DNA of 64,000 nt from the human T2T-CHM13v2.0 reference genome, Homo sapiens, in assembly GCF_009914755.1 (NCBI RefSeq), contig NC_060933.1, one strand, 5' to 3'. This document shows, in pieces, positions 1 through 64,000 of the stretch; positions within the stretch are counted from its first letter, which is position 1, and the number at the start of each line of letters is the position of its first letter. The translations under genes were made by a program, and so were the position numbers. The notes beneath the pieces are model-generated. The model searched no databases. It was not told the origin of the DNA and worked only from the letters and a program-made list of their open reading frames with translations.

Positions 1-37
1 TGGAATGGCATGGAATGGAATGGAATGGAATGGAATG

Positions 38-680
38 GTACGGAATAGAATGGAATGGAACGAAATGGAATGGAATGGAATGGAATGGAATGGAATGGAA
101 TGGAATGGAATGGAATCAACCTGAGTGCAATGGAATGGAGTGGAATGGAATGTAATGGAATGGAAACAACCCGAATGGAATGGAATGTAATGGAGTGTAA
201 GGGAATTGAATACAATCAATCCGAATGTAATGGAATGGAATGGAACGGAATGGAATGGAATGGAATGGAATGGAATGGAATGGAATGGAATGAAATGGAA
301 TGGCAGGGAATGGAATGGAATCAACCCGAGTGCAAAGGAATGGAATGGAATGGAATAGAATGGAATGGAATGGAATGGATTCAACCCGAATGGAATGGAA
401 AGGAATGTAATAAACCTGAGTGGAATGGCACGGAATGGAATGGAATGGAATGGAATGGTACGGAATAGAATGGAATGGAACGAAATGGAATGGAATGGAA
501 TGGAATGGAATGGAATGGAATCAACCTGAGTGCAACGGAATGGAGTGGAATGGAATGTAATGGAATGGAAACAACCCGAATGGAATGGAATGTAATGGAG
601 TGTAAGGGAATTGAATACAATCAATCCGAATGTAATGGAATGGAATGGAACGGAATGGAATGGAATGGAATGGAATGAAA
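38..680 (+). repeat. Local duplication, offset ~405-420 bp
   Basis: GTACGGAATAG at 38 and 458, GAATACAATCAATCCG at ~208 and ~613, and CAACCTGAGTGC in both copies. Confidence 0.75.
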
Positions 681-1249
681 TGTAATGGAATGGAATGGAA
701 TGGAATCAACCCGAGTGCAATGGAATGGAATGGAATGGAATGGAATGGAATGGAATGGATTGGATTCAACCCAAATGGAATGGAAAGCAATGGAATCAAC
801 CCGAGTGGAATGGCATGGAATGGAATGGAATGGAATGGAATGGAATGGAATGGAATGGTACAGAATAAAATGGAATGGAACGAAATGGAATGGAATGGAA
901 TGGAATGGAACGGAATGGAATGGAATCAACTCGATTGCAATGGAATGTAATGGAATGGAATGGAATGGAATTAACGCGAATAGAATGGAATGGAATGGAA
1001 TGGAACGGAATGGAATGGAATGGGATGGAATGGAATCAATCTGAGTGCAGGAGAATGGAATGGAATGGAATGCAATGGAATGGAATGGAATGGAATGCAA
1101 TGGAATCAACTAGATTGCAATGGGATGGAATGGAATGGAATGGAATGGAAGGGAATGGAATGGAATGGAATTAACCTGAACAGAATGGAATGGAATGGAA
1201 TGGAACGGAATTGAATGGAATGGAATGGAATGGAATGGAATGCAATGCA

Positions 1250-4200
1250 ATGGGATCAACCCGAGTGCAGGGGAATGGAATGGAATGGAATGCAATGGAA
1301 TGGAATCAATCAACCCGAGTGCAATAGAATGCAGTGGAATGGAATGGAATGGAATGGAATGTACCCGAATGGAAAGGAATGTAATGGAGTGTAAGGGAAT
1401 TAAAAAGAATCAATCCGAATGTAATGGAATGGAATGGAACGGAATGGAATGGAATGGAATGGAATGGAATGGAATGGAATGAAATAGAATGGCATGGAAT
1501 GGAATGGAATCAACCCGAGTTCAATGGATTGGAATCAAATGGAATGGAATGGAATGGAATGGATTCAACCCGAATGGAATGGAAATGAATGGAATAAACC
1601 CGAGTGAAATGGCATGGAAGGGAATGGAACGGAATGGAATGGTAACGAATAGAATGGAATGGAACGAAATGGAATGGAATGGAATGGAATGGAATGGAAT
1701 GGAATGGAATGGAATGAACCCGTGTGCAATGGAATGGAATGGAATGGAATGGAATGGAATGGGTTCAACCAGAATGGAATGGAAAGGAATGGAATCAACC
1801 CGAGTGGAATGGCATGGAATGGAATGGAATGGAATGGAATGGAATGGAATGAAATGGAATGGAAGGGAATGGATTGAAATGGAATGGAATGGAATGGAAT
1901 CAACCCGAGTGCAATGTAATGGAATTGAATGGAATGGAATGGAATGGAATGGAATGAATTCAACCCGAATGGAATGGAAAGGAATGGAATAAACCCGAGT
2001 GGAATGGCATGGAATGGAGTGGAATGGAATGGAATGGAATACTACGGAAGAGAATGGAATGGAACGAAATGGAATGGAATGGAATGGAATGGAATGGAAC
2101 GGAATGGAATGGAATGGGTTCAACTCGAATGGAATGGAAAGGAATGGAATCAACCCGAGTGGAATGGCATGGAATGGAATGGAATGGAATGGAATGGAAT
2201 TGAATGGAATGGAATGGAATGGTATGGAATAGAATGGAATGGAACGAAATGAATGGAATGGAATGGAATGGAATGGAATGGAATGGAATGGAATCAACCC
2301 GAGTGCAGGGGAATGGAATGGAATGGAAGGCAATGGAAGGGAATCATCAGGAATTGAATGGAATGGAATGGAATGGAATGGAATGGAATGGAATGAACTC
2401 GATTGAAATGGTATGGAATAGAATGGAATGGAATGGAATGGAATGGAATGGAATGGAATGGAATGGAATGGAATTAACCCTAATAGAATGGAATGGAAAG
2501 GAATGGAATGGAATGGAATGGAATGGAATGGAATGGAATGGAATTAACCCGAATAGAATGGAATGGATTGGAATGGAATGGAATGGAATGGAATGGAATG
2601 GAATGGAATGGAAAGGAATCAACTCGATTTCAATGGAATGGAATGGAAAGGAATGGAATGGAATGAAAGGGAATGGAATGGAATGGAATGAAATTAACCC
2701 GAATAGAATGGAATGGATTGGAATGGAATGGAATGGAATGGAATGGAATGGAATGGAATAGAATGGAATCCACCCGAGTGCAGGGGAATGGAATGGAATG
2801 GAATGCAATGGAATGGAATCATACGGAAAGGAATGGAATGGAATGGAATGGAATGGATTCAACCCGAATGGAATGGAAAGGAATGGAATCAACCCGAGTG
2901 GAATGGCATGGAATGGAATGGAATGGAATGGAATGGAATGTTAAGGAATAGAAAGGAATGGAACGAAATGGAATGGAATGGAATGGAATGGAATGGAATG
3001 GAATGGAATGGAATCAACCTGACTGCAATGGAATGGAGTGGAATGGAATGTAATGGAATGGAAACAGCCCGAATGGAATGGAATGTAATGGAGTGTAAGG
3101 GAATTGAGTACAATCAGTACGAATGTAATGGAATGGAATTTAACGGAATGGAATGGAATGGAAAGGAATGGAATCAACACGAGTGCAGGGGAATGGAATG
3201 GAATGGAATGCAATGGAATGGAATCATCCTGAATGGAATGGAATGCAATGGAATGGAATCAATCTACCCGAGTGCAATAGAATGCAGAGGAATGGAATGG
3301 AATGGAATGGAAACTACCCGAATGGAATGGAATGTAATGGAGTGTAAGGGAATTAAAAAGAATCAATCCGAATGTAATGGAATTGAACGGAAAGGAATGG
3401 AATGGAGTGGAACGGAATGGAATGGAATGGAATGAAATGGAATGGCATGGAATGGAATGGAATCAACCCGAGTTCAATGGAATGGAATGGAAAGGAATGG
3501 AATGGAATGGAATGGATTCAACCCGAGTGAAATGGCATGGAAGGGAATGGAATGGAATGGAATGGTAAGGAATAGAATGGAATGGAACGAAATGGAATGG
3601 AATGGAATGGAATGCAATGGAATGGAATGGAATGGAATGGAATGAACCCGTGTGCAATGGAATGGAATGGAATGGAATGGAATGGAATGGAATGGAATAG
3701 AATGGAATGGGTTCAACTGGAATGGAATGGAAAGGAATGGAATCAACCCGAGTGGAATGGCATGGAATGGAATGGAATGGAAGGGAATGGAATGGAATGG
3801 AATGAAATGGAATGGAAGGGAATGGAATGAAATGGAATTGAATGGAATGGAATCAACCCGAGTGCAATGGAATGGAATGGAATGGAATGGAATGGAATGG
3901 AATGGAATGAATTCAACCCGAATGGAATGGAAAGGAATGGAATAAACCCGAGTGGAATGGCATGGAATGGAGTGGAATGGAATGGAATGGAATGGTACGG
4001 AAGAGAATGGAATGGAACGAAATGGAATGAAATGGAATAGAATGGAATGGAATGGAATGGAATGGAATGAACCCGTGAGCAATGGAATGGAGTCGAATGG
4101 AATGGAATCGAATGGAATGGATTCAACTCGAATGGAATGGAAAGTAATGGAATCAACCCGAGTGGAATGGCATGGAATGGAATGGAATGGAATGGAAAGG

Positions 4201-4250
4201 AATGGAATCAACCCGAGTGCAGAGGAATGGAATGGAATGGAAGGCAATGG
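1250..4250 (+). repeat. Diverged duplication, offset ~1.95 kb
   Basis: Rare markers are collinear: TAAAAAG 1401/3354, GAACCCGTGTGC 1716/3644, TAAACCCGAGT 1990/3943, CGGAAGAGAAT 2045/3998. Confidence 0.8.
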
Positions 4251-6447
4251 ATTGGAATGAAATGGAATGGCATGGAATGGAATGGAATGGAATGGAATGG
4301 AATTAAACCTAATAGAATGGAATGGAATGGAATAGAATGGAATGGAATGGAAGGGAACGGAATGGAATGGAATGGAATTAACCCGAATAGAATGGAATGG
4401 AATGGAATTGAATGGAATGGAATGGAATGGAATCAACTCGATTTCAATGGAATGGAATGGAATGGAATGGAATGGAATGGAATGGAATGGAATAGAATGG
4501 AATCCACCCGAGTTCAGGGGAATGGAATGGAATAGAATGCAATGGAATGGAATCATACGGAATGGAATGGAATGGAATGGAATTGAATGGAATGGAATGG
4601 AATGGAAACAACCCGAATGGAATGGAATGTGATGGATTGTAAGGGAATTGAATAGAATCAATCCGAATGTAATGGAATTGAATGGAATTGAATGGAACGG
4701 AATGGAATGGAATGGAATGGAATGGAATGGAATGGAATGCAAAGGAATGGGATCAACCCGATTGCAATGGAATGGAATCGAAAGGAATGGAATGGAATGG
4801 AAAGGCTTCACCCCGAATGGAATGGAAAGGAATGGAATCAACCCGAGTGGAATGGAATGGAATGGAATGGAATGGAATAGAATGGAATGGAATGCAATGG
4901 AATGGAACGGAATGGAATCAACCCGATTGCAATGAAATTGAATGGAATGGAATGGAATGGAATGGAATTAACCCGAATAGAATGGAATGGAATGGAATGG
5001 AATGGTATGGAATGGAATGGAACGGAATGGAATGGAATGGAATTGAATGGAATCAACCCGGGTGCAGGGGAATGCAATTGAATGGAAGGCAATGGAATGC
5101 AATCATCCGGAATGGAATGGAATAGAATGGAATGGAATGGTTTCAACCCGAATGGAATGGAATGGAAAGGAATCAACCCGAGTGGAATGGCATGGAATGG
5201 AATGGAATGGAATGGAATGGAATGGAATGGAATGGTATGGAATAGAATGGAATGGAACGAAATGGAATGGAAGGGAATGGAATGGAATGGAATGGAATCA
5301 ACCCGACTGCAATGGAATGGAGTGGAATGGAATGGAATGGAATGGAAACAACCCGAATGGAATGGAATGTAATGGAGTGTAAGGGAATTGAATACAATCA
5401 ATTCGAATGGAATGGAATGGAATGGAACGGAATGGAATGGAATGGAATGGAATGGAATGGAATGGAATGGATTCAACCCAAATGGAATAGAAAGCAATGG
5501 AATCAACCAGAGTGGAATGGCATGGAACGGAATGGAATGGAATGGTATGGAATAGAATGGAATGGAAAGAAATGGAATGGAATGGAATGGAATGGAACGG
5601 AATGGAATGGAAAGGAATAGAATGTAATAGAATGGAATGGAACGAAATGGAATGGATCGGAATGGAATGGAATCAATCCCAGTGGAATAGAAGGGAATGC
5701 AATCGAGTAGAATGGAAAGGAATGGAATCAACCAGAGTGGAATGGAAGGGAATGGAATGGAATGGAAACTAATAAAATGGAATCAACACGAGTGGAATGG
5801 AATGGAAAGGACTTGAATGGAATGGAATGGAATGGAATGGAATCAACTCGATTGCAATGGAATGTAATGGAATGGAATTGAATGGAATTAATGCGAATAA
5901 AATGGATTGGAATGGAATGGAACGGAATGGAATGGAATGGAATGGAATGGAATCAAACTGAGTGAAGGGGAATGGAATGGAATGGAATGGAATAGAATGG
6001 AATGGAATGGAAGGGAATGGAATGGAATGGAATTAACCTGAACAGAATGGAATGGAATGGAATGGAACGGAATAGAATGGAATGGAATGGAATGGAATCC
6101 ACCCGAGTTCAGGGGAATGGAATGGAATGGAATGCAATGGAATGGAATCAATCAACCCGAGTGCAATAGAATGCAGTGGAATGGAATGGAATGGAATGGA
6201 AAGTACCCGAATGGAATGGAATGTAATGGAGTGTAAGGGAATTAAAAAGAATCAATACGAATGTAATTGAATGGAATGGAACGGAATGGAATGGAATGGA
6301 ATGGAATGGAATGGAACGGAACGGAACGGAATGGAATGGAATGGAATGGAATGGAACGGAAAGGAATGGAATGGAACGGAATGGAATGGAATGGAATGGA
6401 ATCAACGCGAGTGCAGGGGAATGGAATGGAATGGAATGCAATGGAAT

Positions 6448-6462
6448 GGAATCTTCCAGAAT
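6448..6462. promoter_or_regulatory. Perfect three-unit heat-shock element, first in window
   Basis: gGAAtcTTCcaGAAt matches nGAAnnTTCnnGAAn. Motif match only, occupancy untested. Confidence 0.6.
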
Positions 6463-7285
6463 GGAATGGAATGGAATGGAATGGAATCAACCCGAGTACA
6501 ATGGAATGGACTGGAATGGAATGGAATGGAATGGAACAACCCGAATGGAATGGAATGTAATGGAGAGTAAAGGAGTTAAATAGAATCATTCCGAATGTAA
6601 TGGAATGGAATGGAACGGAATGGAATTGAATGGAATGGAATGGAATGCAACGGAATGGAATCAATCCGAGTGCAATGGAATGGAGAGGAATGGAATGGAA
6701 TGGAATGGAAACTACCCGAATGGAATGGAATGTAATGGAGTGTAAGAGAATTGAATAGAATCAATCCGAATGTAATGGAATGGAATGGAAAGGAATGGAA
6801 TGGAATGGAATGGAATGGAATGGAATCAACCCGAGTGCAATCGAATGGAATCGAATGGAATGCAATGCAATGGAATGGATTCAACTTGAATGGAATGGAA
6901 AGAATGGAATCAACACGAGTGGAATGACATGGAGTGGAATGGAATGGAATGGAATCAACCCGAGTACAGGGGAATGGAATGGAATGGAATGCAATGGAAT
7001 GGAATCATCCGTAATGGAATGGAAAGGAATGGAATGGAATGGAATGGAATGGAATGGAATGGAATGGAATCAACTCGATTGCAATCGAATGGAATGGAAT
7101 GGAATTAACCCAAATAGAATGGAATGGAATGGAATGGAACGGAACGGAATGGAATGGAATGGAATGGAATGGAATGGAATGGAATGGAACGGAACGGAAC
7201 GGAACGGAATGGAATGGAATGGAATGGAATGGAATGGAATCAACGCGAGTGCAGGGGAATGGAATGGAATGGAATGCAATGGAAT

Positions 7286-7300
7286 GGAATCTTCCGGAAT
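7286..7300. promoter_or_regulatory. Perfect heat-shock element, commonest form (representative of ~42 copies)
   Basis: gGAAtcTTCcgGAAt. Motif match only. Confidence 0.6.
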
Positions 7301-8049
7301 GGTATGGAATGGAATGGAATGGAATCAACCCGAGTTCAATGAAATGGAGAGGAATGGAATGGAATGGAATGGAAACTACCCGAATGGAATGGAATGTAAT
7401 GGAGTGTAAGGGAATTGAATAGAATCAATCCGAATGTAATGGGATGGAATGGAACGCAATGGAATGGAATGGAATGGAATGGAATGGAATGGAATGGAAT
7501 GGAATGGAATGCAATGGAATGGAATCAACCCGAGTGCAATCGAATGGAATCGAATGGAATGGAATGCAATGGAATGGATTCAACTTGAATGGAATGGAAA
7601 GAATGGAAACAACACGAGTGGAATGACATGGATTGGAATGGAATGGAATGGAATCAACCCGAGTACAGGGGAATGGAATGGAATGGAATGCAATGGAATG
7701 GAATCATCCGTAATGGAATGGAAAGGAATGGAATGGAATGCAATGGAATGGAATGGAATGGAATCAACTCGATTGCAATCGAATGGAATGGAATGGAATT
7801 AACCCGAATAGAATGGAATGGAATGGAATGGAACGGAACGGAATGGAATGGAATGGAATGGAATGGAATGGAATGGAATGGAATGGAACGGAACGGAACG
7901 GAACGGAATGGGATGGAATTGAATGGAATGGAATGGAATCAACGCGAGTGCAGGGGAATGGAATGGAATGGAATGCAATGGAATGGAATCTTCCAGAATG
8001 GAATGGAATGGAATGGAATGGAATGGAATGGAATCAACCCGAGTGCAAT

Positions 8050-11000
8050 GGAATGGAGTGGAATGGAATGGAATGGAATGGAACAACCCGAATGGAATGG
8101 AATGTAATGGAGAGTAAGGGAGTTGAATAGAATCAATCCGAATGTAATGGAATGGAATGGAACGGAATGGAATTGAATGGAATGGAATGGAATGCAATGG
8201 AATGGTATCAACCCGAGTGCAATGGAATGTAGAGGAATGGAATGGAATGGAATGGAAACTACCCGAATGGAATGGAATGTAATGGAGTGTAAGGGAATTG
8301 AATAGAATCAATCCGAATGTAATGGAATGGAATGGAACGGAATGGAATGGAATGGAATGGAATGGAATGGAATGGAATGCAATGGAATGGAATCAATCCG
8401 AGTGCAATCGAATGGAATCGAATGGAATGGAATGCAATGGAATGGAATCAACTTGAATGGAATGGAAAGAATGGAATCAACAGGAGTGGAATGGCATGGA
8501 TTGGAATGGAATGGAATGGAATCAACCCGAGTACAGGGGAATGGAATGGAATGGAATGCAATGGAATGGAATCATCCGTAATGGAATAGAAAGGAATGGA
8601 ATGGAATGGAATGGAATGGAATGGAATGGAATGGAATGGAATGGAATCAACTCTATTGCAATGGAATGGAATGGAATGGAATTAACCCGAATAGAATGGA
8701 ATGGAATGGAATGGAACGGAACGGAATGGAATGGAATGGAATGGAACGTAACGGAATGGAATGGATGGAATGGAATGGAATCAACGCGAGTGCAGGGGAA
8801 TGGAATGGAATGGAATGCAATGGAATGGAAACTTCCGGAATGGAATGGAATGGAATGGAATGGAATGAAATGCAATGGATTCAACTCGATTGCAATGGAA
8901 TGGAATAGAATGGAATGAAATGGAATGGAATGCAATTAATCCGAATAGAATGGAATGGAATGGAATGGAACGGAATGGAACAGAATGGAATGGAATGGAA
9001 TGGAATGGTATGGAATAGAATGGAATGGTACGGAATAGAATGGAATGGAACGAATTGTAATGGAATGGAATTGAATGGAATGGAATGGAATGGAATGGAA
9101 TCAACGCGAGTGCAGGGGAATGTAATGGAACGGAATGCAATGGAATGGAATCATCCGGAATGGAATGGAATGGAATGGAATGGAATGGAATGGAATGGAA
9201 TGGAATCAACCCGAGTGAAATGGAATGGAGTGGAATGGAATGGAATGGAAAGGAACAACCCGAATGCAATGGAATGTAATGGAGAGTAAGGGAGTTGAAT
9301 AGAATCAATCCGCATGTAATGGAATGGAATGCAACGGAATGGAATGGAATGGAATGGAATGGAATGCAATGGAATGGAATCAACCCGAGTACAATGGAAT
9401 GGAATGGAATGGAATGGAATGGAATGGAATGGAATGATACGGAATAGAATGGAATGGAACGAAATGGAATTGAACGGAAAGGAATGGAATGGAATGGAAT
9501 GGAATCGTTCCGAGTGGAATAGGAGGGAATGTATTCGAGTGGAATGGAAAGGAATGGAATCAACCAGAGTGGAATGGAAGGGAATGGAATGGAATGGAAA
9601 CTAATAGAATGGAATCAACCCGAGTGGAATGGAATGGAAAGGACTGGAATGGAATGGAATGGAATGGAATCAACACGTTTGTAATGGAATGGAATGGAAT
9701 GGAATGGAATGGAATGGAATGGAATTAACCCAAATACAATGCAAGGGAATGGAATGGAATGGAAACTAATAGAATGGAATCAACCCGAGTGGAATGGAAT
9801 GGAAAGGACTGGAATGGAATGGAATGGAATGGAATCAACTCGATTGTAATGGAATGGAATGGAATGGAATGGAATGGAATTAACCCGAATACAATGGAAT
9901 GGAATGGAATGGAATGGAATGGAGTGGAATGGAATGGAATCAACCCGAGTGCAGGGGAATGGAATGGAATGGAATGCAATGGAATGGAATCATCCGGAAT
10001 GGAATTGAATGGAATGGAATGCAAAGCAATGGAATCAACTCGATTGCAATGGAATGGAATGGAATGGAAAGGAATACATTGGAATCAACCCGAGTGGAAT
10101 GGAATGGAAAGGACTGGAATGGAGTGGAATGGAATGGAATGCAATGGAATGGAATGGAATGGAATCAACTTGATTGGAATGGAATGGAATGGAATGGAAT
10201 GGAATGCAATGGAATGGAATCAACCCGACTGCAGGGGAATGGAATGGAATGGAATGCAATGGAATGGATTCAACTTGAATGGAATGGAAAGAGTGGAATC
10301 AACACGAGTGGAATGGCATGGATTGGAATGGAACGGAATGGAATCAACCCGAGTACAGGGGAATGGAATGGAATGGAATGCAATGGAATGGAATCATCCG
10401 TAATGGAATGGAAAGGAATGGAATGGAATGGAAAGGAATGGAATGGAATGGAATGGAATGGAATGGAATGGAATGGAATGGAATCAACTCGATTGCAATC
10501 GAATGGAATGGAATGGAATTAACCCGAATAGAATGGAATGGAATGGAATGGAACGGAACGGAATGGAATGGAATGGAATGGAATGGAATGGAATGGAACG
10601 GAACGGAATGGAATGGAATGGAATGGAATGGAATGGAATCAACGCGAGTGCAGGGGAATGGAATGGAATGGAATGCAATGGAATGGAATCTTCCGGAATG
10701 GAATGGAATTGAATGGAATGGAATGGAATGGTATGGAATAAACCCGAGTGCAATGGAATGGAGTGGAATGGAATGGAATGGAATGGAACAACCCGAATGG
10801 AATGGAATGTAATGGAGAGTAAGGGAGTTGAATAGAATCTATCCGAATGTAATGGAATGGAATGGAACGGAATTGAATGGAATGGAATGGAATGGAATGC
10901 AATGGAATGGAATCAACCCGAGTTCAATGAAATGGAGAGGAATGGAATGGAATGGAATGGAAACTACCCGAATGGAGTGGAATGTAATGGAGTGTAAGGG

Positions 11001-14000
11001 AATTGAATAGAATCAATCCGATTGTAATGGAATGGAATGGAACGGAATGGAATGGAATGGAATGGAATGGAATGGAATGGAATTCAATGGAATGGAATCA
11101 ACCCGAGTGCAATCGAATGGAATCGAATGGAATGGAATGCAATGGAATGGATTCAACTTGAATGGAATGGAAAGAATGGAATCAACACGAGTGGAATGAC
11201 ATGGATTGGAATGGAATGGAATGGAATCAACCCGAGTACAGGGGAATGGAATGGAATGGAATGCAATGGAATGGAATCATCCGTAATGGAATGGAATGGA
11301 ATGGAATGGAATGGAATGGAATGGAATGGAATGGAATGGAATCAACTCGATTGCAATCGAATGGAATGGAATGGAATTAACCCGAATAGAATGGAATGGA
11401 ATGGAATGGAACGGAACGGAATGGAATGGAATGGAATGGAATGGAACGGAAAGGAAGGGAATGGAATGGAATAGAATGGAATGCAATGGAATCAACGCGA
11501 GTGCAGGGGAATGGAATGGAATGGAATGCAATGGAATGGAATCTTCCGGAATGGAATGGAATGGAATGGAATGGAATGGAATGGAATGGAATCAACCCGA
11601 GTGCAATGGAATGCAGTGGAATGGAATGGAATGGAATGGAACAACCCGAATGGAATGGAATGTAATGGAGAGTAAGGGAGTTGAATAGAATCAATCCGAA
11701 TGTAATGGAATGGAATGGAACGGAATGGAATGGAATGGAATGGAATGGAATGCAATGGAATGGAATGGAATGGAATGCAATGGAATGGAATCAACCCGAG
11801 TGCAATGGAATGGAGAGGAATGGAATGGAATGGAATGGAAACTACCCGAATGGAATGGAATGTAATGGAGTGTAAGGGAATTGAATAGAATCAATCCGAA
11901 TGTAATGGAATGGAATGGAACGGAATGGAATGGAATGGAATGGAATGGAATGGAATGGAATGCAATGGAATGGAATCAACCCGAGTGCAATCGAATGGAA
12001 TCGAATGGAATGGAATGCAATGGAATGGAATCAACTTGAATGGAATGGAAAGAATGGAATCAACACGAGTGGAATGGCATGGATTGGAATGGAATGGAAT
12101 GGAATCAACCCGAGTACAGGGGAATGGAATGGAATGGAATGCAATGGAATGGAATCATCCGTAATGGAATGGAAAGGATTGGAATGGAATGGAATGGAAT
12201 GGAATGGAATGGAATGGTATCAACTCGATTGCAATCGAATGGAATGGAATGGAATTAACACAAATAGAATGGAATGGAATGGAACGGAACGGAATGGAAT
12301 GGAATGGAATGGAATGGAACGGAACGGAATGGAATGGAATCGAATGGAATGGAATCAACGCGAGTGCAGGGGAATGGAATGGAATGGAATGCAATGGAAT
12401 GGAAACTTCCGTAATGGAATGGAATGGAATGGAATGGAATGAAATGCAATGGATTCAACTCGATTGCAATGGAATGGAAGAGAATGGAATGAAATGGAAT
12501 GGAATGCAATTAATCCGAATAGAATGGAATGGAATGGAATGGAACGGAATGGAACGGAATGGAATGGGATGGAATGGAATGGAATGGTATGGAATGGAAT
12601 GGAATGGTACGGAATAGAATGGAATGGAACGAATTGTAATGGAATGGAATTGAATGGAATGGAATGGAATGGAATGGAATCAACGCGAGTGCAGGGGAAT
12701 GTAATGGAACGGAATGCAATGGAATGGAATCATCCGGAATGGAATGGAATGGAATGGAATGGAATGGAATCAACCCGAGTGCAATGGAATGGAGTGGAAT
12801 GGAATGGAATGGAATGGAACAACCCGAATGGAATGGAATGTAATGGAGAGTAAGGGAGTTGAATAGAATCAATCCGAATGTAATGGAATGGAATGGAACA
12901 AAATGGAATTGAATGGAATGGAATGGAATGCAACGGAATGGAATCAACCCGAGTACAATGGAATGGAATGGAATGGAATGGAATGGAATGGAATGGAATG
13001 ATACGGAATAGAATGGAATGGAACGAAATGGAATTGAATGGAAAGGAATGGAATGGAATGGAAAGGAATCGTTCCGAGTGGAATAGGAGGGAATGTATTC
13101 GAGTGGAATGGAAAGGAATGGAATCAACCAGAGTGGAATGGAAGGGAATGGAATGGAATGGAAACTAATAGAATGGAATCAACCGGAGTGGAATGGAATG
13201 GAAAGGACTGGAATGGAATGGAATGGAATGGAATCAACTCGTTTGTAATGGAATGGAATGGAATGGAATGGAATGGAATGGAATGGAATGGAATTAACCC
13301 GAATACAATGGAAGGGAATGGAATGGAATGGAAACTAATAGAATGGAATCAACCCGAGTGGAATGGAATGGAAAGGACTGGAATGGAATGGAATGGAATG
13401 GAATCAACTCGATTGTAATGGAATGGAATGGAATGGAATGGAATGGAATGGAATTAACCCGAATACAATGGAATGGAATGGAATGGAATGGAATTGAATG
13501 GAATGGAGTGGAATGGAATGGAATCAACCCTAGTGCAGGGGAATGGAATGGAATGGAATGCAATGGAATGGAATCATCCGGAATGGAATCGAATGGAATG
13601 GAATGCGAAGCAATGGAATCAACTCGATTGCAATGGAATGGAATGGAATGGAAAGGAATACATTGGAATCAACCCGAGTGGAATGGAATGGAAAGGACTG
13701 GAATGGAGTGCAATGGAATGGAATGCAATGGAATGGAATGGAATGGAATCAACTTGATTGGAATGGAATGGAATGGAATGGAATGGAATGGGATCAACTT
13801 GATTGGAATGGAATGGAATGGAATGGAATGGAATGGAATCAACCCGACTGCAGGGGAATGGAATGGAATGCAATGCAATGGAATGGATTCAACTTGAATG
13901 GAATGGAAAGAATGGAATCAACACGAGTGGAATGGCATGGATTGGAATGGAATGGAATGGAATCAACCCGATTAAAGGGGAATGGAATGGAATGGAATGC

Positions 14001-14200
14001 AATGGAATGGAATCATCCGTAATGGAATGGAAAGGAATGGAATGGAATGGAAAGGAATGGAATGGAATGGAATGGAATGGAATGGAATCAACTCGATTGC
14101 AATCGAATGGAATGGAATAGAATTAACCCGAATAGAATGGAATGGAATGGAATGGAACGGAACGGAATGGAATGGAATGGAATGGAATGGAATGGAATGG
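8050..14200 (+). repeat. Tandem duplication, period ~3.57-3.6 kb
   Basis: CAACTTGAAT 8449/12032 and 10271/13890, CGTTTGTAAT 9676/13240. Near-identical ORF translations 9329..9604 and 12893..13168. Confidence 0.8.
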
Positions 14201-17200
14201 AATTAACCCGAATAGAATGGAATGGAATTAAATGGAACGGAACGGAATGAAATGGAATGGAAGGGAATGGAATGGAATGGAATGGAATCAACCCGACTGC
14301 AGGGGAATGGAATGGAATGGAATGCAATGGAATGGATTCAACTTGAATGGAATGGAAAGAATGGAATCAACACGAGTAGAATGGCATGGATTGGAATGCA
14401 ATGGAATGGTATCAACCCGAGTACAGGGGAATGGAATGGAATGGAATGCAATGGAATGGATTCAACTTGAATGGAAAGGAAATAATGGAATCAACACGAG
14501 TGGAATGGCATGGATTGGAATGGAATGGAATGGAATCAACCCGAGTACAGGGGAATGGAATGGAATGGAATGCAATGGAATGGAATCATCCGTAATGGAA
14601 AGGAAAGGAATGGAATGGAATGGAATGGAATGGAATGGAATGGAATGGAATGGAAGTAAAAGGAATAGAATGGAATGAACCCGAGTACAGGGGAATGGAA
14701 TGGAATGGAATGCAATGGAATGGAATCATCCGTAATGGAATGGAAAGGAATGGAATGGAATGGAAGGGAATGGAATGGAATGGAATCAACTCGATTGCAA
14801 TGGAATGGAATGGAATGGAATTAACCTGAATAGAATGGAATGGAATGGAATGGAACGGAACGGAACGGAATGGAATGGAATGGAATGGAATGGAATGGAA
14901 CGGAAAGGAATGGAATGGAATGGAACGGAAAGGAATGGAATGGAATGGAATGGAATGGAAAGGAACGGAACGGAATGGAATGGAATGGAATGGAATCAAC
15001 GCGAGTGCAGGGGAATGAAATGTAATGGAATGCAATGGAATGGAATCTTCCGGAATGGAATGGAATGGAACGGAATCAACCCGAGTGCAATGGAATGGAG
15101 TGGAATGGAATGGAATGGAATGGAACAACCCTAATGGAATGGAATGTAATGGAGAGTAAGGGAGTTGAATAGAATCATTCCGAATGTAATGGAATGGAAT
15201 GGAACGGAATGGAATTGAATGGAATGGAATGGAATGCAATGGAATGGAATCAACCCGAGTGCAATGGAATGGAGAGGAATGGAATGGAATGGAATGGAAA
15301 CTACCCGAATGGAATGGAATGTAATGGAGTGTAAGGGAATTGAATAGAATCAATCTGAATGTAATGGAATGGAATGGAACGGAATGGAATGGAATGGAAT
15401 GGAATGGAATGCAATGGAATGGAATGGAATCAACAAGAGTGCAATCTAATGGAATCGAATGGAATGCAATGCAATGGAATGGATTCAACTTGAATGGAAT
15501 GGAAAGAATGGAATCAACACGAGTGGAATGGCATGGATTGGAATGGAATGGAATGGAATCAACCCGAGTACAGGGGAATGGAATGGAATGGAATGCAATG
15601 GAATGGAATCATCCGTAATGGAATGGAAAGGAATGGAATGGAATGGAAAGAATGGAATGGAATGGAATGGAATGGAATGGAATGGAATCAACTCGATTGC
15701 AATCGAATGGAATGGAATGGAATTACCCAAATAGAATGGAAAGGAATGGAATGGAACGGAACGGAATGGAATGGAATGGAATGGAATGGAATGGAATGGA
15801 ATGGAATGGAATCAACGCGAGTGTAGGGGAATGGAATGGAATGGAATGCAATGGAATGGAATCTTCCGGAATGGAATGGAATGGAATAGAATGAAATGCA
15901 ATGGACTCAACTCGATTGCAATGGAATCGAATAGAATGGAATGGAATGGAATGGAATGGAATTAACCCGAATAGAATGGAATGGAATGGAATGGAAAGGA
16001 ATGGAACGGAATGGAATGGAATGGAATGGAATGGAATGGAATGGTATGGAATGGAATGGAATGGTACGGAATAGAATGGAATGGAACGAATTGTAATGGA
16101 ATGGAACTGAATGGAATGGAATGGAATGGAATGGAATCAACGCGAGTGCAGGGGAATGTAATGGAACGGAATGCAATGGAATGGAATCATCCGGAATGGA
16201 ATGGAATGGAATGGAATGGAATGCAATGGAATGGAATCAACACGAGTACAATGGAATGGAATGGAATGGAATGGAATGGAATGGAATGGAATGGATTGGA
16301 ATGCCTTCAAACCGAATGGAATGGAAAGGAATGCAATCAACACGAGTGGAATGGAATGGAATGGAAAGGAATGGAATGGAATGGAATGGTACGGAATAGA
16401 ATGGAATGGAACGAAATGGAATGGAATGGAATGGAATAGAATGGAATCGTTCAGAGTGGAATAGGAGGGAACGTATTCGAGTGGAATGGAAAGGAATGGA
16501 ATCAACCAGAGTGGAATGGAAGGGAATGGAATGGAATGGAAACTAATAGAATGGAATCAACCCGAGTGGAATGGAATGGAAATGACTGGAACGGAATGGA
16601 ATGGAATGGAATGGAATGGAATAGAATGGAATCAACTCGATTGTAATGGATTGGAATGGAATGGAATTGAATGGAATGGAATGGAATTAACCCGAATAAA
16701 ACGGAATGGAATGGAATGGAATGGAATGGAGTGGAATGGAATGGAATCAACCCGAGTGCAGGGGAACGGAATGGAATGGAATGCAATGGAATGGAATCAT
16801 CCGGAATGGAATGGAATGGAATGGAATGCAAAGCAATGGAATCAACTCGATTGCAATGGAATGGAATGGAATGGAAAGGAATACATTGGAATCAACCCGA
16901 GTGGAATGGAATGGAAAGGACTGGAATGGAGTGGAATGGAATGGAATGGAATGGAATGGAATCAACTCGATTGGAATGGAATGGAATGGAATGGAATGGA
17001 ATGGAATTAACCCGAATAGAATGGAATGGAATTAAATGGAAAGGAACGGAATGGAATGGAATGGAATGGAATGGAATGGAATCAACCCGACAGAAGGGGA
17101 ATGGAATGGAATGGAATGCAATGGAATGGAATCAACCCTAGTACAATGGAATGGAATGGAATGGAATGGAATGGAATGGAATGGAATGGAATTGAATGGA

Positions 17201-17574
17201 TTGGAATGCCTTCAAACCGAATGGAATGGAAAGGAATGGAATCAACACGAGTGGAATGGAATGGAATGGAAAGGAATGGAATGGAATGGAATAGTACGGA
17301 ATAGAATGGAATGGAACGAAATGGAATGGAATGGAATGGAATAGAATGGAATCGTTCAGAGTGGAATAGGAGGGAACGTATTCGAGTGGAATTGAAAGGA
17401 ATGGAATCAACCAGAGTGGAATGGAAGGGAATGGAATGGAATGGAAACTAATAGAATGGAATCAACCCGAGTGGAATGGAATGGAACTGACTGGAATGGA
17501 ATGGAATGGAATGGAATGGAATGGAATGAACTCGATTGGAATGGAATGGAATGGAATGGAATGAAATGGAATGG

Positions 17575-20500
17575 AATCATCCGTAATGGAATGGAAAGGA
17601 ATGGAATGGAATGGAATGGAATGGAATGGAATGGAATGGAATGGAATCAACTCGATTGCAATCGAATGGAATGGAATGGAATTAACCCGAATAGAATGGA
17701 ATGGAATGGAATGGAACGGAACGGAACGGAATGGAATGGAATGGAATGGAATGGAATGGAATGGAAAGGAAGGGAATGGAATGGAATGGAATGGAATGGA
17801 ATCAACGCGAGTGCAGGGGAATGGAATGGAATGGAATGCAATGGAATGGAATCTTCCGGAATGGAATGGAATGGAATGGAATGGAATGGAATGGAATGGA
17901 ATAAACCCGAGTGCAATGGAATGGAGTGGAATGGAATGGAATGGAATGGAACAGCCCGAATCGAATGGAATGTAATGTAGAGTAAGGGAGTTGAATAGAA
18001 TCAATCCGAATGTAATGGAATGGAATGGAACGGAATGGAATTGAATGGAATGGAATGGAATGCAATGGAATGGAATCTTCCGGAATGGAATGGAATGGAA
18101 TGGAATGGAATGAAATGCAATGGATTCAACTCGATTGAAATGGAATGGAATAGAATGGAATGGAATGGAATGGAATGGAATGAACACGAAAAGAATGGAA
18201 TGGAATGCAATGGAACGGAATGGAACGGAATGGAATGGAATGTAATGGAATGGAATGGTATGGAATGGAATGGAATGGTACGGAATAGAATGGAATGTAA
18301 AGAATAGTAATGGAATGGATTTGAATGGAATGGAATGGAATCAACGCGAGTGCAGGGGAATGGAATGGAACGGAATGCAATGGAATGGAATCATCCGGAA
18401 TGGAATGGAATGGAATGGAATGGAATGGAATGAAATCAACCCGAGTGCAATGGAATGGAGTGGAATGGAATGGAATGGAATGGAACAACACGAATGGAAT
18501 GGAATGTAATGGAATGTAAGGGAGTTGAATAGAATCAATCCGAATGTAATGGAATGGAATGCAACGGAATGGAATGGAATGGAATGCAATGGAATGCAAT
18601 CAACCAGAGTACAATGGAATGGAATGGAATGGAATGGAATGGAATGGAATGGAATGGAATGGAATGCCTTCAAACCGAATGGAATGGAAAGGAATGGAAT
18701 CAACACGAGTGGAATGGAATGGAATGGAATGGAATGGAATGGAATGGAATGGAATGATACGGAATAGAAAGGAATGGAACGAAATGGAATGGAATGGAAT
18801 GGAATGGAATGGAATGGAATGGAATGGAATGGAATCGTTCCGAGTGGAATAGGAGGGAATGTATTCGAGTGGAATGGAAAGGAATGGAATCAACCAGAGT
18901 GGAATGGAAGGGAATGGAATGGAATGGAAACTAATAGAATGGAATCAACCCGATTGGAATGCAATGGAAAGGACTGGAATGGAATTGAATGGAATGGAAT
19001 CAACTCGATTGTAATGGAATGGAATGGAATGGAATGGAATGGAATGGAATGGAATTAACCCGAATACAATGGAATGGAATGGAAAGGAACGGAATGGAGT
19101 GGAATGGAATGGAATCAACCCGAGTGCAGGGGAATGGAATGGAATGGAATGCAATGGAATGGAATCATCCGGAATGGAATGGAATGGAATGGAATGCAAA
19201 GCAATGGAATCAACTCGATTGCAATGGAATGGAATGGAAAGGAATACATTGGAATCAACCCGAGTGGAATGGAATGGAAAGGACTGGAATGGAGTGGAAT
19301 GGAATGGAATGGAATGGAATGGAATGGAATGAACTCGATTGGAATGGAATGGAATGGAATGGAATGAAATGGAATGGAATTAACCCGAATAGAATGGAAT
19401 AGAATGGCATGGAACGGAACGGAACGGAATGGAATGGAATGGAATGGAATGGAATGGAATGGAATGGAATCAACCCGACTGCAGGGGAATGGAATGGAAT
19501 GGAATGCAATGGAATGGATTCAACTTGAATGGAATGGAAAGAATGGAATCAACACGAGTGGAATGGCATGGATTGGAATGGAATGGAATGGAATGAACCC
19601 GAGTACAGGGGAATGGAATGGAATGGAATGCAATGGAATGGAATCATCCGTAATGGAATGGAAAGGAATGGAATGGAATGGAATGGAATGGAATGGAATG
19701 GAATGGAATGGAATCAACTCGATTGCAATCGAATGGAATGGAATGGAATTAACCCGAATAGAATGGAATGGAATGGAATGGAACGGAACGGAACGGAATG
19801 GAATGGAATGGAATGGAATGGAATGGAATGGAATGGAAAGGAAGGGAATGGAATGGAATGGAATGGAATGGAATCAACGCGAGTGCAGGGGAATGGAATG
19901 GAATGGAATGCAATGGAATGGAATCTTCCGGAATGGAATGGAATGGAATGGAATGGAATGGAATGGAATGGAATAAACCCGAGTGCAATGGAATGGAGTG
20001 GAATGGAATGGAATGGAATGGAACAGCCCGAATCGAATGGAATGTAATGCAGAGTAAGGGAGTTGAATAGAATCAATCCGAATGTAATGGAATGGAATGG
20101 AACGGAATGGAATTGAATGGAATGGAATGGAATGCAATGGAATGGAATCTTCCGGAATGGAATGGAATGGAATGGAATGGAATGAAATGCAATGGATTCA
20201 ACTCGATTGAAATGGAATGGAATAGAATGGAATGGAATGGAATGGAATGGAATGAACACGAAAAGAATGGAATGGAATGCAATGGAACGGAATGGAACGG
20301 AATGGAATGGAATGTAATGGAATGGAATGGTATGGAATGGAATGGAATGGTACGGAATAGAATGGAATGTAAAGAATAGTAATGGAATGGATTTGAATGG
20401 AATGGAATGGAATCAACGCGAGTGCAGGGGAATGGAATGGAACGGAATGCAATGGAATGGAATCATCCGGAATGGAATGGAATGGAATGGAATGGAATGG

Positions 20501-23340
20501 AATGAAATCAACCCGAGTGCAATGGAATGGAGTGGAATGGAATGGAATGGAATGGAACAACACGAATGGAATGGAATGTAATGCAATGTAAGGCAGTTGA
20601 ATAGATTCAATCCGAATGTAATGGAATGGAATGCAACGGAATGGAATGGAATGGAATGCAATGGAATGCAATCAACCAGAGTACAATGGAATGGAATGGA
20701 ATGGAATGGAATGGAATGCAATGGAATGGAATCAACCCGAGTGCAATGGAATGGAGAGGAATGGAATGGAATGGAGTGGAAACTACCCGAATGGAATGGA
20801 ATGCAATGGAATGGAATCAACCCGAGTGCAATGGAATGGAGAGAAATGGAATGGAATGGAGTGGAAACTACCCGAATGAAATGGAATGTAATGGAGTGTA
20901 AGGGAATTGAATAGAATCAATCCGAATGTAATGGAAAGGAATGGAACGGAATGGATTGGAATGGAATGGAATGGAATGGAATGGAATGGAATGGAATGCA
21001 ATGGAATGGAATCAACCCAAGTGCAATCGAATGGAATCGAATGGAATGGAATGCAATGGAATGGAATCAACTCGATTGCAATCGAATGGAATGGAATGGA
21101 ATTAACCCGAATAGAATGGAATGGAATGGAATGGAAAGGAACGGAATGGAATAGAATGGAATGGAATGGAATGGAACGGAACGGAACGGAATGGAATGGA
21201 ATGGAATGGAATCAACACGAGTGCAGGGGAATGGAATGGAATGGAATGCAATGGAATGGAATCTTCCGGAATGGAATGGAATGGAATGGAATGGAATGAA
21301 ATGCAATGGATTCAACTCGATTGAAATGGAATGGAATAGAATGGAATGGAATGGAATGGAATGGAATGAACACGAATAGAATGGAATGGAATGCCATGGA
21401 ACGGAATGGAACGGAATGGAATGGAATGGAATGGAGTGGAATGGTATGGAATGGAATGGAATGGTATGGAATAGAATGGAATGCAACGAATTGTAATGGA
21501 ATGGAATTGAATGGAATGGAATGGAATCAACGCGAGTGCAGGGAATGTAATGGAACGGAATGCAATGGAATGGAATCATCCGGAATGGAATGGAATGGAA
21601 TGGAATGGAATGGAATGAAATCAACCCGAGTGCAATGGAATGGAGTGGAATGGAATGGAATGGAATGGAACAACACGAATGGAATGGAATGTAATGGAAT
21701 GTAAGGGAGTTGAATAGAATCAATCCGAATGTAATGGAATGGAATGCAACGGAATGGAATGGAATGGAATGCAATGGAATGCAATCAACCAGAGTACAAT
21801 GGAATGGAATGGAATGGAATGGAATGGAATGGAATGGAATGGAATGGAATGCCTTCAAACCGAATGGAATGGAAAGGAATGGAATCAACACGAGTGGAAT
21901 GGAATGGAATGGAATGGAATGGAATGGAATGGAATGGAATGATACGGAATAGAATGGAATGGAACGAAATGGAATGGAATGGAATGGAATGGAATGGAAT
22001 GGAATGGAATGGAATGGAATCGTTCCGAGTGGAATAGGAGGGAATGTATTCGAGTGGAATGGAAAGGAATGGAATCAATCAGAGTGGAATGGAATGGAAT
22101 GGAATGGAATGGAAACTAATAGAATGGAATCAACCCGATTGGAATGGAATGGAAAGGACTGGAATGGAATGGAATGGAATGGAATCAACTCGATTGTAAT
22201 GGAATGGAATGGAATGGAATGGAATGGAATGGAATGGAATGGAATTAACCCGAATACAACGGAATGGAATGGAAAGGAACGGAATGGAGTGGAATGGAAT
22301 GGAATCAACCCGAGTGCAGGGGAATGGAATGGAATGGAATGCAATGGAATGGAATCATCCGGAATGGAATGGAATGGAATGGAATGCAAAGCAATGGAAT
22401 CAACTCGATTGCAATGGAATGGAATGGAATGGAAAGGAATACATTGGAATCAACCCGAATGGAATGGAATGGAAAGGACTGGAATGGAGTGGAATGGAAT
22501 AGAATGGAATGCAATGGAATGGAATGAACTCGATTGGAATGGAATGGAATGGAATGGAATGGAATGGAATTAACCCGAATAGAATGGAATGGAATGGCAT
22601 GGAACGGAACGGAACGGAATGGAATGGAATGGAATGGAATGGAATGGAATGGAATGGAATTAACCCGACTGCAGGGGAATGGAATGGAATGGAATGCAAT
22701 GGAATGGATTCAACTTGAATGGAATGGAAAGAATGGAATCAACACGAGTGGAATGGCATGGATTGGAATGGAATGGAATGGAATGAACCCGAGTACAGGG
22801 GAATGGAATGGAATGGAATGCAATGGAATGGAATCATCCGTAATGGAATGGAAAGGAATGGAATGGAATGGAATGGAATGGAATGGAATGGAATGGAATG
22901 GAATCAACTCGATTGCAATCGAATGGAATGGAATGGAATTAACCCGAATAGAATGGAATGGAATGGAATGGAACGGAACGGAATGGAATGGAATGGAATG
23001 GAATGGAATGGAATGGAATGGAATGGAACGGAAAGGAATGGAATGGAATGGAATGGAATGGAATGGAATGGAATGGAATCAACGCGAGTGCAGGGGAATG
23101 GAATGGAATGTAATGCAATGGAAAGGAATCTTCCGGAATGGAATGGAATGGAATGGAATGGAATGGAATGGAATGGAATGGAATAAACCCGAGTGCAATG
23201 GAATGGAGTGGAATGGAATGGAATGGAATGGAACAGCCCGAATCGAATGGAATGTAATGTAGAGTAAGGGAGTTGAATAGAATCAATTCGAATGTAATGG
23301 AATGGAATGGAACGGAATGGAATTGAATGGAATGGAATGG
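17575..23340 (+). repeat. Recent tandem expansion of a ~2072-bp unit (third copy offset ~3.19 kb)
   Basis: ACAGCCCGAATCG at 17951, 20023 and 23233. Identical ORF translations 18020..18307 = 20092..20379 and 18525..18767 = 21710..21952. Confidence 0.85.
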
Positions 23341-26300
23341 AATGCAATGGAATGGAATCAACCCGAGTGCAATGGAATGGAGAGGAATGGAATGGAATGG
23401 AATGGAAACTACCCGAATGGAATAGAATGTAATGGAGTGTAAGGGAATTGAATAGAATCAATCCGAATGTAATGGAATGGAATGGAACGGAATGGAATGG
23501 AATGGAATGGAATGGAATGGAATGGAATGGAATGCAATGGAATGGAATCAACCCGAGTGCAATCGAATGGAATCGAATGGAATGGAATGCAATGGAATGG
23601 ATTCAACTTGAATGGAATGGAAAGAATGGAATCAACACGAGTAGAACGGCATGGATTGGAATGCAATGGAATTGATTCAACCCGAGTACAGGGGAATGGA
23701 AGGGAATGGAATGCAATGGAATGGAATCATCCGTAATGGAATGGAAAGGAATGGAATGGAATGGAATGGAATGGAATGGAATGGAATCAACACGATTGCA
23801 ATCGAATGGAATGGAATGGAATTAACCCGAATAGAATGGAATGGAATGGAATGGAACGGAACGGAATGGAATGGAATGGAATGGAATGGAATGGAACGGA
23901 ACCGAACGGAACGGAATGGAATGGAATGGAATGGAATGGAATGGAATGGAATGGAATCAACGCGAGTGCAGGGGAATGGAATGGAATGGAATGCAATGGA
24001 ATGGAATCTTCCGGAATGGAATGGAATGGAATGGAATGGAATGGAATGAAATGCAATGGATTCAACTCGATTGCAATGGAATGGAATAGAATGGAATGGA
24101 ATGGAATGGAATGGAATTAACCCGAATAGAATGGAATGGAATGGAACGGAATGGAACGGAATGGAACGGAATGGAATGGAATGGAATGGAATGGAATGGA
24201 ATGGTATGGAATGGAATAGAATGGTACGGAATAGAATGGAATGGAACGAATTGTAATGGAATGGAAGTGAATGGAATGGAATGGAATGGAATGGAATCAA
24301 CGCGAGTGCAGGGGAATGTAATGGAACGGAGTGCAATGGAATGGAATCATCCGGAATGGAATGGAATGGAATGGAATGGAATGGAATGGAATGGAATGCA
24401 AAGGAATGGAATCAACCCGAGTGGAATGGCATGGAATGGAATGCAATGGAATGGAATGGAATGGAATCAACTCGAGTGGAAAGGAATGGAATGGAATGGA
24501 AAGGAATGGAATGAAGTCAACTCGAGTGGAATGGAATGGAATGGAATGGATTGGAATGGATTGCAATGGAATGAAATGGAATGGAATGGAATCAATCATT
24601 CCGAGTGGAATGGAAGGGAATGTAATGGAGTGGAAAGAAGGGAATGGAATCAACCCGAGTGGAATGCAAGGCAATGGAATGGAATGGAAAGGAATGGAAT
24701 GGAATCAACTCGATTGCAATGGAATGGAATGGAATGGAATGGAATGGAATGGAATGGAATGGAATGGAATTAACCGGAATAGAATGGAATGGAATGGAAT
24801 GGAACGGAATTGAATGGAATGGAAGGGAATGGAATCAACACGAGTGCAGGGGAATGGAATGGAATGGAATGCAATGGAATGGAATCATCCGGAATGGAAT
24901 GGAGTGGAATGGAATCAACTCCATTGCAATGGAATGGAATGGAATGGAATGGAATAGAATGGAATGGAATTAACCCGAATAGAATGGAATGCAATAGAAT
25001 GGAATGCAACGGAACCGAATGGAGTGGAATGGAATGGAATGGAATCAACCCGAGTACAGGGGAATGGAATGGAATGGAATGCAATGGAATGGAGTCATCC
25101 GTAATGGGATGGAAAGGAATGGAATGGAATGGAATGGAATGGAATGGAATCAACTCGATGGCAATCGAATGGAATGGAATGGAATTAACCCGAATAGAAT
25201 GGAATGGAATGGAATGGAACGGAACGGAATGGAATGGAACGGAATGGAATGGAATGGAACGGAACGGAATGGAATGGAATGGAATGGAATGGAATCAACG
25301 CGAGTGCAGGGGAATGGAATGGAATGGAATGCAATCGAATGGAATCTTCCGGAATGGAATGCAATGGAACGCAATGGAATGAAAGGCAATGGATTCAACT
25401 CGATTGCAATGGAATGGAATAGAATGGAATGGAATGGAATGGAATGGAATGGAATTGAATGGAATGGAATACTTTAATACCGAATGGTATGGAAAGGAAT
25501 GGAATCAACACGAGTGGAAAGGAATGGAATGGAAAGGAATGGAATGGAATGGAATGGTACGGAATAGAATGGAATGGAACGAACTGGAATGGAATGGAAT
25601 GGAATGGAATGGAATGGAATGGAATGGAATGGAATCGTTCCGAGTGGAATAGGATGGAATGTATTCGAGTGGAATGGAAAGGAATGGAATCAACCAGAGT
25701 GGAATGGAAGGGAATGGAATGGAATGGAATCTAATAGAATGGAATCAACCCGAGTGGAATGGAATGGAAAGGACTGGAATGGAATGGAATGGAATGGAAT
25801 GGAATGGAATCAACTCGATTGTAATGGAATGGAATGGAATGGAATGGAATGGAATGGAATGGAATGGAATGGAATTAACCCGAATACAATGGAATGGAAT
25901 GGAATGGAACGGAATGGAGTGGAATGGAATGGAATCAACCCGAGTGCAGGGGAATGGAATGGAATGGAATGCAATGGAATGGAATCATCCGGAATGGAAT
26001 GGAATGGAATGGAATGCAAAGCAATGGAATCAACTCGATTGCAATGGAATGGAATGGAATGGAAAGGAATAGAATGGAATCAACCCGAGTGTAATGGAAT
26101 GGAAAGGACTGGAATGGAGTGGAATGGAATGGAATGGAAAGGAAAGGAATCAACTCGATTGTAATGGAATGGAATGGAATGGAATGGAATTAACCCGAAT
26201 AGAATGGAAAGGAATGGAATGGAACGGAATGGAATGGAATGGAATGGAATGGAATGGAATGGAATGGAATCAACCCGACTGCAGGGGAATGGAATGGAAT

Positions 26301-29300
26301 GGAATGGAATGGAATGGAATGGAATGGAATCATCCGGAACGGAATGGAATGGAATGGAATGGAATCAACTCGATTGCAATGGAATGGAATGGAATGGAAT
26401 GGAATCGAATGGAATGGAGTGGAATTAACAGGAATAGAATGGAATGGAATGGAATTGAACGGAATGAAATGGAAGGGAATGGAATGGAATGGAATGGAAT
26501 CAACCCGAGTGCAGGGGAATGGAATGGAATGGAATTCAATGGAATGGAATCATCCGGAATGGAATGGAATGGAATGGAATGCAATCAACCTGATGCAATG
26601 GAATGGAATGGAATGGAATGGAATGGAATGGAAACATCCCGAATGGAATGGAATGTAATGGAGTGTAAGGGAATTGAATAGAATCAATCCGAATGTAATA
26701 GAATGGAATGGAATGAAATGGAATGGAATGGAATGGAATGGAATGGAATCAACCCGAGTGCAATGGAATGGATTCGAATGGAATGGAATGGAATGGATTC
26801 AACAAGAATGGAATGGAAAGGAATGGAATCAAACCGAGTGTAATGGCATGGAATGGAACGGAATGGAATGGGATGGAATGGAATGGAATGCAATGGAATG
26901 GAATCAACCCGAGTGCAATGGAATGGAGAGGAATGGAATGGAATGGAATGGAAACTACCCGAATGGAATGGAATGTAATGGAGTGTAAGGGAATTGAATA
27001 GAATCAATCCGAATGTAATGGAATGGAATATAACGGAATGGAATGGAATGGAGTGGAATGGAATGGAATGGAATGGAATGCAATGGAATGGAATCAACCC
27101 GAGTGCAATCGAATGGAATCGAATGGAATGGAATGCAATGGAATGGATTCAACTTGAATGGAATGGAAAGAATGGAATCAACACGAGTGGAATGGCATGG
27201 ATTGGAATGGAATGGAATGGAATTAACCCGAGTACAGGGGAATGGAATGGAATGGAATGCAATGGAATGGAATCATCCGTAATGGAATGGAATGGAATGG
27301 AATGGAATGAAATGCAATGGATTCAACTCGATTGCAATGGAATGGAATAGAATGGAATGAAATGGAATGGAATGCAATTAATCCGAATAGAATGGAATGG
27401 AATGGAATGGAACGGAATGGAAAGGAATGGAATGGAATGGAATGCTATGCAATGGAATGGAATGGTACGGAATAGAATGGAATGGAACGAATTGTAATGG
27501 AATGGAATTGAATGGAATGGAATGGAATGGAATGGAATCAACGCGAGTGCAGGGGATTGTAATGGAACGGAATGCAATGGAATGGAATCATCCGGAATGG
27601 AATGGAATGGAATGGAATGGAATGGAATGGAATCAACCCGAGTGCAATGGAATGGAGTGGAATGGAATGGAATGGAATGGAACAACCCGAATGGAATGGA
27701 ATGTAATGGAGAGTAAGGGAGTTGAATAGAATCAATCCGAATGTAATGGAATGGAATGCAACGGAATGGAATGGAATGGAATGGAATGGAATGCAATGGA
27801 ATGGAATCAACCCGAGTACAATGGAATGGAATGGAATGGAATGGAATGGAATGGAATGGAATGGAATGATACGGAATAGAATGGAATGGAACGAAATGGA
27901 ATTGAATGGAAAGGAATGGAATGGAATGGAATGGAATCGTTCCGAGTGGAATAGGAGGGAAAGTATTCGAGTGGAATGGAAAGGAATGGAATCAACCAGA
28001 GTGGAATGGAAGGGAATGGAATGGAATGGAAACTAATAGAATGGAATCAACCCGAGTGGAATGGAATGGAAAGGACTGGAATGGAATGGAATGGAATGGA
28101 ATCAACTCGTTTGTAATGGAATGGAATGGAATGGAATGGAATGGAATGGAATGGAATTAACCCGAATACAATGGAAGGGAATGGAATGGAATGGAAACTA
28201 ATAGAATGGAATCAACCCGAGTGGAATGGAATGGAAAGGACTGGAATGGAATGGAATGGAATGGAATCAACTCGATTGTAATGGAATGGAATGGAATGGA
28301 ATGGAATGGAGTGGAATGGAATGGAATCAACCCGAGTGCAGGGGAATGGAATGGAATGGAATGCAATGGAATGGAATCATCCGAAATGGAATCGAATGGA
28401 ATGGAATGCAAAGCAATGGAATCAACTCGATTGCAATGGAATGGAATGGAATGGAAAGGAGTACATTGGAATCAACCCGAGTGGAATGGAATGGAAAGGA
28501 CTGGATTGGAGTGGAATGGAATGGAATGCAATGGAATGGAATGGAATGGAATCAACTTGATTGGAATGGAATGGAATGGAATGGAATGGAATGGAATAGA
28601 ATGGAATCAACCCGACTGCAGGGGAATGGAATGGAATGGAATGCAATGGAATGGATTCAACTTGAATGGAATGGAAAGAATGGAATCAACACGAGTGGAA
28701 TGGCATGGATTGGAATGGAATGGAATGGAATCAACCCGAATACAGGGGAATGGAATGGAATGGAATGCAATGGAATGGAATCATCCGTAATGGAATGGAA
28801 AGGAATGGAATGGAATGGAAAGGAATGCAATGGAATGGAATGGAATGGAATGGAATCAACTCGATTGCAATCGAATGGAATGGAATGGAATTAACCCGAA
28901 TAGAATGGAATGGAATGGAATGGAACGGAACGGAATGGAATGGAATGGAATGGAATGGAATGGAACGGAACGGAACGGAATGGAATGGAATGGAATGGAA
29001 TGGAATCAACGCGAGTGCAGGGGAATGGAATGGAATGGAATGCAATGGAATGGAATCTTCCGGAATGGAATGGAATGGAATGGAATGCAATGGAATGGAA
29101 TGGAATCCAATGGAATGGAATCAACCCGAGTTCAATGAAATGGAGAGGAATGGAATGGAATGGAATGGAAACTACCCGAATGGAATGGAATGTAATGGAG
29201 TGTAAAGGAATTGAATAGAATCAATCCGAATGTAATGGAATGGAATGGAACGGAATGGAATGGAATGGAATGGAATGGAATGGAATGGAATGCAATGGAA

Positions 29301-32300
29301 TGGAATCAACCCGAGTGCAATCGAATGGAATCGAATGGAATGGAATGCAATGGAATGGATTCAACTTGAATGGAATGGAAAGAATGGAATCAACACGAGT
29401 GGAATGACATGGATTGTAATGGAATGGAATGGAATCAACCCGAGTACAGGGGAATGGAATGGAATGGAATGCAATGAAATGGAATCATCCGTAATGGAAT
29501 GGAAAGGAATGGAATGGAATGGAATGGAATGGAATGGAATGGAATCAACTCGATTGCAATCGAATGGAATGGAATGGAATTAACCCGAATAGAATGGAAT
29601 GGAATGGAATGGAACGGAAGGGAATGGAATGGAATGGAACGGAATGGAACGGAAAGGAAGGGAATGGAATGGAATAGAATGGAATGGAATGGAATCAACG
29701 CGAGTGCAGGGGAATGGAATGGAATGGAATGCAATGGAATGGAATCTTCCGGAATGGAATGGAATGGAATGGAATGGAATGGAATGGAATGGAATCAACC
29801 CGAGTGCAATGGAATGGAGTGGAATGGAATGGAATGGAATGGAACAACCCGAATGGAATGGAAAGTAATGGAGAGTAAGGGAGTTGAATAGAATCAATCC
29901 GAATGTAATGGAATGGAATGGAACGGAATGGAATTGAATGGAATGGAATGGAATGCAATGGTATGGAATCAACCCGAGTGCAATGGAATGGAGAGGAATG
30001 GAATGGAATGGAATGGATACTACCCGAATGGAATGGAATGTAATGGAGTGTAAGGGAATTGAATAGAATCAATCCGAATGTAATGGAATGGAATGGAACG
30101 GAATGGAATGGAATGGAATCAACGCGAGTGCAGGGGAATGGAATGGAATGGAATGCAATGGAATGGAATCATCCGTAATGGAATGGAAAGGAATGGAATG
30201 GAATGGAATGGAATGGAATGGAATGGAATGGAATCAACTCGATTGCAATCGAATGGAATGGAATGGAATTAACCCGAATAGAATGGAATGGAATGGAATG
30301 GAACGGAACGGAATGGAATGGAATGGAATGGAATGGAACGGAATGGAATGGAATGGAATGGAATCAACGCGAGTGCAGGGGAATGGAATGGAATGGAATG
30401 TAATGGAATGGAAACTTCCGGAATGGAATGGAATGGAATGGAATGGAATGATATGCAATGGATTCTACTCGATTGCAATGGAATGGAATAGAATGGAATG
30501 AAATGGAATGGAATGCAATTAATCCGAATAGAATGGAATGGAATGGAATGGAATGGAACGGAATGGAACGGAATGGAATGGAATGGAATGGAATGGAATG
30601 GTATGGAATGGAATGGAATGGTACGGAATAGAATGGAATGGAACGAATTGTAATGGAATGGAATTGAATGGAATGGAATGGAATGGAATGGAATGGAATG
30701 GAATCAACGCGAGTGCAGGGGAATGTAATGGAACGGAATGCAATGGAATGGAATCATCCGGAATGGAATGGAATGGAATGGAATGGAATTGAATGGAATC
30801 AACCCGAGTGCAATGGAATGGAGTGGAATGGAATGGAATGGAATGGAACAACCCGAATGGAATGGAATGTAATGGAGAGTAAGGGAGTTGAATAGAATCA
30901 ATCCGAATGTAATGGAATGGAATGCAACGGAATGGAATGGAATGGAATAGAATGGAATGCAATGGAATGGAATCAACCCGAGTACAATGGAATGGAATGG
31001 AATGGAATGGAATGGAATGGAATGGAATGGAATGGAATGATACGGAATAGAATGGAATGGAACGAAATGGAATGGAATGGAAAGGAATGGAATGGAATGG
31101 AATGGAATCGTTCCGAGTGGAATAGGAGGGAAAGTATTCGAGTGGAATGGAAAGGAATGGAATCAACCAGAGTGGAATGGAAGGGAATGGAATGGAATGG
31201 AAACTAATAGAATGGAATCAACCCGAGTGGAATGGAATGGAAAGGACTGGAATGGAATGGAATGGAATGGAATCAACACGATTGTAATGGAATGGAATGG
31301 AATGGAATGGAATGGAATGGAATGGAATTAACCCGAATACAATGGAATGGAATGGAATGGAACGGAATGGAGTGGAATTTAATGGAATCAACCCAAGTGC
31401 AGGGGAATGGAATGGAATGGAATGCAATGGAATGGAATCATCCGGAATGGAATGGAATGGAATGGAATACAAAGCAATGGAATCAACTCGATTGCAATGG
31501 AATGGAATGGAATGGAAAGGAATACATTGGAATCAACCCGAGTGGAATGGAATGGAAAGGACTGGAATGGAGTGGAATGGAATGGAATGGAATCAACTCG
31601 ATTGGAATGGAATGGAATGGAATGGAATGGAATGGAATGGAATGGAATGGAATTAACCCGAATAGAATGGAATGGAATTAAATGGAAAGGAACGGAATGG
31701 AATGGAATGGAATGGAATGGAATGGAATCAACCCGACTGCAGGGGAATGGAATGGAATGGAATGCAATGGAATGGACTCAACTTGAATGGAATGGAAAGA
31801 ATGGAATCAACAAGAGTGGAATGGCATGGATTGCAATGGAATGGAATGGAATCAACCCGAGTACAGGGGAATGGAATGGAATGGAATGCAATGGAATGCA
31901 ATCATCCGTAATGGAATGGAAAGGAATGGGATGGAATGGAATGGAATGGAATAGAATGGAAAGGAATCAACTCGATTTCAATGGAATGGAATGGAATGGA
32001 ATTAACCCGAATAGAATGGAATGGAATGGAATGGAACGGAATGGAACGGAATGGAATGGAATGGAATGGAATGGAATGGAACGGAACGGAACGGAACGGA
32101 ATGGAATGGAATGGAATGGAATGGAATGGAATCAACGCGAGTGCAGGGGAATGGAATGTAATGGAATGCAATGGAATGGAATCTTCCGGAATGGAATGGA
32201 ATGGAATGGAATCAACCCGAGTGCAATGGAATGGAGTGGAATGGAATGGAATGGAATGGAACAACCCGAATGGAATGGAATGTAATGGAGAGTAAGGGAG

Positions 32301-34770
32301 TTGAATAGAATCGATCCGAATGTAATGGAATGGAATGCAACGGAATGGAATGGAATGGAATGGAATGGAATGGAATGGAATGGAATGCAATGGAATGGAA
32401 TCAACCCGAGTACAATGGAATGGAATGGAATGGAATGGAATGGAATGGAATCACCTCGATTTCAATGGAATGGAATGGAATAGAATGGAATGGAATTAAC
32501 ACGAATAGAATGGAAGGGAATGGAATGGAATGGAATGGAACAGAAAGGAATGGAATGGAATGGAATCAACCCAAGTGCAGGGGAATGGAATGGAATGGAA
32601 TTCAATGGAATGGAATCATCCGGAATGGAATGGAATGGAATGGAATGGAATGGAGTGGAATGGAATGGAATCAACCCGTGTGCAATGGAATGGAGAGGAA
32701 TGGAATGGAATGGAATGGAATGGAAACTACCCGAATGGAATGGAATGTAATGGAGTGTAAGGGAATTGATTAGAATGAATCCGAATGGAATGGAATGGAA
32801 TGGAAAGGAATGGAATGGAATGGAATGGAATGGAATAGAATGGAATGCAATGCCATGGAATCAACCCGAGTGCAATCGAATGGAATCGAATGGAATGGAA
32901 TACAATGGAATGGATTCAACATGAATGGAATGGAAAGAATGGAATCAACAGGAGTGGAATGGCATGGATTGGAATGGAATGGAATGGAATCAACCCGAGT
33001 ACAGGGGAATGGAATGGAATGGAATGCAATGGAATGGAATCATCCGTAATGGAATGGAAAGGAATGGAATGGAATGGAATGGAATGCAGTGGAATGGAAT
33101 GGAATCAACTCGATAGCAATCGAATGGAATGGAATGGAATTAACCCGAATAGAATCTACTGGAATGGAATGGAACGGAAAGGAACGGAATGGAATGGAAT
33201 GGAATGGAATGGAATGGAACGGAAAGGAATGGAATGGAATGGAATGGAATGGAATGGAATGGAATGGAATCAACGCGAGTGCAGGGGAATGGAATGGAAT
33301 GGAATGCAATGGAATGGAATCTTGCGGAATGGAATGGAATGGAATGGAATCAACCCGAGTGCAATGGAATGGAGTGGAATGGAATGGAATGGAATGGAAC
33401 AACCCGAATAGAATGGAATGTAATGGAGAGTAAGGGAGTTGAATAGAATCAATCCGAATGTAATGGAATGGAATGGAACGGAATGGAAATGAATGGAATG
33501 GAATGGAATGGAATGGAATGGAATCAACTCGATTGCAATCGAATGGAATGGAATGGAATTAACCCAAATAGAATGGAATGTTATGGAATGGAACGGAACG
33601 GAATGGAATGGAATGGAATGGAATGGAATGGAATGGAACGGAACGGAACGGAACGGAACGGAATGGAACGGAATGGAATGGAATGGAATGGAATCAATGC
33701 GAGTGCAGGGGAATGGAATGGAATGGAATGCAATGGAATGGAATCATCCGGAATGGAATGGAATGGAATGGAATGGAATGGAATGGAATGGAATGGAATA
33801 GAATGCAATGGAATGGAATCAACCCGAGTACAATGGAATGGAATGGAATGGAATGGAACGGATTGGAATGGAATGGAATGGAATGGAATGGAATGGAATG
33901 GAAAGAATGGAATCAACCCGAGTGGAATGGCATGGAATGGAATGCAAAGGAATGGAATGGAATGGAATCAACTCGAGTGGAAAGGAATGGAATGGAATGG
34001 AAAGGAATGGAATGAAGTCAACTCGAGTGGAATGGAATGGAATGGAATGGATTGGAATGGATTGCAATGGAATGAAATGGAATGGAATGGAATGGAATCA
34101 ATCATTGCGAGTGGAATGGAAGGGAATGTATTGGAGTGGAAAGAAGGGAATGGAATCAACCCGAGTGGAATGCAAGGCAACGGAATGGAATGGAAAGGAA
34201 TGGAATGGAATCAACTCGATTGCAATCGCATGGAATGGAATGGAATGGAATGGAAAGGAATGGAATGGAATGAAATGGGATGGAATGGAATGCAATGGAA
34301 TGGAATCAACCCGAGTGCAATCGAATGGAATCGAATGGAATGGAATGCAATGGAATGGATTCAACTTGAATGGAATGGAAAGAATGGAATCAACACGAGT
34401 GGAATGGCATGGATTGGAATGGAATGGAATGGAATCAACCCGAGTACAGGGGAATGGAATGGAATGGAATGCAATGGAATGGAATCATCCGTAATGGAAA
34501 GGAAAGGAATGGAATGGAATGGAGTGGAATGGAATGGAATAGAATCAACTCGATTGCAATCGAATGGAATGGAATGGAATTAACCCGAATAGAATGGAAT
34601 GGAATGGAATGGAACGGAACGCAACGGAACGGAATGGAATGGAATGGAATGGAATGGAATGGAACGGAAAGGAATGGAATGGAATGGAATGGAATGGAAT
34701 GGAATGGAATGGAATGGAATGGAATCAACGCGAGTGCAGGGGAATGGAATGTAATGGAATGTAATGGAAT

Positions 34771-34785
34771 GGAATCTTCCGGAAT
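34771..34785. promoter_or_regulatory. Perfect heat-shock element nearest the junction on the left
   Basis: gGAAtcTTCcgGAAt, about 380 bp from the strand switch. Confidence 0.55.
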
Positions 34786-35145
34786 GGAATGGAATGGAAT
34801 GGAATCAACCCGAGTGCAATGGAATGGAGTGGAATGGAATGGAATGGAATGGAACAACCTGAATGGAATCGAATGTAATGGAGAGTAAGGGAGTTGAATA
34901 GAATCAATCCGAATGTAATGGAATGGAATGGAACGGAATGGAATTGAATGGAATGGAATGGAATGCAATGGAATGGAATCAACCCGAGTGCAATGGAATG
35001 GAGAGGAGGGGAATGGAATGGAGTGGAAACTACCCGAATGGAATGGAATGTAATGGAGTGTAAGGGAATTGAATAGAATCAATCCGAATGTAATGGAATG
35101 GAATGGAACGGAATGGAATGGAATGGAATGGAATGGAAAGAAGGG

Positions 35146-35173
35146 AATGGAATCATCCCGAGTTGATTCCATT
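35146..35173. other. Strand-switch (inversion) junction within the satellite
   Basis: AATGGAATCA-TCCCGAGT-TGATTCCATT: GGAAT repeats end and ATTCC repeats begin with no non-satellite spacer. CGAGT (35159-35163) fits both orientations. Confidence 0.95.
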
Positions 35174-37329
35174 GCTTTGCATTCCGTTCCATTCCATTCC
35201 TTTTCATTGTATTCGGGTTAATTCCATTGCATTCCATTCCATTCCTTTCCATTCCATTCCATTCCATTACAATGGAGTTGATTCCATTCCATTCCATTCC
35301 ATTCCATTCCATTCCAGTCCTTTCCATTCCATTCCACTCGGGTTGATTCCATTCTATTAGTTTCCATTCCATTCCATTCCCTTCCATTGCACTCTGGTTG
35401 ATTCCATTCCTTTCCATTTCACTCGAATACATTCCCTCCTATTCCACTCGGAACGATTCCATTCCATTCCGTTCCATTCCATTCCATTCCATTCCATTCC
35501 ATTCCATTCCATTTCGTTCCATTCCATTCTATTCCGTAGCATTCCATTCCATTCCATTCCATTCCATTCGATTCCATTCCACTCGTGTTGAATACATTCC
35601 TTTCCATTCCATTCAGTTTGAAGGCATTCCATTCCATTCAATTCCATTCCATTCCATTCCATTCCATTCCATTCCATTCCATTCCATTCCATTCCATTGT
35701 ACTCGGGTTGATTCCATTCCATTGCATTCTATTCCATTCCATTCCATTTCATTCCATTCCATTCCATTCCATTCCATTCCGGATGATTCCATTCCATTGC
35801 ATTCCATTCCATTCCATTCCCCTGCACTCGGGTTGATTACATTCCATTCCCTTCCCTTCCATTCCTTTCCATTCCATTCCATTCCATTCTATTCGGGTGA
35901 ATTCCATTCCATTCCATTCCATTCCATTCCATTCCATTCCATTGCAATCGAGTTGATTCCATTACATTCCATTCCATTCCGTTCCGGATGATTCCATTCC
36001 ATTGCATTGCATTCCATTCCATTCCCCTGCAGTCGGTTTGATTCCATTCCATTCCATTCCATTCCATTCCATTCTATTCCATTCCGTTCCATTCCATTGC
36101 ATTCCATTCTATTCGGGTTAATTCCATTCCATTCCTTTCCATTCCATTCCAATCGAGTTAATTCCATTCCATTGCATTCCATTCCACTCCATTCCAGTCC
36201 TTTCCATTCCATTCCACTCGGGTTGATTCCATTCTATTCCTTTCCATTCCATTCCATTGCAATAGAGTTGATTCCATTGCATTGCATTCCATTCCATTCC
36301 ATTCCATTCCGGATGATTCCATTCCATTGCATTCCATTCCATTCCATTCCCCTGCACTCGGGTTGATTCCATTCCATTCCACTCCATTCCGTTCCATTGC
36401 ATTCCATTCCATTGTATTCGGGTTAATTCCATTCCATTCCATTACATTCCATTCCATTCCATTCCATTACAATCGAGTTGATTCCATTCCATTCCATTCC
36501 ATTCCATTCCATTCCATTCCTTTCCATTCCATTCCACTCGGGTTGATTCCAGTCTATTAGTTTTCATTCCATTCCATTCCCTTCCATTCCACTCTGGTTG
36601 ATTCCATTCCTTTCCATTCCACTCGAATACATTCCCTCCTATTCCCTCGGAACAATTCCATTCCATACCATTGCATTCTATTCCATTCCATTTCGTTCCA
36701 TTCCATTCTATTCCATTCCGTTCCGTTCCGTTCCATTCCATTCCATTTCATTCTATTCGGGTTAATTCCATTCCATTCCATTCGATTGCAATCGAGTTGA
36801 TTCCATTCCATTCTATTCCATTCCATTCCATTCCTTTCCATTCCATTACGGATGATTCCATTCCATTGCATTCCATTCCATTCCATTCCCCTGTACTCGG
36901 GTTGATTCCATTCCATTCCATTCCATTCAATTCCATTCCATTCCATTCCGTTCCGTTCCATTCCATTCCATTACAATCGAGTTGATTCCATTCCATTCCA
37001 TTCCATTCCAGTCCTTTCCATTCCATTCCACTCGGGTTGATTCCATTCTATTAGTTTCCATTCCATTCCATTCCCTTCCATTCCACTCTGGTTGATTCCA
37101 TTCCTTTCCATTCCACTCGAATACATTTCCTCCTATTCCACTCGGAACGATTCCATTCCATTCCATTCCATTCCATTCCATTCCATTCCATTTCGTTCCA
37201 TTCCATTCTATTCCGTATCATTCCATTCCATTCCACTCCACTCCATTCCATTCCATTGTACTCGGGTTGATTCCATTCCACTGCATTCCATTCCATTCCA
37301 TTGCATTCCATTCCGTTGCATTCCAATCC

Positions 37330-39180
37330 ATGCCCTTCCACTCGTGTTGATTCCATTCTTTCCATTCCATTCAAGTTGAATCCATTCCATTGCATTCCAT
37401 TCCATTCGATTCCATTTCGATTGCACTCGGGTTGATTCCATTCCATTGCATTCCATTCCATTCCATTCCATTCCATTCCATTCCATTCCGTTCCATTCCA
37501 TTCCATTACATTCGGATTGATTCTATTCAATTCCCTTACACTCCATTACATTCCATTCCATTCGGGTAGTTTCCATTCCATTCCATTCCATTCCTCTCCA
37601 TTCCATTGCACTCGGGTTGATTCCATTCCATTGCATTCCATTCCATTCCATTCAATTCCATTCCGTTCCATTCCATTCCATTACATTCGGATTGATTCTA
37701 TTCAACTCCCTTACTCTCCGTTACATTCCATTCCATTCGGGTTGTTCCATTCCATTCCATTCCATTCCACTCCATTCCATTGCACTCGGGTTTATTCCAT
37801 TCCATTCCATTCCATTCCATTCCATTCCATTCCATTCCATTCCTGAAGATTCCATTCCATTGCATTCCATTCCATTCCATTCCCCTGCACTCGCGTTGAT
37901 TCCATTGCATTCCATTCCTTTCCATTCCGTTCCATTCCATTCCTTTCCGTTCCGTTCCATTCCATTCCATTCCATTCCGTTCCGTTCCGTTCCGTTCCAT
38001 TCCATTCCATTCCATTCTATTCAGGTTAATTCCATTCCATTCCATTCGACTGCAATCGAGTTGATTCCATTCCATTCCATTCCATTCCATTCCATTCCAT
38101 TCCATTCCATTCCATTGCTTTCCATTCCATTACGGATGATTCCATTCCATTGCATTCCATTCCATTCCATTCCCCTGTACTCGGGTTGATTCCATTCCAT
38201 TCCATTCCATTCCAATCCATGCCATTCCACTCGTGTTGATTCCACTCTTTCCATTCCATTCAAGTTGAATCCATTCCATTGCATTCCATTCCATTCGATT
38301 CCATTCGATTGCACTCAGGTTGATTCCATTCCATTGCATTCCATTCCATTCAATTCCATTCCATTCCATTCCATTCCGTTCCATTCCATTCCATTACATT
38401 CGGATTGATTCTATTCAATTCCCTTACACTCCATTACATTCCATTCCATTCGGGAAGTTTCCATTCCATTCCATTCCATTCCTCTCCATTCCATTGCACT
38501 CGGGTTGATTCCATTCCATTGCATTCCATTCCATTCCATTCAATTCCATTCCGTTCCATTCCATTCCATTACATTCGGATTGATTCTATTCAACTCCCTT
38601 ACTCTCCGTTACATTCCATTCCATTCGGGTTGTTCCATTCCATTCCATTCCATTCCACTCCATTCCATTGCACTCGGGTTTATTCCATTCCATTCCATTC
38701 CATTCCATTCCATTCCATTCCATTCCATTCCTGAAGATTCCATTCCATTGCATTCCATTCCATTCCATTCCCCTGCACTCGCGTTGATTCCATTGCATTC
38801 CATTCCATTCCATTCCGTTCCATTCCATTCCTTTCCGTTCCGTTCCATTCCATTCCATTCCATTCCATTCCGTTCCGTTCCGTTCCGTTCCATTCCATTC
38901 CATTCCATTCTATTCAGGTTAATTCCATTCCATTCCATTCGACTGCAATCGAGTTGATTCCATTCCATTCCATTCCATTCCATTCCATTCCATTCCATTG
39001 CTTTCCATTCCATTACGGATGTTTCCATTCCATTGCATTCCATTCCATTCCATTCCCCTGTACTCGGGTTGATTCCATTCCATTCCATTCCAATCCATGC
39101 CTTTCCACTCGTGTTGACTCCACTCTTTCCATTCCATTCAAGTTGAATCCATTCCATTGCATTCCATTCCATTCCATTCC
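37330..39180 (-). repeat. Tandem duplication, period 888 bp
   Basis: Shared rare variants CCTGAAG 37842/38730, TTCAGGTTAA, CGACTGCAAT and CCACTCTTT. Identical ORFs 37517..37846 and 38405..38734. Confidence 0.88.
37839..37853. promoter_or_regulatory. Perfect heat-shock element nearest the junction on the right
   Basis: aTTCctGAAgaTTCc matches nTTCnnGAAnnTTCn. Confidence 0.55.
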
Positions 39181-42100
39181 CCTGCAGTCGGGTTGATTCC
39201 ATTCCATTCAATTCCATTCCATTCCATTCCATTCCATTCCGTTCCGTTCCGTTCCATTCCATTCCATTCCATTCCATTCTATTCGGGTTAATTCCATTCC
39301 ATTCCATTCCATTCCATTCCATTCCATTCCAATCGAGTTGATTCCATTCCATTTCATTCCATTCCATTCCACTCCATTCCTTTCCATTCCAATCCATTCC
39401 ATTGTATTCGGGTTAATTCCATTCCATTCCATTCCATTCCATCACAATCGAGTTGGTTCCATTCCATTCCATACCATTCCATTCCATTCCATTCCATTCC
39501 ATTCCGGATGATTCCATTCCATTACATTCTCTTCCATTATATTCCCCTGCACTCGGGTTGATTCCATTCCATTCCATTCCATTCGATTCCATTCCATTCC
39601 AATTCTTTCCATTCCATTCTATTCCGTACCATTCCATTCCATTCCATACCATTCCATTCCATTCCATTCCATTCCATTCCATTCCATTCCGTTCCGTTCC
39701 GTTCCATTCCATTCCACTCCATTTTATTCGGGTTAATTGCATTCCATTCCATTCGATTCCATTCCATTCTATTCCATTCCATTGCAATCGAGTTGAATCC
39801 ATTGCATTCCATTCCATTCCATTCCGGAAGATTCCATTCCATTGCATTCCATTCCATTCCATTCCCCTGCACTCGCTTTGATTCCATTCCATTCCATTCC
39901 ATTCCGTTCCGTTCCGTTCCGTTCCGTTCCGTTCCATTCCATTCCATTCTATTCGGTTTAATTCCATTCCATTCCATTGGATTGCAATCGAGTTGATTCC
40001 ATTCCATTCCATTCCATTCCATTCCATTCCATTCCATTCCTTTCCATTCCATTACGGATGATTCCATTCCACTGCATTACATTCCATTCCATTCCCTTGT
40101 ACTCGGGTTGATTCCATTCCATTCCATTCCATTCCATTCTATTCCATTCCATTCCATTCCGGAAGATTCCATTCCATTGCATTCCCCTGCACTCACGTTG
40201 ATTCCATTCCATTCCATTCCATTCCATTCCATTCCATTCCGTTCCGTTCCGTTCCGTTCCATTCCATTCCATTCCATTCTATTCGGGTTAATTCCATTCC
40301 ATTCTATTCGATTGCCATCGAGTTGATTCCATTCCATTCCATTCCATTCCATTCCATTCCATTCCATTCCATTCCTTTCCATTCCATTACGGATCACTCC
40401 ATTCCGTTGCATTCCATTCCATTCCATTCCCCTGTACTCGGGTTGATTCCATTCCATTCCATTCCACTCCATTCGGTTCCGTTGCATTCCATTCTATTGC
40501 ATTCCATTCTATTCGGGTTAATTCCATTCCATTCTATTCCATTCCATTCCATTGCATTCCATTGCAATGGAGTTGATTCCATTCCATTCCATTCCATTCC
40601 GGATGATTCCATTCCATTGCATTCCATTCCATTCCATTCCCCTGCACTCGTGTTGATTCCATTCCCTTCCATTCCATTCCATTCCATTCCATTCTATTCC
40701 GATTAATTCCATTCCATTCCATTCCATTCCATTCCATTCCATTGCAATCGAGTTGATTCCATTCCATTCCTTTCCATTCCATTCCATTGCCTTGCATTAC
40801 ACTCGGGTAGATTCCATTCCCTTCTTTCCACTCCATTACATTCCCTTCCATTCCACTCGGAATGATTGATTCCATTCCATTCCATTCCATTTCATTCCAT
40901 TGCAATCCATTCCAATCCATTCCATTCCATTCCATTCCACTCGAGATGACTTCATTCCATTCCTTTCTATTCCATTCCATTCCATTCCTTTCCACTCGAG
41001 TTGATTCCATTCCATTCCAATCCATTGCATTCCATTCCATGCCATTCCACTCGGGTTGATTCCATTCCTTTGCATTCCATTCCATTCCATTCCATTGCAT
41101 TCCATTCCATTCCAATCCGTTGCATTCCATTCCATTACATTCGGATTGATTCTATTGAACTCCCTTACTCTCCATTACATTCCATTCCATTCGGGTTGTT
41201 CCATTCCATTCCATTCCATTCCACTCCATTCCATTGCACTCGGGTTGATTCCATTCCATTCCATTCCATTCCATGCCATTCCGGATGATTCCATTCCATT
41301 GCATTCCGTTCCATTACATTCCCCTGCACTCGGGTTGATACCATTCCATTCCATTCCATTCCATTCCGGATGATTCCATTCCATTGCATTCCATTCCATT
41401 CCATTCCCATGCACTCGGGTTGATTACATTCCATTTCCTTCCCTTCCATTCCTTTCCATTCCATTCCATTCCATTCTATTCGGGTGTATTCCATTCCATT
41501 CCATTCCATTCCACTCCATTCCATTCCATTCCATTCTATTCCATTCCATTGGAATCGAGTTGATTCCATTCTATTCCATTCCATTCCGTTCCAGATGATT
41601 CCATTCCATTCCATTCCATTCCATTCCATTCCATTCCATTCCATTCCCCTGCACTCGGGTTGATTCCATTCCATTCCATTCCATTCCATTCCATTCCATT
41701 CCGTTCCGTTCCATTCCATTCCACTCCATTCTATTCGGGTTAATTCCATTCCATTCCATTCCATTCCATTCCATTCCAATCGAGTTGATTCCATTCCATT
41801 CCATTCCATTCCATTCCATTCCACTCCATTTCAGTGCTTTCCTTTCCATTACACTCGGGTTGATTCCATTCTATTCCTTTAAACTCCTTTCCATTCCATT
41901 GCAATCGAGTTAACTCCATTGCTTTGCATTCCATTCCATTCCATTCCATTCCATTCCGGATGATTCCTTTCCATTGCATTCCATTCCATTCCATTCCCCT
42001 GCACTCGGGTTGATTCCATTCCATTCCACTCCATTCCGTTCCATTCCATTCCATTCCATTTTATTCGGGTTAATTCCATTCCATTCCATTCCATTCCATT

Positions 42101-43389
42101 CCATTCCATTCCATTACAATCGAGTTTATTCCATTCCATTCCATTCCATTCCATTCCATTCCAGTCTTTTCCATTCCATTCCACTCGGGTTGATTCCATT
42201 CTATTAGTTTCCATTCCATTCCATTCCCTTCCATTCCACTCTGGTTGATTGCATTCCTTTCCATTCCACTCGAATACATTCCCTCCTATTCCACTCGGAA
42301 CGATTCCATTCCATTCTATTCCATTCCATTCCATTCCATTCCATTCCAGTTCGTTCCATTCCATTCTATTACGTACCATTCCATTCCATTCCATTCCTTT
42401 CCATTCCATTGCTTTCCACTCGTGTTGATTCCATTCCTTTCCATTCCATTCGGTTTGAAGGCATTCCATTCCAGTCCATTCCATTACATTACATTCCATT
42501 GCGTTCCGTTCCGTTCCATTCAATTCCATTCCATTCCATTCCATTCCATTCCATTCCGTTCCGTTGCATTCCATTCCATTCCATTCTATTCGGGTTAATT
42601 CCATTCGATTCCATTCGATTGCCATCGAGTTGATTCCATTCCATTCCATTCCATTCCATTCCATTCCATTCCATTCCTTTCCATTCCATTACGGATGACT
42701 CCATTCCATTGCATTCCATTCCATTCCATTCCCCTGTACTCGGGTTGATTCCATTCCATTCCATTCCACTCCATTCGGTTCCGTTGCATTCCATTCTATT
42801 GCATTCCATTCTATTCGGGTTAATTCCATTCCATTCTATTCCATTCCATTCCATTCCATTCCATTGCAATGGAGTTGATTCCATTCCATTCCATTCCATT
42901 CCGGATGATTCCATTCCATTGCATTCCATTCCATTCCATTCCCCTGCACTCGTGTTCAGTCCATTCCGTTCCATTCCATTCCATTCCATTCTATTCCGGT
43001 TAATTCCATTCCATTCCATTCCATTCCATTCCGGATGATTCCATTCCATTGCATTCCGTTCCATTACATTCCCCTGCACTCGCGTTGATTCCATTCCATT
43101 CCATTCCATTCCATTCAATTCCATTCCATTACAATTCTTTCCATTCCATTCTATTCCGTACCATTCCATTCCATTCCATACCATTCCATTCCATTCCATT
43201 CCGTTCCATTCCATTCCATTCCATTCCATTCTATTCGGGTTAATTCCATTCCATTCCATTCGATTGCAATCTTGTTGATTCCATTCCATTCCATTCCATT
43301 CCATTCCTTTCCATTCCATTACGGATGATTCCATTCCATTGCATTCCATTCCATTCCATTCCCCTGTACTCGGGTTGATTCCATTCCAC

Positions 43390-46300
43390 TGCATTCCATT
43401 ACATTCCATTCCATTCCGTTCCATTTCATTCTATTCTGGTTAATTCCATTCCATTCCATTCCACTCCATTCCAGTCCTTTCCATTCCATTCCACTCGGGT
43501 TGATTCCATTCTATTCCTTTTAATTCCATTCCATTCCATTGCAATCGAGTGGATTCCATTCGAGTTGAATCCATTCCATTCCATTCCATTCCATTCCATT
43601 GCACACGGGTTCATTCCATTCCATTCCATTCCATTCCATTCCATTCCATTCTATTCCATTTCATTCCATTCCATTCTATTCCGTACCATTCCATTCCATC
43701 CCATTCCATTCCGTTCCATTCCATGCCATTACACTCGGGTTGATTCCATTCCTTTCCATTCCATTCTTGTTGAATCCATTCCATTCCATTCCATTCCATT
43801 CCATTCGAATCCATTCCATTGCACTCGGGTTGATTCCATTCCATTCCATTCCATTCCATTTCATTCCATTCCATTCCATTACATTCGGATTGATTCTATT
43901 CAATTCCCTTACACTCCATTACATTCCATTCCATTCGGGATGTTTCCATTCCATTCCATTCCATTCCACTCCATTCCATTGCATCAGGTTGATTGCATTC
44001 CATTCCATTCCATTCCATTCCGGATGATTCCATTCCATTGCATTCCATTCCATTCCATTCCCCAGCACTCGAATAGATTCCATTCCATTCCATTCCATTC
44101 CATTCCATTCCATTCCGTTCCATTCCATTCCATTCCATTCTATTCCGGTTAATTCCATTCCATTCCATTCGATTCCATTCCATTCCATTCCATTCCATTG
44201 CAATCGAGTTGATTCCATTCCATTCCATTCCATTCCATTCCGGATGATTCCATTCCATTCCATTCCATTCCGTTCCGGATGATTCCATTCCATTCCATTC
44301 CATTCCATTCCATTCCATTCCATTCCCCTGCAGTCGGGTTGATTCCATTCCATTCCATTCAATTCCATTCCATTCCATTCCATTCCGTTCAATTCCATTC
44401 CATTCCATTCTATTCGGGTTAATTCCATTCCATTCCATTCCATTCCATTCTATTCGGGTTAATTCCATTCCATTCCATTCCATTCCATTCCATTCTATTC
44501 CATTCCATTGCAATCGAGTTGAATCCATTGCATTTCATTCCATTCCATTCCATTCCATTCCATTCCATTCCGGAAGTTTCCATTCCATTGCATTCCATTC
44601 CATTCCATTCCCCTGCACTCGCGTTGATTCCATTCCATTCCATTCCATTCCATTCCATTCCTTTCCGTTCCGTTCCTTTCCATTCCATTCCATTCCATTC
44701 CATTCCATTCCGTTCCGTTCCATTCCATTCCATTCCATTCTATTCGGGTTAATTCCATTCCATTCCATTCGATTGCAATCGTGTTGATTCCATTCCATTC
44801 CATTCCATTCCATTCCATTCCATTCCATTCCATTCCTTTCCATTCCATTACGGATGATTCCATTCCATTGAATTCCATTCCATTCCATTCCCCTGCACTC
44901 GGTTTGATTCCATTCCATTCCATTCCATTACATTCCATTCCATTCCGTTCCATTTCATTCTATTCGGGTTAATTCCATTCCATTCCATTCCACTCCATTC
45001 CAGTCCTTTCCATTCCATTCCACTCGGGTTGATTCCATTCTATTCCTTTTAATTCCATTCCATTCCATTGCAATCGAGTGGATTCCATTCGAGTTGAATC
45101 CATTCCATTCCATTCCATTCCATTCCATTGCACACGGGTTCATTCCATTCCATTCCATTCCATTCCATTCCATTCCATTCCATTCCATTCCATTCTATTC
45201 CGTACCATTCCATTCCATCCCATTCCATTCCGTTCCGTTCCATGCCATTACACTCGGGTTGATTCCATTCCTTTCCATTCCATTCTTGTTGAATCCATTC
45301 CATTCCATTTCATTCCATTCCATTCCATTACATTCGGATTGATTCTATTCAATTCCCTTACACTCCATTACATTCCATTCCATTCGGGATGTTTCCATTC
45401 CATTCCATTCCATTCCACTCCATTGCATTGCATCAGGTTGATTGCATTCCATTCCATTCCATTCCATTCCGGATGATTCCATTCCATTGCATTCCATTCC
45501 ATTCCATTCCCCAGCACTCAAATTGATTCCATTCCATTCCATTCCATTCCATTCCATTCCATTCCGTTCCATTCCATTCCATTCCATTCTATTCCGGTTA
45601 ATTCCATTCCATTCCATTCGATTCCATTCCATTCCATTCCATTCCATTGCAATCGAGTTGATTCCATTCCATTCCATTCCATTCCGTTCCGGATGATTCC
45701 ATTCCATTCCATTCCATTCCATTCCATTCCATTCCCCTGCAGTCGGGTTGATTCCATTCCATTCCATTCCATTCCATTCCATTCCATTCCATTCCGTTCA
45801 ATTACATTCCATTCCATTCTATTCGGGTTAATTCCATTCCATTCCATTCCATTCCATTCTATTCGGCTTAATTCCATTCCATTCCATTCCATTCCATTCC
45901 ATTCCATTCTATTCCATTCCATTGCAATCGAGTTGAATCCATTGCATTTCATTCCATTCCATTCCATTCCATTCCATTCCATTCCGGAAGATTCCATTCC
46001 ATTGCATTCCATTCCATTCCATTCCCCTGCACGCGCCTTGATTCCATTCCATTCCATTCCATTCCATTCCATTCCATTCCTTTCCGTTCCGTTCCGTTCC
46101 GTTCCATTCCATTCCATTCCATTCCATTCCATTCCGTTCCGTTCCATTCCATTCCATTCCATTCTATTCGGGTTAATTCCATTCCATTCCATTCGATTGC
46201 AATCGTGTTGATTCCATTCCATTCCATTCCATTCCATTCCATTCCTTTCTATTCCATTACGGATGATTCCATTCCATTGCATTCCATTCCATTCCATTCC

Positions 46301-49300
46301 CCTGTACTCGGGTTGATTCCATTCCATTGCATTCCAATCCATGCCCTTCCACTCGTGTTGATTCCATTCTTTCCATTCCGTTCAAGTTGAATCCATTCCA
46401 TTGCATTCCATTCCATTCGATTCCATTCGATTTCACTCTGGTTGATTCCATTCCATTGCATTCCATTCCATTCCAATCCATTCCATTCCGTTCCACTCCA
46501 TTCCATTACATTCGGATTCATTCTATTCAACTCCCTTACTCTCCATTACATTCCATTCCATTCGGGTTGTTCCATTCCATTCCATTCCATTCCACTCCAT
46601 TCCATTGGACTCGGGTTGATTCCATTCCATTCCATTCCATTCCATTCCATTCCATTCCATTCCATTCCTGAAGATTCCATTCCATTGCATTCCATTCCAT
46701 TCCATTCCCCTGCACTCGCGTTGATTCCATTCTATTCCATTCTATTCCATTCCATTCCCTTCCTTTCCGTTCCATTCCATTCCATTCCATTCCATTCCAT
46801 TCCGTTCCGTTCCGTTCCATTCCATTCCATTCCATTCTATTCGGGTTAATTCCATTCCATTCCATTCGATTGCAATCGAGTTGATTCCATTCCATTCCAT
46901 TCCATTCCATTCCATTCCATTCCATTCCTTTCCATTCCGTTACGGATGATTCCATTCCATTGCATTCCATTCCATTCCATTCCCCTGTACTCGGGTTGAT
47001 TCCATTCCATTCCATTCCAATCCATGCCCTTCCACTCGTGTTGATTTCATTCTTTCCATTCCATTCTAGTTGAATCCATTCCATTGCATTCCATTCCATT
47101 CGATTCCATTCGATTGCACTCGGGTTGATTCCATTCCATTGCATTCCACTCCATTCCATTCCATTCCATTCCATTCCATTCCGTTCCATTCCATTCCATT
47201 ACATTCGGATTGATTCTATTCAACTCCCTTACTCTCCATTACATTCGATTGCATTCGGGTTGTTCCATTCCATTCCATTCCATTCCACTCCATTCCATTG
47301 CACTCGGGTTGATTCCATTACATTCCATTCCATTCCGGAAGATTCCATTCCATTGCATTCCATTACATTCCATTCCCCTGCACTCGCGTTGATTCCATTC
47401 CTTTCCATTCCATTCCATTCCATTCCATTCCGTTCCGTTCCATTCCATTCCATTCCATTCCATTCCGTTCCGTTCCATTCCATTCCATTCCATTCTATTC
47501 GGGTTAATTCCATTCCATTCCATTCCATTGCAATCGTGTTGATTCCATTCCATTCCATTCCATTCCATTCCATTCAGTTCCATTCCGTTCCATTCCATTC
47601 CATTACATTCGGATTGATTCTATTCAACTCCCTTACTCTCCATTACATTCCATTCCATTCGGGTTGTTCCATTCCATTCCATTCCATTCCACTCCATTCC
47701 ATTGCACTCGGGTTTATTCCGTTCCATTCCATTCCATTCCATTCCATTCCATTCCGGAAGATTCCATTCCATTGCATTCCATTCCATTCCATTCCCCTGC
47801 ACTCGCGTTGATTCCACTCCATTCCATTCCATTCCATTCCATTCCATTCCATTCCATTCCATTCCTTTCCGTTCCATTCCATTCCATTCCATTCCATTCC
47901 GTTCCGTTCCGTTCCGTTCCATTCTATTCCATTCCATTCTATTCGGTTTAATTCCATTGCATTCCATTCGATTGCAATCAAGTTGATTCCATTCCATTCC
48001 ATTCCATTCCATTCCATTCCTTTCCATTCCATTACGGATGATTCCATTCCATTGCATTCCATTCCATTCCATTCCATTCCATTCCCCTGTACTCGGGTTG
48101 ATTCCATTCCATTGCATTCCATTCCATTCCATTCCCCTGCACTCGCGTTGATTCCATTCCATTCCATTCCATTCCATTCCATTCCATTCCGATCCGTTCC
48201 GTTCCATTCCATTCCATTCCATTCCATTCCGTTCCGTTCCATTCCATTCCATTCTATTCGGGTTAATTCCATTCCATTCCATTCAATTGCAATCGAGTTG
48301 ATTCCATTCCATTCCATTCCATTCCATTCCATTCCTTTCCATTACATTACGGATGATTCCATTCCATTTAATTCCATTCCATTCCATTCCCCTGTACTCG
48401 GGTTGATTCCATTCCATTCCATTCCAATCCATGCCATTCCACTCGTGTTGATTCCATTCTTTCCATTCCATTCAAGTTGAATCCATTCCATTGCATTCCA
48501 TTCCATTCGATTCCATTCGATTGCACTCGGGTTGATTCCATGGCATTGCATTCCATTCCATTCCATTCCATTCCATTCCATTCCATTCCATTCCTTTCCA
48601 TTCCATTCCATTCCATTCCATTCGGATTCATTCTATTCAATTCCCTTACACTCCATTACATTCCATTCCATTCGTGTAGTTTCCATTCCATTCCATTCCA
48701 TTCCTCTCCATTCCATTGCACTCGGGTTGATTCCATTCCATTCCATTCCATTCCATTCCATTCCATTCCATTCCGGATGATTCCATTCCATTGAATTCCA
48801 TTCCATTCCATTCCCCTGCACTTGGGTTGATTCCATTCCATTGCATTCCATTCCTTTCTGTTCCATTCCATTCCATTCCATTCTATTCGTGTTAATTCCG
48901 TTCCATTCTATTCCATTCCATTCCATTGAAACCGAGTTGATTCCATTCCATTCAATTCCATTCCATTCCATTCCATTCCATTCTATTCCGGATGATTTCA
49001 TTCCATTGCATTCCATTCCATTCCATTCCCCTGCACTCGGGTTGATTCCATTCCATTCCATTCCATTACATTCCATTCCATTCCGTTCCATTTCATTCTA
49101 TTCGGGTTAATTCCATTCCATTCCATTCCACTCCATTCCAGTCCTTTCCATTCCATTCCACTCGGGTTGATTCCATTCTATTCCTTTTAATTCCATTCCA
49201 TTCCATTGCAATCGAGTGGATTCCATTCGAGTTGAATCCATTCCATTCCATTCCATTCCATTCCATTGCACACGGGTTCATTCCATTCCATTCCATTCCA

Positions 49301-50450
49301 TTCCATTCCATTCCATTCCTTTCTATTCCATTTCATTCCATTCCATTCTATTCCGTACCATTCCATTCCATCCCATTCCATTCCGTTCCATTCCATGCCA
49401 TTACACTCGGGTTGATTCCATTCCTTTCCATTCCATTCTTGTTGAATCCATTCCATTCCATTCCATTCCATTCCATTCGAATCCATTCCATTGCACTCGG
49501 GTTGATTCCATTCCATTCCATTCCATTCCATTTCATTCCATTCCATTCCATTACATTCGGATTGATTCTATTCAATTCCCTTACACTCCATTACATTCCA
49601 TTCCATTCGGGATGTTTCCATTCCATTCCATTCCATTCCACTCCATTCCATTGCATCAGGTTGATTGCATTCCATTCCATTCCATTCCATTCCGGATGAT
49701 TCCATTCCATTGCATTCCATTCCATTCCATTCCCCAGCACTCGAATTGATTCCATTCCATTCCATTCCATTCCATTCCATTCCATTCCATTCCGTTCCAT
49801 TCCATTCCATTCCATTCTATTCCGGTTAATTCCATTCCATTCCATTCGATTCGATTCCATTCCATTCCATTCCATTGCAATCGAGTTGATTCCATTCCAT
49901 TCCATTCCATTCCGTTCCGGATGATTCCATTCCATTCCATTCCATTCCGTTCCGGATGATTCCATTCCATTCCATTCCATTCCATTCCATTCCATTCCCC
50001 TGCAGTCGGGTTGATTCCATTCCATTCCATTCCATTCCATTCCATTCCGTTCAATTCCATTCCATTCCATTCTATTCGGGTTAATTCCATTCCATTCCAT
50101 TCCATTCCATTCTATTCGGGTTAATTCCATTCCATTCCATTCCATTCCATTCTATTCCATTCCATTGCAATCGAGTTGAATCCATTGCATTTCATTCCAT
50201 TCCATTCCATTCCATTCCATTCCATTCCATTCCATTCCGGAAGATTCCATTCCATTGCATTCCATTCCATTCCATTCCCCTGCGCTCGCCTTGATTCCAT
50301 TCCATTCCATTCCATTCCATTCCGTTCCGTTCCGTTCCGTTCCATTCCATTCCATTCCATTCCATTCCGTTCCGTTCCATTCCATTCCATTCCATTCTAT
50401 TCGGGTTAATTCCATTCCATTCCATTCCATTGCAATCGTGTTGATTCCAT
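43390..50450 (-). repeat. Three copies of a ~1.4-1.5 kb unit (offsets 1529 and 5667 bp)
   Basis: GCAATCGAGTGGATTCCATTCGAGTTGAATCC at ~43541, 45070 and 49208; GCATCAGGTTG at ~43981, 45430 and 49653. Other sequence lies between copies 2 and 3. Confidence 0.85.
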
Positions 50451-53400
50451 TCCATTCCATTCCATTCCATTCCATTCCATTGCACACGGGTTCATTCCAT
50501 TCCATTCCATTCTATTCCATACCTTTCTATTCCATTTCATTCCATTCCATTCTAATCCGTACCATTCCATTCCATCCCATTCCATTCCGTTCCATTCCAT
50601 GCCATTACACTCGGGTTGATTCCATTCCATTCCATTCCATTCCGTTCCGGATGATTCCATTCCATTCCATTCCATTCCATTCCATTCCATTCCATTCCAT
50701 TCCATTGCACTCGGGTTTATTCCATTCCATTCCATTCCATTCCATTCCATTCCATTCCATTCCGGAAGATTCCATTCCATTGCATTCCATTCCATTCCAT
50801 CTCCCTGCACTCGCGTTGATTCCATTCCATTCCATTCCATTCCATTCCATTCCATTCCATTCCTTTCCATTCCATTACGGATGATTCCATTCCATTGCAT
50901 TCCATTCCATTCCATTCCCCTGTACTCGGGTTGATTCCATTCCATTCCATTCCAATCCACGCCATTCCACTCGTGTTGATTCCATTCTTTCCATTCCATT
51001 CAAGTTGAATCCATTCCATTGCATTCTATTCCATTCGATTCCATTCGATTGCACTCGGGTTGATTCCATTCCTTTGCATTCCATTCCATTCCATTCCATT
51101 CCTTTCCATTCCATTCCATTCCATTCCGTTCCATTCCATTCCATGCCATTCTATTCGGGTTAATTCCATTCCATTCCATTCCATTCCATTCCATTCCATT
51201 CCATTCCATTCCATTCCATTCCATTCCAATCGAGTTGATTGAATTCCATTCCATTCCATTCCATTCCACTCCATTCCAGTCCTTTCCATTACTTTACACT
51301 TGGGTTGATTCCATTCTATTCCTTTCCATTCCATTCCATTCCATTGCAATCGAGTTGATTCCATTGCTTTGCATTCCATTCCATTCCATTCCATTCCGGA
51401 TGATTCCATTCCATTGCATTCCATTCCATTCCATTCCAGTTCGTTCCATTCCATTCTATTCCGTACCATTCCATTCCATTCCTTTCCTTTCCATTCCATT
51501 CTTTTCCACTCGTGTTGATTCCATTCCTTTCCATTCCATTCGGTTTGAAGGCATTCCATTCCATTCAATTCCATTCCATTGCATTCCATTCCATTCCATT
51601 CTATTCCATTCCATTGCAATCGAGTTGAATCCATTGCCTTTCATTCCATTCCATTCCATTCCATTCCATTCCGGAAGATTCCATTCCATTACATTCCATT
51701 CCATTCCATTCCCCTGCACTCGCGTTGATTCCATTCCATTCCATTCCATTCCATTCCGTTCCGTTCCATTCCATTCCATTCCATTCCATTCCATTCAGTT
51801 CCGTTCCATTCCATTCCATTCCATTCTATTCGGGTTAATTCCATTCCATTCCATTCGATAGCCATCGTGTTGATTCCATTCCATTCCATTCCATTCCATT
51901 CCATTCCATTGCTTTCCATTCCATTACGGATGACTCCATTCCATTGCATTCCATTCCATTCCATTCCCCTGTACTCGGGTTGATTCCATTCCATTCCATT
52001 CCACTCCATTCGGTTCCGTTGCATTCCATTCTATTGCATTATATTCTATTCGGGTTAATTCCATTCCATTCTATTCCATTCCATTCCATTCCATTCCATT
52101 GCAATGGAGTTGATTCCATTCCATTCCATTCCATTCCGGATGATTCCATTCCATTGCATTCCATTCCATTCCATTCCCCTGCACTCGTGTTGATTCCATT
52201 CCATTCCATTCCATTCCATTCCGTTCCATTCCATTCCATTCCATTCCATTCCGTTTAATTCCATTCCATTCCATTCCATTCCATTCCATTGCAATCGAGT
52301 TGTTTCCATTCCATTCCTTTCCATTCCATTCCATTGCCTTGCATTCCACTCGGGTTGATTCCATTCCCTTCTTTCCACTCCATTACATTCCCTTCCATTC
52401 CACTCGGAATGATTGATTCCATTCCATTCCATTCCATTTCATTCCATTTCAATCCATTCCAATCCATTCCATTCCATTCCATTCCACTCGAGTTGACTTC
52501 ATTCCATTCCTTTCCATTCCATTCCATTCCTTTCCACTCGAGTTGATTCCATTCCATTCCAATCCATTGTATTCCATTCCATGCGATTCCACTCGGGTTG
52601 ATTCCATTCCTTTGCATTCCATTCCATTCCATTCCATTGCATTCCATTCAATTCCATTCCGTTGCATTCCATTCCATTACATTCGGATTGATTCTATTCA
52701 ACTCCCTTACTCTCCATTCCATTCCATTCCATTCGGGTTGTTCCATTCCATTCCATTCCATTCCATTCCGGATGATTCCATTCCATTGCATTCCGTTCCA
52801 TTACATTCCCCTGCACTCGCGTTGATTCCATTCCATTCCATTCCATTCCATTCAATTCCATTCCATTACAATTCTTTCCATTCCATTCTATTCCGTACCA
52901 TTCCATTCCATTCCATTCTATTCCATTTCATTCCATTCAATTCCATTCCATTCCATTCCATTCCGTTCCATTCCGTTCCATTCCATTCCATTCCATTCCA
53001 TTCGGGTTAATTCCATTCCATTCCATTCCATCCCATTCTATTACATTCCATTGCAATCGAGTTGAATCCATTGCATTTCATTCCATTCCATTCCATACCA
53101 TTCCGTTCCATTCCGGAAGATTCCATTCCATTGCATTCCATTCCATTCCATTCCCCTGCACTCGCGTTGATTCCATTCCATTCCATTCCATTCCATTCCT
53201 TTCCATTCCATTCCATTCCGTTCCGTTCCATTCCATTCCATTCTATTCGGGTTAATTCCATTCCATTCCATTCGATTGCAATCGAGTTGATTCCATTCCA
53301 TTCCATTCCATTCCATTCCTTTCCATTCCATTACGGATGATTCCATTCCATTCCATTCCATTCCATTCCATTCCCCTATACTCGGGTTGATTCCATTCCA

Positions 53401-56400
53401 TTCCATTCCATTCCATTCAATTCCATTCCATTACAATTCGTTCCATTCCATTATATTCCGTATCATTCCATTCCTTTCCATACCATTCCATTCTATTCGG
53501 ATTAATTCCATTCCATGTCATTCCATTCCATTCTATTCCATTCCATTGCAATCGAGTTGAATCCATTGCATTTCATTCCATTCCATTCCATTCCATTCCG
53601 GAAGTTTCCATTCCATTGCATTCCATTCCATTCCATTCCCCTGCACTCGCGTTGATTCCATTCCATTCCATTCCATTCCATTCCGTTCCGTTCCATTCCT
53701 TTCCATTCCATTCTATTTGGGTTAATTCCATTCCATTCAATTCGATTGCAATCGAGTTGATTCCATTCCATTCCATTCCATTCCATTCCATTCCATTCCT
53801 TTCCATTCCATTACGGATGATTCCATTCCATTCCATTCCATTCCATTCCATTCCATTCCGTTCCTTTCCATTCCATTCCATTCTATTCGGGTTAATTCCA
53901 TTCCATTCCATTCCATTCCATTCCATTCTATTCCATTCCATTGCAATCGAGTTGAATCCATTGCATTTCATTCCATTCCATTCCATTCCATTCCATTCCG
54001 GAAGATTCCATTCCATTGCATTCCATTCCATTCCATTCCCCTGCACTCGCGTTGATTCCATTCCATTCCATTCCATTCCATTCCATTCCATTCCATCCAT
54101 TCCATTCCGTTCTGTTCCATTCCATTCCATTCCATTCCATTCCATTCCGTTCCGTTCCATTCCATTCCACTCCATTCTATTCGGGTTAATTCCATTCCAT
54201 TCCATTCGATTGCAATCGAGTTGATTCCATTCCATTCCATTCCATTCCATTCCATTCTATTCCATTCCATTCCTTTCCATTCCATTACGGATGATTCCAT
54301 TCCATTGCATTCCATTCCATTCCATTCCCCTGTACTCGGGTTGATTCCATTCCATTCCATTCCAATCCACGCCATTCCACTCGTGTTGATTCCATTCTTT
54401 CCATTCCATTCAAGTTGAATCCATTCCATTGCATTCTATTCCATTCGATTCCATTCGATTGCACTCGGGTTGATTCCATTCCATTGCATTCCATTCCATT
54501 CCATTCCATTCCTTTCCATTCCATTCCATTCCATTCCGTTCCATTCCATTCCATGCCTTTCTATTCGGGTTAATTCCATTCCATTCCATTCCATTCCATT
54601 CCATTCCATTCCATTCCAATCGAGTTGATTGCATTCCATTCCATTCCATTCCATTCCATTCCTTTCCATTCCATTCCATTCCGTTCCGTTCCATTCCATT
54701 CCATTCTATTCGGGTTAATTCCATTCCATTCCATTCGATTGCAATCGAGTTGATTCCATTCCATTCCATTCCATTCCATTCCTTTCCATTCCATTACGGA
54801 TGATTCCATTCCATTCCATTCCATTCCATTCCATTCCATTCCATTCCATTCCATTCCATTCCATTCCCCTATACTCGGGTTGATTCCATTCCATTCCATT
54901 CCAATCCATGCCATTCCACTCGTGTTGATTCCATTCTTTCCATTCCATTCAAGTTGAATCCATTCCATTGCATTCCATTCCATTCGATTCCATTCGATTG
55001 CACTCGGGTTGATTCCATTCCATTGCACTCCATTCCATTCCATTTCATTCCATTCCATTCCTTTCCATTCCATTCCATTCCATTCCATTCCATTCCATTC
55101 CATTGCAATCCAGTTGATTCCATTCCATTCCTTTCCATTCCATTCCATTGCCTTGCATTCCACTCGGGTTGATTCCATTCCCTTCTTTCCACTCCATTAC
55201 ATTCCCTTCCATTCCACTCGGAATGATTGATTCCATTCCATTCCATTCCATTTCATTCCATTGCAATCCATTCCAATCCATTCCATTCCATTCCATTCCA
55301 CTCGAGTTGATTTCATTCCATTCCATTCCATTCCATTGCATTCCATTCCATGGCATTCCACTCGGGTTGATTCCATTCCATTCCATTCCATTCCATTCCA
55401 TTCCATTCCATTCCATTGCATTCCATTCCATTCCTTTCCCTACACTCGGGTTGATTCCATTCCATTCCATTCCATTTAATTCCATTCCATTCCATTCCAT
55501 TCCATTCCAATCCGTTCCATTCCATTCCATTCCATTCCATTCCTTTCCGTTCCATTCCATTCCATTCCATTCCACTCGGGTTGATTCCATTCCTTTCCAT
55601 TCCATTCGGGTTGAATCCAATCCACTCCATTCCATTCCATTCAAATCCATTCCATTGCACTCGGGTTGATTCCATTCCATTCCATTCCATTCGATTCGAT
55701 TCCATTCCATTCCATTCCGTTCAATTCCATTTCATTACGTTCAGATTGATTCTATTCAATTCCCTTACACTCCATTATATTCCAATCCATTCTGGTTGTT
55801 TCCATTCCATTCCATTCCATTTCACTCCATTCCATTGCACTCGGTTTGATTCCATTCCATTCCATTCCATTCCATTCCATTCCGGATGATTCCATTCCAT
55901 TGTATTCCATTCCATTCCATTCCCCTGCACTCAGGTTGATTCCATTCCATTCCATTCCACTCCATTCCATTCCGTTCCTTTCCATTCCATTCCATTCCAT
56001 TCTATTCGGCTTAATTCCATTCCATTCCATTCGATTGCCATCGAGTTGATTCCATTCCATTGCATTCCATTCCATTCCATTCCATTCCATTCCTTTCCAT
56101 TCCATTACGGATGACTCCATTCCATTGCATTCCATTCTATTCCATTCCCCTGTACTCGGGTTCATTCCATTCCATTCCATTCCACTCCATTCGGTTCCGT
56201 TGCATTCCATTCTATTGCATTCCATCTATTCGGGTTAATTCCATTCCATTCTATTCCATTCCATTCCATTCCATTCCATTCCGTTCCATTCCGTTCCATT
56301 CCATTCCATTCCATTCTATTCGAGTTAATTCCATTCCATTCCATTCCATTCCATTCCATTCTATTCCATTCCATTGCAATCGAGTTGAATCCAATGCATT

Positions 56401-59400
56401 TCATTCCATTCCATTCCATTCCATTCCATTCCGGAAGATTCCATTCCATTGCATTCCATTCCATTCCATTCCCCTGCACTCGCGTTGATTCCATTCCATT
56501 CCATTCCATTCCATTCCATTCCATTCCGTTCCGTTCCGTTCCGTTCCGTTCCGTTCCGTTCCATTCCATTCCATTCCCTTCCATTCCATTCCGTTCCGTT
56601 CCATTCCATTCCATTCCATTCTATTCGGGTTAATTCCATTCCATTCCATTCGATTGCAATCGTGTTGATTCCATTCAATTCCATTCCATTCCATTCCATT
56701 CCATTCCATTCCTTTCCATTCCATTACGGATGATTCCATTCCATTGCATTCCATTCCATTCCATTCCCCTGTACTCGGGTTGATTCCATTCCATTGCATT
56801 CCAATCCATGCCTTTCCACTCGTGTTGATTCCATTCTTTCCATTCCATTCAAGTTGAATCCATTCCGTTGCATTCCATTCCATTGGATTCCATTCGATTG
56901 CACTCGGGTTCATTCCATTCCATTGCATTCCATTCCATTCCATTCCATTCCATTCCGTTCCTTTCCATTCCATTACATTCGGATTGATTCTATTCACTTC
57001 CCTTACACTCCATTACATTCCATTCCATTCGGGTAGTTTCCATTCCATTCCATTCCATTCCTCTCCATTCCATTGCACTCGGGTTGATTCCATTCCATTG
57101 CATTCCATTCCATTCCACTCAATTCCATTACGTTCCATTCCATTCCATTACATTCGGATTGGTTCTATTCAACTCCGTTAGTCTCCATTACATTCCATTC
57201 CATTCGGGTTGTTCCATTCCATTCCATTCCATTCCACTCCATTCCATTGCACTCGGGTTGATTCCATTCCATTCCCTTCCATTCCAATCAATTCCATTCC
57301 ATTCCGGAAGATTCCATTCTTTTGCATTCCATTCCATTCCGTTCCCCTGCACTCGCGTTAATTCCATTCCATTCCATTCCATTCCATTCCATTCCATTCC
57401 TTTCCGTTCCTTTCCATTCCATTCCATTCCATTCCGTTCCGTTCCGTTCCATTCCATTCCATTCCATTCGGGTTAATTCCATTCCATTGCATTTGATTGC
57501 AATCGAGTCGATTCCATTCCATTCCATTCCATTCCATTCCATTCCATTCCTTTCCATTCCATTACGGATGATTCCATTCCATTGCATTCCATTCCATTCC
57601 ATTCCCCTGTACTCGGGTTGATTCCATTCCATTCCATTCCAATCCATGCCATTCCACTCGTGTTGATTCCATTCTTTCCATTCCATTCAAGTTGAATCCA
57701 TTCCATTGCTTTCCATTCCATTCCATTCCCCTGCAGTCGGGTTGATTCCATTCCATTCCATTCCATTCCATTCCATTCCATTCCGTTCCGTTCCATTCCA
57801 TTCCATTCCTTTCTATTCGGGTTAATTACATTCCATTCCATTCCATTCCATTCCACTCCAATCAAGTTGATTCCATTCCATTCCATTCCATTCCATTCCA
57901 TTCCATTCCACTCCATTCCAGTCCTTTCCATTCCATTCCTCTCAGGTTGATTCCAATGTATTCCTTTCCATTGTATTCCATTCCATTGCAATCGAGTTGA
58001 TTCCATTGCTTTGCATTCCATTCCATTCCATTCCATTCCGGATGATTCCATTCCATTGCATTGCATTCCATTCCATTCCCCTGCACTCGGGTTGATTCCA
58101 TTCCATTCCACTCCATTCCGTTCCGTTCCATTACCTTCCCCTGCACTCGGGTTGATTCCATTCCATTCCATTCCATTCCATTCGATTCCATTCCATTCCC
58201 CTGCACTCGCGTTGATTCCATTCCATTCCATTCCATTGCATTCCATTCCATTCCATTCCATTCGATTCCATTCCTTTCCATTCCAGTCGTTTCCATTCCA
58301 TTCCACTCGGGTTGATTCCATTCTATTAGTTTCCATTCCATTCCATTCCCTTCCATTCCACTCTGGTTGATTCAATTCCTTTCCATTCCACTCAGGTTGA
58401 TTCCATTCTATTAGTTTCCATTCCATTCCATTCCCTTCCATTCCACTCTGGTTGATTCCATTCCTTTCCATTCCACTCGTATACATTCCCTCCTATTCCA
58501 CTCGGAACGATTCCATTCCATTCCATTCCATTCCATTGCATTCCATTCCATTCCATTTCGTTCCATTCCATTCTATTCCGTATCATTCCATTCCATTCCA
58601 TTCCATTCCATTCCATTCCATTCCATTCCACTCGTGTTGATTCCATTGCTTTCCATTCCATTCCGTTTGAAGGCATTCCATTCCATTCCATTCCATTCCA
58701 TTCCATTCCATTCCATTGTACTCGGGTTTATTCCATTCCATTGCATTCCATTCAATTCCATTCCATTCCATTCCATTCCGTTGCATTCCATTCCATTACA
58801 TTCGGATTGATTCTATTCAACTCCCTTACTCTCCATTACGTTCCATTCCATTTGGGTTGTTCCATTCCATTCCATTCCATTCCACTCCATTCCATTGCAC
58901 TCGGGTTGATTCCATTCCATTCCATTCCATTCCATTCCATTCCGGATGATTCCATTCCATTGCATTCCGTTCCATTACATTCCCCTGCACTCGCGTTGAT
59001 TCCATTCCTTTCCATTCCATTCCATTCAATTCCATTCCATTACAATTCGTTCCATTCCATTCTATTCCGTACCATTCCATTCCATTCCATACCATTCCAT
59101 TCCATTCCATTCCATTCCATTCCGTTCCATTCCATTCCATTCCATTCTATTCCGGTTAATTCCATTCCATTCCATTCCATTCCATTCCATTCTATTCCAT
59201 TCCATTGCAATCGAGTTGAATCCATTGCATTTCATTCCATTCCATTCCATTCCATTCCATTCCGGAAGATTCCATTCCATTGCATTCCATTCCATTCCAT
59301 TCCCCTGCACTCGCGTTCATTCCATTCCATTCCATTCCATTCCATTCCATCCATTCCGTTCCGTTCCGTTCCATTCCATTCCATTCCATTCCGTTCCGTT

Positions 59401-62400
59401 CCATTCCATTCCATTCCATTCTATTCGGGTTAATTCCATTCCATTCCATTCGATTGCAATCGACTTGATTCCATTCCATTCCATTCCATTCCATTCCATT
59501 CCATTCTTTCCATTCCATTACGGATGATTCCATTCCATTGCATTCCATTCCAATCCATTCCCCTGTACTCGGGTTGATTCCATTCCATTCCATTCCAATC
59601 CATACCATTCCACTCGTGTTGATTCCATTCTTTCCATTCCATTCAAGTTGAATCCATTCCATTGCATTCCATTCCATTCGATTCCATTCGATTGCACTCG
59701 GGTTGATTCCATTCCATTGCATTCCATTTCATTCCATTTCATTCCATTCCATTCCTTTCCATTCCATTCCTTTCCAATCCATTCCATTCCATTTCAATCG
59801 CGTTGATTCCATTCCATTCCTTTCCATTCCATTCAATTGCCTTGCATTCCACTCGGGTTGATTCCATTCCCTTCTTTCCACTCCATTACATTCCCTTCCA
59901 TTCCACTCGGAATGATTGATTCCATTCCATTCCATTCCATTTAATTCCATTGCAATCCATTCCAATCCATTCCATTCCATTCCATTCCACTCGAGTTGAT
60001 TTCATTCCATTCCATTCCATTCCATTCCACTCCATTCCAGTCCTTTCCATTCCATTCCACTCGCGTTGATTCCAAAGTATTCCTTTCCATTCCATTCCAT
60101 TCCATTGCAATCGAGTTGATTCCATTGCTTTGCATTCCATTCCATTCCATTCCATTCCGGGTGATTCCATTCCATTGCATTCCATTCCATTCCATTCCCC
60201 TGCACTCGGGTTGATTCCATTCCATTCCACTCCATTCCGTTCCATTCCATTCCATTCCACTGTATTCGGGTTAATTCCATTCCATTCCATTCCATTCCAT
60301 TCCATTCCATTACAATCGAGTTGATTCCATTCCATTCCATTCCATTCCAGTCCTTTCCATTCCATTCCACTCGGGTTGATTCCATTCTATTAGTTTCCAT
60401 TCCATTCCATTCCCTTCCATTCCACTCTGGTTGATACCATTCCTTTCCATTCCACTCGAACACATTCCCTCCTATTCCACTCGGAACGATTCCATTCCAT
60501 TCCATTCCATTCCATTCCATTCCATTCCATTCCATTCCATTCCACTTCGTTCCATTCCATTCTATTCCGTATCATTCCATTCCATTCCATTCCATTCCAT
60601 TGTACTCGGGTTGATTCAATTCCATTGCATTCCATTCCATTCCATTCCATTCCATTCCGTTGCATTCCATTCCATTACATTCGGATTGATTCTATTCAAC
60701 TCCCTTACTCTCCATTACATTCCATTCCATTCGGGTTGTTCCATTCCATTCCATTCCATTCCACTCCATTCCATTGCACTCGGGTTGATTCCATTCCATT
60801 CCATTCCATTCCATTCCATTCCATTCCAATCCGGATGATTCCATTCCATTGCATTCCGTTCCATTACATTCCCCTGCACTCGCATTGATTCCATTCCATT
60901 CCATTCAATTCCATTCCATTACACTTCGCTCCATTCCATTCTATTCCGTATCATTCCATTCCATTCCATACCATTCCATTCCATTCCATTCCATTCCATT
61001 CCGTTCCGTTCCATTCCGTTCCATTCCATTCCATTCCATTCTATTCGAATTAATTCCATTCCATTCCATTCCATTCCATTCTATTCCATTCCATTGCAAT
61101 CGAGTTGAATCCATTGCATTTCATTCCATTCCATTCCATTCCATTCCATTCCATTCCGGAAGATTCAATTCCATTGCATTCCATTCCATTCCATTCCCCT
61201 GCACTCGCGTTGATTCCATTCCATTCCATTCCATTCCATTCCATTCCATTCCGTTCCGTTCCGTTCCATTCCATTCCATTCCATTCCATTCCGTTCCGTT
61301 CCTTTCCATTCCATTCCATTCTATTCGGGTTAATTCCATTCCATTCCATTCGATTGCAATCGAGTTGATTCCATTCCATTCCATTCCATTCCATTCCACT
61401 CCATTCCATTCCATTCCTTTCCATTCCATTACGGATGATTCCATTCCATTGCATTCCATTCCATTCCATTCCTCTGTACTCGGGTTGATTCCATTCCATT
61501 CCATTCCAATCCATGCCATTCCACTCGTGTTGATTCCATTCTTTCCATTCCATTCAAGTTGAATCCATTCCATTGCATTCCATTCCATTCGATTCCATTC
61601 GATTGCACTCGGGTTGATTCCATTCCATTGCATTCCATTCCATTCCATTCCATTCCATTCCGTTCCATTCCATTCCGTTCCATTCCATTCCATTACATTC
61701 GGATTGATTCTACTCAATTCCCTTACACTCCATTACATTCCATTCCATTCGGGTAGTTTCCATTCCATTCCATTCCATTCCTCTCTATTCCATTGAACTC
61801 TGGTTGATTCCATTCCATTGCATTCCATTCCATTCCATTCAATTCCATTCCGTTCCATTCCATTCCATTATATTCGGATTTATTCTATTCAACTCCCTTA
61901 CTCTCCATTACATTCCATTCCATTCGTGTTGTTCCATTCCATTCCATTCCATTCCACTCCATTCCATTGCACTCGGGTTTATTCCATTCCATTCCATTCC
62001 ATTCCGGAAGATTCCATTCCATTGCATTCCATTCCATTCCATTCCCCTGCACTCGCGTTGATTCCATTCCATTCCATTCCATTCCATTCCATTGCATTCC
62101 ATTCCATTCCATTCCATTCCATTCCATTCCTTTCCGTTCCATTCCATTCCATTCCATTCCATTCCATTCCTTTCCAATCCATTCCATTCCGTTCCGTTCC
62201 GTTGCATTCCATTCCATTCCATTCTATTCGGGTTAATTCCATTCCATTCCATTCGATTGCAATCGAGTTGATTCCATTCCATTCCATTCCATTCCATTCC
62301 ATTCCATTCCATTCCTTTCCATTCCATTACGGATGATTCCATTCAATTGCATTCCATTCCATTCCATTCCCCTGTACTCGGGTTGATTCCATTCCATTCC

Positions 62401-63348
62401 ATTCCAATCCATGCCATTCCACTCGTGTTGATTCCATTCTTTCCATTCCATTCAAGTTGAATCCATTCCATTGCATTCCATTCCATTCCATTCCCCTGCA
62501 GTCGGGTTGTTTCCATTCCATTCCATTCCATTCCCTTCCATTCCACAATCGTAGATTCTATTCCTTTCCATTCCACTCGAATACATTTCCTCCTATTCCA
62601 CTCGGAACGATTCCATTCCATTCCATTCCATTCCATTCCATTCCATTCCATTCCATTTCGTTCCATTCCATTCTATTCCGTATCATTCCATTCCATTCCG
62701 TTCCATTCCATTCCATTCCATTCCACTCGTGTTGATTCCATTCCTTTCCATTCCATTCGGTTTGAAGGCATTCCATTCCATTCCATTCCATTCCATTCCA
62801 TTCCATTCCATTCCATTGTACTCGGGTTGATTCCATTCCATTGCATTCCATTCCATTCCATTCCATTCCATTCCGTTGCATTCCATTCCATTACATTCGG
62901 ATTGATTCTATTCAACTCCCTTACTCTCCATTACATTCCATTCCATTCGGGTTGTTCCATTCCATTCCATTCCATTCCACTCCATTCCATTGCACTAGGG
63001 TTGATTCCATTCCATTCCATTCCATTCCATTCCAGATGATTCCATTCCATTGCATTCCGTTCCATTACTTTCCCCTGCACTCGCGTTGATTCCATTCCAT
63101 TCCATTCAATTCCATTCCATTACAATTCGTTCCATTCCATTCTATTCCGTACCATTCCATTCCATTCCATACCATTCCATTCCATTCCATTCCATTCCAT
63201 TCCACTCGTGTTGATTCCATTCCTTTCCATTCCATTCGGTTTGAAGGCATTCCATTCCATTCCATTCCATTCCATTCCATTCCATTCCATTCTATTCCAT
63301 TCCATTGCAATCGAGTTGAATCCATTGCATTTCATTCCATTCCATTCC

Positions 63349-63363
63349 ATTCCGGAAAATTCC
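63349..63363. promoter_or_regulatory. Perfect heat-shock element, last in window
   Basis: aTTCcgGAAaaTTCc. Confidence 0.5.
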
Positions 63364-64000
63364 ATACCATTGCATTCCATTCCATTCCATTCCCCTGCAC
63401 TCGCATTGATTCCATTCCATTCCATTCCATTCCATTCCATTCCATTCCGTTCCGTTCCATTCCATTCCATTCCATTCCATTCCATTCCATTCCATTCCGT
63501 TCCATTCCATTCCATTCCATTCTATTCGGGTTAATTCCATTCCATTCCATTGGATTGCAATCGAGTTGATTCCATTCCATTCCATTCCATTCCATTCCTT
63601 TCCATTCCTTTCCATTCCATTACGGATGATTCCATTCCATTGCATTCCATTCCATTCCATTCCCCTGTACTCGGGTTGATTCCATTCCATTCCATTCCAA
63701 TCCATGCCATTCCACTCGTGTTGATTCCATTCTTTCCATTCCATTCAAGTTGAATCCATTCCATTGCATTCCCTTCCATTCGATTCCATTCGACTGCACT
63801 CGGGTTGATTCCATTCCATTGCATTCCATTCCATTCTATTCCATTCCATTCCATTCCGTTCCATTCCATTCCGTTACATTCGGATTGATTCTATTCAATT
63901 CCCTTACACTTCATTACATTCCATTCCATTCGGGTAGTTTCCACTCCATTCCTTTCCATTCCTCTCCATTCCATTGCACTCGGGTTGATTCCATTCCATT

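What the first reader, a model, noticed from the sequence alone, without database searches (positions are those of the whole stretch)
6448..63363. About 42 perfect heat-shock elements carried by one satellite module
Seen: GGAATCTTCCGGAAT is an exact nGAAnnTTCnnGAAn, which plain (GGAAT)n is not because it lacks the inverted unit. Hand-counted starts, left: 6448, 7286, 7985, 8827, 10685, 11538, 15042, 15858, 17848, 18072, 19920, 20144, 21258, 23125, 24003, 25341, 29052, 29741, 30410, 32178, 34771. Right: 37839, 38727, 39821, 40156, 44567, 45981, 46664, 47332, 47751, 50234, 50759, 51668, 53110, 53595, 53995, 56428, 57301, 59259, 61153, 62001, 63349. That is roughly one per 1.4 kb, usually just after CAACGCGAGTGCAGGGG. 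Established: HSF1 trimers bind this motif, and HSF1 forms nuclear stress bodies on 9q12 SatIII and drives its transcription. Inference: this module may be the discrete HSF1 docking site and could explain why this subfamily is the main target.
Basis: partly seen in the sequence, partly recalled or inferred. Interest (0 to 1): 0.8.

Follow-up and report, generated by a model that had tools for sequence, protein, structure and literature searches.

The report
Heat-shock elements in chromosome 9 satellite
One sub-repeat of the giant chromosome 9 satellite carries a textbook binding site for the heat-shock factor HSF1, copied over ten thousand times, which fits the known gathering of HSF1 there during stress and is already known in outline.

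Summary
All 42 listed starts are nGAAnnTTCnnGAAn. Of these, 31 are the exact word GGAATCTTCCGGAAT. A 43rd site, at 38448-38462, was missed. Shuffles give 3.4 sites.

39 of the 43 sites lie 45 nt after a CAACGCGAGTGCAGGGG-type anchor. They are copies of one HSat3 sub-repeat, not independent events. The word differs by one base (A>T) from its more common sister, GGAATCATCCGGAAT.

Genome-wide, the 15-mer occurs at least 12,700 times and the sister 20,563 times. Both start at the chr9 array, and sampling suggests nearly all copies lie there. Three other words on Yq12 add 14,146 sites. Together these four words make up 35% of all 76,189 perfect three-unit HSEs in the assembly. Samples of chr15 HSat3 (35 kb) and chr1/chr16 HSat2 (35 kb) hold none.

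The motif core is no better conserved than its flanks (1.59% against 1.55% substitutions per site).

These sites are probably the high-affinity HSF1 docking points of 9q12. HSF1 occupancy was not tested here. In print there are already array-level HSF1 motif maps that track ChIP-seq signal, and a mention of putative 9q12 HSEs. What this report adds is the base-level module, its one-base origin and the counts.

The parts
7241..7300 (+). Representative full module: anchor CAACGCGAGTGCAGGGG (7241-7257), then 28 nt of GGAAT-type pentamers ending GCAATGGAAT, then the HSE word (7286-7300)
6448..6462 (+). perfect HSE, GGAATCTTCCAGAAT (CpG-decay variant in the spacer)
7286..7300 (+). perfect HSE, exact 15-mer
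7985..7999 (+). perfect HSE, GGAATCTTCCAGAAT
8827..8841 (+). perfect HSE, GGAAACTTCCGGAAT
10685..10699 (+). perfect HSE, exact 15-mer
11538..11552 (+). perfect HSE, exact 15-mer
15042..15056 (+). perfect HSE, exact 15-mer
15858..15872 (+). perfect HSE, exact 15-mer
17848..17862 (+). perfect HSE, exact 15-mer
18072..18086 (+). perfect HSE, exact 15-mer, without the usual anchor (recombinant upstream)
19920..19934 (+). perfect HSE, exact 15-mer
20144..20158 (+). perfect HSE, exact 15-mer, without the usual anchor; lies 2,072 bp after the matching site at 18072
21258..21272 (+). perfect HSE, exact 15-mer
23125..23139 (+). perfect HSE, exact 15-mer
24003..24017 (+). perfect HSE, exact 15-mer
25341..25355 (+). 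perfect HSE, exact 15-mer
29052..29066 (+). perfect HSE, exact 15-mer
29741..29755 (+). perfect HSE, exact 15-mer
30410..30424 (+). perfect HSE, GGAAACTTCCGGAAT
32178..32192 (+). perfect HSE, exact 15-mer
34771..34785 (+). perfect HSE, exact 15-mer; last site before the strand switch
37839..37853 (-). perfect HSE, GGAATCTTCAGGAAT
38727..38741 (-). perfect HSE, GGAATCTTCAGGAAT
39821..39835 (-). perfect HSE, exact 15-mer
40156..40170 (-). perfect HSE, exact 15-mer; anchor only 30 nt upstream (15-nt deletion)
44567..44581 (-). perfect HSE, GGAAACTTCCGGAAT
45981..45995 (-). perfect HSE, exact 15-mer
46664..46678 (-). perfect HSE, GGAATCTTCAGGAAT
47332..47346 (-). perfect HSE, exact 15-mer
47751..47765 (-). 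perfect HSE, exact 15-mer
50234..50248 (-). perfect HSE, exact 15-mer
50759..50773 (-). perfect HSE, exact 15-mer
51668..51682 (-). perfect HSE, exact 15-mer
53110..53124 (-). perfect HSE, exact 15-mer
53595..53609 (-). perfect HSE, GGAAACTTCCGGAAT
53995..54009 (-). perfect HSE, exact 15-mer
56428..56442 (-). perfect HSE, exact 15-mer
57301..57315 (-). perfect HSE, exact 15-mer
59259..59273 (-). perfect HSE, exact 15-mer
61153..61167 (-). perfect HSE, TGAATCTTCCGGAAT
62001..62015 (-). perfect HSE, exact 15-mer
63349..63363 (-). perfect HSE, GGAATTTTCCGGAAT

Best explanation
The sites are real, perfect three-unit heat-shock elements (GGAAT-CTTCC-GGAAT). They sit in one variant of a roughly 60-nt HSat3 sub-repeat: a CAACGCGAGTGCAGGGG anchor, 28 nt of pentamers, then the word. 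The variant differs by one base (A>T in the middle unit) from the commoner word GGAATCATCCGGAAT in sister sub-repeats. It spread through the 27.6-Mb chr9 array by satellite amplification and now has at least 12,700 exact copies, about one site per 1.4-1.7 kb. On heat shock, HSF1 trimers most likely dock on these sites. Their sheer number in one locus gives the visible HSF1 focus, and the recruited co-activators and Pol II transcribe the GGAAU strand. Shown here: the motif, the module, its one-base relation to the sister word, the copy numbers, its near-restriction to chr9, and its absence from sampled chr15 HSat3 and HSat2. Taken from the literature: that HSF1 binds this array and activates it. 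Inferred: that this word, rather than the bulk repeat, is what HSF1 holds on to. The site looks like a by-product of satellite turnover that HSF1 can use, and there is no sign of motif-specific constraint.
For: Motif and module. In the window nearly every inverted GAA/TTC pair belongs to these trimers (43 TTCnnGAA, 44 GAAnnTTC, 43 trimers). Among 592 GAGT[G/A]CAGGGG-anchored sub-repeats in 244 kb of the chr9 array, the word at +45 is CATCCGG in 151, CATCCGT in 111, the exact HSE in 100 and other HSE-keeping variants in at least 25. Genome counts are 12,700 for the 15-mer against 3 for the reversed control, 16,624 for the anchor and 13,335 for the HSE in satellite context, of which only 6 lie before the chr9 array in contig order. 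In 18 systematic 10-kb samples of the array (50.0-74.6 Mb) there are 108 perfect HSEs and 85 exact 15-mers. That is 4.7 exact copies per 10 kb, which over 27.6 Mb predicts about 13,000, close to the genome total. Yq12, the other published primary stress-body site (PMC7889540), has three different perfect HSE words per 3.55-kb unit, with 4,836, 4,895 and 4,415 copies. The chr9 15-mer and the three Y words together make 26,846 of 76,189 perfect HSEs in the assembly. The reversed control gives 43,994, so the excess is 32,195. Seven 5-kb samples of chr15 HSat3 hold 0 perfect HSEs and 0 inverted pairs. Seven 5-kb samples of chr1/chr16 HSat2 hold 0 perfect HSEs. The HSat3 transcription-factor preprint reports HSF1 motifs in sub-regions of HSat3 arrays and heat-shock HSF1 ChIP-seq enrichment where motif density is high (10.1101/2024.10.22.616524, passages; figure not seen). 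By consensus the satellite word is at least as good as the HSP70 probe used as 'consensus HSE' in PMC2173303, which contains GGAATATTCCCGAC, that is two perfect units plus GAC.
Against: No HSF1 occupancy data were analysed here, so binding to this word is inferred. EMSA in PMC2173303 showed HSF1 binding to the 158-bp 9q12 clone pHuR98, whose NGAAN organisation the authors said differs from a canonical HSE. Non-canonical binding to SatIII therefore exists. I did not see the pHuR98 sequence and cannot say whether it contains the module. The motif core is not better conserved than its flanks: 19 changes in 133x9 core sites (1.59%) against 62 in 133x30 flank sites (1.55%). In the published SEA table, HSF1 motif enrichment is about 10 on chr9 blocks but 18.6 on chr15_HSat3A5_428 and 13-47 on small HSat3A1 arrays, so PWM-level density does not single out chr9. 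One-mismatch sites (8 of 9 core bases) outnumber perfect ones in the window by about 81 to 43. The HSE is symmetric and cannot by itself explain why mainly the G-rich strand is transcribed (PMC2241877). Genome counts are stated by the tool to be lower bounds.
Confidence: 0.6

Rival explanations
1. HSF1 accumulates at 9q12 mainly through many weak contacts, and the perfect module adds little. The weak contacts would be the one-mismatch sister words, the long direct (GGAAT)n runs, unusual DNA structure or permissive chromatin, followed by condensation.
For: PMC2173303 reports HSF1 EMSA shifts with pHuR98, needing more protein than the HSE probe. It describes the clone's NGAAN layout as non-canonical and suggests that HSF1 recognises secondary structure. 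One-mismatch sites are about twice as frequent as perfect ones in the window. The sister word has 20,563 copies against 12,700. Reviews speak of 'HSE-like sequences scattered' in HSat3 (PMC10505914). Phase separation of HSF1 on satellite motifs has also been proposed.
Against: Bulk GGAAT content does not predict the target. Samples of chr15 HSat3 and chr1/chr16 HSat2 are GGAAT-rich but have no perfect HSE, and they are not the primary sites. Secondary sites appear only with HSF1 overexpression or harsher stress (PMC9032817). The two primary sites are exactly the two arrays with about 13,000 and 14,000 perfect HSEs. ChIP-seq signal is reported to follow motif density within arrays.
Confidence: 0.25
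2. The word is a functionally inert by-product of satellite turnover, or it serves another factor. Its reverse complement contains CCGGAAG, an ETS-type core (consensus recalled, not tested). The same A>T change that made the HSE turned CCGGATG into CCGGAAG.
For: The HSE core shows no extra conservation over its flanks. All copies trace to one or two mutations that were then amplified. The CCGGAAG reading follows directly from the sequence.
Against: HSF1 recruitment to this very array is among the best-documented cases of a factor binding a satellite. The HSat3 preprint found only one ETS-family motif, ETV5-FOXO1, heavily enriched in HSat3. The central CpG would be methylated in heterochromatin, which I recall disfavours ETS binding (not tested).
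Confidence: 0.1

Closest known systems
HSF1 motif map of T2T HSat3 arrays with heat-shock ChIP-seq (preprint 10.1101/2024.10.22.616524 / PMC11526998)
   Same: Same genome, same array, same factor. HSF1 motifs are reported in sub-regions of HSat3 arrays, and ChIP-seq enrichment is reported where motif density is high. The per-array enrichment table includes 235 chr9_HSat3B5 blocks.
   Different: That work scores a JASPAR PWM in 50-bp substrings against promoters (SEA). In the passages and table I read it names no sequence module and no word. This report gives the exact word, its carrier sub-repeat, its one-base sister and strict-consensus counts. The strict counts disagree with the table for chr15: 0 sites in 35 kb here against an enrichment of 18.6 for chr15_HSat3A5_428.
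Perfect HSEs in the Y-chromosome SATIII unit (PMC7889540)
   Same: Canonical HSEs are interspersed in an HSat3 repeat that forms primary stress bodies. HSF1 ChIP was positive near one site.
   Different: The words and the carrier differ. I find three words per 3.55-kb DYZ1 unit in T2T-Y samples, where the paper reports four in X06228. Their origin is independent of the chr9 word. Density is about 8.4 per 10 kb against about 6 on chr9.
Proximal HSE of the HSP70 promoter (probe printed in PMC2173303)
   Same: Contiguous inverted nGAAn units in 5-bp register. The first ten bases differ from the satellite word by one spacer base (GGAATATTCC against GGAATCTTCC).
   Different: The promoter HSE sits at a defined distance from a core promoter. 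The satellite word has three perfect units but no known start site nearby, and it is repeated more than 10,000 times in heterochromatin.
Putative 9q12 HSEs mentioned as an unpublished observation (PMC9032817)
   Same: States that putative HSEs occur over stretches of 9q12 SATIII and that their number is unknown.
   Different: The passages I read give no sequence, count or module.

Membership tests
Canonical (perfect-type) heat-shock element | At least three contiguous nGAAn units in alternating orientation and 5-bp register | tested here: met
   43 matches to GAANNTTCNNGAA in the window. All 42 listed starts were verified. No four-unit site is present.
Canonical (perfect-type) heat-shock element | Occupied by HSF1 trimers in vivo on heat shock | not testable with these tools
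   No ChIP reads were available. Array-level support comes from the literature only.
Canonical (perfect-type) heat-shock element | Confers heat-inducible transcription on nearby DNA | not testable with these tools
   SatIII induction by HSF1 is published. Start sites relative to the module are not mapped.
Canonical (perfect-type) heat-shock element | Motif kept by selection (core better conserved than surroundings) | tested here: not met
   Core 1.59% against flank 1.55% substitutions per site in 133 ungapped modules. This is not a defining feature of an HSE as a binding site, but it bears on whether the site has a selected function.
HSat3 (classical satellite III), chr9 array reported as subfamily B5 | (GGAAT)n interspersed with CAACCCGAGT-type decamers, inside the 27.6-Mb chr9 array | tested here: met
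   About 110 GGAAT per kb and CAACCCGAGT-type anchors throughout. The window lies at chr9:63.30 Mb, within the array that runs from 49.76 Mb to beyond 74.6 Mb. No k-mer subfamily classification was run here.
ETS-family site | CCGGAAG core (consensus recalled from memory) | tested here: inconclusive
   The core is present on the C-rich strand of every exact 15-mer. No PWM scan or occupancy data were available.

The most novel reading that the evidence does not exclude
A single A>T change in one HSat3 sub-repeat, once amplified to more than 10,000 copies, may be what made 9q12 the primary HSF1 and stress-body locus. Yq12 would have reached the same state independently through three different HSE words. 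On this reading the human stress-body sites are repeated, convergent births of transcription-factor platforms in satellites. The one-base sister word, with about 20,000 copies in the same array, is a built-in negative control that makes the idea testable from existing ChIP reads without mapping them.
Probability: 0.3. Interest if true: 0.55.

Novelty: already known. Interest (0 to 1): 0.33.

Why it matters
HSF1 binding to 9q12 satellite III is the classic case of heterochromatin switched on by stress. A 2002 paper noted that the cloned repeat did not look like a canonical HSE. A 2022 review still called the number of sites unknown.

This check gives the site a sequence, a carrier module, a one-base origin and a copy number. 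The four satellite words on chr9 and Y make up about a third of all perfect three-unit HSEs in the assembly.

The practical gain is a mapping-free test. One can compare reads that contain the T-word with reads that contain the A-word in existing heat-shock HSF1 ChIP data. The biology itself, that HSF1 motifs in HSat3 track ChIP signal, is already published.

Tried and rejected
1. Test for selection on the motif. I chose type-1 modules on their first 30 nt only: 152 in 244 kb, of which 133 were ungapped. I then compared substitutions in the 9 core positions, the 6 spacer positions and 30 flank positions. Core equals flank (1.59% against 1.55%). The spacer is higher (4.26%) because of the CpG and one amplified T>A variant. 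There is no sign of constraint. The copies are not independent, so the test is weak.

2. Extended HSEs. There is no four-unit site in the window.

Smaller samples were used instead, so the negative results rest on 35 kb of chr15 HSat3 and 35 kb of HSat2.

4. The samples at chr14:5.54 Mb and chr21:5.85 Mb were chosen because they contained a Y-type word. They are biased and were not used for density. chr12:38.44 Mb, chr15:14.0 Mb, chr9:48.0 Mb and chr9:49.0 Mb turned out not to be HSat2/3.

5. Literature searches for the 15-mer (0 papers), for TTCCGGAA with 'satellite' (41 papers, none of the 15 listed relevant) and for HSF1 + T2T + nuclear stress bodies + ChIP-seq (0 papers) found no base-level description. 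Subscription journals and figures are outside that library.

7. No PWM scoring, no ape or other human assemblies and no ChIP reads were available.

8. I looked for a reason why my strict count is zero on chr15 while the published SEA value for chr15_HSat3A5_428 is 18.6, and could not settle it. Either SEA's threshold accepts looser matches, or my samples lie outside that block.

Full report
OBSERVATION. The window is chr9:63,302,001-63,366,000 of T2T-CHM13, inside the 9q12 HSat3 array. The quoted word GGAATCTTCCGGAAT is present at 31 of them. The other 11 are variants that keep the motif: CTTCCAG at 2 sites, GGAAAC at 4, CTTCAGG at 3, TGAATC at 1 and GGAATTTTCC at 1. A two-strand scan for GAANNTTCNNGAA gives 43 sites against 3.43 +/- 1.77 in 100 dinucleotide-preserving shuffles. 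The extra site, 38448-38462 (-), reads GGAAACTTCCCGAAT. Spacing runs from 224 to 4,411 bp, with mean 1,355 and median 893.5. The first 6.4 kb of the window holds none. Sites are on + to the left and on - to the right because the satellite flips strand at about 35,155-35,170.

ANATOMY. Thirty-nine of the 43 sites lie 45 nt after a CAACGCGAGTGCAGGGG-type anchor, and the anchor is exact at 30 of them. One site (40156) has the anchor 30 nt upstream after a 15-nt deletion. Two sites (18072, 20144), 2,072 bp apart, lack the anchor. The site at 38448 is in another sub-repeat.

The carrier belongs to a family of sub-repeats of the form ...GAGT[G/A]CAGGGG, then AATGGAATGGAATGGAATGCAATGGAATGG, then a variable word. 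In 244 kb of the chr9 array (the window plus 18 samples) I found 592 such sub-repeats. The word at +45 is GGAATCATCCGGAAT in 151, GGAATCATCCGTAAT in 111, the exact HSE word in 100 and other HSE-keeping variants in at least 25. The HSE word is therefore one transversion (A>T in the middle unit) away from the commonest word. That sister word is itself an 8-of-9 near-HSE.

The site at 38448 arose by a separate A>T change in GGAAACTACCCGAAT. In the window the HSE module follows a CATCCGT-type module in 32 of 39 cases, at a median of about 280 bp, so it is part of a larger nested unit. Practically every inverted GAA/TTC pair in the window belongs to these trimers: 43 TTCnnGAA, 44 GAAnnTTC, 43 trimers and no four-unit site. 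The central CpG lies in the free spacer, so the CpG-decay variants (CCAG, CTGG) keep the motif.

CHANCE. The shuffle test is the wrong null for a satellite. The sites are amplified copies of one unit, so the window documents about two independent mutations, not 43.

GENOME-WIDE COUNTS. The tool states that its counts are lower bounds.
- Exact 15-mer: 12,700 (6,460 forward, 6,240 reverse) against 3 for the reversed control. The first copy in contig order is at chr9:49,755,937, so there are none on chr1-8 (numeric listing order shown).
- Anchor: 16,624, the first at chr9:49,755,892.
- Sister word: 20,563. One copy is on chr1 and one at chr9:48.55 Mb; the rest run from 49.756 Mb onwards.
- HSE in satellite context (GGAAWYTTCNNGAATGGAAT): 13,335. 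Only 6 lie before the chr9 array, 1 on chr1 and 5 on chr5.
- All perfect three-unit HSEs: 76,189 against 43,994 for the reversed control.

SAMPLING OF THE chr9 ARRAY. Of 20 systematic 10-kb samples between 48.0 and 74.6 Mb, 18 are HSat3 (50.0-74.6 Mb). They hold 108 perfect HSEs, ranging from 0 to 10 per 10 kb, and 85 exact 15-mers. The mean is 6.0 per 10 kb, with a bootstrap 95% interval of 4.7-7.2, which gives about 13,000-20,000 sites in 27.6 Mb. The rate of 4.7 exact copies per 10 kb predicts about 13,000, close to the genome total. Nearly all copies are therefore on chr9; this is an inference from sampling. Density is patchy: 0 at 51.4 Mb and 1 at 74.6 Mb.

OTHER ARRAYS.
- Yq12 DYZ1. Two 5-kb samples each hold three perfect HSEs with different words. 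Those words have 4,836, 4,895 and 4,415 copies, almost all on chrY at a period of about 3.55 kb. That is 14,146 sites, or about 8.4 per 10 kb.
- The chr9 15-mer plus the three Y words make 26,846 sites. This is 35% of all perfect HSEs in the assembly and 83% of the excess over the control.
- chr15 HSat3. Seven 5-kb samples between 6.5 and 13 Mb hold 0 perfect HSEs and 0 inverted pairs. At the chr9 density about 21 would be expected.
- HSat2. Four samples on chr1 and three on chr16 hold 0 perfect HSEs.
These negative results rest on small samples.

CONSTRAINT. I picked type-1 modules on their first 30 nt only: 152 modules, of which 133 are ungapped. Of these, 117 keep a perfect HSE. Substitutions per site are 1.59% in the 9 core positions, 1.55% in 30 flank positions and 4.26% in the 6 spacer positions. 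The motif is carried along by satellite homogenisation, and nothing suggests selection on it.

LITERATURE. For each paper I read passages found by term search, and figures are not held.
- PMC2173303 (2002) showed HSF1 on 9q11-q12 and EMSA binding to the clone pHuR98. It noted that the clone's NGAAN layout differs from a canonical HSE.
- PMC9032817 (2022 review) says putative HSEs occur over 9q12 SATIII ('our unpublished observation') and that the number of sites is unknown.
- PMC7889540 (2021) reports four perfect HSEs in a 3,564-bp Y SATIII unit, a positive HSF1 ChIP, and speculation that Yq12 has more HSEs than 9q12.
- PMC10505914 (2023 review) speaks of HSE-like sequences scattered in HSat3 and says start sites remain to be mapped.
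- Preprint 10.1101/2024.10.22.616524 scanned JASPAR motifs over all T2T HSat3 arrays. It states that HSF1 motifs are enriched in sub-regions and that heat-shock HSF1 ChIP-seq is enriched where motif density is high. Its supplementary table gives HSF1 enrichment of about 10 (mostly 6-13) for the 235 chr9_HSat3B5 blocks and 14.4-20.8 for the 43 chrY_HSat3A6 blocks. It gives 18.6 for chr15_HSat3A5_428 (column indexed by hand), 13-47 for HSat3A1 arrays and mostly 0 for HSat3A4. The chr9:Y ratio agrees with my strict counts. The chr15 value does not, and I could not resolve this.
- Preprint 10.1101/2021.07.12.452052 gives 27.6 Mb and more than 200 inversion breakpoints for the chr9 HSat3B5 array.
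- Searches for the word itself found nothing in print.

MECHANISM. Most likely (0.6), HSF1 trimers dock on these perfect sites, roughly 13,000-16,000 of them at spacings of about 1.5 kb. This produces the focus and recruits the transcription machinery. Transcripts of 2-5 kb and more would then span several modules, so the sites act as dispersed enhancer-like docks and not as one promoter element. The motif is symmetric, so the G-strand bias of transcription needs another cause. At strand switches such as 35.16 kb the two arms would be transcribed towards each other; this is an inference.

There are two rivals. In the first, HSF1 is held mainly by many weak sites and condensation (0.25). In the second, the word is an inert by-product or serves another factor, such as an ETS protein reading CCGGAAG on the other strand (0.1).

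VERDICT. Occupancy of the word is untested, and it is number, not density, that sets chr9 apart. The idea is already known at array level. The base-level module, its one-base sister word and the counts are a useful refinement that makes a mapping-free test possible.

Noticed in passing
window 35155-35175: There is a sharp strand switch of the satellite. The sequence reads GGAATGGAATCATCCCGAGT and is followed directly by TTGATTCCATTGC. GGAAT lies on + to the left and ATTCC on + to the right. If only the G-rich strand is transcribed, the two arms converge here. Two of the 18 chr9 samples (L011, L018) also contain a switch. This fits the more than 200 breakpoints published for this array.
   Followed up: partly
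window 17848-20158: There is a tandem duplication of about 2,072 bp. The HSE pairs 17848/18072 and 19920/20144 repeat with identical 224-bp spacing. The second member of each pair lacks the usual anchor.
   Followed up: no
G000 chr9:49.82-49.86 Mb (listing): Near the proximal edge of the array the 15-mer positions repeat with a period of about 14.04 kb (for example 49,821,305 / 49,835,348 / 49,849,396). This is a local large-scale duplication of the irregular repeat.
   Followed up: no
window 1-6447; L004 (chr9:51.40 Mb); L020 (chr9:74.60 Mb): These stretches of the same array have few or no HSE modules (0, 0 and 1). L020 is instead rich in the sister word, with 16 copies in 10 kb. The array is a patchwork of sub-variants.
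   Followed up: partly
G000 chr5:49.72-49.91 Mb: Five copies of GGAATCTTCCCGAATGGAAT, also a perfect HSE, lie in the chr5 pericentromeric satellite. This is the only other cluster seen before chr9 in contig order.
   Followed up: no
chr15 samples L023, L024, L030-L034: No inverted GAA/TTC pair occurs in 35 kb of chr15 HSat3. The published SEA table nevertheless gives an HSF1 enrichment of 18.6 for chr15_HSat3A5_428. The discrepancy is unexplained.
   Followed up: partly
window, whole: CpG count is 1,637 against 2,759 expected from base composition. The HSE module is relatively CpG-rich: CGCG in the anchor and CCGG in the HSE spacer.
   Followed up: no

What the first reader, a model, noticed from the sequence alone, without database searches (positions are those of the whole stretch)
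30000..40000. Convergent G-rich strands could yield fold-back dsRNA under stress
Seen: GGAAT is on + left of the junction and on - right of it, with HSEs on both sides and no intervening non-satellite DNA. Established: stress-induced SatIII RNA is mainly the G-rich strand, made by Pol II. Inference: transcription converges on the junction, and read-through would give one RNA with GGAAU and AUUCC tracts able to pair over kilobases. This could account for C-rich SatIII RNA and provide ADAR, Dicer or PKR substrates. The junction could also be a collision or cruciform site. Untested.
Basis: inference. Interest (0 to 1): 0.7.

Follow-up and report, generated by a model that had tools for sequence, protein, structure and literature searches.

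The report
Copied flip point in chr9 satellite
This is a real point where the heat-shock satellite on human chromosome 9 flips direction, one of about 200 known flips and one of 48 near-identical copies that likely descend from a single old rearrangement; an RNA crossing it is predicted to fold back on itself, but published measurements suggest such RNA is likely very rare.

Summary
The switch is real: GGAAT on + ends at 35,153, ATTCC begins at 35,166, with no foreign DNA between. It is one of the >200 published inversion breakpoints of the chr9 HSat3B5 array. The junction has 48 copies, all on chr9, with shared flanks (median 96-99% identity), and overlaps two ordinary monomers by a 5-bp microhomology. 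Five junction motifs account for 188 of the 195 switch sites I mapped, so the flips are mostly copies of a few old breakpoints. The arms are not mirror images, and pairing next to the junction is weaker than 59 of 60 random G-by-C pairs. A crossing RNA would still be ~80% paired, with helices up to 37 bp. HSE motifs lie on both sides but belong to the repeat unit. Verdict: a known, likely passively copied breakpoint that most transcripts likely do not cross, or cross without surviving. Useful by-product: five short junction motifs allow an alignment-free read-through test.

The parts
1..35158 (+). Left arm: HSat3 with GGAAT on +. Begins outside the window at a divergent junction (chr9:63,292,723), block length 44.4 kb
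35164..64000 (-). Right arm: HSat3 with GGAAT on -. Ends outside the window at a divergent junction (chr9:63,393,823), block length 56.7 kb
35149..35170 (.). Convergent junction 22-mer GGAATCATCCCGAGTTGATTCC (chr9:63,337,149-63,337,170), variant of the 48-copy family whose usual form has A at 35,156
35159..35163 (.). 5-bp microhomology CGAGT shared by the two donor monomers (unbroken left donor continues GGAATGCAAGG, unbroken right donor is preceded by CCATTGCAAT)
   Evidence: 5 unbroken left-donor and 9 unbroken right-donor copies in the window
35146..35173 (.). Short perfect inverted repeat at the junction: 10-bp arms, 8-nt spacer (12-bp arms and 4-nt loop in 42 of 48 copies)
34772..34784 (+). 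Nearest three-unit HSE consensus on the left; others at 30,411 and 32,179
37840..37852 (-). Nearest three-unit HSE consensus on the right; others at 38,449, 38,728 and 39,822
37791..37796 (-). [quoted passage not shown] On the left arm the nearest are ATTAAA at 31,677 and AATAAA at 23,182

Best explanation
This is one of 48 near-identical copies of a strand-switch junction in the chr9 HSat3B5 array, likely formed once by microhomology-mediated joining of two ordinary monomers in opposite orientation and likely spread passively by duplication of array segments, and most stress-induced transcripts likely end or are destroyed at or soon after such junctions, so little fold-back RNA would accumulate. 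Shown: the switch, the 5-bp overlap, 48 copies with shared flanks in both orientations, a recent duplicate of the whole two-arm unit 8.83 Mb away, no mirror symmetry, no above-average pairing. Inferred: single origin; the joining pathway (MMEJ or template switch); that G-rich transcription runs toward the junction from both sides. Inferred from published RNA levels: that read-through RNA is scarce. The most likely reason is that G-strand bias follows the local polarity of the repeat (elongation, processing or stability favour purine-rich GGAAU RNA), so a polymerase that enters C-rich sequence or meets an oncoming polymerase stops, or its RNA is turned over. That last step is untested.
For: All 48 pattern matches are on chr9 and all 48 are convergent switches with the same flanks. 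Median flank identity to the window copy is 0.96-0.99 against 0.85-0.89 for random segments; 32-47 of 47 copies score above the best of 47 background segments in each of six distance bins; 26 distinct haplotypes over +-150 bp. The donors occur unbroken in the window and overlap in exactly CGAGT. The copy at chr9:54,509,824 is identical over 4,900 bp left and differs by one 5-bp indel over 4,878 bp right; both far ends match over 6,000 of 6,000 bp; junction order repeats at an 8.72-8.83 Mb offset over 31 sites, fitting the published multi-megabase tandem duplication (10.1101/2021.05.26.445798). 195 mapped sites, 174 of 194 neighbours alternate (permutation mean 97, max 121 of 2,000), at least 215 switches implied, matching 'over 200 inversion breakpoints' (10.1101/2021.07.12.452052). 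Free read-through predicts 0.85%, 2.1%, 4.2%, 8.5% C-rich nucleotides for 2, 5, 10, 20 kb transcripts. PMC2241877 reports G-rich up 10^4-fold and C-rich in stressed cells below G-rich in unstressed cells. PMC2171959 reports very large transcripts, antisense signal down twofold, no antisense Northern band and no small RNAs; its primer for the antisense strand matches both arms (27 sites at up to 2 mismatches).
Against: C-rich RNA rises in parallel with G-rich RNA, about 10-fold with heat and 200-fold with cadmium, as a small read-through fraction would. RT-PCR and hybridisation can under-count C-rich tracts that are already paired to G-rich RNA, and the PMC2241877 primers may see only a subset of repeats (the authors' own caveat; primer table not readable). 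No AATAAA or ATTAAA lies between the HSEs at 32,179 or 34,772 and the junction, and the C-rich strand has 0 AATAAA, so the sequence offers no obvious stop signal. The second-best collinear block between the arms (2.1 kb; 7,552-9,674 with 60,320-62,488) is centred within about 160 bp of the junction, although that anti-diagonal as a whole is not enriched. The RNA data are from HeLa, whose junction set is unknown. The termination or decay step has no direct evidence.
Confidence: 0.7

Rival explanations
1. Rare read-through across convergent junctions is the main source of the trace C-rich SatIII RNA and yields nuclear fold-back dsRNA that ADAR or other dsRNA proteins act on.
For: Crossing RNA is predicted to be about 80% paired with helices of 30 bp or more; 80% of the first 5 kb of the right arm has a perfect complement of 33 bp or more in the last 5 kb of the left arm. 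43 of 48 copies have an HSE within 1.45 kb on the same flank. At least 108 convergent sites exist. C-rich RNA tracks G-rich RNA. HSAT2,3 RNA is J2-precipitable in Ewing sarcoma medium (PMC11060741).
Against: C-rich level implied below 1e-4 of G-rich; antisense falls after heat shock, no antisense band, no small RNAs. Any C-rich RNA would pair in trans with the large G-rich excess, so dsRNA needs no junction; random G-by-C pairs are stronger than the junction pair in 50 of 60 and 59 of 60 trials. SatIII RNA stays at its nuclear site of transcription, away from the mainly cytoplasmic PKR and Dicer (my knowledge).
Confidence: 0.22
2. The junction is a structure-prone hotspot (hairpin or cruciform at the quasi-palindromic CAACCCGAGTTG motif, or a collision site) that forms or breaks repeatedly.
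For: 42 of 48 copies carry 12-bp perfect arms around a 4-nt loop; the motif is quasi-palindromic in every monomer that carries it. A pangenome preprint finds many pericentromeric inversion boundaries at palindromic repeats (10.64898/2026.09.03.749043).
Against: All 48 copies share the same two flanks, although the window alone has 196 plus 80 monomers with the donor motifs; recurrent formation would give varied flanks. This copy has lost 2 bp of each arm. The arms are far shorter than those of known cruciform breakage sites (my knowledge).
Confidence: 0.06
3. The switch is an assembly artefact (mis-join or chimeric read).
For: The array was among the hardest parts of CHM13 to assemble, and graph nodes were shared between the two traversals of the duplication, which may inflate the identity of the 8.83-Mb duplicate.
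Against: 48 copies in 26 distinct flank haplotypes; orderly alternation; about 129 orientation switches per haplotype in independent pangenome assemblies.
Confidence: 0.02

Closest known systems
HSat3B5 chr9 inversion breakpoints (Altemose et al., 10.1101/2021.07.12.452052, passages read; pangenome preprint 10.64898/2026.09.03.749043, passages read)
   Same: Same array, same feature: a strand switch inside the satellite. My minimum count of 215 fits the published 'over 200'; about 129 per haplotype in the population.
   Different: The passages I read give counts only. They do not describe junction sequences, microhomology, or that five motifs cover most switches; tables and supplements were not seen.
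CHM13 9qh+ multi-megabase tandem HSat3 duplication (Nurk et al., 10.1101/2021.05.26.445798, passages read)
   Same: The junction and both arms recur at an offset of about 8.8 Mb.
   Different: The duplication explains only one of the 47 other copies of this junction; the rest come from older copying.
Stress-induced G-rich SatIII RNA of nuclear stress bodies (PMC2171959, PMC2241877, review PMC10505914)
   Same: Same repeat; the pHuR98 primer matches both arms; HSE-like motifs present.
   Different: Those papers treat the array as having one transcribed strand; here the G-rich strand alternates between the two DNA strands about every 80 kb (median).
DUX4-induced HSATII dsRNA foci (Shadle et al., 10.1101/734541, passages read)
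   Same: Pericentric satellite RNA in which a minor complementary strand limits dsRNA formation, with ADAR1 recruited and PKR phosphorylation affected.
   Different: HSATII, not HSat3; proposed to be intermolecular from bidirectional transcription, not a fold-back across an inversion; shown by experiment, whereas nothing is shown here.
Fold-back inversion / DNA palindrome (my knowledge)
   Same: Head-to-head arms with a short central hairpin.
   Different: Arms are different monomers of one family and are not mirror copies.

Membership tests
Human satellite 3 (chr9 HSat3B5 array) | Diverged (GGAAT)n with CAACCCGAGT-type interruptions | tested here: met
   about 110 pentamers per kb; 196 GGAATCAACCCG motifs
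Human satellite 3 (chr9 HSat3B5 array) | Location in the 9q12 array and match to the chr9 clone pHuR98 | tested here: met
   G000:C9:63,302,001-63,366,000, inside the hsat3_9_3(B5) interval shown in PMC11622622; pHuR98 primer matches 27 sites
Human satellite 3 (chr9 HSat3B5 array) | Subfamily-specific 24-mers of B5 | not tested
   no k-mer table on hand
HSat3B5 inversion breakpoint | Switch of satellite polarity within the array | tested here: met
HSat3B5 inversion breakpoint | Listed in the published breakpoint table | not testable with these tools
   preprint supplements closed; journal version not held
Microhomology-mediated junction (MMEJ / template switch) | Short exact overlap of the two donor sequences, no inserted bases | tested here: met
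   exactly 5 bp, CGAGT; the repair pathway itself cannot be read from sequence
Fold-back inversion / palindrome | Arms are mirror copies about the junction | tested here: not met
   match density on the junction anti-diagonals 0.083-0.099 vs mean 0.077, sd 0.033 over 120 anti-diagonals
Cruciform-forming inverted repeat | Perfect arms with a very short spacer, long enough to extrude | tested here: inconclusive
   10 bp / 8 nt here; 12 bp / 4 nt in 42 of 48 copies; extrusion not testable
dsRNA-forming satellite transcript (HSATII-type) | Complementary tracts giving helices of about 30 bp or more | tested here: met
   predicted only: 37 and 34 bp on +, 36 bp on - in 1.2-kb folds; none in 400-nt folds
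dsRNA-forming satellite transcript (HSATII-type) | Both strands expressed, dsRNA detected (J2/K1, RNase III, editing) | not testable with these tools
   no RNA data; published C-rich SatIII is very low
Canonical heat shock element | Three or more alternating nGAAn units | tested here: met
   43 three-unit matches, 0 four-unit
Canonical heat shock element | HSF1 occupancy at these sites | not testable with these tools
   HSF1 ChIP is enriched in motif-dense HSat3 sub-regions in general (PMC11526998); not resolved to this locus

The most novel reading that the evidence does not exclude
The 100-plus convergent junctions of the chr9 array, nearly all copies of three ancestral breakpoints, are where heat-shock transcription ends: G-rich transcripts run into them from both sides, and those that cross become fold-back dsRNA that is edited or destroyed and hidden from strand-specific assays. 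This would set SatIII RNA length and strand purity, supply the trace C-rich RNA, and make junction number, which varies between people, a dial for nuclear dsRNA under stress.
Probability: 0.12. Interest if true: 0.75.

Novelty: already known. Interest (0 to 1): 0.3.

Why it matters
The switch itself is catalogued. Two by-products have value. (1) The 200-odd chr9 HSat3 flips are mostly copies: five motifs cover 188 of 195 mapped sites, so they trace how the array grew and do not signal ongoing inversion. I did not find this in 10 literature searches, but the journal paper, its supplements and a review of these satellites were not readable and may state it. (2) The array is half G-on-plus and half G-on-minus, yet its RNA is almost purely G-rich. 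That sharpens an old question, what sets SatIII strand choice and where the transcripts end, and the five chr9-specific motifs make it testable in existing stranded data without mapping.

Tried and rejected
BLAST of arm against arm timed out; replaced by exact-match chaining. A k-mer peak near 34,975 suggested a mirror palindrome; rejected after normalising by anti-diagonal length. The fold z-score of -19.8 against dinucleotide shuffles was set aside as uninformative, because any G-rich by C-rich satellite pair beats such shuffles; random-arm duplexes are the proper control. No single higher-order period: distance peaks differ between arms. The 22 vs 0 AATAAA strand asymmetry follows from base composition and was not counted as a signal. 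Donor tracing for the other four junction families was ambiguous except a tentative 5-bp overlap in family E; the same script failed to retrieve donors for this family, whose donors come. Rfam: nothing. Left out of the 195-site list: the chr9 site at 48,706,329 and the chr7, chr14 and chr17 sites; one search listed only 100 of 628 matches and served only to find motifs. Papers not held. PMC2241877 supplement not searchable. Hoyt et al. passages and 10.64898/2026.07.27.740875 gave nothing on strand switches.
Full report
Observation. The window is pure HSat3 with one polarity switch. GGAAT is on + up to 35,153 and ATTCC from 35,166; counts are 3,968 vs 3 on the left and 5 vs 3,287 on the right. 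No pentamer-free gap over 50 bp exists in 30-40 kb, and Rfam finds nothing there. Three-unit HSE consensus motifs number 21 left and 22 right; all are one monomer variant, none has four units; seven lie in the flagged interval.

What the junction is. The 22-mer at 35,149-35,170 occurs twice in the genome. A degenerate form occurs 48 times, all on chr9 between 51.07 and 75.68 Mb, in both orientations. I fetched the other 47: all 48 are convergent switches with the same flanks. Median identity to the window copy is 0.96-0.99 out to 1.4 kb, against 0.85-0.89 for random window segments, and there are 26 distinct haplotypes over +-150 bp. Both flanks also occur unbroken in the window, 5 and 9 times, and overlap in exactly five bases, CGAGT. 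I infer one ancestral microhomology-mediated join that was later copied. The copy at 54,509,824 is identical over 4,900 bp left and has one 5-bp indel in 4,878 bp right; the far ends of both arms match over 6,000 of 6,000 bp; junction order repeats at an offset of 8.72-8.83 Mb over 31 sites. This fits the recent multi-megabase tandem duplication described for CHM13 chr9 (10.1101/2021.05.26.445798, passages); shared graph nodes may inflate that identity.

Context in the array. Further searches gave two more convergent motifs (29 and 20 sites) and two divergent motifs (80 and 11 sites), all on chr9, plus 7 rarer convergent sites taken (one more chr9 site and the sites on other chromosomes were left out). 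I confirmed a switch directly at 48 of 48 A, 1 of 29 B, 1 of 20 C, 5 of 80 D, 2 of 11 E and 5 of 7 rare sites. The rest are supported by alternation: 174 of 194 neighbours alternate, against a permutation mean of 97 and maximum of 121 in 2,000. The 20 non-alternating pairs imply at least 215 switches; median alternating block 80 kb. Published: over 200 inversion breakpoints for this array and beta-satellite arrays (10.1101/2021.07.12.452052, passages) and about 129 switches per haplotype (10.64898/2026.09.03.749043, passages). The arms of our junction are 44.4 and 56.7 kb, with no further switch in the adjoining stretches fetched.

Pairing potential. The arms are not mirror copies: match density along the junction anti-diagonals is 0.083-0.099 against 0.077 +- 0.033 over 120. 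One 2.1-kb collinear block 25 kb out is centred near the junction, but blocks as good lie on other anti-diagonals. The longest perfect complement is 238 bp, 144 bp within 5 kb of the junction; 80% of the first 5 kb on the right has a perfect complement of 33 bp or more in the last 5 kb on the left. Junction-spanning RNAs of 0.4-1.2 kb are predicted 77-82% paired, with longest helices 24-37 bp, against 22-32% and 4-9 bp for G-only RNA. The junction-adjacent duplex is weaker than random G-by-C pairs from the window in 50 of 60 (150 nt) and 59 of 60 (300 nt) trials. So fold-back is a generic consequence of satellite complementarity and shows no sign of being tuned. The DNA hairpin is 10 bp with an 8-nt spacer here, 12 bp with a 4-nt loop in 42 of 48 copies.

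Is it transcribed through? I had no RNA data. G-on-plus and G-on-minus blocks are balanced (87 each; 9.82 and 9.74 Mb), and heat-shock reads map along the whole array (PMC11622622, passages; multi-mapping limits this). Since the RNA is almost all G-rich (PMC2241877, passages and one discussion section; PMC2171959, passages; review PMC10505914, passages), direction likely follows local polarity and converges here. A simple model with uniform starts and free read-through gives 0.85-8.5% C-rich nucleotides for 2-20 kb transcripts. PMC2241877 reports a 10^4-fold G-rich induction and C-rich RNA in stressed cells below G-rich RNA in unstressed cells, which I read as a ratio under about 1e-4. PMC2171959 reports very large transcripts, antisense down twofold, no antisense band and no small RNAs; its primer matches both arms (27 sites). 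Free read-through with stable product is therefore unlikely. On the other side, C-rich RNA rises in step with G-rich RNA, paired C-rich tracts can escape priming or probing, no poly(A) hexamer lies between the last two left HSEs and the junction, 43 of 48 copies have an HSE within 1.45 kb on that flank, and the data are from HeLa. Rare read-through could thus supply the trace C-rich RNA. Even then any C-rich RNA would pair in trans with the G-rich excess, as proposed for DUX4-induced HSATII dsRNA (10.1101/734541, passages); HSAT2,3 dsRNA has also been pulled down from tumour-cell medium (PMC11060741, passages).

Verdict. Best reading (0.70): a known, passively copied inversion breakpoint that most transcripts do not cross or do not survive crossing; the stopping or decay step is inferred. 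Rival (0.22): rare read-through is the main source of C-rich RNA and of some nuclear dsRNA. Hotspot or cruciform (0.06) and artefact (0.02) are poorly supported. Ten searches returned no paper whose listing addresses transcription across these junctions or their grouping into a few families; the journal version, its supplements and a review of these satellites were not readable and may cover the grouping. PMC13705371 (passages) and PMC11526998 (passages) added only that G-rich probes remain standard and that HSF1 binds motif-dense sub-regions. Interest 0.3: an ordinary feature, with a cheap test of a real open question attached.

Noticed in passing
chr9 HSat3 array, 51.07-76.57 Mb: Five junction motifs (48, 29 and 20 convergent; 80 and 11 divergent) cover 188 of 195 mapped strand switches; each motif is found only on chr9 and in both orientations.
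   Followed up: partly
L054:1325-1345 (chr9:70,855,025) and 19 other sites: The third convergent family has AATAAA exactly at the switch in 20 of 20 matches, in one direction only. It could be chance, or a natural comparison for termination at junctions.
   Followed up: no
L054:191-1330 and 9734: A G-on-plus block of only 1.1 kb between a divergent and a convergent junction, the shortest of 174 blocks; 8 blocks are under 10 kb. These are the likeliest places for one RNA to hold both strands.
   Followed up: no
chr9:52.3-54.6 Mb vs 61.1-63.4 Mb; second offset peak near 10.6 Mb: Junction order maps the tandem duplication; the offset drifts from 8.72 to 8.83 Mb, and this window's right arm is 15.2 kb shorter than its duplicate (56,674 vs 71,868 bp), showing large indels since the duplication.
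   Followed up: partly
L060:7822 (family E divergent junction): Tentative 5-bp overlap (ACGGA) between donor monomers, again at a CG-containing interruption of the pentamer run.
   Followed up: partly
G000:C7:58.7-59.04 Mb, C2:89.36 and 90.39 Mb, C14:4.70 Mb, C17:21.96 Mb: GGAAT/ATTCC polarity-switch patterns also match on other chromosomes, with different junction sequences.
   Followed up: no
whole window: CpG observed/expected is 0.94 and 0.99 by single-strand counts, with no depletion; strand skew affects this ratio.
   Followed up: no

What the first reader, a model, noticed from the sequence alone, without database searches (positions are those of the whole stretch)
35146..35173. Inversion junction with 5-bp microhomology and hairpin
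Seen: the left word CA(A>T)CCCGAGT and the right word CGAGTTG (reverse complement of CAACTCG) overlap at CGAGT, 35159-35163. The join forms a 10-bp stem (35146-35155 with 35164-35173) and an 8-nt loop. Pure GGAAT has almost no homology to its own reverse complement, so these CGA-containing words offer the rare cross-strand microhomology. Established: T2T work reported many strand switches in chr9 HSat3. Inference: microhomology-mediated template switching or end joining, predicting that other breakpoints also fall on such words.
Basis: partly seen in the sequence, partly recalled or inferred. Interest (0 to 1): 0.8.

Follow-up and report, generated by a model that had tools for sequence, protein, structure and literature searches.

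The report
Amplified strand-switch junction in 9q12 satellite
The spot is a real point where the chromosome 9 satellite-3 repeat flips strand, made once by joining two opposite-strand repeat units across five shared bases and then copied about fifty times as the array grew.

Summary
The window has one strand switch. The 10-bp stem, the 8-nt loop and CGAGT at 35159-35163 are all there.

Rebuilding the two parental repeat units from intact copies gives left ...GGAATCAACCCGAGT|GGAATGC and right ...CCATTGCAATCGAGT|TGATTCC. Random plus/minus joins reach 5 bp or more in about 0.15% of trials.

The hairpin is a by-product: 45% of random head-to-head joins form a stem of 10 bp or more.

This is not a local event. 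The junction is 1 of 53 near-identical copies, all on chr9 between 51 and 75 Mb, 34 forward and 19 reverse. The flanks of 7 sampled copies cluster together. The A>T is private to this copy and its twin in CHM13's recent multi-megabase 9qh+ duplication.

Five junction families account for 201 of at least 231 strand switches in the array.

In 5 of 11 independent families the crossover touches a CpG word (null 17%, P about 0.03).

End joining and template switching cannot be told apart. No reciprocal junction and no local fold-back were found.

The parts
1..35158 (+). Left arm: HSat3 (subfamily B5) array in GGAAT orientation
   Evidence: GC skew about +0.6. TRF consensus GGAAT up to 35153. 25 HSat3B5 marker 24-mers on the minus strand, all at or before 35058.
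35131..35155 (+). Left-parent signature GAATGGAAAGAAGGGAATGGAATCA, just 5' of the word
   Evidence: Coordinates checked. With 1 mismatch or fewer in a 314-kb set it is followed by CCCGAGTGGAATGCAAGGCAAT[G/T/C] 16 times and by the junction 6 times, counting only the 6 commonest continuations listed. Genome-wide there are 1,233 read-through matches.
35154..35163 (+). Left word CATCCCGAGT, a variant of the HSat3 10-mer CAACCCGAGT, with a private A>T at 35156
   Evidence: 51 of 53 family members have A at this site. T occurs only here and in the twin at chr9:54509816.
35159..35163 (.). CGAGT: the 5 bases shared by both inferred parents, so the crossover interval
   Evidence: Left parent is ...CAACCCGAGT|GGAATGC and right parent is ...GCAATCGAGT|TGATTCC. 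The bases on either side of CGAGT differ between the two parents.
35159..35170 (-). Retained part of the right-parent word CGAGTTGATTCC (reverse complement of GGAATCAACTCG)
   Evidence: 96 of the first 100 listed genome matches of the right-flank signature have CGAGT directly 5' of TGATTCC. In the 314-kb set, TCCATTGCAATCGAGTTGATTCC occurs 31 times among the 6 commonest continuations listed.
35171..35196 (-). Right-parent signature ATTGCTTTGCATTCCGTTCCATTCCA
35146..35173 (.). Short palindrome: 10-bp stem and 8-nt loop in this copy, 12-bp stem and 4-nt loop (CCGA) in the ancestral form
   Evidence: DNA fold -9.2 kcal/mol here and -12.7 kcal/mol for the consensus copy in L011. Expected at 45% of random head-to-head joins.
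35164..64000 (-). Right arm: the same HSat3B5 array in ATTCC orientation
   Evidence: GC skew about -0.6. TRF consensus ATTCC from 35166. 15 marker 24-mers on the plus strand, all at or after 37541.
34141..34173 (+). Nearest intact left-parent subunit, AAGAAGGGAATGGAATCAACCCGAGTGGAATGC
   Evidence: Exact match. Five more are in the window: 24635, 40794 (2 mismatches), 52341, 55155, 59844.
31464..31500 (-). Nearest intact right-parent subunit on the left arm, CCATTGCAATCGAGTTGATTCCATTGCTTTG[C/T]ATTCC read on the minus strand
   Evidence: 1 mismatch. The window holds 13 such subunits at 2 mismatches or fewer, 8 of them exact.

Best explanation
Positions 35146-35173 hold a true head-to-head strand-switch junction in the 9q12 HSat3 (B5) array.

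It was formed once. A plus-strand repeat unit broken just after its word CAACCCGAGT was joined to a minus-strand unit of the type CCATTGCAATCGAGT|TGATTCCATTGCTTTGC. The two ends or templates were aligned on the five shared bases CGAGT. This is a microhomology-mediated join, either polymerase-theta-type end joining of two breaks or a replicative template switch.

The junction, with at least about 0.3-1 kb of flank on each side, was then copied as the array expanded by segmental duplication. It now stands 53 times on chr9. About a third of the copies are flipped as a unit, most simply by recombination between the inverted arms that flank each junction.

The window's copy picked up an A>T in the word. 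It was then duplicated once more in CHM13's recent multi-megabase 9qh+ duplication.

The hairpin follows from abutting GGAAT repeats to ATTCC repeats and needs no role.

Shown: the junction, the two parents, the 5-bp overlap, its rarity by chance, the 53 copies and their common descent.
Inferred: the enzymatic pathway, the flip mechanism and the order of events.
For: 1. Junction and single switch.

2. Parents.
- The 22-nt right-flank signature preceded by CCATT has 4,099 genome matches. 96 of the first 100 listed read ...CGAGT|TGATTCC.
- The left signature has 1,233 read-through matches. 52 of the first 100 listed read CAACCCGAGTGGAATGC.
- The same parents appear in a 314-kb local set.
- The window holds 6 intact left-type and 13 intact right-type subunits.

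3. Chance. Microhomology of 5 bp or more occurs in 0.14-0.15% of random joins. The chance that at least one of 11 families reaches 5 bp is about 0.015.

4. Across 11 independent junction families, 5 have 2 bp or more against a null of 13.9% (P = 0.012).

5. One event, copied.
- The 40-mer search at 3 mismatches or fewer gives 53 hits, all on chr9, 36 of them exact.
- Five other copies from 51 to 75 Mb are 95-99% identical to this one within 300 bp of the junction.
- Over 400-bp right flanks, the 7 sampled junction copies form a clade that excludes all 39 intact parents (support 0.857). Mean junction-to-junction identity is 95.5%, and the best junction-to-parent identity is 90.9%.
- Over the left flanks, the clade holds the 7 junction copies plus 1 intact parent about 1 kb from one of them (support 1.0).
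- Junction-to-neighbour spacings repeat: 12,681 bp three times and 44,424 bp twice.

6. Twin copy. The exact 22-mer occurs twice in the genome and the 3-kb flanks are 99.8% identical. This fits the 'recent multi-megabase HSat3 duplication' of CHM13 (PMC9186530, passages read).
Against: - No read-level check of the assembly was possible.
- The pathway is not resolved.
  - The reciprocal tail-to-tail junction predicted for a balanced two-break inversion has 0 genome matches (exact 14+14-nt pattern with a gap of 0-14).
  - A local fold-back is also absent. The reverse complement of the right arm matches the left 4.5 kb at only 75-85% in the listed alignments of all 6 copies tested.
- Parents are inferred from present-day paralogs, not observed.
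  - 500-bp BLAST paralogs first pointed to a CTCGGGTTG right parent, with only 2 bp of overlap.
  - The preference for the CGAGT parent rests on the 22-26 nt next to the join.
- Only 7 of the 53 copies were examined beyond 40 bp.
- One intact left-type unit sits inside the junction clade.
- Beyond about 1-1.5 kb the multiple alignment of copies drops to 55-90%. The size of the originally copied block is therefore unknown.
Confidence: 0.75

Rival explanations
1. Recurrent hotspot. The same two word types recombine again and again, so the 53 junctions are independent events and not copies of one.
For: Both parent units are very abundant (1,233 and 4,099 signature matches). CGAGT is a rare cross-strand match that could channel repeated events. 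Intact left-type units can be as much as 98.5% identical to a junction's left flank. Homology among copies decays beyond about 1-1.5 kb.
Against: The right flanks of 7 copies spread over 24 Mb form a clade that excludes all 39 intact right-type units. They are 95.5% alike, against at most 90.9% to any intact unit. 36 of the 53 copies are identical over 40 nt, including non-consensus flank letters. Distances to neighbouring junctions repeat exactly.
Confidence: 0.08
2. Blunt (classical) end joining or another homology-independent join, with the 5-bp overlap a coincidence.
For: 3 of the 11 junction families in the same array show 0 bp of overlap (F4, F6, F8), one of them with 2-4 nt of filler, and 3 more show about 1-2 bp (F2, F3, F5). 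Homology-independent joining therefore also acts here.
Against: An overlap of 5 bp or more is expected in 0.14-0.15% of random joins, and in about 1.5% for the best of 11. Overlaps of 2 bp or more are enriched across families (5 of 11 against 13.9%, P = 0.012).
Confidence: 0.1
3. Fold-back (hairpin-primed) inverted duplication. A resected end folded on the short palindrome and copied its own strand, so the hairpin is the cause of the junction.
For: The ancestral join is a 12-bp stem with a 4-nt loop, -12.7 kcal/mol. No reciprocal junction was found.
Against: The arms are not mirror images. Beyond the 12 bp that any GGAAT/ATTCC abutment gives, the two sides are different subunit types. The reverse complement of the right 1.2 kb matches the left 4.5 kb at only 75-85% in the listed alignments of 6 of 6 copies. 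No mirror diagonal was found across the 64-kb window. Stems of 12 bp or more arise in 33% of random joins.
Confidence: 0.04
4. Assembly artefact: a chimeric join in T2T-CHM13.
For: No reads could be inspected here. The array contains a near-identical multi-megabase duplication that was hard to assemble (PMC9186530, passages).
Against: The same junction occurs at 53 sites with diverged flanks and in both copies of the duplication, which share a private substitution. Independent assemblies are reported to hold hundreds of switches (10.64898/2026.07.22.740206, passages) and about 129 per haplotype (10.64898/2026.09.03.749043, passages) in this array.
Confidence: 0.02

Closest known systems
Inversion breakpoints (strand switches) of the chr9 HSat3B5 array reported for T2T-CHM13
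   Same: This is one of them. The Altemose et al. preprint (10.1101/2021.07.12.452052, section 7 read) says the chr9 HSat3B5 array and the beta-satellite arrays 'contain over 200 inversion breakpoints'. My pattern catalogue gives at least 231 on chr9.
   Different: The texts I read give counts and maps, not junction sequences. Added here: the base-level anatomy, the parents, the 5-bp overlap, and the finding that five junction sequences make up 201 of at least 231 switches. Their supplements were not seen.
Microhomology-mediated end joining (polymerase theta) and microhomology-mediated template switching (FoSTeS/MMBIR) junctions of human structural variants (recalled knowledge)
   Same: A novel adjacency in inverted orientation, a short overlap (5 bp) shared by both parents, no long homology, and no large insertion.
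   Different: It sits inside a megabase satellite, where both parents are repeat units present in thousands of copies. No templated insertion or multi-step complexity is seen. The pathway cannot be assigned.
Fold-back inversions and palindromic inverted duplications (recalled knowledge)
   Same: A head-to-head join with a short hairpin-capable centre.
   Different: The arms are not mirror copies. The defining feature was tested and not met.
Classical satellite III structure: (GGAAT)n interspersed with the 10-mer CAACCCGA[G/A]T (recalled from the 1980s satellite III literature)
   Same: The 'words' at the join are this 10-mer and its CAACTCGATTGCAATCG variant. GGAATCAACCCGAGT occurs 95 times among 275 word matches on the left arm.
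   Different: Nothing new about the words themselves. New is that the crossover uses their CGAGT core.

Membership tests
HSat3 subfamily B5 (9q12 array) | Pentamer GGAAT/ATTCC array with interspersed CAACCCGA[G/A]T-type words | tested here: met
   TRF consensus GGAAT and ATTCC, 73% matches. 275 word matches on the left arm, 95 of them GGAATCAACCCGAGT.
HSat3 subfamily B5 (9q12 array) | Subfamily-specific 24-mer listed for HSat3B5 in PMC4022460 (table passage) | tested here: met
   40 exact matches in the window, against 0 in 100 shuffles. Its strand flips at the junction.
Microhomology-mediated junction (MMEJ or template switch) | Short sequence (about 2-20 bp) present at the break in both parents and once in the product | tested here: met
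   CGAGT is shared by the left parent ...CAACCCGAGT|GG and the right parent ...CAATCGAGT|TG and occurs once at 35159-35163. The null chance of 5 bp or more is 0.14-0.15%.
Microhomology-mediated junction (MMEJ or template switch) | No extended homology between the joined partners, which excludes NAHR at formation | tested here: met
   The bases next to CGAGT differ on both sides. Plus and minus arms share runs of 8 bp or more in under 0.02% of random alignments.
Microhomology-mediated junction (MMEJ or template switch) | Pathway-specific marks: templated insertions or serial switches for MMBIR, or dependence on polymerase theta for MMEJ | not testable with these tools
   No insertion at this join. 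Enzyme dependence needs experiments.
Balanced two-break inversion | A reciprocal tail-to-tail junction built from the other halves of the same two parents | tested here: not met
   The predicted pattern has 0 matches in the genome. None of the tail-to-tail families T1, T2 or T3 has those flanks. The reciprocal could have been lost, so this is weak.
Fold-back inverted duplication / palindrome | Arms that are reverse-complement copies of each other outward from the join | tested here: not met
   75-85% identity only in the listed alignments, at scattered offsets, in 6 of 6 copies. No mirror diagonal in the window.
NAHR-mediated inversion | Breakpoints inside long inverted homologous repeats, leaving no novel junction sequence | tested here: not met
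   The join is a novel chimera of two different subunit types. NAHR remains the likeliest cause of the later flips (34 forward, 19 reverse), but that was not tested.

The most novel reading that the evidence does not exclude
The 'hundreds of inversions' in the 9q12 HSat3 block are not hundreds of events. About a dozen founding rearrangements were copied with the array as it grew, and five of them give at least 87% of all strand switches in CHM13. Most were made at 2-5 bp overlaps that often touch the CpG core of the satellite's 10-mer words.

Junction sequences are then clonal markers. They can be used to reconstruct how 9qh expanded and why switch number tracks array length across people. At each junction they also set up convergent (head-to-head) or divergent (tail-to-tail) arrangements of the strand-specific satellite III transcription units.
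Probability: 0.6. Interest if true: 0.65.

Novelty: new member of a known kind. Interest (0 to 1): 0.5.

Why it matters
Strand switches in the chr9 satellite are already on record, but only as counts.

- A 2026 preprint (10.64898/2026.07.22.740206, passages) reports that switch number correlates with array length (r = 0.90). It reads the switches as 'stochastic byproducts' of expansion.
- The sequences here suggest a simpler cause. A few old junctions are carried along and multiplied when blocks of the array duplicate.
- This turns junction families into lineage markers for the most size-variable heterochromatin block in the human genome (9qh).
- It gives short, specific probes (about 40-mers) that can be counted in any long-read or even short-read data set.
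- It shows at base level that short overlaps, often at the CpG words, guided the founding joins.
- From recalled knowledge, 9q12 satellite III is transcribed strand-specifically under heat stress. The switch map therefore also decides where transcription converges or diverges.

Tried and rejected
1. Parents from 500-bp BLAST paralogs. These gave a right parent CTCGGGTTG and only 2 bp (GT) of overlap inside a 6-of-8 quasi-palindrome. Rejected: the exact right-parent units lie 72-108 bp from those anchors, so the alignments were one sub-repeat out of register. The 22-26 nt next to the join identify a different unit.

2. Megablast of the whole left arm against the right arm timed out. It was replaced by k-mer chaining, which found no mirror structure.

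3. A permissive signature scan (4 mismatches or fewer) matched nearly every unit and its output was cut. It was redone with 0-3 mismatches.

4. Reciprocity of the T1 (tail-to-tail) and F7 (head-to-head) families. Both break a minus-strand word at CGG|GTT with a GG overlap. Co-located parental hits were only 77-84% (minus parent) and 78-94% (plus parent, offset by 4). This is unresolved and not claimed.

5. 'F9' turned out to be F7 read on the other strand, so 11 families are counted, not 12.

6. A first version of the flank phylogeny script mis-flagged junction copies and crashed. It was fixed.

The bioRxiv version was read instead.

8. A CpG-proximity test with fixed distance cut-offs gave P from 0.004 to 0.63 depending on the cut-off. 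It was replaced by a simulation that uses the same 'crossover interval touches a CpG' rule for data and null.

Full report
**What is there**

The window is HSat3 throughout.
- TRF gives GGAAT up to 35153 and ATTCC from 35166.
- GC skew is +0.59 to +0.73 in every 1-kb bin up to 35 kb and -0.58 to -0.66 beyond 36 kb.
- A count of GGAAT against ATTCC in 200-bp windows changes sign once, near 35.1 kb.
- The HSat3B5 marker 24-mer printed in PMC4022460 (passage) occurs 40 times exactly. 25 hits are on the minus strand, all at or before 35058, and 15 are on the plus strand, all at or after 37541.

So the window holds one head-to-head strand switch in the B5 subfamily array.

The stem is AATGGAATCA (35146-35155) against TGATTCCATT (35164-35173), the loop is TCCCGAGT, and CGAGT lies at 35159-35163.

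**Which sequences were joined**

My first attempt used the best 500-bp BLAST paralogs of each flank. It suggested that both parents carried the same 10-mer in opposite orientation (CAACCCGAGT against ACTCGGGTTG), with only GT shared. That was wrong. Those alignments were one sub-repeat (72-108 bp) out of register with the true unit.

Using the 22-26 nt directly next to the join as signatures gives a clear answer.
- Left signature (GAATGGAAAGAAGGGAATGGAATCA). In a 314-kb set of window plus fetched loci it is followed by CCCGAGTGGAATGCAAGGCAAT[G/T/C] 16 times, among the six commonest continuations listed, and by the junction 6 times.
- Right signature. It is preceded by TCCATTGCAATCGAGTTGATTCC 31 times.
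- Genome-wide, the right signature with an upstream CCATT anchor has 4,099 matches. 96 of the first 100 listed carry CGAGT directly before TGATTCC.
- Genome-wide, the left signature has 1,233 read-through matches. 52 of the first 100 listed read CAACCCGAGTGGAATGC.
- The window itself holds 6 intact left-type and 13 intact right-type units. The nearest left-type unit is at 34141-34173.

The parents are therefore ...GGAATCAACCCGAGT|GGAATGCAAGG... and ...CCATTGCAATCGAGT|TGATTCCATTGCTTTGC.... They share exactly CGAGT. The bases before it (CC against AT) and after it (G against T) differ.

**Is it more than chance?**

I joined random positions of plus-oriented window sequence to random positions of minus-oriented sequence.
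- Overlap is 0 bp in 64-65% of joins, 2 bp or more in 13.9%, 3 bp or more in 2.5%, and 5 bp or more in 0.14-0.15%.
- Allowing for 11 junction families examined, the chance that at least one reaches 5 bp is about 1.5%.
- The hairpin is different. 45% of 20,000 random head-to-head joins have a perfect stem of 10 bp or more with a loop of 12 nt or less, and 33% have 12 bp or more. Any GGAAT run abutted to an ATTCC run pairs with itself.
- The DNA fold energies (-9.2 kcal/mol here, -12.7 kcal/mol for the consensus copy) beat shuffles of the same 41 nt. But that control destroys the repeat and is not the relevant null.

**It is one of 53 copies**

The 3-kb flanks of the two are 99.8% identical. [quoted passage not shown]

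With A in place of the private T, a 40-mer across the join has 53 matches at 3 mismatches or fewer.
- All are on chr9 between 51.07 and 75.68 Mb.
- 34 are forward and 19 reverse.
- 36 are exact, 16 have one mismatch and 1 has two.

I fetched five further copies (51.07, 57.2, 63.4, 69.3 and 75.7 Mb).
- Each sits at a plus-to-minus switch.
- Each is 95-99% identical to the window's copy within 300 bp on both sides. Identity stays high to roughly 1 kb, after which the multiple alignment degrades.
- Over 400-bp right flanks, the 7 sampled junction copies form a clade that excludes all 39 intact right-type units (support 0.857). Mean identity is 95.5% among junction copies, and at most 90.9% to any intact unit.
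- Over the left flanks, the clade holds the 7 copies plus one intact unit that lies about 1 kb from one of them (support 1.0).

Copies of one event, not repeated events, is therefore the better reading. Only 7 of the 53 were examined in this way.

The reverse-oriented copies carry both flanks flipped together. Recombination between the inverted arms that flank every such junction would do this without creating a new junction sequence. That step is inferred.

**The rest of the array**

Pattern searches for (GGAAT)2...(ATTCC)2 and the converse showed that the same few junction strings recur. Specific searches gave these counts:

| Family | Type | Copies |
|---|---|---|
| F1 | head-to-head | 53 |
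| F2 | head-to-head | 30 |
| F7 | head-to-head | 22 |
| T1 | tail-to-tail | 85 |
| T2 | tail-to-tail | 11 sites |

- With seven minor types, 211 junctions are catalogued.
- Head-to-head and tail-to-tail must alternate along a chromosome. They fail to do so at 20 places, so at least 20 more exist, for a total of at least 231.
- The five large families are 201 of these, or 87%.
- The total fits 'over 200 inversion breakpoints' (10.1101/2021.07.12.452052, section 7 read).
- The window's junction has T1 44.4 kb upstream (chr9:63292717) and T2 56.7 kb downstream (63393818).

Caveats: membership of a family as a true strand switch was checked only at the loci I fetched. The search tool states that its counts are lower bounds.

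I rebuilt the parents of 11 independent families. The overlaps were read by eye from the listed parents and are least certain for F2, F3, F5 and T2.

| Family | Overlap |
|---|---|
| F1 | 5 bp (CGAGT) |
| T2 | 3-5 bp (GGA or ACGGA) |
| F7 | 2 bp (CC) |
| T1 | 2 bp (GG) |
| T3 | 2 bp (AT) |
| F3 | 1-2 bp |
| F2 | about 1 bp |
| F5 | about 1 bp |
| F4 | 0 bp |
| F6 | 0 bp |
| F8 | 0 bp, with 2-4 nt of filler |

- An overlap of 2 bp or more in 5 of 11 families, against a null of 13.9%, gives P = 0.012.
- In 5 of 11 families (F1, F5, F7, T1, T2) the crossover interval touches a CpG of a word in at least one parent. The null under the same rule is 17.4%, P = 0.029.
- The other six lie in plain monomers or a few bases from a word.
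- Only 27% of the shared strings of 5 bp or more in the null joins contain CG.

So the words are a favoured source of cross-strand overlap, not the only one. The prediction is partly borne out on a small sample.

**Mechanism**

The join has the marks of a microhomology-mediated event: inverted adjacency, a 5-bp overlap, no longer homology and no filler. I could not separate end joining from template switching.
- The reciprocal junction expected from a balanced inversion, made of the other halves of the two parents, has no match in the genome.
- None of the tail-to-tail families has those flanks.
- This leans towards a one-sided event, but the reciprocal could simply have been lost.
- A local fold-back is excluded as far as it can be. 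The reverse complement of the right 1.2 kb matches the left 4.5 kb at only 75-85% in the listed alignments of all six copies, and no mirror diagonal exists across the window.

**What is in print**

Full-text searches for HSat3 with chromosome 9, inversion and strand, with microhomology, for HSat3B5, and for 'strand switch' with HSat3 found the following.
- The Altemose et al. preprint (section 7 read).
- An APG preprint. [quoted passage not shown]
- An HPRC preprint. It reports about 129 orientation switches per haplotype on chr9 and notes that many inversion boundaries, in the chromosomes it analysed, coincide with palindromic repeats (10.64898/2026.09.03.749043, passages).

None of the passages I read gives junction sequences, junction families or overlaps for this array. 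Their supplements were not seen, and subscription-only papers are outside the library.

**Verdict**

The hairpin is incidental. The junction is an old event multiplied with the array, not a local rearrangement.

As a strand switch in this array it is a known kind of feature. The added value is the base-level anatomy and the finding that a handful of junction sequences explain most of the array's 'inversions'.

Noticed in passing
chr9:52.1-58.7 Mb versus 60.8-69.3 Mb (outside the window): Junction copies with shared private variants pair up at offsets of 8.71-8.83 Mb and then 10.59-10.63 Mb. This traces CHM13's multi-megabase duplication. The jump in offset places about 1.75 Mb of extra sequence in the second copy (about 63.40-65.15 Mb). 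It begins only about 30-65 kb beyond the right end of the window.
   Followed up: partly
chr9:63292717 (T1, locus L004) and chr9:70855040 / 60219090 (F7, loci L015, L024): The commonest tail-to-tail family (T1, 85 copies) and the head-to-head family F7 (22 copies) both break a minus-strand word at CGG|GTT. Both have a GG overlap against a GGAATGG|AAT partner, as reciprocal products of one inversion would. The co-location test of parental flanks was ambiguous.
   Followed up: partly
chr9:66645596 and 56042128 (F4, locus L007 near position 4991): A blunt head-to-head join, AATGG|CCATT. It makes a perfect 10-bp palindrome with no spacer and no overlap between the inferred parents.
   Followed up: partly
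chr7:58.72-59.04 Mb, chr1:127.68 Mb, chr14:4.70 Mb, chr17:21.96 Mb: Other HSat2/3 arrays also hold strand-switch strings. Examples are GGAATCAATTCC and its reverse complement at four chr7 sites in mirrored order, GGAATTCC on chr14, and a word-adjacent join CAAACCGAGT|GGATTCC on chr17.
   Followed up: no
window 1-64000: There is no regular higher-order period. Self-comparison gives many weak periods (for example 2,072, 3,185 and 18,432 bp on the left arm; 5,672 and 888 bp on the right arm). Both arms are mosaics of 1-3 kb blocks that are 85-96% alike.
   Followed up: partly
chr9:52339065-52351746, 61030701-61043382, 61082267-61094948: A T1-to-F1 segment of exactly 12,681 bp occurs three times. 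Two of them are 51.6 kb apart, which marks a very recent local tandem duplication inside the second copy of the large duplication.
   Followed up: no
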